Shown: in pieces, positions 1 to 64,000 of the stretch
How the letters are laid out: each line of letters starts with the position of its first letter
Numbering within the stretch: the first letter of the stretch is position 1
Virus record (IMG/VR): IMGVR_UViG_3300021963_000037
Span: 1 to 64,000 of that record
Reading direction: 5' to 3' (one strand)
Length of the DNA: 64,000 nucleotides
Origin: a virus
Position numbers and translations under genes: made by a program
The notes under the pieces: model-generated
What the model saw: only the letters and a program-made list of their open reading frames with translations
The model's database searches: none
What the model was told of the DNA's origin: nothing

Positions 1-20
1 ACAAATTAAATAACATCCAC

Positions 21-461
21 ATGACAAAGACAATTTTTAACACCGAAAGAATTAACCAAGTAGATTTCATCCAATCACGTAACGGACAGTTTAGAGCAAT
101 CGTTAAAGTTCAAGCTGGTTTCTTAACCGTAGTAGATGACTTAGGTATTCAATGTAAATGGGAATCAGGTGCCCAATGGAAATCAGCATTAAGTGTATTT
201 AAGAACTTTAAAAAAGGTGCCCTACAGACAATCCAATTTAAAGCAGAAGGTTCAGATAATTGGTTAACTGTATTTGCTCGTAAAGGTAATAAAATCGTTC
301 TTATGGACACGGAGATGTTCTTAACCATGAAAGTAGGTGATATTAACCAAGACTGGTCTAATACTAACCTATATAGTCAAACTAACTATGCATTAGCTGG
401 AGCTAAGACTTGGGCTGATTATGCATTTATCTCTAACGAAACCGAATTAGTTAACGCTTAA
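21..461 (+). CDS. hypothetical protein
   Basis: 146-aa ORF with A-rich upstream region; no recognised motif. Confidence 0.75.
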   Translation: MTKTIFNTERINQVDFIQSRNGQFRAIVKVQAGFLTVVDDLGIQCKWESGAQWKSALSVFKNFKKGALQTIQFKAEGSDNWLTVFARKGNKIVLMDTEMFLTMKVGDINQDWSNTNLYSQTNYALAGAKTWADYAFISNETELVNA

Positions 462-471
462 AATATAAATT

Positions 472-609
472 ATGCTTAAAATCTTAAAAAGCATGTATAG
501 CACAGTTAAATGCCGAATTTGTGGACGTAACTGTGGTTCTATTGGTTCCGGTAATGCAATTAACGGAATGTGTGAAAGATGCTACGAGAATGGTGGAGAT
601 GATGAATAA
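472..609 (+). CDS. 45-aa CxxC...CxxC zinc-finger-like microprotein
   Basis: Read manually, below the ORF-track cutoff: MLKILKSMYSTVKCRICGRNCGSIGSGNAINGMCERCYENGGDDE*. Confidence 0.6.
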   Translation: MLKILKSMYSTVKCRICGRNCGSIGSGNAINGMCERCYENGGDDE

Positions 610-1800
610 TCACCCCCAGAAGTCACTCCGGTAACACTTCCAGGGTGACACTCCAGAAGTCACTCCGGCAACACTCCCAGGTGACACCTAGGGTGAATAT
701 ACTCCACTAGGTGTTGCTAGCCCCACTGTGCTCACCAGTCACCATCTTCATGTAGGTCACTCCAACCTTCCGGCACCCGCACCCAATAACCCTTAACCTA
801 TAAAGAAGGAACCTATATAGGTAAGGTAGGCATGGAAGAGTAGTAGGTGTCCGTTATAGGTGATCTAGGCTATATAGAGAAGGGGGTATAAGGAGGTAGA
901 GTGGGTTGGAGTCCGTACCTCTAGGTCTCAGGGTACTCAGGGTCTTCAGAGCCCTCAGCATGCCTAAGCGCAATTTAACGGGAGTTCTAGGAGTCAGGGT
1001 CCTAGAGCCATGCGCCGATCCTAGGTACCAGGATCCCAGGGTCCCAGAGCCACATAAACCAATTTGCCCGATTTCACGTGGTGTCGGTGTCCTTCAGGTG
1101 AAGGGTCATGACTTTAAATAATGTACTACTATAATTAACACCTATTGCATTTGTGTTTCACAGAAGCACACACATTATCACGGTCCGTCCGAGGACACCT
1201 TTCTACCTAAGCGCGCGACTCCGAGTCCTCAAAGGGCCCTTCTAACCTCCGAGGGCCAAGAAACCAATAAAAACCTATAAGAACTCAGAAAGACTAATAA
1301 GAACCGTTATAGAAACCTATATAAGACTCCAGAAGACCCGATCGAATGGGGCCCGTCCCCATCGTAACTTGGACTACTCTAAGGGCCCTCTCAGCGCTTT
1401 GACCATCCCCCAGGTCGGTTTTTTTCCCGGTCCGGAAAAGTCACCTCTACCCTAAAGCGAGGGCCCGAGAACTTCTAGTCTCCATGGGTCTCCAAGGGCC
1501 ATTGAGTGGGGGTCACTTCTAGTCGATCGAGACTCCAACACAACTAGACACCGTTACTTAAAGAGATTTTATTTCTATTAGTACTATAACTACTATAAGA
1601 ACTTAGATTAGTAGTGTGGTGGTCGAGTTGGAGTCGTTCAGAGAAATCCGCTAGAAGGAGTCGTCGGGGAGGTCCAGTAGCTCACGGGAATCGGGGTCGC
1701 ACGAGGGTCCTACTGGATTTGGATTTGGTATTCTCTTCTAGTACTTAGACGGTTTGGAGGATGGGCCCAAGGTGGATAGGAGGCCCTGTGGTATAAAATT
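610..1800. other. GC-rich non-coding island with repeats and inverted repeats
   Basis: Visibly much higher GC than the rest of the window; no credible ORF; recurrent ACTCC/GGAGT and GGGCCC motifs. Confidence 0.8.
616..688 (+). repeat. two-copy ~37-bp tandem repeat
   Basis: ccagaagtcactccggtaacacttccagggtgacact / ccagaagtcactccggcaacactcccaggtgacacc. Confidence 0.85.
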
Positions 1801-1828
1801 TCTTTAGGTACTTAAAGACTTATATACT

Positions 1829-1855
1829 GAAACAAGTTTAAAAATTTCTCTATAA
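1829..1855 (+). promoter_or_regulatory. class B promoter (KAAAC-N17-TATAA)
   Basis: GAAAC-17 nt-TATAA; same arrangement recurs at seven other gene boundaries. Confidence 0.65.
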
Positions 1856-1917
1856 GATAAGTAACGGAAAAATCCCCCATTGAAATTTCCCCCAATACCT
1901 TTAAAATTATAAATATT

Positions 1918-2151
1918 ATGATTAAAGTTCAACATACACAAATAGAGTCTTCGACAATTGACAGGACTAGCTACTATGCAGACACTAAAGAGCTCATTGT
2001 AACTTTTAAAAGTGGCACAGTCTATTCCTATCATGAAGTTGGGGCCGATGACTACAAAAAGTTCATCAACTCTACCAGCGCTGGACAAGCGTTAAACCAT
2101 TTCATTAAGAACAATTATCAATTCACAAAAGTAGAACAAGATGGCGAGTAA
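1918..2151 (+). CDS. KTSC domain protein
   Basis: IESSTI..SYY...LIVTFKSGTVYSY..V....Y..F....SAG....FIK pattern. Confidence 0.85.
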   Translation: MIKVQHTQIESSTIDRTSYYADTKELIVTFKSGTVYSYHEVGADDYKKFINSTSAGQALNHFIKNNYQFTKVEQDGE

Positions 2152-2413
2152 AAAAGCAGCTACTACTGGTTGGAAAACTAAGATGATGGAAACGTCGATC
2201 TTGGGAGTTAAAACTGGTAAAATGGGTCATGCAATGATATGTATGAACTCAAAACCTGAACTAAGTAAATATCCTCAAGCAGCTCCAGAAGATGGTGTAT
2301 GTGATCAATGGGTTTTTTCGAGTGTTGACTCGGCTTCAGTTCTTTGTAGTAATTGTGTTCAACGATTAATGCAAGTTAGTCCGAACAGAGTATCAACCCC
2401 AGAAAACGATTAA
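2141..2413 (+). CDS. hypothetical Cys-containing protein
   Basis: 90-aa ORF with CSNC motif, overlapping its neighbours. Confidence 0.65.
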   Translation: MASKKAATTGWKTKMMETSILGVKTGKMGHAMICMNSKPELSKYPQAAPEDGVCDQWVFSSVDSASVLCSNCVQRLMQVSPNRVSTPEND

Positions 2414-3075
2414 TGATGCCGCAAAAAGCAATCGACGCATGGCAAATTCTCCGAATCCAAGGAGAGTTTACACGACTATTTGATGAGATGTCGGACTTGG
2501 ACCGTCCTTGTATCGCCGTTTTCGGTTCTGCAAGAACTTCAACTGGTAATAAGTACTATCAAGAAGCAATTAAAGTTGGAGAACAGTTGACCGCTAAAGG
2601 ATTTGGAGTTATAACTGGCGGAGGTCCTGGAATAATGGAAGCCGCAAACTACGGAGCTAGTAGAAAAACTGGTCTTTCGGTTGGTTTGGGAATAGAACTT
2701 CCATTTGAGGCAAAGATGAACGACTATATCAACCGTGGTATTACCTGCCGTTACTTCTTCACTCGTAAAGTTTCACTTATAAAATATTCACAAGGATTTA
2801 TCGTCTTTCCAGGAGGACTAGGTACACTCGATGAACTATTTGAAGCTCTTACACTTGCTCAAACCGGACATGCTCCTAAATTTCCAATTATTCTAGTTGG
2901 AAAATCATATTGGACCGGTCTTATAGACTGGTTAAAATCTACGGTTCTTGCCGATGGTAAAATGTCAGAATCAGATTTTGAGTTATTCAGAATTGTTGAT
3001 ACTGCTGACGAGGCAGTTGAAAAGATTTTAATACATAATTCTAAGTACCGAACAGAAAACAAGCAAAATTTTTAA
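2413..3075 (+). CDS. LOG family (TIGR00730-type) nucleotide phosphoribohydrolase
   Basis: VFGSAR, TGGGPGIMEA, FFTRK and PGGLGTLDE motifs. Confidence 0.9.
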   Translation: MMPQKAIDAWQILRIQGEFTRLFDEMSDLDRPCIAVFGSARTSTGNKYYQEAIKVGEQLTAKGFGVITGGGPGIMEAANYGASRKTGLSVGLGIELPFEAKMNDYINRGITCRYFFTRKVSLIKYSQGFIVFPGGLGTLDELFEALTLAQTGHAPKFPIILVGKSYWTGLIDWLKSTVLADGKMSESDFELFRIVDTADEAVEKILIHNSKYRTENKQNF

Positions 3076-3076
3076 T

Positions 3077-5095
3077 ATGGACCATATAGACGATTTAAAC
3101 AACGGACCAACCTCATCTAAAAAGGGTGGAAAGGGTAAAACTCCTTTCCTAGACCAATTTGGTGAAGACTTAACTCAAATGGCGGCTGAAGGCAAATTAG
3201 ACGCAATTATTGGTAGAGAAAAAGAAGTCCATAGAGTTTGCCAAATTCTTTCACGTAGAAAGAAAAACAATCCAATTATCTTGGGAGATCCAGGAGTTGG
3301 TAAAACTGCAATCGTTGAAGCTATTGCTCAACGTATTGTCGAGAAGAAAGTTGCAAGAACTCTCTTTAATAAAAGAATTGTATCTCTTAACCTGGCAAAT
3401 ATTGTAGCTGGTACAAAATACCGTGGAGAATTTGAAGAGAGAATGAAGGCAATTGTTGATGAGCTTAAAGCTAATCAAGATGTGATTGTCTTTGTTGATG
3501 AGATTCATACAATTATCGGTGCTGGAGGATCTAGTGGTTCTCTAGATGCTTCTAATATCTTAAAACCTGCCCTTGCAAGAGGACAAGTTCACTGTATTGG
3601 CGCTACAACATCTGATGAGTATCGAGAACATATTGAACAGGATGGAGCCTTAACTCGTCGTTTTCAAGAAGTTTTTATCGATCCACCAACAATTGATGAG
3701 ACAATCGAAATCTTAAATAGAATTAAAGACAAGTACGAAGACCACCATGCAGTAACTTATACGTCAGAAGCTATTGAAGCTTGCGTTAAAATGTCTGAAA
3801 GATATATCACTCAACGTGAACTTCCAGACAAGGCTATTGATGTGATGGACGAAGTTGGTTCTAAAATTCATTTGCTAGAAATTAAGGTTCCTTCTCATGT
3901 AAAAAAGATGGAGACTGATGCTGAAGAATTCGGTAAGCAAAAGCACGAAGCTGTTGCAAAACAAGATTATGAAGAGGCTGCAAAGTACAGAGACTTAGAA
4001 CTTTCTAAGAAAAAAGAAATTGACCAAAAAATAAAAGATTGGGAAAAGAGCTTACGAGATAAAAAACGTAATGTAACTGACCAGGATGTTGCTAATACAA
4101 TTGCAGAAATTACTGGAATACCGGTTGCCAGATTAAACGGTGACGAGAGTAAAATGATACTGAATATGAATAAAGAACTCAAGAAGTTAATTATTGGTCA
4201 GGATCAAGCGGTCGATTCTTTATGTAAGGTTATTAAACGATCTAGAGCAGGAGTTTCCTCAGCTAAAAAACCTTTAGGGTCATTCATGTTTATCGGTCCT
4301 ACTGGAGTCGGTAAAACTGAAACTGTTAAAGCACTTTCTGAATATTACTTTGGTTCCGAAGATAATTTGATCCGAGTTGACTGTAGCGAATACCAAGAGA
4401 AGTTTACTGTTTCTCGTCTAGTTGGAGCTCCTCCAGGATATGTTGGTTATGAAGAAGGCGGTCAATTAACTGAGCAAGTTCGTCGTAAACCTTATTCAGT
4501 GGTTCTATTTGACGAGATTGAAAAAGCACATCCAGATATTTTTAACACTCTACTTCAGGTATTAGATGATGGTAGGTTAACAGACTCACTAGGTAGAACT
4601 ATTGATTTTACTAACACTATTATCATTATGACTTCAAATATTGGTGCTCGTAAATTCTCTGAATTTGGTATCGGAATTGGTTTTCAAACTGATGTATCTG
4701 AAGCTACACAAAAAGCTAAAATGGAATCAGTTATTCGTAAAGAACTTAAGAACAAGTTCCCACCTGAATTCTTAAACCGTTTAGATGATATGGTTCTATT
4801 TGAACAATTATCAGAAGATTCTATTCTTAAGATTGTTGATATTGAATTGACTGACGTTTGCGAGAGATTATTCGATCAGGGAATTCAAATCAAATTTACA
4901 AAAACAGCAAAACTATTTTTAGTAAAAGAAGGATATGATGTTGCTTATGGTGCTAGACCTTTAAAAAGAGCAATTCAAAGTCATGTAGAAGATTTATTAG
5001 CTGATGCTATTATCGATAAAACTATAACTCCTTCAGACGAGTTCTATTATACGATTACCTTCGACAAGGAATTGAATAAACTTTATATCCAATAA
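3077..5095 (+). CDS. clpC: ClpC-like AAA+ unfoldase lacking the N-terminal Clp-repeat domain
   Basis: Walker A GDPGVGKT and GPTGVGKT; KYRG and GYVG pore loops; UVR-type M domain (QDYEEAAKYRD); IGF ClpP-docking loop. Confidence 0.92.
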   Translation: MDHIDDLNNGPTSSKKGGKGKTPFLDQFGEDLTQMAAEGKLDAIIGREKEVHRVCQILSRRKKNNPIILGDPGVGKTAIVEAIAQRIVEKKVARTLFNKRIVSLNLANIVAGTKYRGEFEERMKAIVDELKANQDVIVFVDEIHTIIGAGGSSGSLDASNILKPALARGQVHCIGATTSDEYREHIEQDGALTRRFQEVFIDPPTIDETIEILNRIKDKYEDHHAVTYTSEAIEACVKMSERYITQRELPDKAIDVMDEVGSKIHLLEIKVPSHVKKMETDAEEFGKQKHEAVAKQDYEEAAKYRDLELSKKKEIDQKIKDWEKSLRDKKRNVTDQDVANTIAEITGIPVARLNGDESKMILNMNKELKKLIIGQDQAVDSLCKVIKRSRAGVSSAKKPLGSFMFIGPTGVGKTETVKALSEYYFGSEDNLIRVDCSEYQEKFTVSRLVGAPPGYVGYEEGGQLTEQVRRKPYSVVLFDEIEKAHPDIFNTLLQVLDDGRLTDSLGRTIDFTNTIIIMTSNIGARKFSEFGIGIGFQTDVSEATQKAKMESVIRKELKNKFPPEFLNRLDDMVLFEQLSEDSILKIVDIELTDVCERLFDQGIQIKFTKTAKLFLVKEGYDVAYGARPLKRAIQSHVEDLLADAIIDKTITPSDEFYYTITFDKELNKLYIQ

Positions 5096-5103
5096 GTGTA
5101 TAA
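5077..5103 (+). promoter_or_regulatory. class B promoter
   Basis: TAAAC-17 nt-TATAA. Confidence 0.6.
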
Positions 5104-5120
5104 CCTTTATAAAATAATTA

Positions 5121-6017
5121 ATGAGCAATTTTTCAAATCAATTTACCGGAATCATTAACAAAATCAATGATTCCGGTTCTGAATCACAACCAAGAAATTT
5201 AAAAGTACGTGAACTTATATACGGACAGTTTGATGTAGATTCTACTCAGCCATTCGCATCTTTTAAAGACCGTGCTTTTAACTGGAAATACTTTGCAGGT
5301 GAAGTAGCATGGTATCTTAAAAAAGATAATGATATTGACTACATCAACAAGTTTTCTAATTTCTGGAAAGGCATAACAAACCCAAATACAAATACCATTA
5401 ATTCAAATTACGGTTCTCTACTTTTTGGATCGCAACTTAAATGGTGTCTTGACAGTTTAAAAGTTGACAATAATACTCGTCAAGCAATTGCATTCTTAAA
5501 TCAGCCTAAATTTCAATTTGAAGGTAACAAAGATTTTGTTTGTACGATGTACTTAAATTTCTTTATTCGAGATAATAGGTTACATATGAAAGTTCAGATG
5601 CGTTCTAATGATATTTTCTATGGACTTACATTTGATGCACCGTTTTTTGCAGTAGTACACCAGCATATGTTGCTTTGGTTAAAAGAAACCTATCCAACTT
5701 TAGAACTTGGGACATATACTCATTTTGCTGACAACATTCATTATTATGAAAGACATTTTGAATTGTCTGATCAGATTCTCACAAATGGTTTATCTGATAA
5801 TCAATACATTATGGATATTAAACAACCTCTATTTACATTAGAAGATAATGGTATTAAATATACAGAAGCTGGTTTATCCTTCATTAGTGAAGTTGATGCA
5901 ATCTCAGAAAATGAAAATGCTAAAGGTAAAAACTATCTTGAAATTTTATCAAAATACTTAAATGTAAAAAATGCAAGTACCATTAATCAAGATAATACTG
6001 AGCAAAGTGCAGGCTAA
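5121..6017 (+). CDS. thymidylate-synthase-fold enzyme, probably dCMP hydroxymethyltransferase (T4 gp42-like)
   Basis: INSNYG, DFVCT, MRSNDIFYGLTFD (Asp at the substrate-specificity position), HYYERHF. Confidence 0.75.
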   Translation: MSNFSNQFTGIINKINDSGSESQPRNLKVRELIYGQFDVDSTQPFASFKDRAFNWKYFAGEVAWYLKKDNDIDYINKFSNFWKGITNPNTNTINSNYGSLLFGSQLKWCLDSLKVDNNTRQAIAFLNQPKFQFEGNKDFVCTMYLNFFIRDNRLHMKVQMRSNDIFYGLTFDAPFFAVVHQHMLLWLKETYPTLELGTYTHFADNIHYYERHFELSDQILTNGLSDNQYIMDIKQPLFTLEDNGIKYTEAGLSFISEVDAISENENAKGKNYLEILSKYLNVKNASTINQDNTEQSAG

Positions 6018-6279
6018 TTATCCAATCAGCACCTATATCCAAGAAGAAGGAGAAGATGCTCTAAATAGACATATCGTCTCTCATGTGATTAACACGTTAG
6101 ATGGTAAAATTAAACATAATCTTCTTTGTCAATTCGAAGACGAGTATGGCGCTAAATATAATGTAACTCTAGATAAAGATAGCTGGAAAAAATCATTAGG
6201 TAAAGCGCATCAATATTTCTTAAAGATCGAGGAATATGAAACTTGTAAAATTATTAAAGAAACACTAGAAAAAATATGA
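5971..6279 (+). CDS. small protein with C-terminal UVR-like motif
   Basis: YFLKIEEYETCKIIK; ATGA-coupled to clpP. Confidence 0.7.
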   Translation: MQVPLIKIILSKVQANYPISTYIQEEGEDALNRHIVSHVINTLDGKIKHNLLCQFEDEYGAKYNVTLDKDSWKKSLGKAHQYFLKIEEYETCKIIKETLEKI

Positions 6280-6956
6280 ATCTATTCGACAAAAAATCTG
6301 AGTTTAGCAGATACGCAAAATCCGAACATAACGTATCTTCATTAAATTTAGATTACTACCAAAAACAAATTAAAGGATCTTTAACCCCATATATTTTGGA
6401 GGAAAGAGAACTTAGAGCCGTTCAAATGGACATTTTCTCTAGGTTGATGATGGATCGAGTATTATGGGTTGCCGGTGAAGTAAATGACAATATGTCAACC
6501 ATCGTACAAGCTCAGCTGATGTTCTTAGATTCAACAGGTCAGGATGATATTACAATGCATATCGATTCAGGAGGTGGATCTGTTAAGTCAGGTCTTTCAA
6601 TGGTTGATGTTATGGATTATATCAATTGTGATATTAAAACAGTAAACACTGGTATGGCAGCATCTATGGGATCCGTTCTTTTAGGAGCTGGTACTAAAGG
6701 TAAAAGAGCATCATTAAGACATTCAACAACAATGCTACATCAATCTTCTGGCGGTTTTAGTGGAAATATTCAAGATGCTGAAATTGATTGGAAAGAATGG
6801 CAAAAAGTAAATAAGATTCTTTTTGATCTTTTAGGAGAATATTGTGGAAAACCAGCAGATGTGGTTATGAAAGATGCTACAAGAGATTTTTGGTTAAACG
6901 CTGAAGATGCATTAGCGTACGGCATAATTGATACAATTGTTAAAAGAAATAAATAA
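6276..6956 (+). CDS. clpP: ClpP protease subunit
   Basis: MDIFSRLM; AASMG (Ser), MLHQ (His) and RDFWL (Asp) catalytic triad. Confidence 0.95.
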   Translation: MNLFDKKSEFSRYAKSEHNVSSLNLDYYQKQIKGSLTPYILEERELRAVQMDIFSRLMMDRVLWVAGEVNDNMSTIVQAQLMFLDSTGQDDITMHIDSGGGSVKSGLSMVDVMDYINCDIKTVNTGMAASMGSVLLGAGTKGKRASLRHSTTMLHQSSGGFSGNIQDAEIDWKEWQKVNKILFDLLGEYCGKPADVVMKDATRDFWLNAEDALAYGIIDTIVKRNK

Positions 6957-6959
6957 AAA

Positions 6960-7166
6960 ATGAATGTACATATTTACATTGAATCTGAAAAGGTAGAGTA
7001 CTTAAAAAGGATTCTTGATATTGTTTGGTCTTTAGACGAAGATGAACATGATTCTATCATATACCAGAACGTTCCTGCTAAAGGTTGGATTCAAGTATCT
7101 ATGTCATCAAACGAATTTATTGCTTTAACAGATCGTGGACTATTAAATGAACTTATTGAACTATGA
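6960..7166 (+). CDS. hypothetical protein
   Basis: 68-aa ORF tiling the operon. Confidence 0.7.
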   Translation: MNVHIYIESEKVEYLKRILDIVWSLDEDEHDSIIYQNVPAKGWIQVSMSSNEFIALTDRGLLNELIEL

Positions 7167-7477
7167 GTAGAGAAAGACAAAAGAAATTGTTTATTGAACT
7201 AATTAATAAGCAGTTAGAACCATTTGGAAAAACCTACGATGATGTAGTAAATTTACCAAATTGGTACATGAATTATCAAACCACGCCTGAAGAACAAAAG
7301 AAATTTAGCGATTATTGCGCTAATCGAATTTCTAAAGAATTAGGTCTTACTAAGAAAATGGCTGAAATGGAAGCTAGTTGGTTTATACTCCAGTGGGGTT
7401 TAACAACTTCTAAGACCGAATACAACCAAGATCCTGAAAAAGATTCTATCCCAGTAGAAATCAAGAAAAAGAATTAA
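7163..7477 (+). CDS. hypothetical protein
   Basis: 104-aa ORF with ATGA overlap. Confidence 0.75.
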   Translation: MSRERQKKLFIELINKQLEPFGKTYDDVVNLPNWYMNYQTTPEEQKKFSDYCANRISKELGLTKKMAEMEASWFILQWGLTTSKTEYNQDPEKDSIPVEIKKKN

Positions 7478-7479
7478 CA

Positions 7480-7513
7480 AATATCTCCATGATAAATAAG
7501 TCATGGAGATATT
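7480..7513 (+). promoter_or_regulatory. 13-bp hairpin enclosing a late-promoter motif and the start codon
   Basis: AATATCTCCATGA-TAAATAAG-TCATGGAGATATT; GATAAATA at 7491, ATG at 7503. Confidence 0.7.
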
Positions 7514-8192
7514 AAATAAAGATTGGCTGAATTCTCAGCCAATTGACTACGAACTTAAAAAGTATAAACTTCTTTCTGCTGGAAAGAAGTACCAATCGCT
7601 TATCAATGGTTACGAGTTATTTCCAGTCCTAGATGAAATTGAAGCTCATTTAGATTTCCTCTATAAATTCAAATATAAAATCGACGAGATTGATAATAAT
7701 CTTAAGATTTTAAAAGGTATCGATATAGATACAATGTCTCTTCTTTACGAAAAGTCAAATGACACTGATTTAGAAACCATCGCTAGTATTTCTGAAGACG
7801 CTACTATCTTTTTTGAAAAGATTTATAAAGATATTCGTGGAAGATGGAGAGATGTCGAGAAGTTTATAAACTTTACTCAGATACCAGACAGAAGATCTGT
7901 CTACTCTAAAGGTTACATGATTCTATGTGACTACGATAAAACGTATTCTATTTATGAATTCCATAAACCTAGTTCATCACAAAAGGAATGGAAAGATTTT
8001 AAATTAATCCTTATTAGAGACAAAGAACCTTATATTCTAGAAAATGTAGGTGAATTTGTTACTAATACCGGAATCTCTGAACCATCTTCTATTTTTGTAC
8101 GAGCCGATATTAAAAAGCAATTTCCATTAGATTCTTGCTTATTTCCCATTTCAAAGTTTAAATTGTTCAATTTCCTTAAAACAGGAATTTAA
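7503..8192 (+). CDS. hypothetical protein, resembles a Bacteroidota conserved hypothetical
   Basis: 229-aa ORF with N-terminal IDYELKKYKLL motif; resemblance recalled, not verified. Confidence 0.7.
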   Translation: MEILNKDWLNSQPIDYELKKYKLLSAGKKYQSLINGYELFPVLDEIEAHLDFLYKFKYKIDEIDNNLKILKGIDIDTMSLLYEKSNDTDLETIASISEDATIFFEKIYKDIRGRWRDVEKFINFTQIPDRRSVYSKGYMILCDYDKTYSIYEFHKPSSSQKEWKDFKLILIRDKEPYILENVGEFVTNTGISEPSSIFVRADIKKQFPLDSCLFPISKFKLFNFLKTGI

Positions 8193-8230
8193 CTAAAATA
8201 TATAAACAGATAAAAATAATTATTTCAAAA

Positions 8231-9682
8231 ATGGCATACGCTGTACAAGACGATATTCTCGTTTATTTAGAACAGGTTGTTTTAGTCGGTCAAGGACTAT
8301 CTACAAATATAAAATTAACATTCTACAAAGATTTTGTAGGTTCTCACCTTGACATTAGAAAAACAGGATCTCTTAGAATTTCTTTATTTAATCCGGCTGG
8401 AAAAAGATTATTAACTTACAATTATCCAACTGGTTACGGCGAACCTATTACAGCATCGTATGCTGAAGAGACTAAAGGTGAAATTGAATTTACAATTTCT
8501 AAATTCTATTCTAGTAATTTAGATCTGGAACCTTTATATGCTGAGATTGTTTTTATTGACGAAAAGAATTATTTCCCAAATACAAAAAGATATGAATTTC
8601 AACAATTTCAAATTGCTGAAGTTGTTACGAGTAATGTTCCGCCACTCTCTGATGGAGTTACTGGAGATGCATTAGTATCTTTATTTAATATTAGTTCTAT
8701 CACGGGACAAAACCCAACTGAACACGGCAATATATCTTTTAACAATTCATTACCTGCTAATACAACTTCGGTTATTTTAAATAACATCAACACTAATCAT
8801 ATTAGGCTCTCTTCTCTAGAAAACTTTTTAACTAAAAGAATTCAAACAGCAGGAGAAACTGGAATTATTACATTGATTAATGCTGATTCACCAACACAGT
8901 ATGCTGTTTATAAAATTACAGGCTGGAGTAGAATAAATTTAGATGCTAATAGTTCAAACTCTGATTTTGCAGATGCTATTAAATTAGATTTACAATATGA
9001 GGCAACTACATCCAGTCCGGTTATTACTAATTTAGAATGGGTTATTGGTAAAAATGTATCTTATCAATTAGAATCTTATACTTCGGTTTCTGATATTAAA
9101 AATGATGTTACTTCGGTAAATACTAAAGTTGCTACAGTAAATGCATCGATAGATTCTATGGAAATTGCATTAGGTGGAAGCAGCACTGGTCTAGTAAATT
9201 CAGTAGATTCGATTGAAACAACAATTTCAACAGTACAAGGATCTGTTAGTGGCGTACAAAATAATCTATCGAGTATTGAAACTATATTAACTGGTCAAAT
9301 TACAGCAATTCTAGCAAGTATAACAGCACTGTCAAATGTTGTTGTTAATCCAGGTGATACCGCTCCTAATGTTATACCTTTCACCGAAAGAAATAAAACA
9401 CCTAATAATACCTCTGGTATTGGACAACCTACTGGGATTACAGTATCTAATAATTTAGCATCAACTTCCTATATGGAAGTAAACGTTAACGGTGTTATTA
9501 TCGATGTTGGAAATGGATTAAAAATGCAATGGCCATGTTATTTCTCTAGAGATGGTGGTATTGTTCCATTAATGTATTCTGAAATCCAGTCGGGTGATCA
9601 AATGTATTGGAATAGTAATATTGCAGGATTTGATTTAGAAACAACTGACACTATTGATTTAAATTATCAAATAGAACGTTAA
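8231..9682 (+). CDS. putative virion fibre/structural protein
   Basis: Ser/Thr/Asn-rich with a short coiled coil shared with the next gene; late motif upstream. Confidence 0.6.
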   Translation: MAYAVQDDILVYLEQVVLVGQGLSTNIKLTFYKDFVGSHLDIRKTGSLRISLFNPAGKRLLTYNYPTGYGEPITASYAEETKGEIEFTISKFYSSNLDLEPLYAEIVFIDEKNYFPNTKRYEFQQFQIAEVVTSNVPPLSDGVTGDALVSLFNISSITGQNPTEHGNISFNNSLPANTTSVILNNINTNHIRLSSLENFLTKRIQTAGETGIITLINADSPTQYAVYKITGWSRINLDANSSNSDFADAIKLDLQYEATTSSPVITNLEWVIGKNVSYQLESYTSVSDIKNDVTSVNTKVATVNASIDSMEIALGGSSTGLVNSVDSIETTISTVQGSVSGVQNNLSSIETILTGQITAILASITALSNVVVNPGDTAPNVIPFTERNKTPNNTSGIGQPTGITVSNNLASTSYMEVNVNGVIIDVGNGLKMQWPCYFSRDGGIVPLMYSEIQSGDQMYWNSNIAGFDLETTDTIDLNYQIER

Positions 9683-9775
9683 AATAATCAAAATAGTTCT
9701 AAAAGGGGAGTCCATCCCTAATATATAAAACAACCATGGAAATAACTCTTTGGGACCAAAAAATTATAAAAAGAC

Positions 9776-11641
9776 ATGTCGCAATTAAGGTCAAAACAAA
9801 TTTCTGATTTCTTAAAAACGGTTAACTGGGCAACCGTTACCAGTGATCAGATTCCAAATGCTTCCGATGTTAAAGCTAGATTTACAACAGCTGAAGCATC
9901 AGTCGATTCAATTGAAAACGCAGTTACTGCAGTAAACGCATCAATTGATTCGATGGAAACCGCTCTAGGCGGAAGTAGCACGGGCTTAGTAAACTCGGTA
10001 GATTCTATCGAAACTGTACTAAGTGCTATCGCTACAACAAACACAGCCCAAGATTCTTCTATTGATTCATTAGAAACTTTAGCAGGTACTTTAGCAACTA
10101 AAACTTCAGTTGATTCAAAACTGACTTCAGTTGATACAAGAGCCGCTGCTGTTGAATCAGTAAACGTAGTTCAATCTACTGCAATCGCAACTGGTGTTGC
10201 TGCAAACTCTGCAGCCGTATCATCTATTGATTCATTAGAAACTGCATTAAGTTCTGAAATTACAACTAGAGGAAATGCTGATACAGCAATCATTGCATCA
10301 GTTGATTCATTAGAGGCAATTGTATTATCAGTTGCAACTTCTTCAAACGTAACTTCTATCAACACTAGAATTTCTACTGTTGAATCTCTTGATGTTACTC
10401 AAAGTGCTTCTATCGATTCATTAGAAACTTTAGCTGCTACTTTAGCAACTAAAACTTCAATTGATGCAAGAGTTTCTACTTCTGAATCTGTTGATGTTGC
10501 ACAAAATGCTTCTATCGATTCATTAGAAACTTTAGCTGCTACTTTAGCAACTAAAACTTCAATTGATGGTAGAGTTGCTACTATTGAATCTATTAACGTA
10601 GATCAATTTACACAGTACACTAGTTACAACACAAGAGCTAATGCATCTATTGATTCTATTGAAACTGCATTAAGTTCTGAAATTACAACTAGAGGTTCAG
10701 TTGATACTGTATTAGCTGCTGCTGATGCTGCTTTACAAGCTTCAGTTGACTCTATTGAAGTTGTATTGGCTGCTGCTGGTACTTCCGCAAACATTACTTC
10801 ATTAACAACTAGAATTTCAACAGAAGAAGCTACTCGTGGAGCCGCTGATACTGCTGTTAATGCTTCAGTTGATTCATTAGAAGTTGCGTTAGCTGCAGAA
10901 ATTACTGCTACTAACAGTGATGTTACTTCTTTAACTACAAGAGTTTCTACAGAAGAGGCTACTAGAGCAACTGCTGATACTTCTTTAACCACAAGAGTTT
11001 CTACAGAAGAGTCTACTCGCGCTGCTGCTGTAACTGCTGTTAATGGTTCAGTTGATTCATTAGAAACTGCTTTATCTAGCGAAATTACTGCAAGAACTTC
11101 TGGTGATACTTCATTAGCTGCTTTAGTATCTACTGAAAAGGCTAGAATTGATGCTATCTTAAACGCTGCAACTGCATCAGCTGATACATTTGCTGAAATC
11201 GTAAGTATTATTAATGCGGTTGATACAACAAATGATAATGCTTTTGCATCATTCGTTTTAAGAGCTGATGGTTCTGTTGATTCATTAGAAACTGCTTTAG
11301 GTGCTGAACTTACAGCTAGAGGAAATGCTGATACTTCATTAGCTACAAGAGTTTCTACAGTTGAAGCTACAATCGCTTCAATTGATACTAACTATATCGC
11401 AGATGCTGATATTGTTACAGAAGCTTATGTAATGACTGGATTCGTAACAGTTAACGCTGGAGATCCAATCAACTTAACTCTTGCGTCTCAACCAATTTCA
11501 ACAGATGCATGTACATTGTTTATAAATGGTGTAGCTTTGGCTGAACCAATTTTAATAACAGGTACTTCAGTTCGTTGGGCTGGTATTGGTTACGCGGTTG
11601 ATGCAAGTGATATATTGGTTATTAGATACACAAAATCTTAA
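9776..11641 (+). CDS. long coiled-coil fibre protein with (I/V)DSLE repeats
   Basis: Ala/Ser/Thr-rich repeats SIDSLETAL and TRVSTEE; 102-nt internal duplication near 10405/10507. Confidence 0.7.
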   Translation: MSQLRSKQISDFLKTVNWATVTSDQIPNASDVKARFTTAEASVDSIENAVTAVNASIDSMETALGGSSTGLVNSVDSIETVLSAIATTNTAQDSSIDSLETLAGTLATKTSVDSKLTSVDTRAAAVESVNVVQSTAIATGVAANSAAVSSIDSLETALSSEITTRGNADTAIIASVDSLEAIVLSVATSSNVTSINTRISTVESLDVTQSASIDSLETLAATLATKTSIDARVSTSESVDVAQNASIDSLETLAATLATKTSIDGRVATIESINVDQFTQYTSYNTRANASIDSIETALSSEITTRGSVDTVLAAADAALQASVDSIEVVLAAAGTSANITSLTTRISTEEATRGAADTAVNASVDSLEVALAAEITATNSDVTSLTTRVSTEEATRATADTSLTTRVSTEESTRAAAVTAVNGSVDSLETALSSEITARTSGDTSLAALVSTEKARIDAILNAATASADTFAEIVSIINAVDTTNDNAFASFVLRADGSVDSLETALGAELTARGNADTSLATRVSTVEATIASIDTNYIADADIVTEAYVMTGFVTVNAGDPINLTLASQPISTDACTLFINGVALAEPILITGTSVRWAGIGYAVDASDILVIRYTKS

Positions 11642-11674
11642 TTAATTTCTTAACATATTAATTAATAATTTAAA

Positions 11675-11699
11675 GGGAGTCTTCGGACTCCCTTTTTTT
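11675..11699 (+). terminator. intrinsic terminator with C(UUCG)G loop
   Basis: GGGAGTC-TTCG-GACTCCC followed by a T run. Confidence 0.9.
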
Positions 11700-11735
11700 A
11701 TGTTGATAAATAGACTATAAAATAAAAGTCGAATT

Positions 11736-12911
11736 ATGGTTATTGGAATTACATTAGGATTGCAGTCTGAGAATGAGAGTGTTTGGGTAAATGGAATCAA
11801 GCAAAATGCAATATTTTTAGCAAAATGTTTAAAAGCAATCGGAAAACATCAGGTTCTTATATTAGATACAAGTGATAAAGTTAACGATTTAACAAAGGTT
11901 TCATGGGATCCAAATGAATTTCCAGTTAAAAAATATTGGGATGTTTGGAAAGATGTTGATATTCTTATAACACTTGGAACCAGTTTTCCAAAAGAAAATA
12001 TGGACCAATTTAGAGCAACTGGTAAAAATAAGAAAGTTATCAAATACATGTGCGGAAACAATTATGTAATTGATATGGAACGTTCTATTTTTGGAGATGG
12101 AAAAGGAATGGTCTCTACATGGGATCTTGGCGCCGATCAAGTATGGTATGTACCTCAACAAGGTTATCAAAATCATCATTACTATCAAACTATTTTCCGT
12201 TGTCCAGCAATTCCAGTTCCTTTTGTATGGGATCCAATGTTTTTAGAAATGGACAGAGATGTTAGAGTTAAATTAGGTAAAAACTTACCAGATTATTCTG
12301 TACGTCCATCAATAGAGAAAAAGATTTCAGTATTTGAACCTAATTTAAATACTGTAAAATATGCAATGATTCCAATCTTGATTGCTGAACAGTCATTTCG
12401 TGCTGGCGCAGAATTCGATTCAATTCAAATTGCAAGTGGAGAAAGACTTCTTAAGAATGACTACTTTAAGTCAATGATTAAACATTTAGATATTGTAAAT
12501 TCCAAACCACCTAAAATTAAGTTTACACCAAGGTACCCTGTTAATCACTACCTTGCTGAAGCTACAGATATTGTAATATCTCATCAATGGGAAAATCCAT
12601 TGAACTACGCTTACTTAGATTGCCTGCATTTCAATTTTCCATTGATACATAATGCAGATATGATACAAGATGCTGGTTATTATTATCCAGATTTTAATGT
12701 CGAGGTTGGTTCTAATTTATTAAATTGGGTGCTTAGACATCATGATGAAAATAAAGAAGAGTATGATGCTAAAAATCAAAAAATAATTAGCAGATACACA
12801 ATTAATAACGAACCAATAGTTAACACATACAACGCTCTAATTAAAAACTTATACAAAAAAGATATAAAATTAGACTACCAATATGATTGGTTAACTAATA
12901 CGTGTAAGTAA
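11736..12911 (+). CDS. DUF2827 family protein (glycosyltransferase-like)
   Basis: NGIKQNAIFL, FEPNLN, SHQWENPLNY, PLIHN, GYYYPDF motifs. Confidence 0.75.
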   Translation: MVIGITLGLQSENESVWVNGIKQNAIFLAKCLKAIGKHQVLILDTSDKVNDLTKVSWDPNEFPVKKYWDVWKDVDILITLGTSFPKENMDQFRATGKNKKVIKYMCGNNYVIDMERSIFGDGKGMVSTWDLGADQVWYVPQQGYQNHHYYQTIFRCPAIPVPFVWDPMFLEMDRDVRVKLGKNLPDYSVRPSIEKKISVFEPNLNTVKYAMIPILIAEQSFRAGAEFDSIQIASGERLLKNDYFKSMIKHLDIVNSKPPKIKFTPRYPVNHYLAEATDIVISHQWENPLNYAYLDCLHFNFPLIHNADMIQDAGYYYPDFNVEVGSNLLNWVLRHHDENKEEYDAKNQKIISRYTINNEPIVNTYNALIKNLYKKDIKLDYQYDWLTNTCK

Positions 12912-12970
12912 CAGTTTTCTTACTCTAATATATAGTATAGATATTCATAAACTAATTATACAAAAGAACC

Positions 12971-15946
12971 GTGTCAGTAATTAAAATTAAACAGGTACAA
13001 AGCCTAGAAACTACAATAACATCGTTAGACACTAGAATTAGTGCTATTCCTGCAGGTGCTCAAGGATCACAAGGTCGACAAGGTCCTCAAGGAATCATTG
13101 GTTCTACTGGAGCACAAGGAAACCAAGGACCTACTGGATTTCAAGGAAACCAAGGACCAACAGGTATTCAAGGAACTGTTGGAGCTCAAGGAAATCAAGG
13201 ACCAACAGGTATTCAAGGAACTTTTGGAACACAAGGTGCTCAAGGTCGTCAAGGACCGCAAGGAAACCAAGGACCTACTGGATTTCAAGGAAATCAAGGT
13301 CCAACTGGATTACAAGGAACTGTTGGAGCACAAGGAAATCAAGGACCAACTGGATTACAAGGAACTACAGGTTCTCAAGGAAATCAAGGTCCAACTGGAT
13401 TACAAGGAACTACAGGTTCTCAAGGAAATCAAGGACCAACTGGATTACAAGGAACTGCCGGAACTACAGGTGGACAAGGTACTCTAGGTAACTTTGGTGG
13501 AGACTCTGCGTTATGGAGAGTTAGTTTATTTAGTGCACCTTTAGCAGATCCTGGTATTGGTAGAATTAATTTTAATGGAGCATCTGCTTCAACATCCGCA
13601 GACCTATATATTAGTACTCAAGATATTTTATCAATAAATCAAGCAAACTGGCTAGCTGCAATGGGAGCTAGTACAAATATTCCAGAAGGATCTTTACGAA
13701 TTTCTAAAAATGGAAACAATTCTATTTTTGCAGATTATCAAATTACTTTAGTAACTAATTTAACAACATATTACGACATTAAGGTAACATTAGTTTCTTC
13801 TAATGGATCCTTTGTCGCTGGAGATGATACAGTTGTTTCATTTACTCGAGCTGGAGATAAAGGAGCACAAGGTTCTCAAGGTGCAACAGGTTCTCAAGGA
13901 ATTACAGGTGCTCAAGGAACTCAAGGTCCTACTGGATTCCAAGGAGTTATCGGTTCTACAGGTGCTCAAGGAAACCAAGGTCCAACAGGTATTCAAGGAA
14001 CAGTTGGACAACAAGGAAACCAAGGACCAACTGGTATTCAAGGAACAGTTGGAACAACTGGAACTCAAGGTCGTCAAGGACCACAAGGAAACCAAGGACC
14101 AACCGGTATAACAGGTGCTCAAGGAAACCAAGGTCCAACAGGTATTCAAGGAACAGTTGGACAACAAGGAAACCAAGGACCAACTGGTATTCAAGGAACT
14201 TTAGGTTCTCAAGGTTCAACTGGTGCTCAAGGAGCATTAGGAGCTCAAGGTTATCAAGGTACTACAGGACAAGGATTTATAATCTATCAAACATATAATA
14301 GTTTAGCATTACTTTTAGCTGATAACACTTGTCCAAACGGACAATTTGGTTTAGTTGGAGGTTCTCTACCGCAGTCAGATCCTGATTATGGTAAATTATA
14401 TTTAAGAACTGGAGGAGCATGGTCTTTTACAACTGACATGTCGATCCAAGGTATACAAGGTTCAACAGGAGCTCAAGGTTCAACAGGAGCTCAAGGAGCT
14501 ACAGGCCTTCAAGGAATTCAAGGACCAACTGGTCTTCAAGGAATTACTGGAGCACAAGGAAACCAAGGACCAACTGGTCTTCAAGGAATTACTGGAGCAC
14601 AAGGAAACCAAGGACCAACTGGTCTTCAAGGACTTCAAGGTATTATTGGTACACAAGGAGCTCTTGGTGCACAAGGTCGTCAAGGACCTACTGGTCCAAC
14701 TGGAGCACAAGGAAACCAAGGACCAACAGGTATTCAAGGAACCTTTGGAGCACAAGGAAACCAAGGACCAACAGGTCCCGGATCATCAGTCGCTGGACCT
14801 CAAGGTAATCAAGGTCCTGTTGGAACCGGTTCTCAAGGTGCAACAGGTGCTCAAGGTCGTCAAGGTCCATCTGGAATTGATGGAATAGCAGGAGCAAATG
14901 GTATTCAAGGAGCCGCTGGAACAAACGGAAGTAATGGTGCTGCAGGCCCACAAGGTGTTCAAGGACCAACAGGTCCTCAAGGAACTGCAGGTAGTAATGG
15001 AACAAATGGAACACCTTCATCTGTTGCCGGTCCTCAAGGTGCTCAAGGTCCTACAGGACCAGGTTCAACAGTAGCTGGACCTGCCGGTCCACAAGGACGT
15101 CAAGGACCTACTGGACCACCAGCAACAAATGGTACAAATGGAAATCAAGGAAATCAAGGACCTGCTGGTCCTCCAGGAGGCGGAGGATCTCCAGGACCTC
15201 AAGGTGCACAAGGTTATACTGGACCAGTATCAACAACTCCTGGCCCTCCAGGCCCTCCAGGTCCTGCAACATACGATGCAAGTAGTGTTAGTGGTGTAGG
15301 TATTAGTCGATTTGTATATGGTGACGGAGACAAGAAGAGTGCACAAATGAATGATTCAAATCAATATAATCAAGCATCTGGTTTCTTCTTCATGCCGCCA
15401 AGTACAAATGGAGCACACTCTGGAGATTGGCAAACTTGTATGCATGCGATGGGTAACTCATGGTCATCTAACTATGGATTCCAACTTCAACATGATTTTC
15501 ATAATGACTCATTTGGAGTACGAAGAGTAACCAATGGCGGATTTGGAGGTTGGAGAGAACTCTTAACTGTTACGAACTGGACATCTTATATTACTAATAA
15601 TGGTTATGCAAATGCAATGAACCAGTATGTTAATACAAACTCTAGTCCAACATTTACTGATGTTACTATTAGTTCTGACTCTAGATTAAAAGAAGATATT
15701 GAAACTATAGATAATGCATTACAAACAGTTGAATCTCTTAGAGGTGTTCAATTTAAACTTAAGAATGCTCTGACAGATAGATTAAGAACTGGTGTAATTG
15801 CACAAGAAATCGAACAAGTCCTACCTGATATTGTAGTTGACGGAGTAGATGGATATAAAAAGGTAAGCTATAATGATTTAATTGGAGTCTTAATTGAAGC
15901 TATTAAAGAATTATCAGAAAAAGTTAAAAACTTAGAAAATAAATAA
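12971..15946 (+). CDS. collagen-like tail fibre with C-terminal intramolecular chaperone (peptidase S74)
   Basis: Three Gly-X-Y tracts (GNQGPT); SDSRLKEDI...GVIAQE...[17 protein letters not shown]; GTG start. Confidence 0.88.
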
Positions 15947-15947
15947 T

Positions 15948-16718
15948 ATGCAAGCAAGAATCGACTATATCGTTCAATATAATGTTGCACCTTTGGATAA
16001 AGACAAACAATCAAAATGTTATGTTTATGACCCAAATTTAAATATTCTGTTTTCACATCAGAATTTTTACCTTTGGACTATGAACCCATTTGATATGCCT
16101 ATTATCGAAGACACTATAACTAGATTTTCAAGCAGTATTGCTGGTAAAAAAGTATTAGTAGTTGGACATGGAATTGGTATGATGAACTCTCTAATTAGAG
16201 ATTTAGAACCAGCAGAACATTGGATTATTGAAGCAAATAAAGATCAAAGAGACAGAATGGAAGTTGCTGGATTTGTCAATGAAGGAACAACGCATATTAT
16301 TGATGATCGTTGGGAAGATTCAACTCGAGCAGATGGATTTCCTGATGATTTTGACTTCATATATTATAATGTAGGATTTGATGCATATCCAGAAGATTAC
16401 AATGGTATCTTTGGATTTGCAAATCAAGTTGATAAATTCTTAAATGAAGATGGAATCTTTACATGGTGGGCATGTAACAATTCTCGTATGTATAAGACGA
16501 TTATTGTTAACGAATCTGAAGAGGTACCATGTAGCATAAAATTAATTCTAGAAGACAATGGATTTACAGTGCAAGACTCTATTATAGAATTAGAACCTCA
16601 AGTAGTTCCTGAAACTTATGATGTTGTACCATCTCATTTATTTCAAAAATCTAAATATTTAGATGGTTACAAGTATCAACAAAGATGGATTCAAAAAAAT
16701 ACTATTAACCAACCATGA
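15948..16718 (+). CDS. class I SAM-dependent methyltransferase (GAMT/Rmt2-like)
   Basis: VLVVGHGIG, HWIIEA, RWED, FDFIYY. Confidence 0.7.
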   Translation: MQARIDYIVQYNVAPLDKDKQSKCYVYDPNLNILFSHQNFYLWTMNPFDMPIIEDTITRFSSSIAGKKVLVVGHGIGMMNSLIRDLEPAEHWIIEANKDQRDRMEVAGFVNEGTTHIIDDRWEDSTRADGFPDDFDFIYYNVGFDAYPEDYNGIFGFANQVDKFLNEDGIFTWWACNNSRMYKTIIVNESEEVPCSIKLILEDNGFTVQDSIIELEPQVVPETYDVVPSHLFQKSKYLDGYKYQQRWIQKNTINQP

Positions 16719-17812
16719 GTAAAATAGCATATTATGACGGATACACACTTTCGCAATTAAGAGAATTAGTTGCGTGTGGACTTGGAGGTTATAACACCGC
16801 GTCAAACATAAGAAGTTTATTTGCTGGATATGCATCGACTGGAAATATGGCATTTGCAACATATAGTTGGATTGATAGCAGATGTTGGACACTAAATGTT
16901 TATGATGGATCAGGATACGTTGCTGTTACTTCACCATGGAATTCAGGTTACACAAGTAGTCATTATCCACCACAATCATATGCTGTCACGTCTAATAATA
17001 ATCCATGGGTTACAATTGATGCATATGGAGATACTGGTTACACCTTTAGTTATTGGATGAGAACTGATCCGTTCGAAGTGTGGTCTTATAATGCAAATAT
17101 ATCTTATTATGTACCGACTGCTGGATGGGAAGGCACATATCGAATTGGTGCCGCATTTGGTTACTCAGCACCACCATCAAATTGTAATTCGTATACATTG
17201 TACGCATATGAATATTATTCAGGCATTGATTGTATTGGTAATTACATGTATGATTATAATTACGCTCAAACTGATATGTGCCTTCAAAGACTTGATTATG
17301 GTGGTTATCAGAATGGAGGTATATGTGACCCTAACTGTTTGGTTAAAGGAACTACTGTTGAAATGGCAGATGGAACAACTAAGTTAATTGAAAAAATTAG
17401 AGTTGGTGATATTTTAAAAGGTATGAAAATCAGTGATGCACCTGATGATGATACTATTATTGGTTGGTCAACAACAGATTTAAATTTAACAGAAAATCCT
17501 GTTAGAGTAACTGGAATTGTTCCAGTTCTTTCTAAAGGAATCTATAACTTTAACAATGGTCTACTTGAATCTACTGGAGATCATGCTCATTTTATTAAAA
17601 GAGAAGATACTTGGCTATTTAAAAAAGCAAAAGAAGTTTTAGTAGGCGATTTCTTAGTTGATAAACAAGGAAATAGTATTGAGATAACTTCTATCACTAC
17701 AACAGAAGGAGATGAACGTAAAATTGTATATGATATGAACGTTGAAACTGAAGATACATTTATTGCAAATGGTTTGATTACACACAACAGACCTATAAAA
17801 GAAATTCAATAA
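16715..17812 (+). CDS. Tyr/Cys-rich protein with C-terminal Hint domain
   Basis: CLVKGTTVEMADG...IEKIRVGD...TGDH...VYDMNVE...ANGLITHN; Hint at 17336-17788. Confidence 0.85.
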   Translation: MSKIAYYDGYTLSQLRELVACGLGGYNTASNIRSLFAGYASTGNMAFATYSWIDSRCWTLNVYDGSGYVAVTSPWNSGYTSSHYPPQSYAVTSNNNPWVTIDAYGDTGYTFSYWMRTDPFEVWSYNANISYYVPTAGWEGTYRIGAAFGYSAPPSNCNSYTLYAYEYYSGIDCIGNYMYDYNYAQTDMCLQRLDYGGYQNGGICDPNCLVKGTTVEMADGTTKLIEKIRVGDILKGMKISDAPDDDTIIGWSTTDLNLTENPVRVTGIVPVLSKGIYNFNNGLLESTGDHAHFIKREDTWLFKKAKEVLVGDFLVDKQGNSIEITSITTTEGDERKIVYDMNVETEDTFIANGLITHNRPIKEIQ

Positions 17813-17817
17813 TATTT

Positions 17818-17842
17818 AAGCCGGATTCGTTCCGGCTTTTTT
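17818..17842 (+). terminator. intrinsic terminator
   Basis: AAGCCGGA-TTCGT-TCCGGCTT followed by a T run. Confidence 0.8.
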
Positions 17843-17873
17843 GTATATATAGAATGTAGTATAATATTATAAT

Positions 17874-18902
17874 ATGAAATTCTGTATAGCAACAATGTCT
17901 CACGATGCTCAACTTAGAGCAGAATATCTAGAAAGGACTATTGTCTCTTTTCTAGATGCTAATCCTGATTTTGATGGAGATTGGCACATATTCTTAAATT
18001 CATATAATGATGAATTATTAGAAGTGACTGAAAGATTATTCAATCAGTATTCTAATGTCACTTGGCACCTTGAACTTTCTGAAAAAAATTTAGGAGTTGG
18101 TGCTGGAATCAATCGCCTAAATAGAATGACGGAGCATGTAGAATATGTTCTTTTCTTAGAAGGTGATTGGACTTGTCTTCCCACAAAAATTAGCAAATTA
18201 GAAAATAACTGGATTGAAAGATTAATTGATTTATTTGATCAGAATCCAGAGTTAGATCAGATGGTTTTAAGAAGATACCAAAACGATATTGACGATCGAC
18301 AATTTGGATATTCATATTGGTTAAAAGAAGAGGTTCTCTTAGAAGAGAAATCATTTGATGATATTCAATATTGGTTACTTTCGAAAAAAGAATACACAAA
18401 CAACCCTGTTTTTCGACGTAACCAAAGATTCTATGATACTGGAATCTTTCCATTACCTGAATTCTTTGATGAGAATGGAGAAGCTGTTGAAGTTAAAGGA
18501 AACCCAAATTGGGGTCGAGCTGAGATCGAAAAAGAAGCCGAAGGATTTCAACTTAAATCATCGTTCATGAAATTTGGAGTCTTTGTTCATGATGAGCATT
18601 GGCCTTTTAAATTAGATTGGGATTCATATTACAAAACTCAAAAGCCTTGCGGATTTGCTGGACCTGAATATGATTGTAAATATGGTTATATCAGATCTGA
18701 GCAATATTTTTGCGGATGTTGTCCTAAGAATTGGAAATTTACGGATCTAGAAAAGCATAACCATTTCTATGAGCAGGTTGTTGTAGAACTTGTTGATAAA
18801 GGAGCTTCAAAAGATGAGATTATCAAAGGTATGAAATCTATCGGCGGAGAGCTCATGGTAAATCCAGATACATATATAAACTTCGATAAAAAGAGAAGTT
18901 AA
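17874..18902 (+). CDS. GT-A fold glycosyltransferase-like protein
   Basis: NLGVGAGINR and YVLFLEGDW motifs; Cys-containing C-terminus. Confidence 0.65.
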   Translation: MKFCIATMSHDAQLRAEYLERTIVSFLDANPDFDGDWHIFLNSYNDELLEVTERLFNQYSNVTWHLELSEKNLGVGAGINRLNRMTEHVEYVLFLEGDWTCLPTKISKLENNWIERLIDLFDQNPELDQMVLRRYQNDIDDRQFGYSYWLKEEVLLEEKSFDDIQYWLLSKKEYTNNPVFRRNQRFYDTGIFPLPEFFDENGEAVEVKGNPNWGRAEIEKEAEGFQLKSSFMKFGVFVHDEHWPFKLDWDSYYKTQKPCGFAGPEYDCKYGYIRSEQYFCGCCPKNWKFTDLEKHNHFYEQVVVELVDKGASKDEIIKGMKSIGGELMVNPDTYINFDKKRS

Positions 18903-18926
18903 ACAAGTTAGATATTTACACTATAA
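18900..18926 (+). promoter_or_regulatory. class B promoter
   Basis: TAAAC-17 nt-TATAA. Confidence 0.6.
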
Positions 18927-18937
18927 TACTAAAAAAT

Positions 18938-19864
18938 ATGATTACATCACATTACACTTCAAACCAGAACGTATTTTGGTATTTCGATTCAGTCGAAAAA
19001 CAAGAAAGTGTTTATTACAAAGCAAAAGGTTGGATTGTTGTCAAGGATGGTGACCACTTTAAACCAGTTAGTTCATTGAGTATCAATGAAATAGAAATAT
19101 CATTCGAAAGAACACATCGTCCTGATGTACAAGGTTATTATCCGGGTAAAGACACTAAAGTTGGAGTTGAATTCATTTTTAGATCAGGTCAGGATATTAC
19201 GGTTCATTTTGGAGATTTAAAATACAACTGTGGAAATATCGACAATTATATTGCATTCCATTCTGGATTCGCAAATGAGAATAAAGGTCTAATTGTAGTT
19301 GATAACTTCTATGCTAATCCGGATTTTGTCAGAGATTTTGCAATGAAATCTCTAGATTTTAATCCTTCTAATTATCACAAGGGCAAAAGAAGCGCTGAAA
19401 GATTTATTTTAGAAGGTACTAAAGAGAAATTAGAGAAAATCATTGGTCGAGAGATTACTAATTGGAATTATGAAAGATATGCAAATGGTGTATTCCAATA
19501 TTGTGTAGCAAACGACCCATTAGTATTTCATGTCGATACACAAAATTATGCAGGAATGGTATTCTTAACTAAGGATGCTCCATTCGATACAGGTACATCA
19601 ACTTATTCTAGTAAAATTACTGGAAGAAAGAGATTTGATGATCCTGCCCTAGATGAAGAAGCATATGTTGCTTCATTTAAAGGCAAAAATGCTGAAATGA
19701 ATTTCTATGATGGAACTCATTTTGACAAAATTGATGAGGTTGGCAACGTGTACAACCGTTTAGTTCTATTCGATGCTAAACAAATTCATGCTCCTAGCAA
19801 ATACTTCGGTGATGCTATTGAAAATGCAAGATTCTTTCACATGTTCTTTTTTGATGTAATTTAA
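18938..19864 (+). CDS. 2OG-Fe(II) oxygenase-like protein (DUF6445-like)
   Basis: IVVDNFY.NPD, HVD, YNRLVLFDA..IH, R..HMFFF. Confidence 0.7.
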   Translation: MITSHYTSNQNVFWYFDSVEKQESVYYKAKGWIVVKDGDHFKPVSSLSINEIEISFERTHRPDVQGYYPGKDTKVGVEFIFRSGQDITVHFGDLKYNCGNIDNYIAFHSGFANENKGLIVVDNFYANPDFVRDFAMKSLDFNPSNYHKGKRSAERFILEGTKEKLEKIIGREITNWNYERYANGVFQYCVANDPLVFHVDTQNYAGMVFLTKDAPFDTGTSTYSSKITGRKRFDDPALDEEAYVASFKGKNAEMNFYDGTHFDKIDEVGNVYNRLVLFDAKQIHAPSKYFGDAIENARFFHMFFFDVI

Positions 19865-19869
19865 TAAAT

Positions 19870-21717
19870 ATGAATGATAAAAACAGGGTGTTACACATCA
19901 TAACTAGATGTAGTAGACTAAATAATATCATCAAAGTTGGAGAATCACTTCCAACGAAAGATGGTAAATTACAAGTGCAATGGCATGTTATCTTCGATTC
20001 AACTCGATTAAAAGATATTGATGCTGAAATTCTTGGTAGATTACAAGAAGAGTACAATGCTAAACTTTATTTTGAGTTTTCTCAAGGTGGAGATTACTTA
20101 TATCCTCAAATGAATAAAATCATTATTGATAATATTCAAGAGGGCTGGATCTATTCTCTAGATGATGACAATATTTTACATGAGAAATTATTTGATAATT
20201 TTGAAGCTCTTGTAGGATTCTGCGAGGCTGGAAATCATGTTGGAATTGTATTTAATCAACATGTTGCTGGTAAAGATTTTACAGGTCTCGATGTTAGATA
20301 TGCAAAGCCTGAAAATATGAAAGTTAGGTCAATTGATTTGGCTCAATTCATTTTACACCGATCAGTTTTTAATGATTTTGATTTTAAAGGTGGATACGAT
20401 GCTGATGGTAAATTCATAGAAAAAGTATATGAATCAAATCCAGACGGATTCTTATTCATTGACAAAATTCTGTCTCACTATAACTATTTACAAAAACCGT
20501 CTAAAGCAAAGGTACCAAAGATTCTCTATATTGGAGAAGGTACACCTATTCTAGAGTCAAATAATCCAGCAAATTGGGAATCAAGCGAGCTTGATGTTGA
20601 ATACATTAAAGACGATTCAAATATCTACAATGATATTGCTAGAATTAAACCGATTGCAATTATAAGTGCATATGAAAATCCAGCAGAATTAACAAATCTA
20701 TGGAATGGTCCGTATGAATTAAGAAAAATGTGGATCAACGTTGATTCTAAAGATCCATTGGCTGGAGAAAAAGCATATCAATGCGCAATGGGAGCCATGT
20801 TAGAGAATGATATTTCTAAATTGATTTCTTATTTTACTCCAATCTATAATACTGGAGAGAAACTATGGATGACTTATGAATCATTGACAAAACAGACTTA
20901 TACTAACTGGGAATGGGTTATGGTAAATGATTCTAGCGATGGAGGAGCAACTCTTAAAATTGCTCAGAAAATAGCTTCATTAGATCCACGAGTTAAAGTA
21001 TTTGATTTTAATCCAAAAAGTGGAGGCAATATTGGTGAAGTAAAATGGAGATGCGCAACTCTTACTAGAGGTTATATCTTAGCTGAATTGGACCATGATG
21101 ATTATTTAGTTCCAACATGTACCGAAGATTTATATAATGCTTCTCAAAAACATAAAGACGTAGGATTCTTTTATACAGATTCTGCTGAAATCGATCAAAA
21201 CTGGAATTCATTAAAATATGGACCAGGATTTGCATTTAGTTATGGACATTATGTAACTGAAAATGTATTAGGCAAGGACTTTGAAGTTGCTGTCTCTTCT
21301 AATATTAATCCAAAAACAATTAGACATATTGTTGGAGTTCCTAACCATGTTCGAGCATGGAGAAGAGAAACTTATTTTGAAATAGGCGGACACTGTAGAG
21401 ACCTCACGATCGCAGATGATTATGAATTAATCGTTAGAACATTCTTGAAAACCAAGATGATGAGAATACCACGATTAGGTTACCTTCAATTTATTTATGA
21501 TGATGGTAATACTACAAACTCTCATAATTTAGGTCGAGCAGATATTCAGCGTCGAGTTAGAACAATTATGTACCATTATAATGAGCAAATCAAAGCAAGA
21601 TTTGAAGAGTTAGGAAAAGAAGATTGGGCTTATAACGAATCTCCAAATGATCCTTTATCTGTAGAAAGTAGATTTGGCGATCAAGAAGGATATGTCAACG
21701 AAATTTACGAACTATGA
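19870..21717 (+). CDS. two-domain family 2 glycosyltransferase
   Basis: LDDDN in the first domain; TPIYN, VNDSSD, ELDHDD, ADDYEL in the second. Confidence 0.85.
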   Translation: MNDKNRVLHIITRCSRLNNIIKVGESLPTKDGKLQVQWHVIFDSTRLKDIDAEILGRLQEEYNAKLYFEFSQGGDYLYPQMNKIIIDNIQEGWIYSLDDDNILHEKLFDNFEALVGFCEAGNHVGIVFNQHVAGKDFTGLDVRYAKPENMKVRSIDLAQFILHRSVFNDFDFKGGYDADGKFIEKVYESNPDGFLFIDKILSHYNYLQKPSKAKVPKILYIGEGTPILESNNPANWESSELDVEYIKDDSNIYNDIARIKPIAIISAYENPAELTNLWNGPYELRKMWINVDSKDPLAGEKAYQCAMGAMLENDISKLISYFTPIYNTGEKLWMTYESLTKQTYTNWEWVMVNDSSDGGATLKIAQKIASLDPRVKVFDFNPKSGGNIGEVKWRCATLTRGYILAELDHDDYLVPTCTEDLYNASQKHKDVGFFYTDSAEIDQNWNSLKYGPGFAFSYGHYVTENVLGKDFEVAVSSNINPKTIRHIVGVPNHVRAWRRETYFEIGGHCRDLTIADDYELIVRTFLKTKMMRIPRLGYLQFIYDDGNTTNSHNLGRADIQRRVRTIMYHYNEQIKARFEELGKEDWAYNESPNDPLSVESRFGDQEGYVNEIYEL

Positions 21718-22388
21718 TAACTTTTATAATACCAACTCTTTGGAAATCTGATAAAATCAAAGGGACAATAGAATCTATTATTAAATCTGACCGGAAGGAT
21801 GTAGAATTAATCATAATAGATAATCTAAATTCAAACTATTCTACAAGTGATCCTAGAATTACGGTGGTCAAAGTAAAAAACAACATCTATGTTAATCCAG
21901 CATGGAATATTGGAGCTACTTTGGCAAGGAATGAATACATTTGTCTATTGAATGATGATATTTCTTTGAACGTTGATTGTCTCTTAAATAATTTTGAAAA
22001 ATTTAAAGAATCAGCACCGGATTTTGGAATGATTGGATTACATAATGACAATATAATTAATGGTCTAAATTCTAACTCAATAAATTCTGACAACGATAAT
22101 TTAGAATTAGAAGAGTTAGATTGCAGAGTATATGGATTTGGTTGTATGATGATTTTAAAGAAAGCTAATTATGTTCAGATCCCAAATGAATTTAAAGTCT
22201 TTTTTGGAGATGATTACTTATATTTCTATAATAAAGATTTGAAAGGTCGAAAAATCTATCAAATCAAAGGACTTAAAACTCCAGGAGATGTATCGGTTAC
22301 GAGTAAAGAATTTGAAGATACTCATATGCAACAAGAACATCAATATTGGGATAACGCAATACAAGATTTAATAACTAAACATAAATAA
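21714..22388 (+). CDS. family 2 glycosyltransferase
   Basis: IIPT, IIIDN, NPAWNIG, LLNDDI. Confidence 0.85.
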   Translation: MITFIIPTLWKSDKIKGTIESIIKSDRKDVELIIIDNLNSNYSTSDPRITVVKVKNNIYVNPAWNIGATLARNEYICLLNDDISLNVDCLLNNFEKFKESAPDFGMIGLHNDNIINGLNSNSINSDNDNLELEELDCRVYGFGCMMILKKANYVQIPNEFKVFFGDDYLYFYNKDLKGRKIYQIKGLKTPGDVSVTSKEFEDTHMQQEHQYWDNAIQDLITKHK

Positions 22389-22391
22389 AAT

Positions 22392-22991
22392 ATGAACTTT
22401 CAAAACATTTTTGTACAACCAGAAAACGATCCTCAACAGTATTATTGGTTCGAAAAAGGATTTACACCAGCAGAATTAGAAAAAATCTATAATGATGTTG
22501 CAAATATTCCATTCGAAAAAGCAACTATTATCGGGGCAGACAAAACAGAGACTGACACATCAGTTAGAAGCTCTAGTATTAAATGGATTCCACAATCAAA
22601 CGAATGGTCTTGGTTATATGACAAATTAACCGCAATGGCTAGTGAAGCTAACGAAGCTCTTTGGGGTTTTGATTTAATTTCAGCACCTGAAGCAATTCAA
22701 TATACTGAATATTATGCAGACCAAGAAGGTCATTATACATGGCACCAGGATCTTGGAAATGGAATGGCATCAAGACGAAAAGTGTCAATCACTGTTCAAT
22801 TATCAGATGCTGATGATTATGAAGGTGGAGACTTAGAATTATGGGGAGGTGGAGAATGGATTCGTCAAGCACCACGTGGAAAAGGAAATGTTGTTGTATT
22901 TCCATCTTACTTAATGCACAGAGTAAAACCTGTTACTAAAGGAACTCGTCGTTCTTTCGTACTTTGGGTAGGTGGTCAACACTACAAATAA
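22392..22991 (+). CDS. 2OG-Fe(II) oxygenase (P4Hc/PKHD-like)
   Basis: YTWHQD, RKVS, YEGGDL, FPSYLMHRVKPVTKGTRRS. Confidence 0.9.
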   Translation: MNFQNIFVQPENDPQQYYWFEKGFTPAELEKIYNDVANIPFEKATIIGADKTETDTSVRSSSIKWIPQSNEWSWLYDKLTAMASEANEALWGFDLISAPEAIQYTEYYADQEGHYTWHQDLGNGMASRRKVSITVQLSDADDYEGGDLELWGGGEWIRQAPRGKGNVVVFPSYLMHRVKPVTKGTRRSFVLWVGGQHYK

Positions 22992-23008
22992 AAAGTAATA
23001 TATAGAGT

Positions 23009-23953
23009 ATGAAATCTCTATTAACATTTGAACAATTTATAAACGAAGCAATCGTCAAGGATGATTTCAAGAAAGTGTGTATCACTCGAAGAAAGATTCT
23101 TGACGATTCTTTTATTACGGGTCCAGCATACAAATCAAAAGAATACTGGAATGTTATAACAAGAGATATGGAATCTATCGAAAACTTCGATGATATGCCT
23201 GTCTTAAATTATGATCGAGGAACTTTAGAAAAGTTTTTAGAAAACGGTATGATTAAACCATACCAAGTTTACAATAATATTGAAGCTAGAGAAACTATTG
23301 TTTCAAAGGCAAAATTCTATAAGGAACATGCTGATAGTGGATATATTGTTCCTACTGCAACTGATAAAAATGATGTTGGTAAACTTAAGTTTCCAATTGT
23401 TGCAAAGCCTGACAATGAACACAGTGGATTAGGTATTACCGTATTTAAAGATGCTAAAGAATTTGAAAATGCAGATTTAAGTAAGTTCTCTTCTTTCTCA
23501 GAAAAAATAGATATTGCTGAAGAGCATAGATATTTTATGTGGAGAGATGAAATTATCCAGTGGTGTCAAAGAGTTCCTATGGATGACGAAACAGCAGACA
23601 TTGCTAAAAAAGATCCAGAAAAAGAAACTAACTTTTCTTATATTCTTAAAGATGTTAAAGACATCAAAGACTCCCATATTAAAGCAATTAGATATTTCTC
23701 TGATGCTCATCAAGATTTAGACTTCTACGCAATTGATTTGGCCGAAGATGCTAAAGAAAACATTTATGTGTTTGAAATGAATTCTGAACCTGGTACCCTA
23801 TTTGGAGTACTTACAATTGTTTATCAAAGAATCTACGAAGATTACTATGAGAAGCCAATGGATCCAAGTACTATTGAATTATTAAAACAATATAAAGAAG
23901 CTGATTCTAAGCAGAACACAAAACAAAATCCTAACTGGAAAGTTCAAAAATAA
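23009..23953 (+). CDS. ATP-grasp (RimK-like) protein with putative capsid-targeting N-terminus
   Basis: FPIVAKP..HSGLG, AIDL and FEMNSEPG; N-terminal MKSLLTFEQFINE. Confidence 0.65.
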   Translation: MKSLLTFEQFINEAIVKDDFKKVCITRRKILDDSFITGPAYKSKEYWNVITRDMESIENFDDMPVLNYDRGTLEKFLENGMIKPYQVYNNIEARETIVSKAKFYKEHADSGYIVPTATDKNDVGKLKFPIVAKPDNEHSGLGITVFKDAKEFENADLSKFSSFSEKIDIAEEHRYFMWRDEIIQWCQRVPMDDETADIAKKDPEKETNFSYILKDVKDIKDSHIKAIRYFSDAHQDLDFYAIDLAEDAKENIYVFEMNSEPGTLFGVLTIVYQRIYEDYYEKPMDPSTIELLKQYKEADSKQNTKQNPNWKVQK

Positions 23954-24193
23954 ATGGGATATCCGAATAACAAGTGTATGGTACTAACGATATACGTCCA
24001 CCACATGCTTGTGGACGAACTATTTGACTTCTTGAATGATAGGATTGATACTCCACCCCCATACTGGTTCAATGAATCTGATGCTCCTTATTCTATTTCA
24101 GGTGGATATATTGCTATCCATCTAACATACGATCAATACACTAAAGTTCGCTCAATTCGTAATTGGGCAGATCCTTTCGAAACTTTAGATTAA
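23954..24193 (+). CDS. hypothetical protein
   Basis: 79-aa ORF abutting the previous gene. Confidence 0.7.
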   Translation: MGYPNNKCMVLTIYVHHMLVDELFDFLNDRIDTPPPYWFNESDAPYSISGGYIAIHLTYDQYTKVRSIRNWADPFETLD

Positions 24194-24217
24194 ACCTTTC
24201 TCTTTTTTTTCATATAA
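24191..24217 (+). promoter_or_regulatory. class B promoter
   Basis: TAAAC-17 nt-TATAA. Confidence 0.6.
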
Positions 24218-24259
24218 TTTGAAAATACTTTGCAAAATATTTTACCGTTTGAAATATTT

Positions 24260-24276
24260 TGTTTATATTTACATAT
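24260..24276 (+). promoter_or_regulatory. class A promoter motif TGTTTATATTTACATAT
   Basis: 17-mer repeated upstream of five small genes. Confidence 0.75.
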
Positions 24277-24290
24277 AACAAATTAGATAT

Positions 24291-24566
24291 ATGGCAAAGA
24301 AACAGAAAGAACTTCAAGTTATCAACGTTAAAAATCCTAAAATAGGTAAAATCTATGAATTTACATGGGCTAAAATATCCGTGTATCATGGTACTCTTCT
24401 AGAAGAGAATATTAATCTAACAAAATCTTATGGTGTTAAATGGTATTCATTTGCCGTTCCTGCTTCTCCAGAAGATGCTGCTAAATTAGGTCGACCTTAT
24501 TGGGTTTATCCTTGCTCAATCTTTGATATTATTAAAGAAGTTCCAGAAATTAAAATCGTAAAATAA
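24291..24566 (+). CDS. hypothetical protein
   Basis: 91-aa ORF. Confidence 0.75.
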   Translation: MAKKQKELQVINVKNPKIGKIYEFTWAKISVYHGTLLEENINLTKSYGVKWYSFAVPASPEDAAKLGRPYWVYPCSIFDIIKEVPEIKIVK

Positions 24567-25294
24567 TGTATACTAAAGAAGAAATCAAATCGATGTTGTT
24601 CATCGATATCGAGACGACATCTGGATTTAAGACTCTAGATGAATTAAAAGAATCTCATCCTGAGCTTATAAGTTTCTGGGATCGTAAAGAAAAGTTTATT
24701 CGAGCAGAGGATGTAGAACTTAAGGATGCTGAAAGTTCAGACATTTATTTTCAAAAGGCATCTTTGACTGCTGAATGGGGACGAATAGTTTGTATCTCAG
24801 TTGGTCAAATCAAATTTGATGAGGACGATGTTCCATTCATGCAAAAGAAATCATTCTATGGTTCTGACGAAAAAGAATTGTTGGTTGATTTTGTTAACTT
24901 TATGAGCCAAGTATTCTTTAAGGCACCTGGTATTAAACTGGTTGGACACAACATTAAGGGATTTGATTTACCTTATATTATTAAGAAGTCCATTCTATAT
25001 AGTTTAGAATTACCTAGACAACTTCACTTACATAAAGTTAAACCTTGGGAAAACTGTCTTATTGATACCTATGAAGTATGGAAAGCGGGAGGTTGGTCTA
25101 GTGCTGCATTAGCACATCTCTGTATCTTATTAGGAATTAAGAACCCTAAAGATGATATGAATGCTGGAGAAGTTGGAGCAGCTTTTTATGCTGGTCGAAT
25201 TGAAGAGATTAAAAACTATTGCGAAGAGGACATTGAAGCAGCCGGTAGCTTAATGTTGAAATTTGCCAATATGTCACCAATTAGAAGTTACTAA
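24566..25294 (+). CDS. PolB-like 3'-5' exonuclease (DEDD family)
   Basis: FIDIET, GHNIKGFD, YCEED. Confidence 0.85.
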   Translation: MYTKEEIKSMLFIDIETTSGFKTLDELKESHPELISFWDRKEKFIRAEDVELKDAESSDIYFQKASLTAEWGRIVCISVGQIKFDEDDVPFMQKKSFYGSDEKELLVDFVNFMSQVFFKAPGIKLVGHNIKGFDLPYIIKKSILYSLELPRQLHLHKVKPWENCLIDTYEVWKAGGWSSAALAHLCILLGIKNPKDDMNAGEVGAAFYAGRIEEIKNYCEEDIEAAGSLMLKFANMSPIRSY

Positions 25295-25346
25295 TTTAGG
25301 TTTAATGACAATTTGGCATATTTTACCAAATGGCACACTTTTTGAG
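25264..25346 (+). promoter_or_regulatory. sigma54-type promoter with two upstream palindromic boxes
   Basis: TGGCAC-ACTTT-TTGA at 25331 (GG-N10-GA); TGCCAATATGTCA at 25264 and TGACAATTTGGCA at 25306. Confidence 0.6.
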
Positions 25347-25393
25347 TATATTATAGTAATGGCATAAGCCAGAAATTAAAAATAAATTAAATT

Positions 25394-25759
25394 ATGTTTA
25401 CAACAAGACAAACAAGTTTTGACAAAATGTGCGACGACATTTTTGGAAAATTCGAACAACCAATCTGGAAAACTACAATGTTTGCAGAAGATAAAGGATA
25501 CGTTGTTGAAAATGGAATTCTTTATATTTCTCTGCCTGGTTTTTCAAAAGAAGACGTCGATGTTAGCATTGATGGTAGAACATTAATTGTATCTGCTGAA
25601 ATTGCAAAAAAGGATGAGAATCCATTTAGAAAATCTTTTAGCAGAAGTTGGGTACTGGCCGACGATACAAGCGATGAGGTAACTGCTTCCATGGAAGATG
25701 GTCTATTATCACTATCATTTGGTAAAGCTCCTGAAAAGAAAAAAGTGAAAATTTCTTAA
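25394..25759 (+). CDS. Hsp20/alpha-crystallin small heat-shock protein
   Basis: LPGFSKEDVDVSI, FSRSWVL, ASMEDGLL. Confidence 0.9.
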   Translation: MFTTRQTSFDKMCDDIFGKFEQPIWKTTMFAEDKGYVVENGILYISLPGFSKEDVDVSIDGRTLIVSAEIAKKDENPFRKSFSRSWVLADDTSDEVTASMEDGLLSLSFGKAPEKKKVKIS

Positions 25760-25796
25760 AAATATTTCACTAAAAGTTTTTTTATGTCGCAAAAAT

Positions 25797-25813
25797 TGTT
25801 TATATTTACATAT
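25797..25813 (+). promoter_or_regulatory. class A promoter motif
   Basis: TGTTTATATTTACATAT. Confidence 0.75.
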
Positions 25814-25832
25814 CATTTAAAACTAATAAATA

Positions 25833-26150
25833 ATGTATAACGACGATTTTGAAAACGAAGATTTCTTTGAAGAGAACGAAGAAAATGAACAAGACGAAAT
25901 AACTCAAATTATGCAAACAAACGAAGTTAAAGGAATGTACTACGATGTAGTTGATCAGTTGGTTCGAGCTAACTTTAAAAACATTGAAACTAACGGTATC
26001 GATGTTGATAAAATGAAGCTTATTAACTTAAACCAAGATGAACTTAAGAACACATTAACATTCATGCTTAACTGGTTTGCCGAATTAGAAGAGTATGAAA
26101 AATGTGGACTATTAAAAAAGTACTTAGTCGAATTAGAAAAAGGAAGCTAA
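25833..26150 (+). CDS. acidic small protein with UVR-like motif
   Basis: WFAELEEYEKCGLLK. Confidence 0.75.
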   Translation: MYNDDFENEDFFEENEENEQDEITQIMQTNEVKGMYYDVVDQLVRANFKNIETNGIDVDKMKLINLNQDELKNTLTFMLNWFAELEEYEKCGLLKKYLVELEKGS

Positions 26151-26164
26151 CCGCTTCCTTTTTT
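26137..26164 (+). terminator. intrinsic terminator
   Basis: AAGGAAGC-TAACC-GCTTCCTT followed by a T run. Confidence 0.75.
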
Positions 26165-26195
26165 ATTTAGATAAATATATCATAACAATTTAATT

Positions 26196-26393
26196 ATGGC
26201 AACACCAAAGGAAACCCAGTTAATCGACGCTATGATGGCTTTAACAGTTCAGTTAAAGAGGATTGCTGATGTCGTTGAGCGAGATCAGAAGAAATCAATT
26301 ATAGAATATCGTAGAGAACAGCTTAATAAAGAAAAGAATGAGTTATTATCAGACATTAAGCGTTCAGGAAACGGCGACGCAGGACGAGATTAA
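26196..26393 (+). CDS. hypothetical protein
   Basis: 65-aa ORF after GATAAATA; overlaps dnaJ by 56 nt. Confidence 0.6.
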   Translation: MATPKETQLIDAMMALTVQLKRIADVVERDQKKSIIEYRREQLNKEKNELLSDIKRSGNGDAGRD

Positions 26394-27156
26394 GAATGCA
26401 TATCGCAGCCTAGCGAAGCAGTACCATCCTGACCGAAATCCAGACATATCATCTAAAGATAAATTTCAGGCAGTTCAAGAAGCCTATGAAACTCTTTCAG
26501 ATCCTTCTAAGCGACAGCAATACGATTTAAGTCGCAAATTTTCAGGTACTAATTTTAATATTAATGACTTATTCAGCCAATTTGGCGGAAATTGGTCTAA
26601 TGACTTTGATCGTCATTTTAATCATGAGAAATCTGCTCCAGGAAAAGACGTTAGAATTAATGCAACATTTAATATTCTAGATGCGTACCATGGAACTAGT
26701 CGTGTATTCGATCTAGGATTTGATAAAGTTCGAGTTGACTTTGCTCCAGGTCTACATACTGGCATGGTATTAAAAGTTTATGGTCGTGGAGATTACAATC
26801 GATTTAATACGACTGCACCTCGTGGAGACTTAATTATCAATATCAATATTCTACCAGATGATAACTTAATTCTACAGGGTCACGACATCTGGATGGATTC
26901 TTATGTTCCATTTTATGATTTAATTTTAGGAACCGAATTGACTGTAGAAACACCATTTGGCAAATATAAAGTTAATATACCACATAATACTGCTTCGGAA
27001 AGAATTTTAAGAATTCCAAATAAAGGAATGCCAATATATAAAACACAGGATCATGGTAGTTTACTCATTAAGGTACATGCCAATTTCAATTGCTTAAACA
27101 ATGAGCAGCTAGATCTTGTAAATAAAATTAAAGAATTGGCAAATGGAAAATCATAA
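26338..27156 (+). CDS. dnaJ: DnaJ/CbpA-like co-chaperone without zinc finger
   Basis: J domain with HPD motif and DnaJ C-terminal domain. Confidence 0.9.
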   Translation: MSYYQTLSVQETATQDEIKNAYRSLAKQYHPDRNPDISSKDKFQAVQEAYETLSDPSKRQQYDLSRKFSGTNFNINDLFSQFGGNWSNDFDRHFNHEKSAPGKDVRINATFNILDAYHGTSRVFDLGFDKVRVDFAPGLHTGMVLKVYGRGDYNRFNTTAPRGDLIININILPDDNLILQGHDIWMDSYVPFYDLILGTELTVETPFGKYKVNIPHNTASERILRIPNKGMPIYKTQDHGSLLIKVHANFNCLNNEQLDLVNKIKELANGKS

Positions 27157-27397
27157 TCAAGATATAGATGATGATGCTCTGAATTTTTTTAATGCAGTAC
27201 AAAATTTACCAAAGGATCAAATGATGGATTTGGTATATCATGCAATAATTAATAAGAAACAAGGCGCATTAAAAGGAAATTCAACGCGTGAGGAAAAGAT
27301 AGAAGCTTTAAATTTTATAATTGGCTGGTTCGAATCTTTAGAGGAGTATGAAAAATGCATTGAATTAAAAAAAATACTACAAGAAATATGCTTATAA
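27143..27397 (+). CDS. small protein with UVR-like motif
   Basis: WFESLEEYEKCIELK. Confidence 0.75.
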   Translation: MENHNQDIDDDALNFFNAVQNLPKDQMMDLVYHAIINKKQGALKGNSTREEKIEALNFIIGWFESLEEYEKCIELKKILQEICL

Positions 27398-27585
27398 TAG
27401 ACGTAAAAAACGGAAATATCGAACAAGCTCTTAAAAAATACAAGAGTAAAGTTGCTAAAACAAAGCAAATTAAAAAATTAAGAGATAGACAATCCTTTGT
27501 CAAACCATCCGTTGAAAAAAGAGATGAAATTCGTAAGGCAACTTATATTCAATCTTTAAGAACCAACACGGAAAAAGAATCATAA
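27388..27585 (+). CDS. rpsU: ribosomal protein bS21, Bacteroidota type
   Basis: MLII.VK..NIEQALKKYK...LRDRQSFVKPSV..R....KATY. Confidence 0.92.
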   Translation: MLIIDVKNGNIEQALKKYKSKVAKTKQIKKLRDRQSFVKPSVEKRDEIRKATYIQSLRTNTEKES

Positions 27586-27662
27586 TATAATCATCACATT
27601 TATATTTAACTGAACATTCCAGGAAATATATAATTCAAAATGATGATTGATTTTTACTGTGT

Positions 27663-27923
27663 ATGGGCGAGAATATACCAAATAGAGAAAAGGATAGTAT
27701 TATGAGGTCAAGTTACTACACTTTGACCCGTAACTTCACGAAAACAGTGAATAGATTCATTGTGTTTCAAGAAGGTAAAGACCTAATTGAAATACCACAC
27801 GGTATGGGACAACGCTCCAAATTCATAGAATTATTAGTTGATTATTTTGAAAAGATGGAAGAGTATGAAAAATGCGATTCTCTTATGAAATTAAAAGCAT
27901 TAGTCCTAATGGCTGGTGATTAA
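27663..27923 (+). CDS. small protein with UVR-like motif
   Basis: YFEKMEEYEKCDSLM. Confidence 0.75.
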   Translation: MGENIPNREKDSIMRSSYYTLTRNFTKTVNRFIVFQEGKDLIEIPHGMGQRSKFIELLVDYFEKMEEYEKCDSLMKLKALVLMAGD

Positions 27924-27937
27924 ATACAAAAACAAAT

Positions 27938-28630
27938 ATGACTACAAGAAAAGGTAAAACATCAAGTTCTCAAAACGTTGAACAATCTTTAAACAAAATT
28001 TATTTAAAAGAATCACAACAAGGATATGTAGATACAATCCTTAAAAATCAAGTTACCTTTTGCTACGGTCCGGCTGGAACTTCAAAAACTTTTTCAGCAT
28101 GCTATGCCGCAATTAAGTTGCTTAAAGAAAAGAAAATCAAAAGAATTATTTTAACTAAACCTATTCAGGAAGCTGGTGAAAAACTAGGTTTCTTACCTGG
28201 TACAATTGACGAAAAGATTGCACCTTATATCAAATCATTTACTTCAAATATTGAGAAGATTATTGGATTCTCTGAAGCCCATATTTTATTAGGATCTGGT
28301 GCTGTAGAATTTCAACCTCTTGCTTATATGAGAGGAGATACATTTGACGATGCTATTATGATTCTAGATGAAGCTCAAAATGCCGATTGGAAACAGCTAA
28401 TGTTGTTTATTACTCGTATGGGAGAGTCTAGTAAAGTTGTAATTGCAGGAGACGTTAGTCAATATGATATTGAACGTAGTAAAGTTTCTCTGCCTCAGTT
28501 CATCGAGCTGATGACAGGCGTTAAAGGAGTTGGTGTCCATCAATTTGGTGAAAGTGATATTGTTCGAGCAGAAATCTTACAAGAGATTGTACGACGATAT
28601 GAAAAATGGAAGTACGACAATAACAAGTAA
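27938..28630 (+). CDS. phoH: PhoH-like ATPase
   Basis: GPAGTSKT, LGFLPG, AYMRG, LDEAQN, GDVSQ. Confidence 0.93.
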   Translation: MTTRKGKTSSSQNVEQSLNKIYLKESQQGYVDTILKNQVTFCYGPAGTSKTFSACYAAIKLLKEKKIKRIILTKPIQEAGEKLGFLPGTIDEKIAPYIKSFTSNIEKIIGFSEAHILLGSGAVEFQPLAYMRGDTFDDAIMILDEAQNADWKQLMLFITRMGESSKVVIAGDVSQYDIERSKVSLPQFIELMTGVKGVGVHQFGESDIVRAEILQEIVRRYEKWKYDNNK

Positions 28631-28639
28631 TTGAATTAA

Positions 28640-28666
28640 TAAACTTTTTGATTAAAGCCCATATAA
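28640..28666 (+). promoter_or_regulatory. class B promoter
   Basis: TAAAC-17 nt-TATAA. Confidence 0.6.
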
Positions 28667-28694
28667 TTTGTATGTTTAACGATATCCAAAATAT

Positions 28695-29111
28695 ATGGGC
28701 TTTTCTTATTTTAAAAGACTTTTAAAGAGGTCAAAGGTTAAATTGGCTAGAATTAGCACTAGCCGATTTAGTGGAAAAATGGACAAAGATACAGCAATGA
28801 TGTATGCTATTGTTCGTGCTATGTCAAAACACCCCAAGACTAAGTTCTTAACAGCTCCTATTAGTCAGACATACTACTTAGAAAATAAAGAATTAGAATA
28901 TTTTATTGTCGTCGATTATGACAATATTAGAATTACTAATCATAAATTCTTTGCTTCTAAACACATCAATAGTAATGATGGAGACAAGATTATTAATTAC
29001 ATCAAAACTCATATTGAAGGTATTCGTAAAGAGATGGAAACTGAAATTTTTAAAAATCAGTCAGCTCTTTATAAGAATATCTACGAAAGCTTAACACAAC
29101 ATTCTAAATAA
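28695..29111 (+). CDS. hypothetical protein
   Basis: 138-aa basic ORF. Confidence 0.75.
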   Translation: MGFSYFKRLLKRSKVKLARISTSRFSGKMDKDTAMMYAIVRAMSKHPKTKFLTAPISQTYYLENKELEYFIVVDYDNIRITNHKFFASKHINSNDGDKIINYIKTHIEGIRKEMETEIFKNQSALYKNIYESLTQHSK

Positions 29112-29116
29112 CAAAT

Positions 29117-29746
29117 ATGCAAATATTACTTAAACCAAAGTACAATACCGATTCTAATTTAACCGAGATTGGCGTAGATGAAGCAGGAAGAGGAGCATTG
29201 GCTGGTCCAGTAACTGTGGCAGCATGCATTATGCCTGCCGATTTTCAACACCCATTAGTTAAGGATTCTAAAGTTCTTTCAGAAGCTCAAAAGAAACAAG
29301 CATATCAAATTGTAAAAGATAATGCGCTAGCCTATTCAGTAGTTCATGTTGATATTAATCACATTGAGGAAATGAATATCCTAAAAGCAACTCTACATGG
29401 TATGAATTTAGCTTTAGAAAATGTTCAACAAGAAAAAGATTTTGATTTTGTCTTAATAGATGGAGACCAGTTTCATGGTTACAAAGACAAGAGTTATACC
29501 ACTATTGTTGGTGGAGATAACAAATATACTTCTATTGCAGCAGCTTCTATCTTAGCTAAAGTTGAAAGAGACAATCTTATGAAAGAATTGAATGAAAATG
29601 ATTCTAACAAACCGTATGGTTGGGCTTCTAATAAAGGATATGGAACTAAGCAACATATTACGGCAATTCAAGAAATTGGTCCTTCAGTAGAACATAGACC
29701 TAGTTTCATATCACACTTACTTACTAAAACAGAATCCCTATTTTGA
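29117..29746 (+). CDS. rnhB: ribonuclease HII
   Basis: GVDEAGRG, DSK, IDG, AAASILAKV.RD, KGYGT. Confidence 0.95.
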   Translation: MQILLKPKYNTDSNLTEIGVDEAGRGALAGPVTVAACIMPADFQHPLVKDSKVLSEAQKKQAYQIVKDNALAYSVVHVDINHIEEMNILKATLHGMNLALENVQQEKDFDFVLIDGDQFHGYKDKSYTTIVGGDNKYTSIAAASILAKVERDNLMKELNENDSNKPYGWASNKGYGTKQHITAIQEIGPSVEHRPSFISHLLTKTESLF

Positions 29747-30087
29747 GACATTTAATCTATGGAATTCTATTATTTACCCTTGGCCAATCTTTAGTTTGGT
29801 TTCAGACTAATGGTCAATTTGTTTGGCCATGGGTTAAAAAGAATACTTTTCTAGTTGCTCTATTTGGTGGATTTATAATTTCATACATTTTTATTACTGC
29901 AACTCGAGAAGTGGTTGTCTATTATGAAGGAGCTCTTTGGCCCGGCAGATTTATTGGATTTGCAACCGGTATGATTGCCTTCTCAGCACTAACTTATATC
30001 TTTATGAGCGAAGGTATTAATAGCAAGACTCTAGTTTCTTTAGGTCTGGCAGTAGCTCTCATCTGCGTCCAGCTCTTCTGGAAATAA
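29743..30087 (+). CDS. small membrane protein with about four TM segments
   Basis: Hydrophobic segments; TTG start overlapping the rnhB stop. Confidence 0.75.
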   Translation: MRHLIYGILLFTLGQSLVWFQTNGQFVWPWVKKNTFLVALFGGFIISYIFITATREVVVYYEGALWPGRFIGFATGMIAFSALTYIFMSEGINSKTLVSLGLAVALICVQLFWK

Positions 30088-30159
30088 TTGTTAATAACTT
30101 TTTGAAAATAATTCACTCGGCATTTTTTAATGTCGAGTTTTTTGTTTATATTTACATAT
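30088..30159 (+). promoter_or_regulatory. TTGTTAATAACTTTTTG box plus class A promoter
   Basis: Box at 30088-30104; promoter 17-mer at 30143-30159. Confidence 0.7.
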
Positions 30160-30176
30160 AATAAAAAAATAACAAA

Positions 30177-30458
30177 ATGACTAGAAGATTAAAAAAAGGA
30201 CAACACGGTTGGATCACTCAGGAAATCTTAGATTTCGTATATTTTAATGGTGAAGTTTCTTATAAAGAAATGGACACTCATTATCTAATGGTTTGCCAGG
30301 GAAAACCAGCTTATCAGAGAAGCAGCTCTTTCAATCATCATTTAGTTAACCTTACTAAGCCATCAACAAGACGTAGATGCCGTAGGTTCTTAATTAAAGG
30401 TGATAATGGTAAGTACACTGTTGGATACGCGTTTTCATCAACCGATCTTTATAAATAA
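30177..30458 (+). CDS. hypothetical protein
   Basis: 93-aa ORF after class A motif. Confidence 0.75.
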   Translation: MTRRLKKGQHGWITQEILDFVYFNGEVSYKEMDTHYLMVCQGKPAYQRSSSFNHHLVNLTKPSTRRRCRRFLIKGDNGKYTVGYAFSSTDLYK

Positions 30459-30459
30459 T

Positions 30460-30521
30460 TTGTTAATAACTTTTTGTAAAAAAGTTTTACCATTTGAAAA
30501 ATTATGTTTATATTTACATAT
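30460..30521 (+). promoter_or_regulatory. TTGTTAATAACTTTTTG box plus class A promoter
   Basis: Box at 30460-30476; promoter 17-mer at 30505-30521. Confidence 0.7.
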
Positions 30522-30538
30522 CATCAAATTTAAACCTT

Positions 30539-30724
30539 ATGACATTAACTAAAATTACAAATCTTTTTAAAAGAAAAAAAGAATCTCATGGAGAACCAGC
30601 AAATTTACCAAAACCTGGAGAAATTCGAGTACAGAGAGTTGTTATGGCTTCTCAACAAGTAGATTTTAATACATGGGCTAATCACATTCATTCAACAGTA
30701 AGAAACAATCATTATGGAAAATAA
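30539..30724 (+). CDS. hypothetical protein
   Basis: Start moved to ATG 30539, downstream of the promoter motif. Confidence 0.65.
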   Translation: MTLTKITNLFKRKKESHGEPANLPKPGEIRVQRVVMASQQVDFNTWANHIHSTVRNNHYGK

Positions 30725-31241
30725 AGTTAAAAAGTACATCGACGAAATTAGAAAAGATTATCAACTGGATCCTACAAATTCTGAATATTGTGGATTTATA
30801 AATATCGATCCATCTCAATCTGGAGAGGACACAGAAGTTGCTCTAGAATTAGTAAAGAATTGGCAGAAATATGAATCTTATTTAGAAGAACAAGATCTTT
30901 ATTTTGAATCAAGACCTTGGGAAGAGGAAATGGTTATTGCTGAAATCTGTATAAAAACTGATGGACATAATTCTAATGGAACTTCTCTACAAGGTTATTT
31001 AAGAGGTTATACGTATAGCCAATTGGTAGAAGCTTTTGGTAAACCAACTTACGAAGAAGCTAGTGGAGATGATAAAGTTCAATTTGAATGGGAATTTAGT
31101 TACAAAGGAGAACCATTTACTCTTTATGATTGGAAAACTTATGATCGTAATTATTCTATGACTGAATTAACAACATGGAATATTGGTGGTAAATCTTACT
31201 ATGGAGATTTTCACACTTGGCTAGAAAATAAATTGAATTAA
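30714..31241 (+). CDS. hypothetical protein
   Basis: 175-aa ORF; GTSLQG, FTLYDWK, WNIGG. Confidence 0.75.
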   Translation: MENKVKKYIDEIRKDYQLDPTNSEYCGFINIDPSQSGEDTEVALELVKNWQKYESYLEEQDLYFESRPWEEEMVIAEICIKTDGHNSNGTSLQGYLRGYTYSQLVEAFGKPTYEEASGDDKVQFEWEFSYKGEPFTLYDWKTYDRNYSMTELTTWNIGGKSYYGDFHTWLENKLN

Positions 31242-31262
31242 ATTTTTTACTGTCAAGAAAAT

Positions 31263-31279
31263 TGATTATATTTACATAT
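31263..31279 (+). promoter_or_regulatory. class A promoter motif (one mismatch)
   Basis: TGATTATATTTACATAT. Confidence 0.7.
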
Positions 31280-31297
31280 CATAAACAAATAAACAAA

Positions 31298-31702
31298 ATG
31301 AAAAAAATCGACGTAACAAAAGTACACGCAAACGGAATATCAGGTAGAAATCCATGGCCTCAAGTTAGTAGAATTACACCAATTATTGAAACAGCTCTTA
31401 GTGTTTTTAGAATGAGATATACTACTGATGAAATCTTAGGACAAATTGCAAATGGAGATCCCTATGCCGATTTATATGCAGGTACTCGATTCTCAAACAA
31501 CGATCAAGTTGCAACTAGAATACTTTCTGCAGTAAATGAACACGCTTTTACCTTAACTGATAATGCTGAAGAAGCTCATCAAATCATTTATGACTTCTTT
31601 GAAAATATTAGTGGCAAAGAAATGGACACCCTTATTTTTGATGGACTAAGATGTTGCGCCGGAGCAGATCATTGGTATAAATTTGAGAAACAATGGGACT
31701 AA
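31298..31702 (+). CDS. hypothetical protein
   Basis: Start moved to ATG 31298 after the A-rich leader. Confidence 0.75.
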   Translation: MKKIDVTKVHANGISGRNPWPQVSRITPIIETALSVFRMRYTTDEILGQIANGDPYADLYAGTRFSNNDQVATRILSAVNEHAFTLTDNAEEAHQIIYDFFENISGKEMDTLIFDGLRCCAGADHWYKFEKQWD

Positions 31703-31718
31703 TCATTTGTATAATTAT

Positions 31719-31747
31719 AGGACTTGTCTTAGTATCAGGTCCTTTTG
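31719..31747 (+). terminator. probable intrinsic terminator
   Basis: AGGACTTG...CAGGTCCT followed by TTT. Confidence 0.5.
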
Positions 31748-31825
31748 TATTCGAACCTAGAATTGATAAATTGCCAGACAATTCTAAACTTAAAAATTGG
31801 TGGCGCAAACATATTATTGGACATT

Positions 31826-32749
31826 ATGAAGAATAGACTAGGTTATTGCTGTATCAATATGACCCTTCAAGAGCAGAAAGGTATTACAATTGGTCGTGGT
31901 ATGATTAAAAGAACTTTCGAACAAAAGGGAATTCAGTATGCGAGCGAACTAGCTTTACAGAATGTTCGTGACCTCATCGAAATTATCAAATGGAATAATC
32001 AACATGGTATCAAGCTTTACAGGATGTCTTCTGATATGATTCCATGGATGTCTGAGTATGAAATCAAAGATCTACCAGATTATACTAAAATCTCTAATCT
32101 TTTAAAAGGTGCAGGTAAAATTGCAATGGATGCTGGCCAAAGATTAACCTTTCATCCTGGTCATTTTTGTGTAATTGCTAGTCAAAATCCAGATGTTGTT
32201 GTTCGTTCTATCAAAGAACTAAATCAACATGGCGAAATCATGGATCTAATCGGTCTACCAAGAACTCCAGATGCTGCTATCAATATTCATGTCAATACCA
32301 CTGCAATTAGTAAAGAAGATTCTCTTAATCGTTTTATAAAAGCATTCGATACTCTAGATCTTTCTGTTAAAGAACGTATGACTGTTGAGAATGACGATAA
32401 AAAAGCTCAATATTCTACAAGTGATTTAGTTTATGGGTTATCAGCTCACACAGGAATTCCAATCGTATTTGACTACCATCATCATTGGTGTTATGAAGAT
32501 CCTATGTCACAAAAGGATGCATTGTATCTAGCAGCATCGACTTGGCCAGAAGGTATCAGACAGCTTGTTCATTATAGTTCATGTAAGAAAATCCACGAAG
32601 ATGCTTCAGTTGTAAATCGTGCCCATGCCGATTACATTTACGAGCAAATCGATTCGTATGGTCTTTCAATTGATATTGACCTAGAAGCAAAAGCCAAAGA
32701 AAAAGCTCTAATAAATTATATTAGAAAGTATGAAACAATCTTAATTTAA
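31826..32749 (+). CDS. uvsE: UV-damage endonuclease UvsE/UvdE
   Basis: RLGYCC, YRMSS, FHPGHF, INIH, VENDD, FDYHHH, HAD, EAKAKE; start set to ATG 31826. Confidence 0.93.
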   Translation: MKNRLGYCCINMTLQEQKGITIGRGMIKRTFEQKGIQYASELALQNVRDLIEIIKWNNQHGIKLYRMSSDMIPWMSEYEIKDLPDYTKISNLLKGAGKIAMDAGQRLTFHPGHFCVIASQNPDVVVRSIKELNQHGEIMDLIGLPRTPDAAINIHVNTTAISKEDSLNRFIKAFDTLDLSVKERMTVENDDKKAQYSTSDLVYGLSAHTGIPIVFDYHHHWCYEDPMSQKDALYLAASTWPEGIRQLVHYSSCKKIHEDASVVNRAHADYIYEQIDSYGLSIDIDLEAKAKEKALINYIRKYETILI

Positions 32750-32758
32750 TCCATATAA
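32732..32758 (+). promoter_or_regulatory. class B promoter
   Basis: GAAAC-17 nt-TATAA. Confidence 0.6.
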
Positions 32759-32780
32759 TTCAGTAAATAAATCAATTTAT

Positions 32781-33014
32781 ATGTCATCTCTAAAAGTAGA
32801 AGCGTTAAAGGCCAGATATGAAGCGCAAAAGAAAGAAGCACTGGCAACTCTGGAAATATATTATGGTAATTCAGTCGGTATTGGTGAACACCCTCAAGTC
32901 ATTGACGAAATGGACAAACTAGTACGAAAAGTTAGCGAAGCTAATGACCTAATTGCGACCTTGGAAACATTATTTATTGCTACTGCAGTAGAAGAGCCTA
33001 AAAAACCAGAGTAA
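32781..33014 (+). CDS. hypothetical phage protein
   Basis: 77-aa ORF with VGIGEHP motif. Confidence 0.75.
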   Translation: MSSLKVEALKARYEAQKKEALATLEIYYGNSVGIGEHPQVIDEMDKLVRKVSEANDLIATLETLFIATAVEEPKKPE

Positions 33015-33034
33015 TTTGCATCTCACATGATGAC

Positions 33035-33061
33035 AAGGGATCCGAAAGGATCCCTTTTTTT
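33035..33061 (+). terminator. intrinsic terminator with GAAA loop
   Basis: AAGGGATCC-GAAA-GGATCCCTT followed by a T run. Confidence 0.9.
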
Positions 33062-33094
33062 ATGAATATATAAAGAAATCAAAAACAATTTTAT

Positions 33095-33367
33095 ATGACA
33101 GTAATTATTATTTTAGCGGCTCTGATCGCACTAGCATGGTACCTTTCAAAGAAATTTGTTGCTCCTAAGCAATCTAATGAAGACTTTTTTAAAATATCAG
33201 AAGATGACATCATCAATGATATTCCAACAATCTCAAATGTTGAGAAAGCACCTAAAATGAAAGCTACTCCGAAAAAGAAAAAAGAGACTAAATCTGAATT
33301 TCCAATCGAACCACATCATGAAACGGTTAAACCAAAGAGAAAATACAATAAAAAGCCTAAAGCTTAA
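33095..33367 (+). CDS. N-terminally membrane-anchored Lys-rich protein
   Basis: Hydrophobic N-terminus followed by a basic tail. Confidence 0.7.
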   Translation: MTVIIILAALIALAWYLSKKFVAPKQSNEDFFKISEDDIINDIPTISNVEKAPKMKATPKKKKETKSEFPIEPHHETVKPKRKYNKKPKA

Positions 33368-33401
33368 TATATACTACATAATCTAAAAAAATTAAATTAA
33401 A

Positions 33402-33884
33402 ATGAGATATAAATCATTTGATCAGTTCGTATCTGAAATGGATCGTTCTGAAGAAGTAGAAAAAGAAATTACAGACTTAGGTACTCCTGATAAAAAGGAT
33501 ATTGAAGAAACTGAAGCTGAAGCCGACAAGGTTCAAACTAACGAAGCTGAAGAAAAGCCAGAAGGCGAAGAAGCTAAAGAAGAGGAAATCGAAGAAATGG
33601 TTTCTGAAATTTTAGAAAAATGCTACGAAAAAGTAGTTAAAGAAGCTAAAGCATGGGAAACTGATGCACATGACGATCATACTATTGAAACTTATATGTG
33701 TGAAAATGCTGCTCTAGTTGCTGGTCTTTCTGCAAAAGCAATAAAAGATTGTAAAGAAGAGTTTGGTTTAGAAGCTTACGAAGCAGCTCTTAATATGGTT
33801 AAAGAAGCTTTCTCTAAGAAAATCGAAGAGATTAAATTGGCTGAAAGCGGTCATGCAGCTGAAGAAGCAGCAGAAGGCGAATAA
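33402..33884 (+). CDS. acidic putative internal head/scaffold protein
   Basis: MRYKSFDQFVSE N-terminus; Glu-rich; late motif upstream. Confidence 0.6.
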   Translation: MRYKSFDQFVSEMDRSEEVEKEITDLGTPDKKDIEETEAEADKVQTNEAEEKPEGEEAKEEEIEEMVSEILEKCYEKVVKEAKAWETDAHDDHTIETYMCENAALVAGLSAKAIKDCKEEFGLEAYEAALNMVKEAFSKKIEEIKLAESGHAAEEAAEGE

Positions 33885-33897
33885 TCCCTATTTAAAA

Positions 33898-33947
33898 TAA
33901 ACTATTTGATGGATCTGAATATAATTATTCAGATCCATTTTTATTTT
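33898..33947 (+). promoter_or_regulatory. class B promoter overlapped by a 13-bp hairpin/terminator
   Basis: TAAAC-17 nt-TATAA; ATGGATCTGAATA-TAAT-TATTCAGATCCAT then a T-rich tract. Confidence 0.6.
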
Positions 33948-33950
33948 AAT

Positions 33951-34388
33951 ATGCCGAGAATTCCGATAGACAAAATACACATGCAGATCGCATATCAAAT
34001 TGCGAAACTAAGTTATGCTGAGCGCCGAAAGGTAGGTTGCATCATTGTAAAAGATGGTCAAATTATCAGTGTTGGGTATAATGGAACTCCTCATGGATTC
34101 GAGAATGAATGTGAACATACTGATTCAATGGGACAGTGTGTTACTAAACGTGAAGTTCTACATGCTGAATCTAACGCAATTACTAAATTAGCAAAATCCA
34201 CTATTAGTTCGGTTGGAACTACTCTCTATACTACAACAATGCCTTGTTTCGAATGTTCTAAATTGATTATTCAAGCTGGAATATCCGAAGTTAGATATTG
34301 TGAAGAGTATAGAGATACTAGTGGAGTTGATTTATTGGAAAAGGCTGGAATTCCAGTCTACCAAGACATAGTCTGGAATAACGAATAA
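33951..34388 (+). CDS. dCMP deaminase
   Basis: KVGC, GYNG, HAESNA, PCFEC; start set to ATG 33951. Confidence 0.93.
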   Translation: MPRIPIDKIHMQIAYQIAKLSYAERRKVGCIIVKDGQIISVGYNGTPHGFENECEHTDSMGQCVTKREVLHAESNAITKLAKSTISSVGTTLYTTTMPCFECSKLIIQAGISEVRYCEEYRDTSGVDLLEKAGIPVYQDIVWNNE

Positions 34389-34403
34389 ATATAATATAAT
34401 ATT

Positions 34404-34616
34404 ATGGGATTTAATGTAAGGCACTATCCAGAGGATGTGAAGATTTTAGAGGACAAATTAAAGAATGAAGGTTCTCATTATTTTTACAACATGTATATTA
34501 AGAGAGTAGAATGTTGGATGGGATCTGAAAAAGGAAAAGAATCTGAAAGATTTATAGAAAAATTCATGAAAAAATATAATGAGTCCGACGAAGAATTCCA
34601 TGTTCTCGAAAATTAG
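34404..34616 (+). CDS. hypothetical protein
   Basis: 70-aa ORF beginning MGFNVR; ends TAG-TAA. Confidence 0.7.
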   Translation: MGFNVRHYPEDVKILEDKLKNEGSHYFYNMYIKRVECWMGSEKGKESERFIEKFMKKYNESDEEFHVLEN

Positions 34617-35205
34617 TAATTTTTTAAGAATGAAAAAAGAAGATAAAGAAAAAAGTATGAGCGAAGTTATTGAAACTCCTATTGTTGAAACAATCAGTAT
34701 TGAAGAAAAAGAAGAACCTAGAAAATTTCAATGGAAGAAAGGTGAAAACTTCGGATTTACCGTAGTACTTGATCGTGAAGATACTGAAATGTTGTACTTT
34801 ACAGATGGTTCTAGAATTTTTAAACATCTACAAAATGAATTTTTAGAAGAGATTCATGACGGTCAATTACCTTTTCCTCCTGCAAATGAGCGTATTAAAA
34901 CTGAAAAAAGAGTTGAGCAACCTGCGTTTGTTCAACCGACAGTTGCTGTACAGCCAGAAGTTTCACCATTAGAAAAACTTATAATCAAGTTATCTTCTAA
35001 AAATGTAGAAACAATAGATTTAAGTGTTGGTATTAATTTACCAAAAAGAGAAGTATTCTCAATGTTATTAGATAACAGTGATGAAACTCGCGAAGAAATG
35101 ATTGCTACAATCTCACAAATTGTGACATCTCAAATCCAGATAGATAAACTACAAAGTTATATTAATCAAGAAGTCGTTAACTATTTAAACAATTATTATG
35201 AATAA
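34579..35205 (+). CDS. hypothetical protein
   Basis: 208-aa ORF; start uncertain. Confidence 0.75.
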   Translation: MSPTKNSMFSKISNFLRMKKEDKEKSMSEVIETPIVETISIEEKEEPRKFQWKKGENFGFTVVLDREDTEMLYFTDGSRIFKHLQNEFLEEIHDGQLPFPPANERIKTEKRVEQPAFVQPTVAVQPEVSPLEKLIIKLSSKNVETIDLSVGINLPKREVFSMLLDNSDETREEMIATISQIVTSQIQIDKLQSYINQEVVNYLNNYYE

Positions 35206-35578
35206 TCCACCGAACAGACGTGAACGCCGTAACATGTATAAAAATGCCGGCATGCTTAAAGCAAAAGAACAATTGGGTACATCTTCACCAGTAAAACAAG
35301 AATGGTACAAGAAGATGAGAGAGGAGGGCGAGCGAATCCATGAAATGAACATGAGAAATGCGCAAGACCAAATCGAAAATCAATTACAAATTATCTTAGA
35401 TCGCCAAAAAGAAACATGGACAGAACTAGGATATAATGAGGCTGAAATAGCTTTATTAGAAGAATCTTGGACTTTGATGGCTGTAAAAGACAAAGAAACT
35501 TACAGAGAAGACAAGAAAAAAGCAAGAGAACTTAGTAAACAAGCTAATCAATTACGTTTAGCTAGAAAAGAACAATAA
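35198..35578 (+). CDS. hypothetical charged helical protein
   Basis: 126-aa ORF with NRRERR motif. Confidence 0.75.
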   Translation: MNNPPNRRERRNMYKNAGMLKAKEQLGTSSPVKQEWYKKMREEGERIHEMNMRNAQDQIENQLQIILDRQKETWTELGYNEAEIALLEESWTLMAVKDKETYREDKKKARELSKQANQLRLARKEQ

Positions 35579-35583
35579 TAGTT

Positions 35584-35910
35584 ATGCAAACTATAACAAT
35601 AGAACTAGCCGACAATGGCGTAATCAAATACGTATTAGAAGACAATGCAAATGCAGCGGGCGAAAGCTATAGTTCTGTTATTGTTTATGATTTTGAGTCT
35701 GAAAATTCAAGTGAAAACAAAATTAAATTTCTTTTAGAAGTTTCTGAAGATTGTGGACTAGAATTTGGAAGCACTAAAGACCAAGATCAAATAAAAATAA
35801 TCGCGGATTGGGGAGAACATTATAAGCCTTCTAAGGCTGAAATTGAAGAGAAGCTTGCTGAATTAAATAAGCAAGTTTCTGATCTTCAAACTCTGCTTAA
35901 TAAATCATGA
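35584..35910 (+). CDS. hypothetical protein
   Basis: 108-aa ORF. Confidence 0.75.
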   Translation: MQTITIELADNGVIKYVLEDNANAAGESYSSVIVYDFESENSSENKIKFLLEVSEDCGLEFGSTKDQDQIKIIADWGEHYKPSKAEIEEKLAELNKQVSDLQTLLNKS

Positions 35911-36311
35911 GTTTAATAATCGACTGTGTTTGGTCAGAACATAGAAGAGACTACGTTCGTTTTACAAAGGGACTAGAATCTAATTATGACACAATTATAG
36001 ATTACCATGCTATTTCAAATAAGCTGGCCAAATCCTGTCCTTATGGAGAGGAACCAAATCAGTCTGTTGTTGGGCTTCATATTTTTAAGACACTCGAAGC
36101 TACATTGTTATTTCATCAGGACCATAGAATCCTGTACTTATTAAAAAACCTAGAACCAGTAACGATTGCTAATCTTAAAGAGATCGTTACTGATTTCTAT
36201 TATCGAGAGTTTACATTTAATCTAACTATGATTAGTGAAACTCCTTTGACGAATGAAAACATATTGACACTTTTTGATGGTGTCACTCATTTAACAAATG
36301 ATAAAGCATAA
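35907..36311 (+). CDS. hypothetical protein
   Basis: 134-aa ORF with ATGA overlap. Confidence 0.75.
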   Translation: MSLIIDCVWSEHRRDYVRFTKGLESNYDTIIDYHAISNKLAKSCPYGEEPNQSVVGLHIFKTLEATLLFHQDHRILYLLKNLEPVTIANLKEIVTDFYYREFTFNLTMISETPLTNENILTLFDGVTHLTNDKA

Positions 36312-36891
36312 GATATTTACCAAAGGTGATAAAATCCATGCTCTCTTATCAAATAAACGTTTTCCAAACATTCTATTCCCGGTAAGAGCAATTATCTATG
36401 ATGTCAAGTTCGAAGAGAACATGCCAAGATATATGCTTAAAATCGACAAAATGTACGATGATGTTGATTTCCTAAAAAGATACTTTTTTGGGTTAACTTT
36501 TGACGGTAGTTTTGAAGGCAAACAAACTAAAATTAATTTAAGTCGCCGAGAATATTCTAAAGTAGAAGACCTTGAAAGACTATTCTCTGAAAAATGGGAA
36601 AGTTACATGTTTGCTGTTGATTCTATCTTTTGTGTTAAAACAAGAGTTGAACAATTAGAACTATTCAATAACCTACACGATTTCTTTATTGAGAAACATT
36701 TAAAAGAGCTTTATGAGCTCTCAAACCGTTCAGCCTATTCTAAAGGCAAATATTACTATCACGTTAAAGATGAGTTTGTAATTGCTCTTAAGAAATTCTT
36801 AGGCGAAAGAGCACCTGATCAAAAAGATTATTTTGATAAATTATTATATAGATCAGACTCTGCTGAACTAGATAAAATAGACAAGGGATAA
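36298..36891 (+). CDS. hypothetical protein
   Basis: 197-aa ORF. Confidence 0.75.
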   Translation: MIKHKIFTKGDKIHALLSNKRFPNILFPVRAIIYDVKFEENMPRYMLKIDKMYDDVDFLKRYFFGLTFDGSFEGKQTKINLSRREYSKVEDLERLFSEKWESYMFAVDSIFCVKTRVEQLELFNNLHDFFIEKHLKELYELSNRSAYSKGKYYYHVKDEFVIALKKFLGERAPDQKDYFDKLLYRSDSAELDKIDKG

Positions 36892-37628
36892 TGCTACAAC
36901 CTAAGATTTCAGTAATTATGCAGGCATATCTAGGAGACTATCCTGGATCACGAAGCAATTCAATTAATAAATTTATAAGAGCCATAAACACGTTCAAGGC
37001 TCAAACCTATTCTAATTCAGAATTAATCATAGTTAGCGATGGATGTGAAATAGTACATAACACATACAATACTCTTTTTAAAACAGATCCTCGGATTAAA
37101 TACGCCTTTGTAGATAAAAAAGGAATTCCAAATATGTATGAACTTATTGATGGTCAAAAATACTATCGTGGGGTTCCTAGACAAGTTGGAATCACTCTAT
37201 CGACTGGTGATTTAATAACATACATGGATTCTGATGATTTCTTACTTCCTAACTTCTTAGAATCTATTGTATCTGAATTCAATAAGAACCCTAATTTAGA
37301 TTTTTATTCAAATGGATCTTGGTTTGATAATCATATTGCAACATGGCCCGAAACTTCTGCAATGTTTGCTTCAGATCAAACTGTAAAATATAGAGTACCA
37401 GGTCTAGATAGTGAATGGATTATTACTCGCATGAAACCTGGAATGTTAACTATGGCGCCATGGTTATTCATACATAAAAAAGTTGATGACATCCAGTGGC
37501 AAGATACGACTGAAACCAGTGAAGATGTTGACTTTAATACTAGATTCCGTAAGAAATATAAAATTGGTATTCAGATAAATATTCCATCATACGTTAGATG
37601 CCACTATTCCCAACTCTGGGACTACTAA
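36891..37628 (+). CDS. family 2 glycosyltransferase
   Basis: ISVIM, ELIIVSDG, YMDSDD, ED motif. Confidence 0.85.
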   Translation: MLQPKISVIMQAYLGDYPGSRSNSINKFIRAINTFKAQTYSNSELIIVSDGCEIVHNTYNTLFKTDPRIKYAFVDKKGIPNMYELIDGQKYYRGVPRQVGITLSTGDLITYMDSDDFLLPNFLESIVSEFNKNPNLDFYSNGSWFDNHIATWPETSAMFASDQTVKYRVPGLDSEWIITRMKPGMLTMAPWLFIHKKVDDIQWQDTTETSEDVDFNTRFRKKYKIGIQINIPSYVRCHYSQLWDY

Positions 37629-37701
37629 AACCCTGGCATTATTTTTAATATATGAATATATAAGATAAGGTCGATGTGCCTTTAAAAAAATGATGAGATA
37701 A

Positions 37702-39591
37702 ATGCCTAATTTTGTTGATGGATTTGCTAAAGCAGCAGACGGTGCTTATAATAAAGTATGGAACCTTGGTAAGGAGCCTAAAGGTTCTTCTAAGCCGTCA
37801 GGCTCTGCTCCTAAGAAATATAAAACCATTAGTTCAAAGGATGCTACTAAAACAATTACAGAATCTAATGAGCTTCCTGATTTAATTTTAAATTCTGAAA
37901 ATAAAATTAGTCCACTTGAATCTCAAACTAATTTTGGTAGAAGTAGTGCATATGCTGCTGGAATACAAACAGCAGATACTAGAGATATTGATAAACTTAT
38001 TAAAGGAAACAATACTCTATACGATCAACCAGTTGATTCATATAAATACACACCTTCTGATGTTGAAGGTGCAAAAGGAGCAAAAGGAGAAGGTCGTAAA
38101 AAAGGACCTCCTGGACCAGCTATAAATGAAGGTCTAGTTCCATACTCTGCTTTTAACCGATACACATTAATGAAGTATCGAGGAACTCCTCTTACTGGTT
38201 TAGTTGCTGGTGCCAATGTTGATTTAAAGAAAGATTATAACTTAATTAATGCCGAAACTCTAGTAGAGCCAACGGTTACTAATATCATACAAATGACTAA
38301 TGAACATGGTTCGTTAGGTTATCGATATAATTATTCGGATTTTGCAATGTGTAAATATATTGGTAAAATTCCTAACAACTATATGATTACTCTTAGAAGA
38401 TTTCCATTTCCAGTTGAAGATGATATTATTACACCAATGGTAATTGCAGCAGATGGGAAGAAAGAAAACGCAAAAAGTCCTGATATTGCACGAGCAATAA
38501 CATGGATGTCTGAAGCTACTGGTAATAATTTATCAGATATGCTAGCGTTAGATTATAAATATCATTGGGAAGAAAAGAAAGCCGATGTTCAAACGGTCAC
38601 TGCAACAAATAGTGATTCTTCTGGTGGTAAATTAGGCTCTGGTTTAATGAGTACCCGAGTGGGTAAAGCTTTTATGGGAGCAGGACAAGGAATGAATGGT
38701 GTACAAGTTAAACAAACTGAAGCTGCTGGATCTGGATTTGATCCAATGAAAGAAACATATCCAAACCACGTATTTGGACCATTTAACAAAATAGTATCTA
38801 TGATGACTAGAGGTCAAGATGGTTTACTATTTGAAAAAGAATTCACGGTTAAATTTCAATATGAAATGAAGGGAATATATGGCGCAAATCCTAAAGTTTT
38901 ATTTATGGATCAATTCGCAAATATTTTAGCATTAACATATTCAAATGCACCGTTTTGGGGAGGAGAAGTAAAATATCTAGGTAGTGGATCTATCGGTAAA
39001 CCATTTGGAAATATTGACTTATTAAGAGGTGGACAATATAAAGAATTCTTAGGATCTGTAATGAAAGACTTACAGGGAATGGCAACTAATATTGTTGATG
39101 ATATTAAAAAGAATGGACTTGGTGGTTCTAAGGTTGTTAGTAACTTATTAGGTGGTGCGTTGATGGATTTATTTAATTCACCTCAAGCGCCTGCTATTGC
39201 AAACGCATTACTAACTGGTGATGCAACAGGTCAATGGCATATTACTGTTGGAAATCCGTTAAATCCAATGATGGTTATGGGTAACTTAATTATTACTGGA
39301 ACCAAGATTAATTTCAAAGGCGGTAATGGAGTACAAGATTTTCCAGAAGAAATGGAAGTTGAAATCACATTAAAACCAGGAAGACCAAGAGATAAAGCAG
39401 ATATTGAAAGCATGTTCAATGCGGGAAGAGGTAGATTCTATCTTAAACCAAATGATGGTGTTGATATTAATAAAACAAGAGATGTTTCTGAATATGGAGA
39501 AAAAGGAAGCCCAGCAGCCAATTTATCTGGTACTAGTGCTAAAAGCGGTTCTCATATAGATGATTCATTTAGAAAATTTGCAGCAGACTAA
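37702..39591 (+). CDS. putative tail/baseplate structural protein
   Basis: First gene of the structural run after a late motif; inferred from context. Confidence 0.5.
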   Translation: MPNFVDGFAKAADGAYNKVWNLGKEPKGSSKPSGSAPKKYKTISSKDATKTITESNELPDLILNSENKISPLESQTNFGRSSAYAAGIQTADTRDIDKLIKGNNTLYDQPVDSYKYTPSDVEGAKGAKGEGRKKGPPGPAINEGLVPYSAFNRYTLMKYRGTPLTGLVAGANVDLKKDYNLINAETLVEPTVTNIIQMTNEHGSLGYRYNYSDFAMCKYIGKIPNNYMITLRRFPFPVEDDIITPMVIAADGKKENAKSPDIARAITWMSEATGNNLSDMLALDYKYHWEEKKADVQTVTATNSDSSGGKLGSGLMSTRVGKAFMGAGQGMNGVQVKQTEAAGSGFDPMKETYPNHVFGPFNKIVSMMTRGQDGLLFEKEFTVKFQYEMKGIYGANPKVLFMDQFANILALTYSNAPFWGGEVKYLGSGSIGKPFGNIDLLRGGQYKEFLGSVMKDLQGMATNIVDDIKKNGLGGSKVVSNLLGGALMDLFNSPQAPAIANALLTGDATGQWHITVGNPLNPMMVMGNLIITGTKINFKGGNGVQDFPEEMEVEITLKPGRPRDKADIESMFNAGRGRFYLKPNDGVDINKTRDVSEYGEKGSPAANLSGTSAKSGSHIDDSFRKFAAD

Positions 39592-40211
39592 TGTTAAACA
39601 GTTTAGACAAAAAGAAAATCACGACTTCCGATTATGAATCGGAAAATAAGGTTATTATGACCGAACCTACAATGTTGTTCCCTGATTTTGTTAGGGTAGA
39701 CAAAACGTTTGTAGTTGATGATTATTATGCAGGTAGGATTGATTTGATTTCTCTTAATCTGTATAATAATGCTAATTATGGTGACCAAATTTTAAAATTT
39801 AATGGAATTTCAAATCCATTCTCAATCGGAGCTGGAGACATTTTATTAGTTCCACCATTAGATGTTTTATTAAAACAATGGAAGAAACCAGGAATTGGTG
39901 TAAAAGAAGCTAATGTTGTTAGAGATAAATTTATTGACACTAAAAGACTTCCAATCAAGGATCAAAATCGACTTGATTATCTTAAAAGAAAAGCTGCTGA
40001 AAAGCCAAATGGTGCAAAAGAAATTTTACCGCCAAACGTTTTAAAATCTGATCAAACTAATGTTGTTATTCAAAATGGAGAAACTATCGTAGGTAATGCA
40101 ATGCCTACAACTAAAGATAGAACTTCTGCTCTTTTAACTTCAAATAAAGCATTTGAAGGAGAGATTCAAAAGCTTAATAAAATTAATAACAATACTAATA
40201 ATAAACTTTAA
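39591..40211 (+). CDS. baseplate wedge protein (T4 gp53-like/LysM-like)
   Basis: GRIDLISLNLY...ILKFNGISNPFSIGAGDILLVP. Confidence 0.65.
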   Translation: MLNSLDKKKITTSDYESENKVIMTEPTMLFPDFVRVDKTFVVDDYYAGRIDLISLNLYNNANYGDQILKFNGISNPFSIGAGDILLVPPLDVLLKQWKKPGIGVKEANVVRDKFIDTKRLPIKDQNRLDYLKRKAAEKPNGAKEILPPNVLKSDQTNVVIQNGETIVGNAMPTTKDRTSALLTSNKAFEGEIQKLNKINNNTNNKL

Positions 40212-41740
40212 TGGCTAGCGATTTAGATAGACATATACTTGTAATTACTGAACCGACTATTAAGTTGGATCCGATGATTTATGATTCAGGAGATGAAGAA
40301 AAAGAAGGTGGTAAAAAGATTTCAAAATCAAATGGTAATATTACTCCAGCAGTAAGAATCAACAATATTGATATTCAAGAGTATGATTTGAATTCAATGA
40401 CAATTGATACTTCTAGTTTTTTACCAACATTAAATCTTGCCTTTATGGATAGTGATAACCAATTTAAAGGCGATTCTATTCCAAGAGACGGAGATATTGT
40501 TAGTATTCGATTGGCTTCTAGACAATCTGATACTTATAAGGATATTAGAATGGATTTTGATATTATTAATTGTAATGCAAGTTCTTCTGATGAAGGAGGA
40601 GCAAATCCACAATCTTTAGCAGGTGGACAATATTCAATACGTGGAAGACTTAAAGTTCCTAAAATATTAGCTGAAGAGTCTAAAGGATACGGAAAGAAAA
40701 CATCACTAGATCATTTAGAACAAATTGCAACCGAACTTCAATTAGGTTTTGCAACTAATATCGATAAAACCGATGACGAAATGTCTAGATTTTGTCCATT
40801 TATTTCTAAAGTTCAGTTCATTAATGATATTATAAAACATGGTTATATTGATGATGAGAGTTTTGTTGTCGGTAAAATAGATCCTTATTACAATTTAAAT
40901 TACGTCGATCTTAATAAAGTATTTAATTCTAAAAATGATTTGGAATTGACTTATTTTAATAAGATGCAGGAAGATATGAACAAAAATCCTGAAGATACTG
41001 ACGATACAAATAAAATTAAAGCAGCAATGCTTTTAACAAACCATCCAACATACAATTCAAGTTCTCAATTTTTTGAAAACTTTAAGGTGATTAATGAGGC
41101 TGGTGCAAAAACTGCTAAGTTTGGATATACTATGAAACTTCAGTATTTTGAAAATGACAGCGATGAAGGATTAGTTTCATTTGATGTTGAACCACGAGCT
41201 AGTAAAACAATGTCAGATATTGAAGAGCCTTTAAGAGGTCGTAGAAAAGAAGGTACTGGAAAAGAAGAGGAAACTAGATATAAAGATGAAGTTAAACAAA
41301 AATATGTTGGACGTATTGACGCTGATAAAACTCATGGCAACATGAATATTAATCATTATTTTGCAGCTATTCAAAATAAAATGAATTATGCGCAAAGTAC
41401 GAAAATGAAATTAGAAATAACATTAGACCAAATTAATCCAGGTCTTTATATGTTTCAAAAGATTCCTGTGTTTATCACAGCATATAATGATACAGAAGTT
41501 GCTAGATTAAATTCTCTTAAAGAAAAGAAAAAAGAAAAAGGATTCAGTACTGTAGGAGAAGAGTATGGAGAGGATCCAGCTTCTCCAGGTGGAGATAAAA
41601 TAGTTATGGATGAATTCCATACTGGATATTATATTATTGAAAACATTCAATATATTTATGATTCTGATGATGGTTTAGGAATTAGACAAAAACTAACTCT
41701 TTTGAGAAGAGAATGGCCATCCAAGCTTAATACAATTTAA
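40211..41740 (+). CDS. putative baseplate hub protein
   Basis: Position between gp53-like and spike genes; C-terminal TGYYIIENIQY...QKLTL. Confidence 0.5.
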   Translation: MASDLDRHILVITEPTIKLDPMIYDSGDEEKEGGKKISKSNGNITPAVRINNIDIQEYDLNSMTIDTSSFLPTLNLAFMDSDNQFKGDSIPRDGDIVSIRLASRQSDTYKDIRMDFDIINCNASSSDEGGANPQSLAGGQYSIRGRLKVPKILAEESKGYGKKTSLDHLEQIATELQLGFATNIDKTDDEMSRFCPFISKVQFINDIIKHGYIDDESFVVGKIDPYYNLNYVDLNKVFNSKNDLELTYFNKMQEDMNKNPEDTDDTNKIKAAMLLTNHPTYNSSSQFFENFKVINEAGAKTAKFGYTMKLQYFENDSDEGLVSFDVEPRASKTMSDIEEPLRGRRKEGTGKEEETRYKDEVKQKYVGRIDADKTHGNMNINHYFAAIQNKMNYAQSTKMKLEITLDQINPGLYMFQKIPVFITAYNDTEVARLNSLKEKKKEKGFSTVGEEYGEDPASPGGDKIVMDEFHTGYYIIENIQYIYDSDDGLGIRQKLTLLRREWPSKLNTI

Positions 41741-41756
41741 AAACAATATATAATTC

Positions 41757-43058
41757 ATGTCAGCATTCTTAGATTTAGATAGATTTAGAAAATCCGGACT
41801 TCTTTCAAAAGGAGCTACTGGTGGAGTTGATATGTCATCATATCAGGATCCGACATATTTATCTTTTACATTATTGTTTGACACTAGTTATAATTCACCT
41901 TTATTTAATGGTGAAGCCGAAGGTTTTATTAAAAAGCATCTTTCTGGTAATTCTGGCGGAGGACTAAATATTACTAAATATGAACATAAATTAAGTTCTC
42001 TTCTTGCATTTAAAGAAGCTTTATTTAAAATCAATAGTGAAATGCCATGGCATTGGCAATCTCTAGGCGGTATTGATCGATTAACTCAATTTACGCCCGA
42101 AAATGCTTATTTTGGTGGAGACGATGCTAAACTAATAATTGGTTGTTTAGAAACTATTAATTTAAATATTGCAGGTCTAATGCAACTTTACCGTAAAGCT
42201 GTATGGGACGAATCAAGATGGTCTTATGTGTTACCTCCAAACTTAAGAAAGTTTAACATGTACATCTATGTTTCTGATATTAGAGGGATATACGATAACT
42301 CTGCAGAAGGAGTTATAACTGGCGAGAATAATCGTCCATTTTTTATGTATGAACTTAGATATTGTGAATTTAATTTAGCTGAAAGTGGACACAAATCATT
42401 TGCTGATTTATCTGCTTCAGCACCTGAAGTTGCTGCAAATGAAATTACAATTAATTATCAAAGAGTTTATGACGTTGATGCAAGAGCATTAAATGGTGCT
42501 GTGTTTATGAGTAAAGATATTCAAAAAGGAAATCCAACTGCTTATAAAAACATAATTGCTCCAACTACTGAAATGGAAACATTGTTAGATCAAGGTGAAC
42601 GTAATCTTGATGATCCGGATGCTGGAATAGATAAAGCAACAGCAGATAAAATTGAAGAGATGGGAAAAAACACGGATCCTGCTGCTGAAAGAAAATTATC
42701 CTTTAAACAAAATATGTCTAAAGGATTTAAAAATCTTAAAAACAAGGCAAAGGATCAAGCTAAAGCGTACGGTAAAAGAGCTCAAGAAGATTTAAAAAGA
42801 ATGGCTAAATCTAAAATGGAAGAAGCTGAAATAGAAGCTAAAAGATATGTAAATAGGAGAATACCTAATTTAGAAAATATCTATGGTAAAACTATAAGAG
42901 CGTTGGATGCTGCAACTGACATTAAAGGAATTGCAGGTGGTATTGAAAGCGTCGTTGGTAAAAATGTCCATTTTCTAGATGGAACTCCAATCGTTGATGT
43001 TTTAAATAAGGCAAATAGAGACGCATTAATTAATATAGGAAACGTATATAAAAAGTAA
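41757..43058 (+). CDS. putative tail structural protein
   Basis: DPTYLSF and LPPNLRKF motifs; context. Confidence 0.45.
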   Translation: MSAFLDLDRFRKSGLLSKGATGGVDMSSYQDPTYLSFTLLFDTSYNSPLFNGEAEGFIKKHLSGNSGGGLNITKYEHKLSSLLAFKEALFKINSEMPWHWQSLGGIDRLTQFTPENAYFGGDDAKLIIGCLETINLNIAGLMQLYRKAVWDESRWSYVLPPNLRKFNMYIYVSDIRGIYDNSAEGVITGENNRPFFMYELRYCEFNLAESGHKSFADLSASAPEVAANEITINYQRVYDVDARALNGAVFMSKDIQKGNPTAYKNIIAPTTEMETLLDQGERNLDDPDAGIDKATADKIEEMGKNTDPAAERKLSFKQNMSKGFKNLKNKAKDQAKAYGKRAQEDLKRMAKSKMEEAEIEAKRYVNRRIPNLENIYGKTIRALDAATDIKGIAGGIESVVGKNVHFLDGTPIVDVLNKANRDALINIGNVYKK

Positions 43059-43060
43059 TA

Positions 43061-43789
43061 ATGGCTACAGTTGATGAAATAGGTGGTAGTGATAATATTA
43101 GGGACACTCATTGGCTTGGTAAAGTTGTTGAAAATAAAGACCCATTGAAAAATGGAAGATGTAAAGTCATGGTCTTTGGTAAATTTGATAACGTTCCAAC
43201 TGAAGATATTCCCTGGGCAGCATGTGGAAATAGAAATGCTGTAGGATCCCATGCGATTCCTAATATTGATGATATTGTTTCAATCCGTTTTGATAACGGT
43301 AATTTATATCATCCTGAATATTTTTATCAGGTTAATCAACGTAAAGCCTTAAAATCTGAAGTTTTAGATGCTCTATCAGAAGATGAAGCGCAACAAACAA
43401 TCTCATTAGTATACGATGAAATCCGTAACATCAGGATCTATCATTCTCCTAAAGATGGTATAATTATCACACGAGGTAAGGGTGCCAAGGAGAGACCCCT
43501 AATACAAATCGATGAAAAGAATAATATTAAAATAAGCACTGATACTAAAATCTTTTTAGATTCAGGTAACATATTCCTATCAAATACTGGAGAAGCATCG
43601 GAAGATGAGAAAGAACCCGCTGTTCGTGGAGTTTCTTTAGAAAAATGGTTAAATGTTCTATTAGATGATTATCAAAAGCACATTCATCCAACTCCAACTG
43701 GTCCTTCAGGACCTCCATCTCCTCCAACACCGTCAACAATCGGTCAGTTGAAAGGAAAGCACAAAGATTACCAGCAAAAAGGTAAATAA
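43061..43789 (+). CDS. baseplate central spike (gp5/VgrG OB-fold)
   Basis: GKVVENKDPLKNGRCKV...IPWA...PNIDDIVSIRF; C-terminal HIH metal-binding apex motif. Confidence 0.8.
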   Translation: MATVDEIGGSDNIRDTHWLGKVVENKDPLKNGRCKVMVFGKFDNVPTEDIPWAACGNRNAVGSHAIPNIDDIVSIRFDNGNLYHPEYFYQVNQRKALKSEVLDALSEDEAQQTISLVYDEIRNIRIYHSPKDGIIITRGKGAKERPLIQIDEKNNIKISTDTKIFLDSGNIFLSNTGEASEDEKEPAVRGVSLEKWLNVLLDDYQKHIHPTPTGPSGPPSPPTPSTIGQLKGKHKDYQQKGK

Positions 43790-43825
43790 TTAATTCAGAT
43801 AAATATCTTATAAAAATATAGAATC

Positions 43826-45631
43826 ATGCCTGCACAGTGGCCAATATTTATAAATAACGTATCATCAAAACTAGCAAGTCGATCTTCTAAAGGAGCCGAT
43901 GACTTTGGTACGTTTATGGCTAACGAATACTTCAACGCAGTCAAGACCGCACAAACGCCATTTGGAAATCTTCATCAATCAGGTCAAAAGGTAATATTAG
44001 AACAAGGATTTAAAAAAGCATTTAACAATTTATTTAAATCAACAGCACCAACTCTCGAAGACAAGATTAAAGATCCAAATTTTTCTGATTTATTAGAAGC
44101 TTTACCAGTTCCGAAAAAATATAATGCCGAAGCTGAATTTAGAAAATGGACTATAGCAAAAGGTAATGCTTTACCTGATATTAAGTTCTATGAATTCTTT
44201 CCACCTCCGTCTGAACAAGTTGACTTAAAATCAAAAGGTAAAGATGCAAAATTAACGGAAGCTGATATATTTGGAACCTCAATTGATGCTAATCAACCAA
44301 TATTAACTTTTACCGGGACTGGCGGAATTGCACCATATAGATTCACGTACACTCTAAATGATGGCGAACCTATTGAAATTCTCTCAGACGAATTTGGATT
44401 CTATAATTTGTATGTTCCATTTGATACTCCTGGAAAACTAAAATATACTCTTACAAATGTTGTTGACTCAGCATTTCCAGATATTCAGCATCCATTAAGT
44501 CAAACTGTTGAAGTGAATATTCCAAAAGATGCTACTAAAGAGGCTAGTATTGTTAATGGCACTGAAAAAACTAAGCTAATATTAACAGAAGACCAGAAAT
44601 TTGAACTACTTGTAAAAAGAGTTTTGTATCAAAATGATGGCGATATAAAGTTTGTTCGATTTCTTACTAGACTTTCTTTAGCATATGAATCTGTTTATGG
44701 TAAAAAAATAGGAGATAAATGCCTTAGCATATTAGGAGCTGTTGATATAAAAACTATCACTAATCAAATCACTAAAAAATATACGGATTTGTATGATGCT
44801 AAAGTTTTAGTTCCAAAGCCTGGAACCGTAAATACTACGTTTATTGAATATCAAGTAAAAATCGGTAGCAAATTATATAACAGAAGAATTAGTGTTGGTG
44901 ATTATTTAAAAACAGTTGCTGACAAAATAAAAACAGAATCTGATACCGAGTACATTAAGCGTAATTCAAATCTTAAAACTGATTTAACAAATCCATTGAA
45001 TAAAAAACTTATTCAATTAGAATATAATGACGATAAAGACGTTTGGCCTACATGGTTGACCGATTATTTTATTTGTAAATTTTGTTATGTTCCTGGGATT
45101 GATGATATAACCGAAGAAAAACATTCTAAAGCAAATAATACTGACGAGAACGAAAGAATTGAGCTAAAGAAAAAATTGTATGCTCTAGATCGAGACAAAT
45201 ATAATGCTTTAAAAAGACAGTGGATTGATGAACTTGCTGTATCTGAAAAGAAAGATGCTGATCCAGATTCTGAAGCAGATCCTTATGATACTATGGCTAA
45301 AACCATTATTCAATATTGGATGTCTTGCACTGTTCAACCATTTAAAAACTCGCCACCTATTCCACCATGTAATATTCCCTCACCGGGAACTTATATTCCA
45401 TTATACTATGGAAGTCAAAAATCTTTAGCCAAAAATCTTAGAAGAGCATGGAACACAGGAAAATTAGCTCAGCTCGAACCATTAACACAACCTGTAACTA
45501 AAGCAGTTGCTTCTGCTGTTGCAGTTTGTTGTGCTAAACATCTTATGGAACTTAAATTTATTTATGTCGGACAATTAACAGTCGGTACTGCAACGATACC
45601 TATGATTGGATTTGTACCAACGTCTTTTTAA
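43826..45631 (+). CDS. hypothetical, probably structural protein
   Basis: 601-aa ORF with an Ig-like segment (GGIAPYRFTY). Confidence 0.55.
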   Translation: MPAQWPIFINNVSSKLASRSSKGADDFGTFMANEYFNAVKTAQTPFGNLHQSGQKVILEQGFKKAFNNLFKSTAPTLEDKIKDPNFSDLLEALPVPKKYNAEAEFRKWTIAKGNALPDIKFYEFFPPPSEQVDLKSKGKDAKLTEADIFGTSIDANQPILTFTGTGGIAPYRFTYTLNDGEPIEILSDEFGFYNLYVPFDTPGKLKYTLTNVVDSAFPDIQHPLSQTVEVNIPKDATKEASIVNGTEKTKLILTEDQKFELLVKRVLYQNDGDIKFVRFLTRLSLAYESVYGKKIGDKCLSILGAVDIKTITNQITKKYTDLYDAKVLVPKPGTVNTTFIEYQVKIGSKLYNRRISVGDYLKTVADKIKTESDTEYIKRNSNLKTDLTNPLNKKLIQLEYNDDKDVWPTWLTDYFICKFCYVPGIDDITEEKHSKANNTDENERIELKKKLYALDRDKYNALKRQWIDELAVSEKKDADPDSEADPYDTMAKTIIQYWMSCTVQPFKNSPPIPPCNIPSPGTYIPLYYGSQKSLAKNLRRAWNTGKLAQLEPLTQPVTKAVASAVAVCCAKHLMELKFIYVGQLTVGTATIPMIGFVPTSF

Positions 45632-45677
45632 AAAATTAATATATAATCAAGTAGTTCACCTTTAATTAAATAAACAA

Positions 45678-46883
45678 ATGTTACAAGAATTAACAAAACA
45701 AAAAACAGAGGTCTTAACCAATAAAAATGTTGGTTTAGCAGATTTCGATTGGGACGCTCACACAGCAGATTGCCCTAGCAGAATGAGGAAAGGAAACCCT
45801 CACGTTAAAGTTCCTAAAGGAGTTAAAGTCTTCTCAATGTCAAAAGACGCACAGGTACAATATGAAATGTACAACAATTCTCTCAAGGATTTTGTATCTA
45901 ATATTTCAATTGGAGACCATCTAAAAGGTAAAATCTGGTCAGTAGATTCTCGTTGGGCATCGATCGATGTTGGACATAGAGAATTTGTTTACATTGATTT
46001 AGACCGAGAATCAAATGCATTCAAAAAACTTATTGTTAAGGACGCGGAATTTACCGTTAAAATAGTTGGAGACCATGCATTAAAAGGATTCTGTGTTGGA
46101 TCTGTTACAGAAGGAACTAGACAAGCGGTGTTTAATGAGTTATTAGCATCTGCTAAAACTGAAAGTACAGCATATGCTGGTAGAATTGAACAAATGATTC
46201 CAGGTGGAGGTTACATGGTAACAGTACAAGGTATTGAATGTTTCATGCCAGGTTCATTAGCTGGAATTAATAAACTTGCAAATTTTGAATCAATTATCGG
46301 AACAGATATGTATGTTGTTCCAGTATCTTTCTCACATGACAAAGGGACAATCGTAGTTTCTCACCGTAAATATCTACAAGCAATGATTCCTCAAGAAATT
46401 GAGACGCTTAGATCTAACATTGAAAATGAACAAGATGGTTATGTTACAGGTTCAACTAAATACGGAGTATTTGTTGAATTTAATGGTTGCTTAACTGGTA
46501 TGATTCACATCAATGATTTAGCATCTGATACTGCTGAATTATATGCAAAAGGAGAGTTACACCCTGGTACTCCAGTTAAATTCTTTGTTAAGGATATTAT
46601 ATCAACAACAAAGATTACATTAACACAGAAAACTGATTCAATGGTTAACCCATGGAACGGTGCGGCTTCAAGATATAAAGTACCAGTTGAGGTACAAGGA
46701 ACAATTAGATCTATTAAAGATTATGGATTGTTTATCGAAATCGAGGAGGGTATTACAGGACTTTTACATTCTAGCGAATTAAGTGGAATTGATACAACTC
46801 ATTTGAAAAAAGGAGATCCAATTACAGTATTAGTAAATAGAATCGAAGAGGAAACAAGAAAGGTATTTCTCAAGTTAGTTTAA
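45678..46883 (+). CDS. rpsA: ribosomal protein bS1-like protein with about four S1 domains
   Basis: GGYMV...FMPGS, VVSHRK, YGVFVE...GMIHINDL, NPW, YGLFIEI...GLLHSSEL. Confidence 0.85.
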   Translation: MLQELTKQKTEVLTNKNVGLADFDWDAHTADCPSRMRKGNPHVKVPKGVKVFSMSKDAQVQYEMYNNSLKDFVSNISIGDHLKGKIWSVDSRWASIDVGHREFVYIDLDRESNAFKKLIVKDAEFTVKIVGDHALKGFCVGSVTEGTRQAVFNELLASAKTESTAYAGRIEQMIPGGGYMVTVQGIECFMPGSLAGINKLANFESIIGTDMYVVPVSFSHDKGTIVVSHRKYLQAMIPQEIETLRSNIENEQDGYVTGSTKYGVFVEFNGCLTGMIHINDLASDTAELYAKGELHPGTPVKFFVKDIISTTKITLTQKTDSMVNPWNGAASRYKVPVEVQGTIRSIKDYGLFIEIEEGITGLLHSSELSGIDTTHLKKGDPITVLVNRIEEETRKVFLKLV

Positions 46884-46891
46884 ATCTTAAC

Positions 46892-46926
46892 TGGATATAT
46901 ATAGTGAACATAACTATATAAATCCA
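46892..46926 (+). promoter_or_regulatory. late motif inside a 14-bp hairpin with one mismatch
   Basis: TGGATATATATAGT...ACTATATAAATCCA; GATATATA at 46894; ATG at 46930. Confidence 0.55.
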
Positions 46927-46929
46927 TAA

Positions 46930-48228
46930 ATGATTAACTTAAGTGATTCAGAGATTCTTCAAAAAGGTCTCGTAGGAATAGAATTCGAATTCTATGCAAA
47001 TGTATCTTTAGAAGAGACAGCCAAACAATTAGCTGAAACTCTAGGAAAAAAGATTAGAATCGAGAAAAAACATCATAGTGATTTTACTCCAAATCAAAAG
47101 GAGTTTAAAATCGAACCAGATATGAGTGGTGGCGCCGGACTAATGGAATTAGTTACCGGCGCTTTGCCATATTCTGAGGGTAGAATGATTATTATTAAAG
47201 TTTGTGATTGGATTAATAAGAATGGATATACTACAAACCGTTCTTCAATTCATTTAAACTTAAGCTTTGATTCTAAATTAACAGGTAATAGATACCAAAT
47301 CTCTAGAATGAGTCCACTTAAATTCATTTTAGATTTTAATGAAGAACAAGTATGGAAATCGTTTCCGGGTAGAAAAGATTCTGCTTATGCAAAATCAATT
47401 AAGTTTGTTCTTCCAAGAACAGAAACTTATGTATATGATGGAAATCATATTAGCCAAAACAATTTCATTTTCCCTCAATCTAAATATTATGGAGTAAACT
47501 TTGAAAAGTTACAAAAGAATTATTTAGAATTTAGATATTTAGGAGGAGAAGATTGGCACAAGAAGCAAACAAAAATCTTAACTCTTTTAGATTCATTTTT
47601 AATGCAGCTTTGGAAAACTTCAACTGATGATGGATTTACTAGTAACAATAGATTAGAACTTAAAAAGATTCTTACTAAAAATAAGAGAATTATTGATTCT
47701 CGAGTTGATTGGAGAAACATTGAAAAAGGTTGGAACGGTGTTGAATTAACCGTAGACCTTGATAAAGACGAGAGAGTTATTGATATTTACTGGCCGCAAA
47801 TCAAAGACCAAGTGATGAACTTATTCACCAATGGTCAACTTACTAAGGGTAAGATTAACTATGACTCAGATACTGGAAGAGTTCAGGTTGAAGGCGGTGA
47901 ATTACCATATTGTTTCGGAATCATGAACTATGAATTTATCAAATGTAGTATTATGGGAGAACTTACATATTGTGATATATTTCAATGTGATGTTAAAGCT
48001 TCCGATATTCGTTCATGTAATTTCTATCAAGGTACTCAAATTAATGGTTCTAAAATCGGATCATCTTATGTCAATAAAAGTTGTGTAGCAACAAATTGTT
48101 ACGTATATGGAGTTGACGGAGTATTTAGTGGACAAATGAATGATGGTATCTTTAGAGAGGGTAAATATACAAAATCTGCGATATTTAAAGATACTGAAAT
48201 AATTACATCAACAAAAATAGCTGGATAA
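46930..48228 (+). CDS. putative amidoligase (COOH-NH2 ligase) with C-terminal beta-helix-like tail
   Basis: GIEFEF, ELVT, SIHLNLS, KYYGVN, LEFR. Confidence 0.7.
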   Translation: MINLSDSEILQKGLVGIEFEFYANVSLEETAKQLAETLGKKIRIEKKHHSDFTPNQKEFKIEPDMSGGAGLMELVTGALPYSEGRMIIIKVCDWINKNGYTTNRSSIHLNLSFDSKLTGNRYQISRMSPLKFILDFNEEQVWKSFPGRKDSAYAKSIKFVLPRTETYVYDGNHISQNNFIFPQSKYYGVNFEKLQKNYLEFRYLGGEDWHKKQTKILTLLDSFLMQLWKTSTDDGFTSNNRLELKKILTKNKRIIDSRVDWRNIEKGWNGVELTVDLDKDERVIDIYWPQIKDQVMNLFTNGQLTKGKINYDSDTGRVQVEGGELPYCFGIMNYEFIKCSIMGELTYCDIFQCDVKASDIRSCNFYQGTQINGSKIGSSYVNKSCVATNCYVYGVDGVFSGQMNDGIFREGKYTKSAIFKDTEIITSTKIAG

Positions 48229-48230
48229 AA

Positions 48231-49064
48231 ATGAGTGATATTAATCAAAGCAATATAGGAACCATAACAACTCCACCTTCATGGGATAATGAGTGTTATA
48301 ATAATTTCGTAAATGAATTAGCTGACGATATTACAGGATCTTGTATGATACCTATGAATTTACCTAAAAAAGAAGTTCAGAATATTATACAACGCGCAAA
48401 GAAATGGTTCTTTAAAAATTATGAATATTCTGTAAGAGAAAGTTTTATAGGTATTCCTAAACAAGTTTTCGATACTGAATATTTTAAAAGAACTAGATCG
48501 TTAACTTTACCAAAAGAGAATCCATTAACCGGAGGAGGAGAAGTATATTCAGTATTTGGTGTTAGGTCAACTGGATCTAGATTTGGTGCTGGAACTTCAG
48601 TAACATTTACAACTGGAGACTTTGCATTAGAGAGAATGATGTATGGTGGTCTTTATGGAGGTACCGGTACTGTATCAGGTGCTGAAAATTTACAGTATTA
48701 TGTTATTAACGAAAGTTATTTTGATTTAGTTAGACAAATCTTAGATAACCCTTACAGTTTTCACTATAGTCAATTAACACATGAACTTCGTTTTACTGGT
48801 GAAATTCCTAACAGAGATACTATATTAGAAATATATGAAACTGTACCACAATGTGCTTTATTTGCAGACGAAATCTTTTTTAGATACTGTGCTGCTAAAA
48901 TTAAAATATCTCTAGGAAATAAAATGGGGATCTTTGGATTCAATCTTCCTGGTAATATATCAATCAATGCTGACAATATTCAATCTCTTGGAGAAGCTGA
49001 ACTTGAAAGAGTTCTTGAAGAAATTAAAGGAGATGAAGGTGTTGATTGGATGATGCACTCATAA
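48231..49064 (+). CDS. putative neck/head-tail adaptor protein
   Basis: FNLPGNISIN...GEAEL C-terminus reminiscent of T4 gp13-like neck proteins. Confidence 0.55.
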   Translation: MSDINQSNIGTITTPPSWDNECYNNFVNELADDITGSCMIPMNLPKKEVQNIIQRAKKWFFKNYEYSVRESFIGIPKQVFDTEYFKRTRSLTLPKENPLTGGGEVYSVFGVRSTGSRFGAGTSVTFTTGDFALERMMYGGLYGGTGTVSGAENLQYYVINESYFDLVRQILDNPYSFHYSQLTHELRFTGEIPNRDTILEIYETVPQCALFADEIFFRYCAAKIKISLGNKMGIFGFNLPGNISINADNIQSLGEAELERVLEEIKGDEGVDWMMHS

Positions 49065-49083
49065 AAATAACGATACATACTAA

Positions 49084-49443
49084 ATGGAATTGTATATTAA
49101 GACGAATGGGGATCCTAATTATGATCCGACAAAATTGCAATCTGACAGCAGAATTGCAACGCTGTTGGCTCAAATTGATGTGATTCTTTTCACAAGAAAA
49201 GGAGAAGTCATCGGTTCACCAGCTCTTGGTTGCAATTTAGAAGACCTGGTATATAGCCTAAATTACAATGATTCTCAAATAAAAAATGAAATAGAATCTC
49301 AACTTGCAAGATACGTTCCGCTTGCTGCGGAAATGAATGTAACAGTTGACGTTGATTTTGATACCGCATCTCCTGACCGTGATGCTATCTTTATTAATAT
49401 TAATATCGATGGGGGTAAAGAATCAGTGCAAGTTGAAATATAA
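49084..49443 (+). CDS. baseplate wedge protein, gp25-like
   Basis: LFTRKGEVIGSPALGCNL. Confidence 0.8.
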   Translation: MELYIKTNGDPNYDPTKLQSDSRIATLLAQIDVILFTRKGEVIGSPALGCNLEDLVYSLNYNDSQIKNEIESQLARYVPLAAEMNVTVDVDFDTASPDRDAIFININIDGGKESVQVEI

Positions 49444-49454
49444 ATAAAATTAAC

Positions 49455-51275
49455 ATGGCAAACCTAACATTTTTACAAAAAACTAGAATACAGGCGAATC
49501 AGTTATTAACTGATACGAAGACCTATATGTCTAGGCTATATACAAGATTAGGTGAGGTTTTTACACCAGCTTCTCCATTCTTTCAGATTGTTACAGTATT
49601 AACTGAAATATCTGAACTAATCTTCTTTTATATTGAAGATGCGACAGTTGAACAAAATATCCTAACAGCTCAGCAACCTGAATCTATTTATGGTCTTGCT
49701 AGATTAACTGGACATGATGCATTTAGAGGTTCTTCTGCAATCGGTGAAATTAAAATTAGATTAAATACGTCTTCAATTAATGAAATTGCCGGAGATGCAA
49801 TTACAATTCCAGCAAACGCCGTTATTAAATCAAACGGAAATGGATTAGAATATATTTTAAGAACAAATACTGATTTATTTAGAATTGAAAAGTCTAATTT
49901 TAATTATATCACAATCCCAATTATACAAGGTTCTCACGAAGCACAAACTGTAACTGGAACCGGTGCAGCGTTACAATCATTTAACTTAAACGTTAAAGAA
50001 TACACTGATCATTTTAATATTAGAGTTTCAGTTAATGGTCAATTATGGACCAAATATGATTCACTATATGATATGTTACCTTCGTCTAAAGGATATTTAG
50101 TTAAAACTGGAATTAATGGAGGTTTAGATCTTTATTTTGGTAATGGTTCCTTTGGAATGATTCCAGATGTTGGAACTTCTATTATGGTTGAATATATTAT
50201 GCATAAAGGTTTTACCGGAAATTTAAATGATTCTAAAGACCTTACCTTTAAATTTATAACTGAAGGTTCAGATTCTACTGGTCAAACTTACGATTTGAAT
50301 AAAATATTAGAAGTTTATTGTACTCAATCTCCTAAAATGGGATCAGATCCAGAGAATATTAAAACAACTAAGTTGATTGCTCCTTTAGCATCTAAATCTT
50401 TTGTGCTAGCAACGCCTGAAAATTACGAATACTTCCTATCAAGATATGGATTGTTCTCTTATTTAGATGCTTATAATACAACCGATGATGGATATATCGA
50501 TGATGATAATATCATCTATTTGTTCATGCTTCCTGATACTAAAAAGAAATTAACAAAGAATAAAGACTATTTTAGTTTGGATCTTAACGAGTTCTTCTTT
50601 TCTCAAGATGAGAAAAATGGAATTCTTGGAATATTAGAAAATTCAGGACAACAAATGGTTACAACTGAAGTTCAGATTGTAGATCCAACTCCTAAATATT
50701 ATAGAATGGATATTAAAGTTAGATACTTTGAAGGACACTCAAAGACTAATATTTATACAAACATACGAGCAAAAGTTTCAGAATATTTAATGAATATTAC
50801 AAGAAGAGATCGCTTACCAAAATCTGATTTAATAGCAATTATTGAAGGTGTTGATGGTGTTGACTCTGTAAATATTAGATTTGTATCAGAAGCTGAAGAA
50901 ACTGCTAGAAAAAATGGTTACTATGTTTCAAAAACAGTTACAGTAACTCCTTCCACACCAACATTAGAAACAATTGGAAATGGAAAACAAAAATTTGTAT
51001 TCTTTAAAAGAACTGTAACCGAAACTCAAGTTAATTTTGAACCAAATGCTGCTTTACCAGAATCGGTAATTGGATTAGATTCTTTTGGTGATATTATATT
51101 AGGAAAAGAGGAAGTAGCAATGTTCAGAGGAGGATGGATAGATCGAGAAGGTATTACAGTACCAGACGATGCTAGAGCTGGAGAACTTGCAGCATTATCT
51201 GTTTATTTTGATGAACCACCAGTTCCAATGACAATTTATTCATCAATACAAACTCAAAATAGAAAACAAATCTAA
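49455..51275 (+). CDS. baseplate wedge protein, gp6-like
   Basis: ILTAQ..SIYGLA..G, YFGNG.FG, G.DPE, LATPENYE, IEGVDGVDSV. Confidence 0.8.
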   Translation: MANLTFLQKTRIQANQLLTDTKTYMSRLYTRLGEVFTPASPFFQIVTVLTEISELIFFYIEDATVEQNILTAQQPESIYGLARLTGHDAFRGSSAIGEIKIRLNTSSINEIAGDAITIPANAVIKSNGNGLEYILRTNTDLFRIEKSNFNYITIPIIQGSHEAQTVTGTGAALQSFNLNVKEYTDHFNIRVSVNGQLWTKYDSLYDMLPSSKGYLVKTGINGGLDLYFGNGSFGMIPDVGTSIMVEYIMHKGFTGNLNDSKDLTFKFITEGSDSTGQTYDLNKILEVYCTQSPKMGSDPENIKTTKLIAPLASKSFVLATPENYEYFLSRYGLFSYLDAYNTTDDGYIDDDNIIYLFMLPDTKKKLTKNKDYFSLDLNEFFFSQDEKNGILGILENSGQQMVTTEVQIVDPTPKYYRMDIKVRYFEGHSKTNIYTNIRAKVSEYLMNITRRDRLPKSDLIAIIEGVDGVDSVNIRFVSEAEETARKNGYYVSKTVTVTPSTPTLETIGNGKQKFVFFKRTVTETQVNFEPNAALPESVIGLDSFGDIILGKEEVAMFRGGWIDREGITVPDDARAGELAALSVYFDEPPVPMTIYSSIQTQNRKQI

Positions 51276-51559
51276 TGGCTCAAGAGCAGATAAATTTATA
51301 TGATGGATTATTCTCGGCTGGTTATGAAAGTATTTACGACTTCCATAACCAATCTGTCGATAATAGGAAAAACCTAGGACATGATTTTAGAAATTCTGTT
51401 TTGACAAAATCTATCTCAAACGCGCTATTAAGAAATCAATATCTTAGCGATTTTATCATCTTACTACAAGATGTTGTTGTTATGTATATTGATTCAGTAA
51501 CTCATTTAAAGGTTTATAAGAACTTCACGGTGAGTAAAAATTATAAGAAAATAAGATAA
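51275..51559 (+). CDS. hypothetical protein
   Basis: 94-aa ORF with TAATG coupling. Confidence 0.7.
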   Translation: MAQEQINLYDGLFSAGYESIYDFHNQSVDNRKNLGHDFRNSVLTKSISNALLRNQYLSDFIILLQDVVVMYIDSVTHLKVYKNFTVSKNYKKIR

Positions 51560-51562
51560 TAC

Positions 51563-54418
51563 ATGGGAAAATATTCAAATCTTAGATTTTTTAACGGTGT
51601 ATCTCATGAATTAAATTTCAATTACGATACTACAACCGAAAAATGGGACGGAATTATATTCGTTCCCAAAGTTTCTGTTGGTTTGTATGAGACCGTTAAC
51701 CTATTTGTCCTTGAAGAAGTTCATAAAGAATTAGGTGGATTTGAGTACATTACTCCAATTGCTGAATCTTCTAGTGCTACAAAATTTCTTTTTGAAATTG
51801 AAGATAGCGAACTTTTTAAAGGAGACATTTTCTTATATGACGTTACTGACAATAATGGTTACTACACAGTTAATGCCATTTCAAAACAGTCTGAATCAAT
51901 ATTGGCTAACACTGTATCAACATCGACATATAATTATGTAAATACTAACAATACAAATTCTGCTACCAACCAAGGAAATACATATAAACAAATAAGCTCA
52001 GTTCCTTCACACGTTGCACTACATTGTAAAATTGCTTTAATGTCGGATGAAGAAAAGATCCACATTAAATTACTAAACATTTATGATACTGATTCTGCTG
52101 GAAATAAAATTAATTTAATTGGTACTATAAAAATATATGGAGAAACCGTAGGAGAAGACGAGCGTTTAACAACTCTTCTTTCTAACTTTGGTATGTCTCT
52201 GCAAGAAGAAGATTTCTTAATCTTCAAAAATACTGACATTAACGAATTTAAAGTCGATTATCAAATAATAAATGATAAAAGAAAAGAGCTACTTTTAGAA
52301 GCTCATAATATTAAGCCGTTCGTTGGTACTTATAAGGCTATTATTAATGCAATTAAATTCTTTGGTTATGATAATATCAAACTTAAAGAATATTGGTTGA
52401 ATATTAATGAGCAATCTGAAAACTTCGGTAAATTAAAAGCGGTTGCTGTTCCTGATCCATCTCAACCTGGTTATTTGGCTAAGAAGAACAACGATATACA
52501 ATTACCAAATTCAAATTTAAAGAAAACTTCAAGATTCTCATTAGTTTATAAACTTAATGAACCTGATGGTAATGTTGACGAGTGGGATGTTCCTACCGTT
52601 AAAGAGTCTTTTGACTTTACGCCAGAAGAAATCTTGGTTAAATTATACGGACTTAAGAGAAGATTACAAAAAGACTATCTTCCACTTCAAGCCAAAATTG
52701 TTGATATTACTGGAGAAGGAGACTTCTTTACTCAATTTACTCAAAATGTTTGGAGAGACCAACATACAATTCAGGTTCAGAGTTCTGGAACTGAAGTTGA
52801 TTTTACAGTTAGTCCTAAACGTAGACTATTTGTTGAAGATTTACGATTAATTAGCTTAGATCTGGCTGATCATTTTGAAAATAATGGAAACCAATGGCCT
52901 ATTGCTAGTCAATCTAGTGTGATTGTCGAAGTTGAAGATTTTTACAACAATTACTATAATCAAGCTCAAGATACTTATACCACATTAACTCCTGTGCCAA
53001 TCGGATGTCCAGTTATTTTAGAATGTACTTCATTGACTGACACATGGGATAGTTGTGATTTTAATTGGAATGATGCTGATTTAGCAGCAAATGATTATAC
53101 TGGAGTTGCATCTTCATTATATACATGGAGTACTCTTTGGAAAAAAGATGTATATGAAGCTGAATGGATTATTAATGGTCCAAGAGGCTATAATGTAACT
53201 TTAAGAGGTTCGGTTGATGATTATAAAAAGATGCTTGTTGTGCTTCCAAATGCTGGAACGCATGAAGTTATTTTAAACTTATATGACTTATACAACGCTA
53301 GATCGTATATGAGAAAACTTGATATTGTTGTTAACAATAAAGCAATTGATTTATACGGATTCTATTCATTTAAACCTGAATTAGATCAATGGAATCTTCA
53401 TGATTTACCATGGAATCTTTCTGGTGGTTATTTTGAACAACCTCAAGATAGTTACAATACAATGGATGAGATGATTGCATCTTGGTACTTAACTCTTGAT
53501 CGAGCAAATTACCCACATGATTCATCAAATGGAATTAACTTCTCAACAGTAACAAGATATGAAGACACTTCAACATCAACTAACTTTGCTGAGACAGCTG
53601 GTCCTTTTATTTGGAAAAACTTAAAGAATCATGTATGGGATGATGGTTATGGAATTACATGGGATTCAACTAGAATTGGGCCGGATTTAGCTGCATCTTT
53701 TGCATTTGAACTTGACCAATCTGGCGGATATACTAACGGATACCCATTAACGATTGTTCATACAAATACATCAAACAATCAAGATATTACAGAATCTTAT
53801 GAGATTCAAACAATATATCCTACCAATAACAATGATTTACAGGCGTACATTGATATTCAAGATGAGTTAAATAATTTAGATCCAATATTATATCCTATTT
53901 TTGCTAAGTTTAAATTTAATGCAATTTTAGTAGATAATAATGGAGATGGAATTGAAGATTCTTGTTTAAAGATAATTGCGGTTGGTAAGGAATATTCATC
54001 ATCTTACGATTTTAAGGATGTTCATTTTGATATTTCTTCGAATGGTGGAGCAATTCTACCAGATTCTAAAGTTAATTATAAAGCTTACAATCCTAAATTT
54101 AATGATATTATTCTTTTTAAAGATCACGCTAATATTTCAATGCTACAACATATTACAATGTCTTATGATAAAACTAATATGCCAGGAATTGTTAATCAAG
54201 AGTGGTCAATAATTAATAATAGAACTAATGAAACTGTAACATATCAAGGACAATGGTTGACATATCTTTTCAGCGAAAGAGGAGATTACACAATTCAATT
54301 AACCGTAACTGATTGTAATGGTAATATAAATACAACAAAACGAAATATGATTTCAGTGGTAGAGCCAATAAATGCTAGACCTAGAAAACGACCAAAATAT
54401 CAGTATGTCGCAGGATAA
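51563..54418 (+). CDS. large baseplate-associated structural protein
   Basis: GTYKAIINAIKFFGY motif; PKD-like C-terminus GDYTIQLTVTD. Confidence 0.6.
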   Translation: MGKYSNLRFFNGVSHELNFNYDTTTEKWDGIIFVPKVSVGLYETVNLFVLEEVHKELGGFEYITPIAESSSATKFLFEIEDSELFKGDIFLYDVTDNNGYYTVNAISKQSESILANTVSTSTYNYVNTNNTNSATNQGNTYKQISSVPSHVALHCKIALMSDEEKIHIKLLNIYDTDSAGNKINLIGTIKIYGETVGEDERLTTLLSNFGMSLQEEDFLIFKNTDINEFKVDYQIINDKRKELLLEAHNIKPFVGTYKAIINAIKFFGYDNIKLKEYWLNINEQSENFGKLKAVAVPDPSQPGYLAKKNNDIQLPNSNLKKTSRFSLVYKLNEPDGNVDEWDVPTVKESFDFTPEEILVKLYGLKRRLQKDYLPLQAKIVDITGEGDFFTQFTQNVWRDQHTIQVQSSGTEVDFTVSPKRRLFVEDLRLISLDLADHFENNGNQWPIASQSSVIVEVEDFYNNYYNQAQDTYTTLTPVPIGCPVILECTSLTDTWDSCDFNWNDADLAANDYTGVASSLYTWSTLWKKDVYEAEWIINGPRGYNVTLRGSVDDYKKMLVVLPNAGTHEVILNLYDLYNARSYMRKLDIVVNNKAIDLYGFYSFKPELDQWNLHDLPWNLSGGYFEQPQDSYNTMDEMIASWYLTLDRANYPHDSSNGINFSTVTRYEDTSTSTNFAETAGPFIWKNLKNHVWDDGYGITWDSTRIGPDLAASFAFELDQSGGYTNGYPLTIVHTNTSNNQDITESYEIQTIYPTNNNDLQAYIDIQDELNNLDPILYPIFAKFKFNAILVDNNGDGIEDSCLKIIAVGKEYSSSYDFKDVHFDISSNGGAILPDSKVNYKAYNPKFNDIILFKDHANISMLQHITMSYDKTNMPGIVNQEWSIINNRTNETVTYQGQWLTYLFSERGDYTIQLTVTDCNGNINTTKRNMISVVEPINARPRKRPKYQYVAG

Positions 54419-54475
54419 TTATCGGTTATCTTGATATATACTAAGAGACATTTAAAAACAACAAAAATAACTAAA

Positions 54476-55021
54476 ATGGCAACAATCACAACAATTCTAG
54501 GTACCGATAGCGTATCGTCATCAAGAGTAACTCTAAATGACAATTTTGCTGCAATTAACCAGGAACTTGCTGACATCGCTGCATTGCTTGATGTACTAAA
54601 TGAAACTATTACACTTAGCGGTTTAGCTCAGTTCGGTTCATTAAATATTGCAAATGGTAAGGTAATAGCAAACAGTTCTTCATTAACATCAACGGTTCCA
54701 TTTACTATTAATGAGAAACTTAACATTGGTAGAGGAGTTTATCATTCTGTTACAACAGGAGTAACTACATTACCAACAGCTGGTAACTTTGTAAGTTCAA
54801 CTTATGTACTTAATGGTGCTGGTATCAGTGGAACTTTAGCACTTGCTGCAGGTTTATCTGGACAAGAAATCACATTAATCGCTGACGGTGGTCCAATTGC
54901 AGTAGCAGTAACTAACGTTAATGGTCCATCAGCAATTTCTATCGCCAATAAAGGTACTTTAACATTACGTTTCGTAGGAACTAAATGGTATGTTATGGGT
55001 TCTTATGGCGTAACATTCTAA
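54476..55021 (+). CDS. putative structural protein
   Basis: SRVTLNDNF motif; start moved to ATG 54476 behind GATATATA. Confidence 0.6.
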   Translation: MATITTILGTDSVSSSRVTLNDNFAAINQELADIAALLDVLNETITLSGLAQFGSLNIANGKVIANSSSLTSTVPFTINEKLNIGRGVYHSVTTGVTTLPTAGNFVSSTYVLNGAGISGTLALAAGLSGQEITLIADGGPIAVAVTNVNGPSAISIANKGTLTLRFVGTKWYVMGSYGVTF

Positions 55022-55039
55022 TAAAACAATTAACCGTAA

Positions 55040-56995
55040 ATGGCAACACCATTAGTAAGAATACCGCAAGAACAAGGAGGAACCTTGTATGCTTTTGCAT
55101 CTGCTGCTAGAGATTTAACTAGAGCTTATCATAATCCTGATATTAACTTCGAATTTTCGAAGTTTGCTCTATTAAACTTGCCGCCAGTTGCAATCCCTTC
55201 ATCGGGCTCAACAAATAACTATATTCAATTTAGTAACTTATTTGATGCATCTGGTGCAGGATACGATGATACTAGTGTTGATAATGCTAACGTACATTTT
55301 GCTCAAACATTTCAAAACTATGCTTTAAATTTCGAGCAATTAATTTTAACAGATGATGATTTTGATCCGGCTTTACTAAAGTCTGATTCAGAACAAATTA
55401 TGTTTAAATGGTTATATGAGATTGGTGCTATTAATTGGAAAGCTGGAAATTCTCAAGAAGTATCTAGCGGTTATTCAAGATTCATCGAATTAGATGATTC
55501 AATAAATGTAGGATCTGAATATTCTCAATTAGTTAAATATGTTGGAAACATTGATGTTTCAAATGATAAAAACTACCAAGGAAATACTTATAATGAAGTA
55601 TTCATTAACGTTCCTTCTGTTGTAGGACATACACCAGAAATTTTATTTAAATCAGGCGTTTGGAATACATCATCAACAATATACAATCCAGGAGACTACA
55701 TTGAAGGCCGTGCTGGACAAAATCATCCTGATGCAAACTTAAATATAGATGCATTAGCTGATTCAAATCAAGGCGAAATTAATTTTGATCCTAATACATA
55801 TCCAACCTATGGAATTGAGTGGGATGCTGCTAAATATGCTAGAGTCATAAACAATCCTGAATTAAGTACTCTTTTTGATTACTCAAAATTAGGTAGTGAC
55901 TTTAGTTTCAATGCTATTTTAGTTTATTACGATATTTACTCAAAATCAACATCCGTTAATAGAGCAACAAATCTATACGGTATTTTGATTCTAGATAATT
56001 TTAAAGAAGAACCAAACTTAAATGGTTGGTATATTCCTTCTTTAACAAAATACAAACCAAATGATGTTACTGGTCTAAATGGTAACGCATTTGCTCTTAA
56101 ATTAAACGTTAAGTTTAATACATCTTTAGATAATGTTGGAATTGAAAATAACATCAATGACTTTACAACATTCTCGATGGATATTTTCCTAGATACTTCT
56201 GCTGCTCTAGACCAAGCAACTAAGTTACTTCTTAATGCAAGCGCTAGATATGAGTCAATTGCTCAAAAAGTATCAGAATTAGAAACTTTGTTATTGACTT
56301 CTACACAAGTTGATAATATAGGAACTAGAATTGCTGCTTTAGAAACAATGGTTGAAGATGCTAAATTAAATTATGCTAATTCAACTTCATTATTAGGATT
56401 AATTCAATCAACTAATAAAAGAATCAATCAATTATTAGATGGTACGGTTCCAAGTGAAGTTCAATACAATATTGATGTTATCAAATCTGGTAACGGAGTT
56501 GAAGTTGATAAATCAGTTCCTGGCTTATTAACTTTAAAGAATAAAGTTTATGGTTACGAACTAGTAGATGCATTTAACTTTGATGTTAGTAACTCATCAA
56601 ATATTAACTGGTCAGTTGGTTCTAAAATTGAATCAACAAACGCTTATAATATTGCAAATGCTTCAACAAATGCAATTTGGGTTAGATTTAAAAATTACTC
56701 TAATAGAATTAATATCTGGTTAGATAACACTAGCTCATTAGTTTCAGATATTAATATATACATTGATGATACTGTTATCGATTGGAAAAGAGGTCATGTC
56801 CTTAAATTTAATTTTAAGAACAACTTGATTTTAAACGGAAACAATGTCAAATTCTTCACTGATAAAAATGGAACTAACGGTTGGAAACAAATAGGAGTTA
56901 TTAATGCTTCTGAAATTATGAATGCCAAACCATACGTTGAACTTATCTGTGTTGACGAAATAAACAAGTCATTTGAAATTGACATACTAAGATAA
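55040..56995 (+). CDS. putative structural protein
   Basis: 651-aa ORF; GGTLYAF and FNAILVYYD motifs; context. Confidence 0.55.
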   Translation: MATPLVRIPQEQGGTLYAFASAARDLTRAYHNPDINFEFSKFALLNLPPVAIPSSGSTNNYIQFSNLFDASGAGYDDTSVDNANVHFAQTFQNYALNFEQLILTDDDFDPALLKSDSEQIMFKWLYEIGAINWKAGNSQEVSSGYSRFIELDDSINVGSEYSQLVKYVGNIDVSNDKNYQGNTYNEVFINVPSVVGHTPEILFKSGVWNTSSTIYNPGDYIEGRAGQNHPDANLNIDALADSNQGEINFDPNTYPTYGIEWDAAKYARVINNPELSTLFDYSKLGSDFSFNAILVYYDIYSKSTSVNRATNLYGILILDNFKEEPNLNGWYIPSLTKYKPNDVTGLNGNAFALKLNVKFNTSLDNVGIENNINDFTTFSMDIFLDTSAALDQATKLLLNASARYESIAQKVSELETLLLTSTQVDNIGTRIAALETMVEDAKLNYANSTSLLGLIQSTNKRINQLLDGTVPSEVQYNIDVIKSGNGVEVDKSVPGLLTLKNKVYGYELVDAFNFDVSNSSNINWSVGSKIESTNAYNIANASTNAIWVRFKNYSNRINIWLDNTSSLVSDINIYIDDTVIDWKRGHVLKFNFKNNLILNGNNVKFFTDKNGTNGWKQIGVINASEIMNAKPYVELICVDEINKSFEIDILR

Positions 56996-56997
56996 AT

Positions 56998-59900
56998 ATG
57001 AGCGCAAATAACTCGATATCAAAACTTCTAGAGCAGTTTATCGAACTGTACAACAACTCTTTAGCGACATTTGAAAAAACAAATGAAGCAATAACTACAG
57101 ATAAAGAAACTGTAACTATTGATTTGTATGACCCTACAACTGGTGCAACAAGCACTAAGTCGGTTCCTTCATTCGGATATTTAATGAGTGAAGTTAAAAG
57201 ATTGAGTAATAACGTTTCAACATTGACTGGTGCAAATGATGCATCATCTAATGTTAGACTTGCTGATGGTAGTTTTAGAAAAGTTTACACAAGTAAATTA
57301 AAAGGACCTGCTCCAACAATCAATTCAATCTCTGCACCAACTGGATTTGAAACTAAAGAAAACGAATTCTTTGAAGATTTCTTAAATCCATTACTTAAAG
57401 TTAAATTTGATTTAACTGGTCAGATTCCTGTAAATACAGAACAAGCTTATATCGAAAGATATGTTTTTAAAGGAGATGATGCTGCATCAGTTTCAGCATT
57501 TGATACTCTTTATAAAAACAATAGCGAAATTAATTACGATACATTTAAAACTGAGTTATCTAATAATGGTTACAAATACTTCTTGGACAAACAAGTTGTT
57601 GATATGCCAGTTAGATCAGTTCAGTATTATGGTTATTTTGATGTTATTTCAGTTGATAATGCTGAAGTAACAAGAATAGTCGACGGTGTATCTCAAACTA
57701 AAACAGTACGTTTATTTACTTTAAATAAGTTAACATATACAGATTCTAGTAAAGCCCTGAAGGAAACAGAAACAATCAAGGTTGGAGATTCTGTTGTTGT
57801 AAACACTGGTAAATTCTCAACAAGATATAAAATAGATGCAATCAATACTGACACTCTTCAAGTTGAACTTTCATTAATTGAAGGTTTTGAAGCTATTAAA
57901 GTTGGTGCTAATGCTCTTTCAGTATACAAAGATGTTGACACAGAAGTTGCATTAGAAATTAATGTATCTTTTGATGAAAGACAAATCATCTTTGCTAAAG
58001 CAGTTGATCCTGATTCAAAGGTTCAATCTGAGTTATTCTCTCCAGGAGCTGGATTCTATTCAAACGAATTACAAATTTTATTAACATCAGGAGTTACAAT
58101 GACTCTTGCTGAATATTATAAAAAAGAGGTTGCTGACTTTGGACAATTTATTAAGAGTCTTAAAGTTGATTCAATTCCGCCAGCATCGGTTGGAATTGTT
58201 CCAAATCAACCTGTCCTAGATACAACAAACTTTAAAGTTGTGCAAATTAATAAGCACTTAACTGATAATGATGCTACTTCTAAAATTGTTAAACTTAAAT
58301 CTGAAAAAGCAACAATTGAACAAAATATCAAGAAGATTGATAGTTCATTAGGAGCAACAAGATCCCTAGTTAACACTAAGAAATATGCTTCTAAAGTTGA
58401 AGCAGATAAAGACAAATCTCAATTAAATACGCTACTCTCTTCTAGAAAAGCTGAGGCCGACGCATACTCTTCTGTTGTAACAGAAATTGCAACTCTTGCA
58501 TCATCAAATAATTTAGCTAACGTTAGTCCTAAATATAGAGTAAGAGGATTTTGGTCTCTTCCAGAAGCAAAAGTTCTTAACGACTCTGCACCACAAGAAG
58601 TAGTACAATTTAAAATTAGATATAGATACCAATCAACAAATGGTTCTACAAGTCAAGTTGACCAAATTAAATTCCAAGACGGAACCACTGCAAAAACTGC
58701 AGCATTCTCAAACTGGGTTGAAGTTCCAGGTCCAATTAGAAAAAGACTTTTAGATCCATCAACTGGAAAATATTATTGGAAAGTAGAGAATGAGGAAGAT
58801 TCACAAGAAATCAACTTCAACTCATTAGATATTTCGATCCAACCTGGCGAAATTGTTGAGGTTATGATTAAATCAGTTTCTGAAGCTGGTTTCCCATCAA
58901 CTCCAGTAGAATCAGATTGGTCTTCAATTATCAGTATTCCATTCCCAGAAGGAGAAATTCCTGTTGAAAATTTAACTGATATTGTTAAAGAAAATAGTTT
59001 AGAAACTATTAGAGTTAAAATTAATAATGACTTAACCGCAACTGGAGTTTATTCTCACGTTGCAGATTCATTTAATGTTAATGACAAATATTTTGCGCAT
59101 ACTGCACAAGCTATTGCTTCTGGTTTCTTAACAGCTGAACAGAATCCAGTTACAGTATATGATAAATTAATTGAAATGCAACAAGAGATCGAAAGATTAA
59201 CTGCTAAATTAGCTGGTACTCTTGGAGAACTTCAAGTTTATATTGAAGATGAAGATGGTAATATCACTACAGTATCTAATAATAGCACAGTAAAATTATT
59301 TGCTGGTTATTATGTTGATGAAGTTAATGCTTTATCTGGAACTAAGAAAGGTGCTATTATTACTAAAGTATTTAAATTAAAACTTGCAAACTCTAAAGCA
59401 TCTCAATTAGAATTAATTTCTAGACTTGTTGGAGATTACGATACTCCTGCACATGTTTCAACAACTCTTACTGAATTCGGTAGAGGTAATGGAACAATTG
59501 ATACCGCAATTGCATCAGATACTTATTATACAAACGAAGGTCGTTATGACTTAGTTCCTATTCAATATCAAAATGCACCTAGTATAAATGCATCAACTCC
59601 TTGGTTTGGTCAAATTCCATTCCAATCTTCTCAGATGAAAGGACAATTCGTTTATTCTAGATTTAAGAATATTGCAAATGATGATTCATTATATGTTACT
59701 TCACCTGTAGATACTGGCACTAGTTTTGTAACTTCTGGTATTGATGACCATGAATTTGGTTTATCATACAACATGACTTATGGATCAGGAAATACACCTG
59801 TTGAAGGAACAGATAGAAATTACAATGGTGCATCTGGAATTCCATATACTACTACAACCGGTTCAAATGACTTTATTTGGTCTGGTGGTTATAACGCTTT

Positions 59901-60669
59901 AGTTCCATTAACAACTGCGTTAGATGGTGTTTCTGGTACTCCAACCTCAGCATTATATGACAATGGTTTATTTTTACATAAATCACATCCTATATTAAAT
60001 CAAGTTAATTTAGCAAATCAATTTGATATTCCTGAATTACAATCTTCTGGAGTTATTGGTATTCCAAAAACTGCAACTAGAAGAGTTAACATGGACAATG
60101 GTCTAAAACAAACACCATATAGAATTGCATCTTGGAGAAACTATGCTAATACATTAGTTAGTCGTCCAGTTAAAATGTCTTTTGATGCAAATGATGTTTA
60201 TTTATTAGGTGGTCGTTCATGTGGATCTTTCCTATTTGTTGCACCACTAGAACAAAAATCTTTATTAGTTGATTCTAAAAATAAATTTGGAGTAGCTAAA
60301 GTAGATTCAGGAGCTTCTAAAGCACTTTCAATCGATCTTATATTCCAATACAGAATGACTGATTATTATGGAGATGCTAATAGCGTTGGTCGAGTAGGAG
60401 GTATTGTTACAACTTCTCTTTCTAATATAACATATAGTAAGAAAATTGGTATCGATGTTTTAGATGCTAATAAAAACGAATTCCAATTCGACGTAGAAGT
60501 TTACTCAAAATATAAAACTGAAGGATCTTCGGTAACTAACATAACCAAATCAATGCTGACGAACTTTAACTCAGGTGGAGGCGGTGGAGGTTACTACCAC
60601 AGATGGTTAGAAAGAGATAATTTATCTCAACCTTCAGAATTTACGTTCTACACGAACTATCTTCAATAA
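56998..60669 (+). CDS. large putative structural protein
   Basis: 1223-aa ORF with coiled-coil segments. Confidence 0.55.
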   Translation: MSANNSISKLLEQFIELYNNSLATFEKTNEAITTDKETVTIDLYDPTTGATSTKSVPSFGYLMSEVKRLSNNVSTLTGANDASSNVRLADGSFRKVYTSKLKGPAPTINSISAPTGFETKENEFFEDFLNPLLKVKFDLTGQIPVNTEQAYIERYVFKGDDAASVSAFDTLYKNNSEINYDTFKTELSNNGYKYFLDKQVVDMPVRSVQYYGYFDVISVDNAEVTRIVDGVSQTKTVRLFTLNKLTYTDSSKALKETETIKVGDSVVVNTGKFSTRYKIDAINTDTLQVELSLIEGFEAIKVGANALSVYKDVDTEVALEINVSFDERQIIFAKAVDPDSKVQSELFSPGAGFYSNELQILLTSGVTMTLAEYYKKEVADFGQFIKSLKVDSIPPASVGIVPNQPVLDTTNFKVVQINKHLTDNDATSKIVKLKSEKATIEQNIKKIDSSLGATRSLVNTKKYASKVEADKDKSQLNTLLSSRKAEADAYSSVVTEIATLASSNNLANVSPKYRVRGFWSLPEAKVLNDSAPQEVVQFKIRYRYQSTNGSTSQVDQIKFQDGTTAKTAAFSNWVEVPGPIRKRLLDPSTGKYYWKVENEEDSQEINFNSLDISIQPGEIVEVMIKSVSEAGFPSTPVESDWSSIISIPFPEGEIPVENLTDIVKENSLETIRVKINNDLTATGVYSHVADSFNVNDKYFAHTAQAIASGFLTAEQNPVTVYDKLIEMQQEIERLTAKLAGTLGELQVYIEDEDGNITTVSNNSTVKLFAGYYVDEVNALSGTKKGAIITKVFKLKLANSKASQLELISRLVGDYDTPAHVSTTLTEFGRGNGTIDTAIASDTYYTNEGRYDLVPIQYQNAPSINASTPWFGQIPFQSSQMKGQFVYSRFKNIANDDSLYVTSPVDTGTSFVTSGIDDHEFGLSYNMTYGSGNTPVEGTDRNYNGASGIPYTTTTGSNDFIWSGGYNALVPLTTALDGVSGTPTSALYDNGLFLHKSHPILNQVNLANQFDIPELQSSGVIGIPKTATRRVNMDNGLKQTPYRIASWRNYANTLVSRPVKMSFDANDVYLLGGRSCGSFLFVAPLEQKSLLVDSKNKFGVAKVDSGASKALSIDLIFQYRMTDYYGDANSVGRVGGIVTTSLSNITYSKKIGIDVLDANKNEFQFDVEVYSKYKTEGSSVTNITKSMLTNFNSGGGGGGYYHRWLERDNLSQPSEFTFYTNYLQ

Positions 60670-60679
60670 GCAATTACAA

Positions 60680-60738
60680 TAAGCCTTCTTTTTGATTCGA
60701 ATATATACCTTATAGAATTAGAACAAAAAGAAGGCTTA
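60680..60738 (+). promoter_or_regulatory. 15-bp inverted repeat flanking a late motif just upstream of the start codon
   Basis: TAAGCCTTCTTTTTG...AATATATA(60700)...CAAAAAGAAGGCTTA; ATG at 60743. Confidence 0.7.
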
Positions 60739-60742
60739 CTGA

Positions 60743-63700
60743 ATGGCTATTCAAATTAATCTCGACGCAACGAACAACAATATAGACGATTTATCATTCG
60801 GTCTATTAAGAACAAATCCTGCTCTGTCAACTAACGCAAAGTTAGTTGTTGATAGTGACGGGTATATTTTCATGGATGCTTTTTTAGCAGATAGTGAACT
60901 TGTAAAAACAGGGTATAGAAAGAATCCTATTAACCCAGACTCTGGAAATTATTCAAATGATGTTGCTAAGTTCTTCGGTTCTCTAGCAAATAATATAAAG
61001 TATAAAACTGGAAGAGTTTCTTCTGATGTTAACGTATATACTGATTATGCATTTCAATATGAAACACAGTATAGTTATGGAGCATCTTTCAACAACTCTA
61101 AAATTTACAAAGAGCAATATAAATTCTTTGCTCCTATTTGGTTAGATAAAATCATGCCGACTAACTTTGTAATTTACAGAGTTAATGGAACTGTATATTC
61201 TGAAAACTATGCAGAAACAATCAATGGACAAAATGGTCGTATTTTAGAATTGCTAAGAAATGCGACTCTTGTTAAATCATTTGACTTAACTGAAAATTCA
61301 TCAATTGGTAGATATTTAAGACGACATGTAAATGATGAAAAGTTCCCAACATCACCTATTTCTCAAAACTTTGAAAGAGACCAATATTCTATTTTTAGAG
61401 GTATTGATACTGTAAAAGGTGGTTTTGTTGAGAAAAAAGAAAATCTACATGAAGATTTTACGAATCATGATAACTTAGAAATTTTTAGCAATGAAGTATT
61501 CTCTTCTGCTTTTGAAAGAACTGGAGTTGCGGTTGCTAATTTAATTAACTTAGAATTTTTATTTGATGATTTCCAAGCGGACAATTATGACATATACAGA
61601 TATTTTGGAGTTTATGTAACTCCGCATAAAGAAGGCTACTTTGATGTTGATCGAGTAGTTAACAATGATACTAGAGAAGGAATATTTGTTGATAGAGCAA
61701 GCGCTGTTAGTACACTGGACCGAACTGGAACAACACTAACACATCTTGATATGTTACCTAAGTATTCTGAACTATTGTTTCCATCATTGAATTGGGTTAA
61801 ATCTAGAGATGGCGAATATTTTCATATTAGAAATTCTGAATTATTTACTGAAACTGATTTTTTACCAGTTTCTTTAAATAAATCCGCAGAATCTGAATTT
61901 AAAGGAGCTACAAAAATAAACAACTTACAAATTGAAGATTTTTCAGTAAATTTACGAGATTTCTTAAAACTTGAAGTTGTTCAAACTCCATCAAATGGAG
62001 ACAAAATATTTATAGTTCCATATACTGAATTAAAGGCAGTTGGATTTAATGCTGCTGAATATACAATTGCTGCTGAAAATTCTTTAGCAGCCGGAACATT
62101 TACTGATAATAAGTTTTCAATTAATGGTACTCTAGTTGATGTTACTAGAGCTCTTGTTGGATGCTTATCACAATCTGAATATGGTTATAAAATATCATAC
62201 GAAGGTACTAAGATAATTTTAGAAGATTATGCAGTTGGTTCTACACGAAAATCAACAATGTTTGGAATTAGAAAGGCAAATATATCTGATTTCCTATTAG
62301 TTTCTGAAGGTTTATTAGAAGTGCCAACAAATACAAATTCAACTATCGTAACAAACTGGGATATTTACTATCCTTACGGTGGAGCAGTTGAAAACCGAGC
62401 AGTTCTTGTTAAAACTGAAAATAAAGGTGTAGTTTCTATTGGAGACTTGGTTAAATCTGCGGTTTCAGATTCTTATGTAAAAATAACTCAAATCGTCGAA
62501 GATCCAAAACAAGGTTTATGGAGAATTATCTTTGAAAAAGAGATTCAACTTCCAAATTCTAGAACAATTAATGTTTATCAAAAGTATCAAACTTCTTTTG
62601 GTAGATTCCAGATATTCGATCTTAAAGATTTTGATTTTGATTTTCATGATACTTCTAATTCTGATTTAGGAGAGCTAGGCACTGAAGCGTACATATTAAC
62701 ATCTCAACAATATGCTCAATATTCTCCATCATCAAATCCTGATATTTCAATACCTCAGGAAAACTATTATGCTAATTTGCTACCAGTCACTGTTGAAGAT
62801 GTTATTGATAGAAGATCAAAAGTAAATTCATTAGAAGATCCAGGACAGGTTACTTCGTTTATAACTAATGTTACTTCCGAATATAATAGACTTAATGAAA
62901 ATGAAATTAAAGAAACTGCTATTTTAAGTAGAGTAGTTCCAAGAATCAATAAGTTTGTACTTAAAGACGGATTTAATGCGAGAATGAAGCCCTATCACTT
63001 ATCTGTGAATGAATCATTTGGTATTAATAATCTATCGCCAAGCCTTAATGGTGATACTAGAAGTCCCGAACTTCTTAATATGGAACACTTCCATATTAAT
63101 AAAACACCATCGTTTGTTTTAGCAGATACTGGAAATTTATATAAAAATTCAAGCTATTTAGATTTTGGATTAGGTAGAATATTAAGTGCAGCGGATTTAA
63201 AGTCAACTACTTTTAACTATTTTGACAAATATTTTACTTGGAATGGAGGATATTCTGAAGCTGTGGTATTACAAAGTATCACGCAACGTCCAATTGGAGG
63301 TATTAATTTCCAAACTACATTTAATTTTAGTGGACCACTTTCCGTATCATCAAGAACGTATACAACAGGTACTTCTATTTTTAGAGTTGGTGGTACTCCA
63401 GCAATGTATGACGCTGATGTTACTATTCTAGCGGGCAGTAACAAAATGGTAACAGTCGGAACACATGGCACGAGTTCTATCAATTCATTTAAAGTAGGAG
63501 ATGTTGTTTATAGAAATTTAGATTCAAATGATGATCCAACCGGGTTATTCATTAAGAATAAAAGACAAAAAAGATATTCTAAATTTTCTGGTGGAAATTC
63601 AATAAATCAATATCCATCAACTATATTCAGAGGATTAAGATATACTTTAAAAAATAGGAAGGAAAGTACACTATCTCTTCCAAAGGAATTTATTGCATCA

Positions 63701-64000
63701 CCAGAAACAAACGGTTATAAGTTTGGATTTACAGTAAATTATACAGTTGCGGGTGATACAACAACTCCTACTTCTAAAGCAATAAGTGTTATTAAGAACG
63801 ATAAGTTTAAAAATGTTTGTATCTATGTTAATTTAACTTTACAAAACAATTTAGTAAAAGCTCTTCCTAGAAAAATATTCTATGAATTAGAAAATGCACT
63901 AAATTTAAGTGGAGATCCAGTAAATACAAATATCACCGGTACTCTTAATTTAAATGGAGCAAACTGGAATAACTTTGAATCTCAAAACTCTGGATTAACA
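60743..64000 (+). CDS. very large putative structural protein, truncated by the window end
   Basis: MAIQINLDAT...LLRTNPALSTNAKLVVDS; same frame at the window end; absent from the track, consistent with no stop inside the window. Confidence 0.8.
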   Translation, partial: MAIQINLDATNNNIDDLSFGLLRTNPALSTNAKLVVDSDGYIFMDAFLADSELVKTGYRKNPINPDSGNYSNDVAKFFGSLANNIKYKTGRVSSDVNVYTDYAFQYETQYSYGASFNNSKIYKEQYKFFAPIWLDKIMPTNFVIYRVNGTVYSENYAETINGQNGRILELLRNATLVKSFDLTENSSIGRYLRRHVNDEKFPTSPISQNFERDQYSIFRGIDTVKGGFVEKKENLHEDFTNHDNLEIFSNEVFSSAFERTGVAVANLINLEFLFDDFQADNYDIYRYFGVYVTPHKEGYFDVDRVVNNDTREGIFVDRASAVSTLDRTGTTLTHLDMLPKYSELLFPSLNWVKSRDGEYFHIRNSELFTETDFLPVSLNKSAESEFKGATKINNLQIEDFSVNLRDFLKLEVVQTPSNGDKIFIVPYTELKAVGFNAAEYTIAAENSLAAGTFTDNKFSINGTLVDVTRALVGCLSQSEYGYKISYEGTKIILEDYAVGSTRKSTMFGIRKANISDFLLVSEGLLEVPTNTNSTIVTNWDIYYPYGGAVENRAVLVKTENKGVVSIGDLVKSAVSDSYVKITQIVEDPKQGLWRIIFEKEIQLPNSRTINVYQKYQTSFGRFQIFDLKDFDFDFHDTSNSDLGELGTEAYILTSQQYAQYSPSSNPDISIPQENYYANLLPVTVEDVIDRRSKVNSLEDPGQVTSFITNVTSEYNRLNENEIKETAILSRVVPRINKFVLKDGFNARMKPYHLSVNESFGINNLSPSLNGDTRSPELLNMEHFHINKTPSFVLADTGNLYKNSSYLDFGLGRILSAADLKSTTFNYFDKYFTWNGGYSEAVVLQSITQRPIGGINFQTTFNFSGPLSVSSRTYTTGTSIFRVGGTPAMYDADVTILAGSNKMVTVGTHGTSSINSFKVGDVVYRNLDSNDDPTGLFIKNKRQKRYSKFSGGNSINQYPSTIFRGLRYTLKNRKESTLSLPKEFIASPETNGYKFGFTVNYTVAGDTTTPTSKAISVIKNDKFKNVCIYVNLTLQNNLVKALPRKIFYELENALNLSGDPVNTNITGTLNLNGANWNNFESQNSGLT

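Follow-up and report, generated by a model that had tools for sequence, protein, structure and literature searches.

How a ClpC-type unfoldase without an N-domain could be served by small accessory proteins is the question raised by this locus. In bacteria the ClpC adaptors include MecA and McsA/McsB, and the N-domain is the main adaptor site. The window, the whole 64,000-nucleotide stretch analysed here from a 139,480-bp record, encodes a ClpC, a ClpP and four small proteins, P3 to P6, with a common C-terminal motif (Table 1). The earlier note read P3–P6 as interchangeable ClpC adaptors, in which a UVR hairpin docks on the ClpC M-domain, the N-termini pick the substrates and the promoters time proteolysis. 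This proposal divides: P3 is linked to the clp genes, whereas P4–P6 persist without phage ClpCP in one relative, G001.

Table 1. Features of the clp block and the chaperone module in the window.
Feature	Coordinates	Strand	Evidence
clpC (P0001), ClpC-type double-AAA+ unfoldase without Clp-repeat N-domain, 672 aa	3077..5095	+	Pfam, PHROG
UVR motif of the short M-domain of ClpC, core KQDYEEAAKYRD	3935..4015	+	PF02151
Thymidylate-synthase-like gene, inside the clp block	5121..6017	+	PF00303, E 1.6e-18
P3, 102-aa alpha/beta protein ending YFLKIEEYETC, candidate ClpCP accessory	5971..6279	+	Synteny, AF2, complex prediction
clpP (P0395), ClpP serine protease, 226 aa	6276..6956	+	PF00574, E 5e-55
Two small conserved ORFs (6960-7166 and 7163-7477), 3' of clpP	6960..7477	+	Orthologs in relatives
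Hsp20	25394..25759	+	PF00011, E 1.5e-11
13-mer repeat TGTTTATATTTAC, 36 nt upstream of P4, putative promoter	25797..25809	+	7 copies
P4, 105-aa motif protein, WFAELEEYEKC	25833..26150	+	Motif; orthologs kept beside Hsp20/DnaJ
DnaJ, J domain and C-terminal domain	26338..27156	+	PF00226, PF01556
P5, 84-aa motif protein, WFESLEEYEKC	27143..27397	+	Motif regex, mini-HMM
Ribosomal protein S21 (rpsU)	27388..27585	+	PF01165, E 2.5e-13
9-mer repeat ATATATAAT, upstream of P6, presumed role	27626..27634	+	7 copies
P6, 86-aa motif protein, YFEKMEEYEKC	27663..27923	+	Motif, relatives, AF2
PhoH-like ATPase	27938..28630	+	PF02562, E 2.5e-63

Pfam assigns AAA, AAA_lid_9, UVR, AAA_2 and ClpB_D2-small domains to ClpC. 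The two AAA+ modules, D1 and D2, and the D2-small domain are placed by PF00004 (residues 68-198), PF07724 (398-571) and PF10431 (578-654), and the protein matches PHROG 4871, 'ATP-dependent protease', with an E of 1e-244. The first AAA match begins at residue ~45-68 in the Pfam search, too near the N-terminus for a Clp-repeat N-domain to fit before it, and ClpC has no Pfam match to Clp_N, a family whose accession we take to be PF02861. The absence of the N-domain reported in the earlier note is therefore borne out, with D1 starting ~45 residues from the N-terminus. The ClpC relatives are 655-682 aa long (all 120 closest among the matches listed are ≤682 aa), Clp_N is found in none of these 120, and the lack of the N-domain is supported across the whole clade. 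The UVR-type M-domain and the ClpP-docking loop are kept, as had been claimed. PF02151 covers residues 287-313 with 27.9 bits, above the cut-off of 21.5; in a scan of the whole record the motif scores 31.4 bits at 3935-4015, and nothing else there matches PF02151 at E ≤ 1. The sequence GIGF at 533-536, presumably the ClpP-docking [IVL]GF loop of D2, is invariant across a 23-sequence alignment. ClpP features S130, H155 and D204 in the contexts AASMG, MLHQ and TRDFW, which we take, by the familiar ClpP motifs, to be the catalytic Ser-His-Asp triad; the triad had been described as intact, and the three residues are in their usual contexts.

Of 20 large related records, 10 have ClpC and the same 10 have ClpP, and a phage-borne ClpC/ClpP pair is supported. 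P3 overlaps the start of clpP by 4 nt, consistent with the ATGA coupling described before, and its ortholog lies directly upstream of clpP, abutting or overlapping it, in 10/10 relatives. The P3 orthologs are 21-57% identical, compared with 68-86% for ClpC and ClpP, and Y89 and C92 of P3 are invariant among the relatives. Downstream of clpP, the clp blocks of the relatives feature an ortholog of 6960-7166 in seven cases and of 7163-7477 in all ten; neither ORF has a family match. With the 7163-7477 homolog as a synteny marker, 40 records were searched; 20 contain the marker, and in 18 of these ClpP adjoins it. In one marine clade the ClpC and ClpP pair and the small protein linked to it come close to being core genes. 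All of the relatives are kin, so the co-occurrence of ClpC, ClpP and P3 is not independent evidence. A gene that is absent from the earlier note, the thymidylate-synthase-like gene, sits between clpC and P3. It is kept at this position in 10/10 relatives and its end is overlapped by the P3 ORF by 47 nt.

In G001 the homologs of 1918-2151 and 7163-7477 are just 2.4 kb apart, and no ClpC, ClpP, thymidylate-synthase-like gene or P3 is found between these flanking genes. The 170 kb of G001 contain no ClpC and no ClpP, and a P3-specific HMM finds no P3 in them. P3 was lost together with the clpC-clpP block in G001, which is the one clear loss event behind the co-loss; a second record, G012, is ambiguous as a loss because its marker homolog is merely 35% identical. 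G001 nevertheless keeps the P4, P5 and P6 types. These three proteins had been described as interleaved with hsp20, dnaJ, rpsU and phoH, and all four of these genes are confirmed by Pfam. The conserved gene order is Hsp20 - P4 - DnaJ - P5 - S21 - P6 - PhoH, in which P5 overlaps the end of dnaJ by 14 nt and the start of rpsU by 10 nt. Of 80 related loci, 61 have three motif ORFs that are spaced alike, 14 have two and 5 have one. P6 is the most conserved subfamily, with relatives that are 64-92% identical. Only about 5 kb separate the chaperone module from clpP in G014 and G019. The association of P4–P6 is with the Hsp20-DnaJ-S21-PhoH module and not with clp.

The four small proteins end in [WY]FxxhEEYE[KT]C, with F, EEYE and C as the common residues. 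Of the 850 ORFs of at least 30 aa in the record, four match the expression EE[YFW]E[KTRQ]C, namely P3–P6, and a mini-HMM recovers them at 1e-17 to 1e-19, with the next ORF of the record at 0.023. The earlier note gave the coordinates and the motif correctly, and the number of such ORFs is exactly four. One common C-terminal module is carried on four dissimilar N-termini. Searches for the motif family gave 399 matches at E ≤ 1 among 1005 candidates, and 174 representatives (clusters at 50% identity) at E ≤ 1e-3 among 1.84 billion proteins. The 150 of these 174 representatives that are listed are 29-235 aa long and feature the motif at the C-terminus, apart from one false positive of 484 aa. The N-termini of the family are many and unrelated, the consensus is ...L..hI.YFE..EEYEKCa.LKKI...., and the constant residues are Tyr and Cys. 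The hairpin family, to which P3–P6 all belong, is a large group of small phage proteins with no name of its own and no match among Pfam or PHROG families. A further subfamily, in which this C-terminal motif is joined to other N-termini, is found in a group of roughly 160-kb phages, where the neighbours of the motif gene are neither chaperones nor proteases. ClpC was found in 0 of 12 phage contigs with this subfamily and a CLP_protease match in 0 of 5 records, all of them 14-59% complete fragments. One further member is located in a 642-kb megaphage, 285 kb from the clpC of that phage.

AF2 models of P3 and P6 show that the motif folds as a hairpin, a point on which the earlier proposal depended. 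The hairpin is a helix-turn-helix of about 35 residues that consists of H50-64 and H68-83 at the C-terminus of P6 (hairpin pLDDT about 81-83) and of H69-85 and H89-101 in P3 (pLDDT 85.4). The model of P3 has the hairpin packed on the alpha/beta core of P3 itself; the hairpin is therefore not a free docking tail. The hairpin features a UVR-like pattern, [YF]E.[CA]..[LI][KR], in which the phage motif has an invariant Cys at the Ala position of UVR. Pfam UVR was matched by 0/4 of P3–P6 at E ≤ 0.01 and by 1 of the 150 listed family members, at E 0.01. The hhalign comparisons placed the motif on the UVR core in two of four targets with P 0.2-0.6. The best placement was on the UVR core and in register for the whole phage ClpC alignment (P 0.2) and for E. 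coli UvrC (P 0.6), and outside the UVR core for E. coli UvrB and the ClpC of Staphylococcus phage SpP. A PDB profile search with the motif gave 0 matches at E ≤ 10. Leads from the ESM Atlas point to viral clusters of ~100 aa in which 13% and 57% of the members carry PF02151. Fold searches with P3 and P6 among solved structures returned nothing significant (the lowest Foldseek E values were 0.47 and 1.7, the highest VIA Z was 5.5), leaving no resemblance to MecA, ClpS or McsA/B as a guide. The hairpin fold and the in-register pattern agree with the UVR end that had been claimed, but significant UVR homology does not emerge from Pfam, hhalign or the PDB search.

Complex prediction was run for P3 with residues 1-360 of ClpC. 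The score was 0.44 (runs 0.46, 0.44 and 0.43), against 0.01 for the best of three controls, and the runs had contact agreement of at least 100% and a partner pLDDT of at least 77. The mark used for these scores was passed by 58/80 solved complexes and 2/110 mismatched pairs; at scores ≤0.60 it was passed by 7/80 solved complexes and by both of the passing mismatches, and these counts hold only roughly here, because own alignments were used. The prediction gives weak support for binding of P3 to ClpC, but it gives no interface, on the M-domain or otherwise. Based on its position kept in 10/10 relatives, the co-loss in G001 and this prediction, P3 alone among P3–P6 looks like a Clp partner.

The double AAA+ architecture, the ClpP-docking loop, the short M-domain of UVR type and the neighbouring clpP are shared with bacterial ClpC; the phage ClpC differs in having no Clp-repeat N-domain, and homologs of MecA or McsB were not seen. 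Phage SPO1 encodes Gp53, an adaptor-like protein of Bacillus subtilis ClpCP, which targets host ClpC mainly at the N-terminal domain plus linker and competes with MecA (PMC6873191). Like Gp53, P3 is a small phage protein that is proposed to bind ClpC and might redirect ClpCP, however, the ClpC here is phage-encoded and without the domain that Gp53 mainly uses (PMC6873191). The chloroplast CLPC1 network includes the UVR-domain proteins CLPF, EXE1/2 and UVR2-4, and CLPC1 traps from plants show an enrichment of proteins with a UVR domain (PMC8889267). In both cases unrelated proteins have a helical motif in common and occur together with a ClpC-type chaperone, but the CLPC1-network proteins feature a UVR domain at the Pfam level, whereas the phage motif is below Pfam significance and has Cys for Ala. 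ClpP, DnaJ and Hsp20, or a ClpS adaptor that serves host ClpAP, turn up sporadically in jumbo phages, in a survey whose text never uses the term 'ClpC' (PMC7824862); the locus here, by contrast, has a full ClpC and ClpP pair. A keyword search of open-access main texts found no description of the ClpCP of this clade or of the motif family.

The explanation that we favour, at somewhat less than an even chance, is a dedicated P3-ClpCP system plus a separate P4–P6 chaperone module, both drawing on one hairpin family. The window would belong to an uncultured marine phage of myovirus-like type, roughly 250 kb in size, with two proteostasis gene sets. The first set, clpC - thymidylate-synthase-like gene - P3 - clpP - small ORFs, most likely encodes a working phage ClpCP, in which P3, translationally coupled to clpP, would be the dedicated accessory. 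P3 may bind the D1/M-domain region of ClpC, where it would serve as adaptor or activator and stand in for functions normally supported by the missing N-domain. The second set would be the Hsp20-DnaJ-S21-PhoH module with P4, P5 and P6, which would be independent of phage ClpCP and probably act on other partners, such as the neighbouring chaperone-type products or host Hsp100/UVR proteins. The hairpin would serve all four proteins as a structural or docking module; their N-terminal parts differ. Several points speak against this explanation: the P3 linkage could be plain gene-order conservation in one clade, G001 is the one clear loss event, ClpC could work without any adaptor, the weakly supported complex gives no interface on the M-domain, the UVR similarity is not significant, and the fold searches yielded no structural relative of P3 or P6. 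In an alternative that we consider somewhat unlikely, the hairpin family is a generic marine-phage small-protein domain without Clp function, serving perhaps for oligomerisation or to target a host protein, for example in host takeover, and P3 is beside clpP by gene order only. A large and diverse family with 174 clusters and many unrelated N-termini is consistent with this, as are the roughly 160-kb group without detected ClpC/ClpP and with non-chaperone, non-protease neighbours, the 285-kb distance from clpC in the megaphage, and the three paralogs that persist without phage ClpCP in G001. Against it stand the position of P3 at clpP in 10/10 relatives despite fast sequence change, its disappearance with the clp block, and a weak-support complex prediction well above the controls.

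That all four proteins are swappable ClpC adaptors is unlikely. G001 keeps the P4–P6 types without phage ClpC/ClpP at the syntenic site or elsewhere in 170 kb, the complex prediction covers P3 only, the other subfamily is without ClpC (0/12) and CLP_protease (0/5) in 14-59% complete fragments, and the UVR homology is not significant. The proposal does draw on the single C-terminal module with four dissimilar N-termini, the hairpin fold, whose UVR pattern lines up in register with the motif of the ClpC M-domain, the P3 score of 0.44 against 0.01 for the best control (with rough calibration counts), the enrichment of plant UVR-domain proteins in CLPC1 traps (PMC8889267), the different repeated motifs upstream of P4 and P6, and the chaperone module about 5 kb from clpP in G014 and G019. 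It is highly improbable that each protein serves a private partner, P3 with ClpP, P4 with Hsp20, P5 with DnaJ or S21 and P6 with PhoH, the hairpin being a scaffold only. The adjacency is tight and conserved, P5 overlapping both dnaJ and rpsU and P3 overlapping clpP, and the same spacing of three motif ORFs recurs in 61/80 related loci, but adjacency alone is weak evidence and the whole module is syntenic, so the pairings are indistinguishable.

A phage with a complete ClpC and ClpP pair, an N-domain-less ClpC and a linked candidate accessory would be a compact, tractable system, which could reveal how a ClpC-type unfoldase is switched on and directed when it has no N-domain. We consider it decidedly improbable that the ~250-kb marine phage clade has a self-contained N-domain-less ClpCP whose recognition was handed to a Cys-bearing UVR-like hairpin family, a general docking device for Hsp100 M-domains or UVR-type coiled coils of phage or host. 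If true, the hairpin family, with at least 174 clusters, would be a modular way for phages to retarget unfoldases; phage proteins that redirect host Clp are already known in SPO1 Gp53 (PMC6873191) and in phage ClpS. Any function found for the hairpin family would annotate hundreds of 'hypothetical' genes in abundant marine phages.

The upstream motifs had been described as differing, which agrees with TGTTTATATTTAC before P4 and ATATATAAT before P6. Each is present in seven copies in the record. Further copies include one of TGTTTATATTTAC at 24260, upstream of the ORF at 24291, and those of ATATATAAT upstream of the ORFs at 41757 and 45678.

The phage encodes a ClpC that has no N-domain, together with ClpP, and one of four small proteins that share a C-terminal motif is linked to these two genes (table). 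The Clp-repeat N-domain was not found in ClpC by Pfam, and the D1 module starts ~45 residues from the N-terminus. The UVR motif at residues 287–313 exceeds the Pfam cut-off, and nothing else in the full record matches PF02151 at E ≤ 1. A GIGF loop (residues 533–536) is invariant across an alignment of 23 sequences. These results bear out the earlier description of an N-domain-less ClpC that keeps a UVR-type M domain and the loop. Among the best 120 of 8000 scored relatives, every ClpC is ≤682 aa and Clp_N is listed for none, therefore the loss of the N-domain is a stable clade feature and truncation is excluded. The ClpP triad is likewise intact, with Ser130, His155, and Asp204 in what we take to be their usual contexts. 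In two related records the ClpC gene is disrupted, as two ORFs of 525 and 169 aa (G011:C1:10881–12849) or by one in-frame TAA (G018:C1:74315–76300), and each may be an assembly error or a decaying copy.

Features of the clp block, the chaperone module, and the upstream repeats
Feature	Window position	Elsewhere in the record	Description
LOG/SLOG-type 'lysine decarboxylase' family protein	2413–3075		directly upstream of clpC; PF03641, E 1.5e-31
ClpC	3077–5095		672 aa; Pfam: both AAA modules, lid, D2-small domain
TS-like gene	5121–6017		between clpC and P3; PF00303, E 1.6e-18, 67 bits
P3	5971–6279		motif protein, 102 aa, upstream of clpP
ClpP	6276–6956		PF00574 at 5e-55
P4	25833–26150		motif protein, between Hsp20 and DnaJ
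P5	27143–27397		motif protein, between DnaJ and S21
P6	27663–27923		motif protein, between S21 and PhoH
13-mer TGTTTATATTTAC	24260, 25797, 30143, 30505	89495, 121483, 137869	7 copies in record
9-mer ATATATAAT	27626, 41746, 45639	87104, 110231, 116773, 132077	7 copies in record

ClpC and ClpP are present in the same 10 of 20 large related records, and all ten feature the order clpC, thymidylate-synthase-like (TS-like) gene, P3-type ORF, clpP, and small ORFs; in each, the P3-type ORF directly adjoins clpP or overlaps it. The orthologs of P3 are 21–57% identical, versus 68–86% for ClpC and ClpP, and the Y and C of the motif are invariant in them. The TS-like gene, which the earlier note did not mention, is kept between clpC and P3 in 10/10 relatives and is missing along with the block in the 170-kb record G001; its product, which might modify dNMPs, is an unusual companion in an operon that encodes a protease. 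The LOG-type gene lies upstream of clpC in the loci of four of the ten relatives (L082, L083, L084, and L091). The gene at 7163–7477, downstream of clpP, was used as a position marker for the clpP site; it was found in 20 of 40 related records and ClpP adjoins it in 18 of these 20. One exception is G001, where the homologs of 1918–2151 and 7163–7477 are separated by 2.4 kb and a tRNA-like sequence plus small ORFs replace the 4.7-kb stretch from the LOG-type gene to clpP. None of ClpC, ClpP, the TS-like gene, and P3 occurs in the 170 kb of this record, yet it retains P4-, P5-, and P6-type proteins in its DnaJ-S21-PhoH module. P3 is thus present or absent together with the clp block, and P4–P6 can occur without it. 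The co-occurrence with ClpCP that the earlier note expected of the whole motif family holds for P3 (10/10) and fails for the P4–P6 types in G001. In the second exception, G012, the marker homolog is 35% identical and located elsewhere, and the case is ambiguous. Among the 10 of 20 records that have no ClpC, G001 alone provides sufficient upstream sequence and both flank markers; the large fragments are uninformative about ClpC absence, since G007 stops just before the expected site and the others hold <25 kb upstream. The TS-like gene was found in 0 of 5 ClpC-less records searched, which fits a block that is absent or off-contig. The replaced stretch in G001 (G001:C1:69484–71831, locus L095, ~2.4 kb) features ORF translations resembling tRNA-gene read-through and a small Cys-rich ORF.

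The four motif ORFs are real and lie where the earlier note placed them. F..EEYE.C is common to all four, and a motif pattern search of the 850 ORFs of ≥30 aa in the record matches exactly these. HMMs built from the motif recover the same four alone and do not recover the ClpC UVR. Chance or non-coding ORFs are ruled out by conserved orthologs of all four in many contigs. Querying with the alignment of the four proteins produced 399 matches at E ≤ 1 from 1005 candidates. When all 1.84 billion representatives were scanned by HMMER with a C-terminal profile of 37 positions, 174 clusters matched at E ≤ 1e-3. The rebuilt family consensus is KKKALNKLINYFEEIEEYEKCAELKKILDKI. Among the 150 members listed, all but one are 29–235 aa with the motif C-terminal, the exception being a 484-aa membrane-repeat false positive, and their N-termini are numerous and unrelated. 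Pfam and PHROG named none of the four at meaningful E-values, and a Pfam scan of the 150 members returned scattered weak matches (DHR-2_Lobe_A in 13/150, best E 0.0015); the protease is accompanied by a sizeable small-protein family for which these searches gave no Pfam or PHROG counterpart. No tblastn match to P5 or P6 was found in 50,697 phage records at E ≤ 1e-3. The complete relative G006 holds three matches at E ≤ 0.01 to the four-sequence profile, so the family is not further expanded there.

The relation of the motif to UVR was addressed by structure prediction and profile comparison. The AlphaFold model of the P6 family (mean pLDDT 66.7, ~81–83 at the C-terminus) features helices at 50–64 and 68–83. 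The P3-family model (mean pLDDT 85.4, pTM 0.75) is a compact beta-alpha-beta-beta-alpha-alpha domain whose final two helices, 69–85 and 89–101, carry the motif. Both models indicate that the motif would form a helix-turn-helix hairpin, which is predicted, at least in P3, to pack on the core of its own protein. The pattern EEYEKCxxLKK fits (D/E)(F/Y)E(E/K)AAxxRD in register, and the invariant Cys of the family occupies the Ala position of UVR; its conservation is no search artefact, because it is also invariant in P3 orthologs located by position and not by motif. The best hhalign placement of the family profile falls on the UVR core against a 117-sequence whole phage ClpC alignment (297–307, P 0.2) and E. 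coli UvrC (222–236, P 0.6), and outside the core against E. coli UvrB and Staphylococcus phage SpP ClpC. Two viral clusters of ~100-aa proteins in the ESM Atlas carry PF02151, one on 13% of 52 members (reached from P5 by features, 0.88, and from P3 by structure, TM 0.76) and one on 57% of 87 members, with a feature score of 0.83 that is below the tool's trust line. Pfam detected UVR in none of the four window proteins and in 1/150 relatives, and the hairpin profile matched no PDB sequence at E ≤ 10. Foldseek against the PDB gave nothing at E ≤ 1e-3 for the P6 model (best 1.7; two McsA chains at E 3.4–5.7 are at noise level) or the P3 model (best 0.47), and a wide VIA-align search with P3 reached a best Z of 5.5, lower than the noise range given for the tool, and assigns no fold. 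The motif is more likely than not a divergent UVR-like hairpin, with a putative homology to UVR; of the earlier UVR assignment, the hairpin and the in-register pattern stand, and the Pfam and PDB profile searches do not support it.

The reading preferred here, a reasonable possibility, is that the phage would produce its own ClpCP protease, that P3 would be a linked accessory acting as adaptor or activator on the ClpC D1/M region, and that P4–P6 would be paralog-like members of the hairpin family that work within the chaperone module or with partners from the host. Complex prediction was done with ClpC residues 1–360 (alignment of 23) and P3 (alignment of 18), the one pair for which the proposed docking was modelled. 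It gave weak support, with a score of 0.44 (runs 0.46, 0.44, and 0.43) against 0.01 for the best of three controls, contact agreement of at least 100%, and partner pLDDT of at least 77. In calibration, which is approximate since the author's own alignments were used, the mark was reached by 58/80 solved complexes and 2/110 mismatched pairs; at scores of 0.60 or under, 7/80 solved complexes and both passing mismatches reached it. The prediction, which reported no interface, raises the odds that P3 contacts ClpC D1/M at some site. The earlier proposal that all four proteins are M-domain adaptors is partly supported for P3 by the same score and by the block linkage; it is weakened for P4–P6 by their retention in G001 and is improbable as a whole. 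SPO1 Gp53, an adaptor-like phage protein, attaches to the ClpC of the host, chiefly at the N-domain and linker (PMC6873191). This nearest precedent acts on a host N-domain, whereas here ClpC is phage-borne and has none. UVR-domain proteins are enriched in plant CLPC1 traps (PMC8889267), which makes a UVR-to-ClpC link plausible only by analogy. A jumbo-phage survey describes ClpP, ClpS, DnaJ, and Hsp20 as sporadic, and 'ClpC' does not occur in its text (PMC7824862).

It is somewhat unlikely that the hairpin is a general-purpose domain of phages, unrelated to Clp; the 10/10 linkage of P3 speaks against this reading, and evidence from outside the clade speaks for it. A second subfamily joins an AGE-x-x-x-YNRAW N-terminal part to the same C-terminus and makes up at least 273 of at least 598 pattern-bearing IMG/VR stretches. 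ClpC was found in none of its 12 longest records (23–95 kb, fragments 14–59% complete, so that absence is unproven), a CLP_protease match in none of five fragmentary records, and no chaperones or proteases among its conserved neighbours. Pfam on ten ORFs of one such locus, L152, recognised one protein, of peptidoglycan-binding/chitinase-like type, and gave two further matches below threshold, again with no chaperone or protease. These fragments lean against a general tie of the hairpin to phage ClpC. One motif ORF (E 1.8e-6) also occurs in a megaphage of 642 kb whose ClpC is 55% identical; there, 285 kb separate it from clpC. It is quite improbable that the motif proteins are private partners of the products of neighbouring genes; in favour of this reading, three motif ORFs keep constant spacing in 61 of 80 related loci (two in 14 and one in 5, mostly at contig ends).

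The Hsp20, DnaJ, S21, and PhoH neighbours of P4–P6 were confirmed. P5 overlaps the dnaJ end by 14 nt and the S21 gene start by 10 nt (27143–27585), forming a tightly coupled dnaJ-P5-rpsU string. The module is flanked (23009–25294 and 29117–29746) by an ATP-grasp protein (R2K-type, weak match), a PolB-like 3'-5' exonuclease, and RNase HII. At L087 (G014) and L088 (G019), loci of 11.3–13.0 kb, clpP is followed after only ~5 kb by the Hsp20/DnaJ module and the motif proteins in it, and both proteostasis sets are one island in these two records. The two upstream words to which the earlier note attributed the timing of the adaptors are genuine repeats. The 13-mer lies ~30–36 nt upstream of ORF starts among those checked (24291 and 25833) and looks like a promoter motif; copies of the 9-mer closely precede, among others, two ORFs of the structural region (at 41757 and 45678), and this word may be a second promoter class.

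The virus record is a single one of 139,480 bp with ~50% completeness (CheckV), and the window is its first 64 kb. The closest complete relative, G006, has direct terminal repeats and a genome of 256,444 bp. Relatives originate from marine metagenomes, Tara samples included, and no ClpC among 50,697 deposited phage records is more than ~55% identical, so the clade is uncultured. The phage is probably myovirus-like, judging from its baseplate-wedge and tail-fibre families. The stretch 12971–15946 encodes a repeat protein of 991 aa, collagen-like or of tail-fibre type, and lies where G+C is raised (0.39 vs ~0.32) and the opposite strand features numerous overlapping ORFs, typical of repeat coding.
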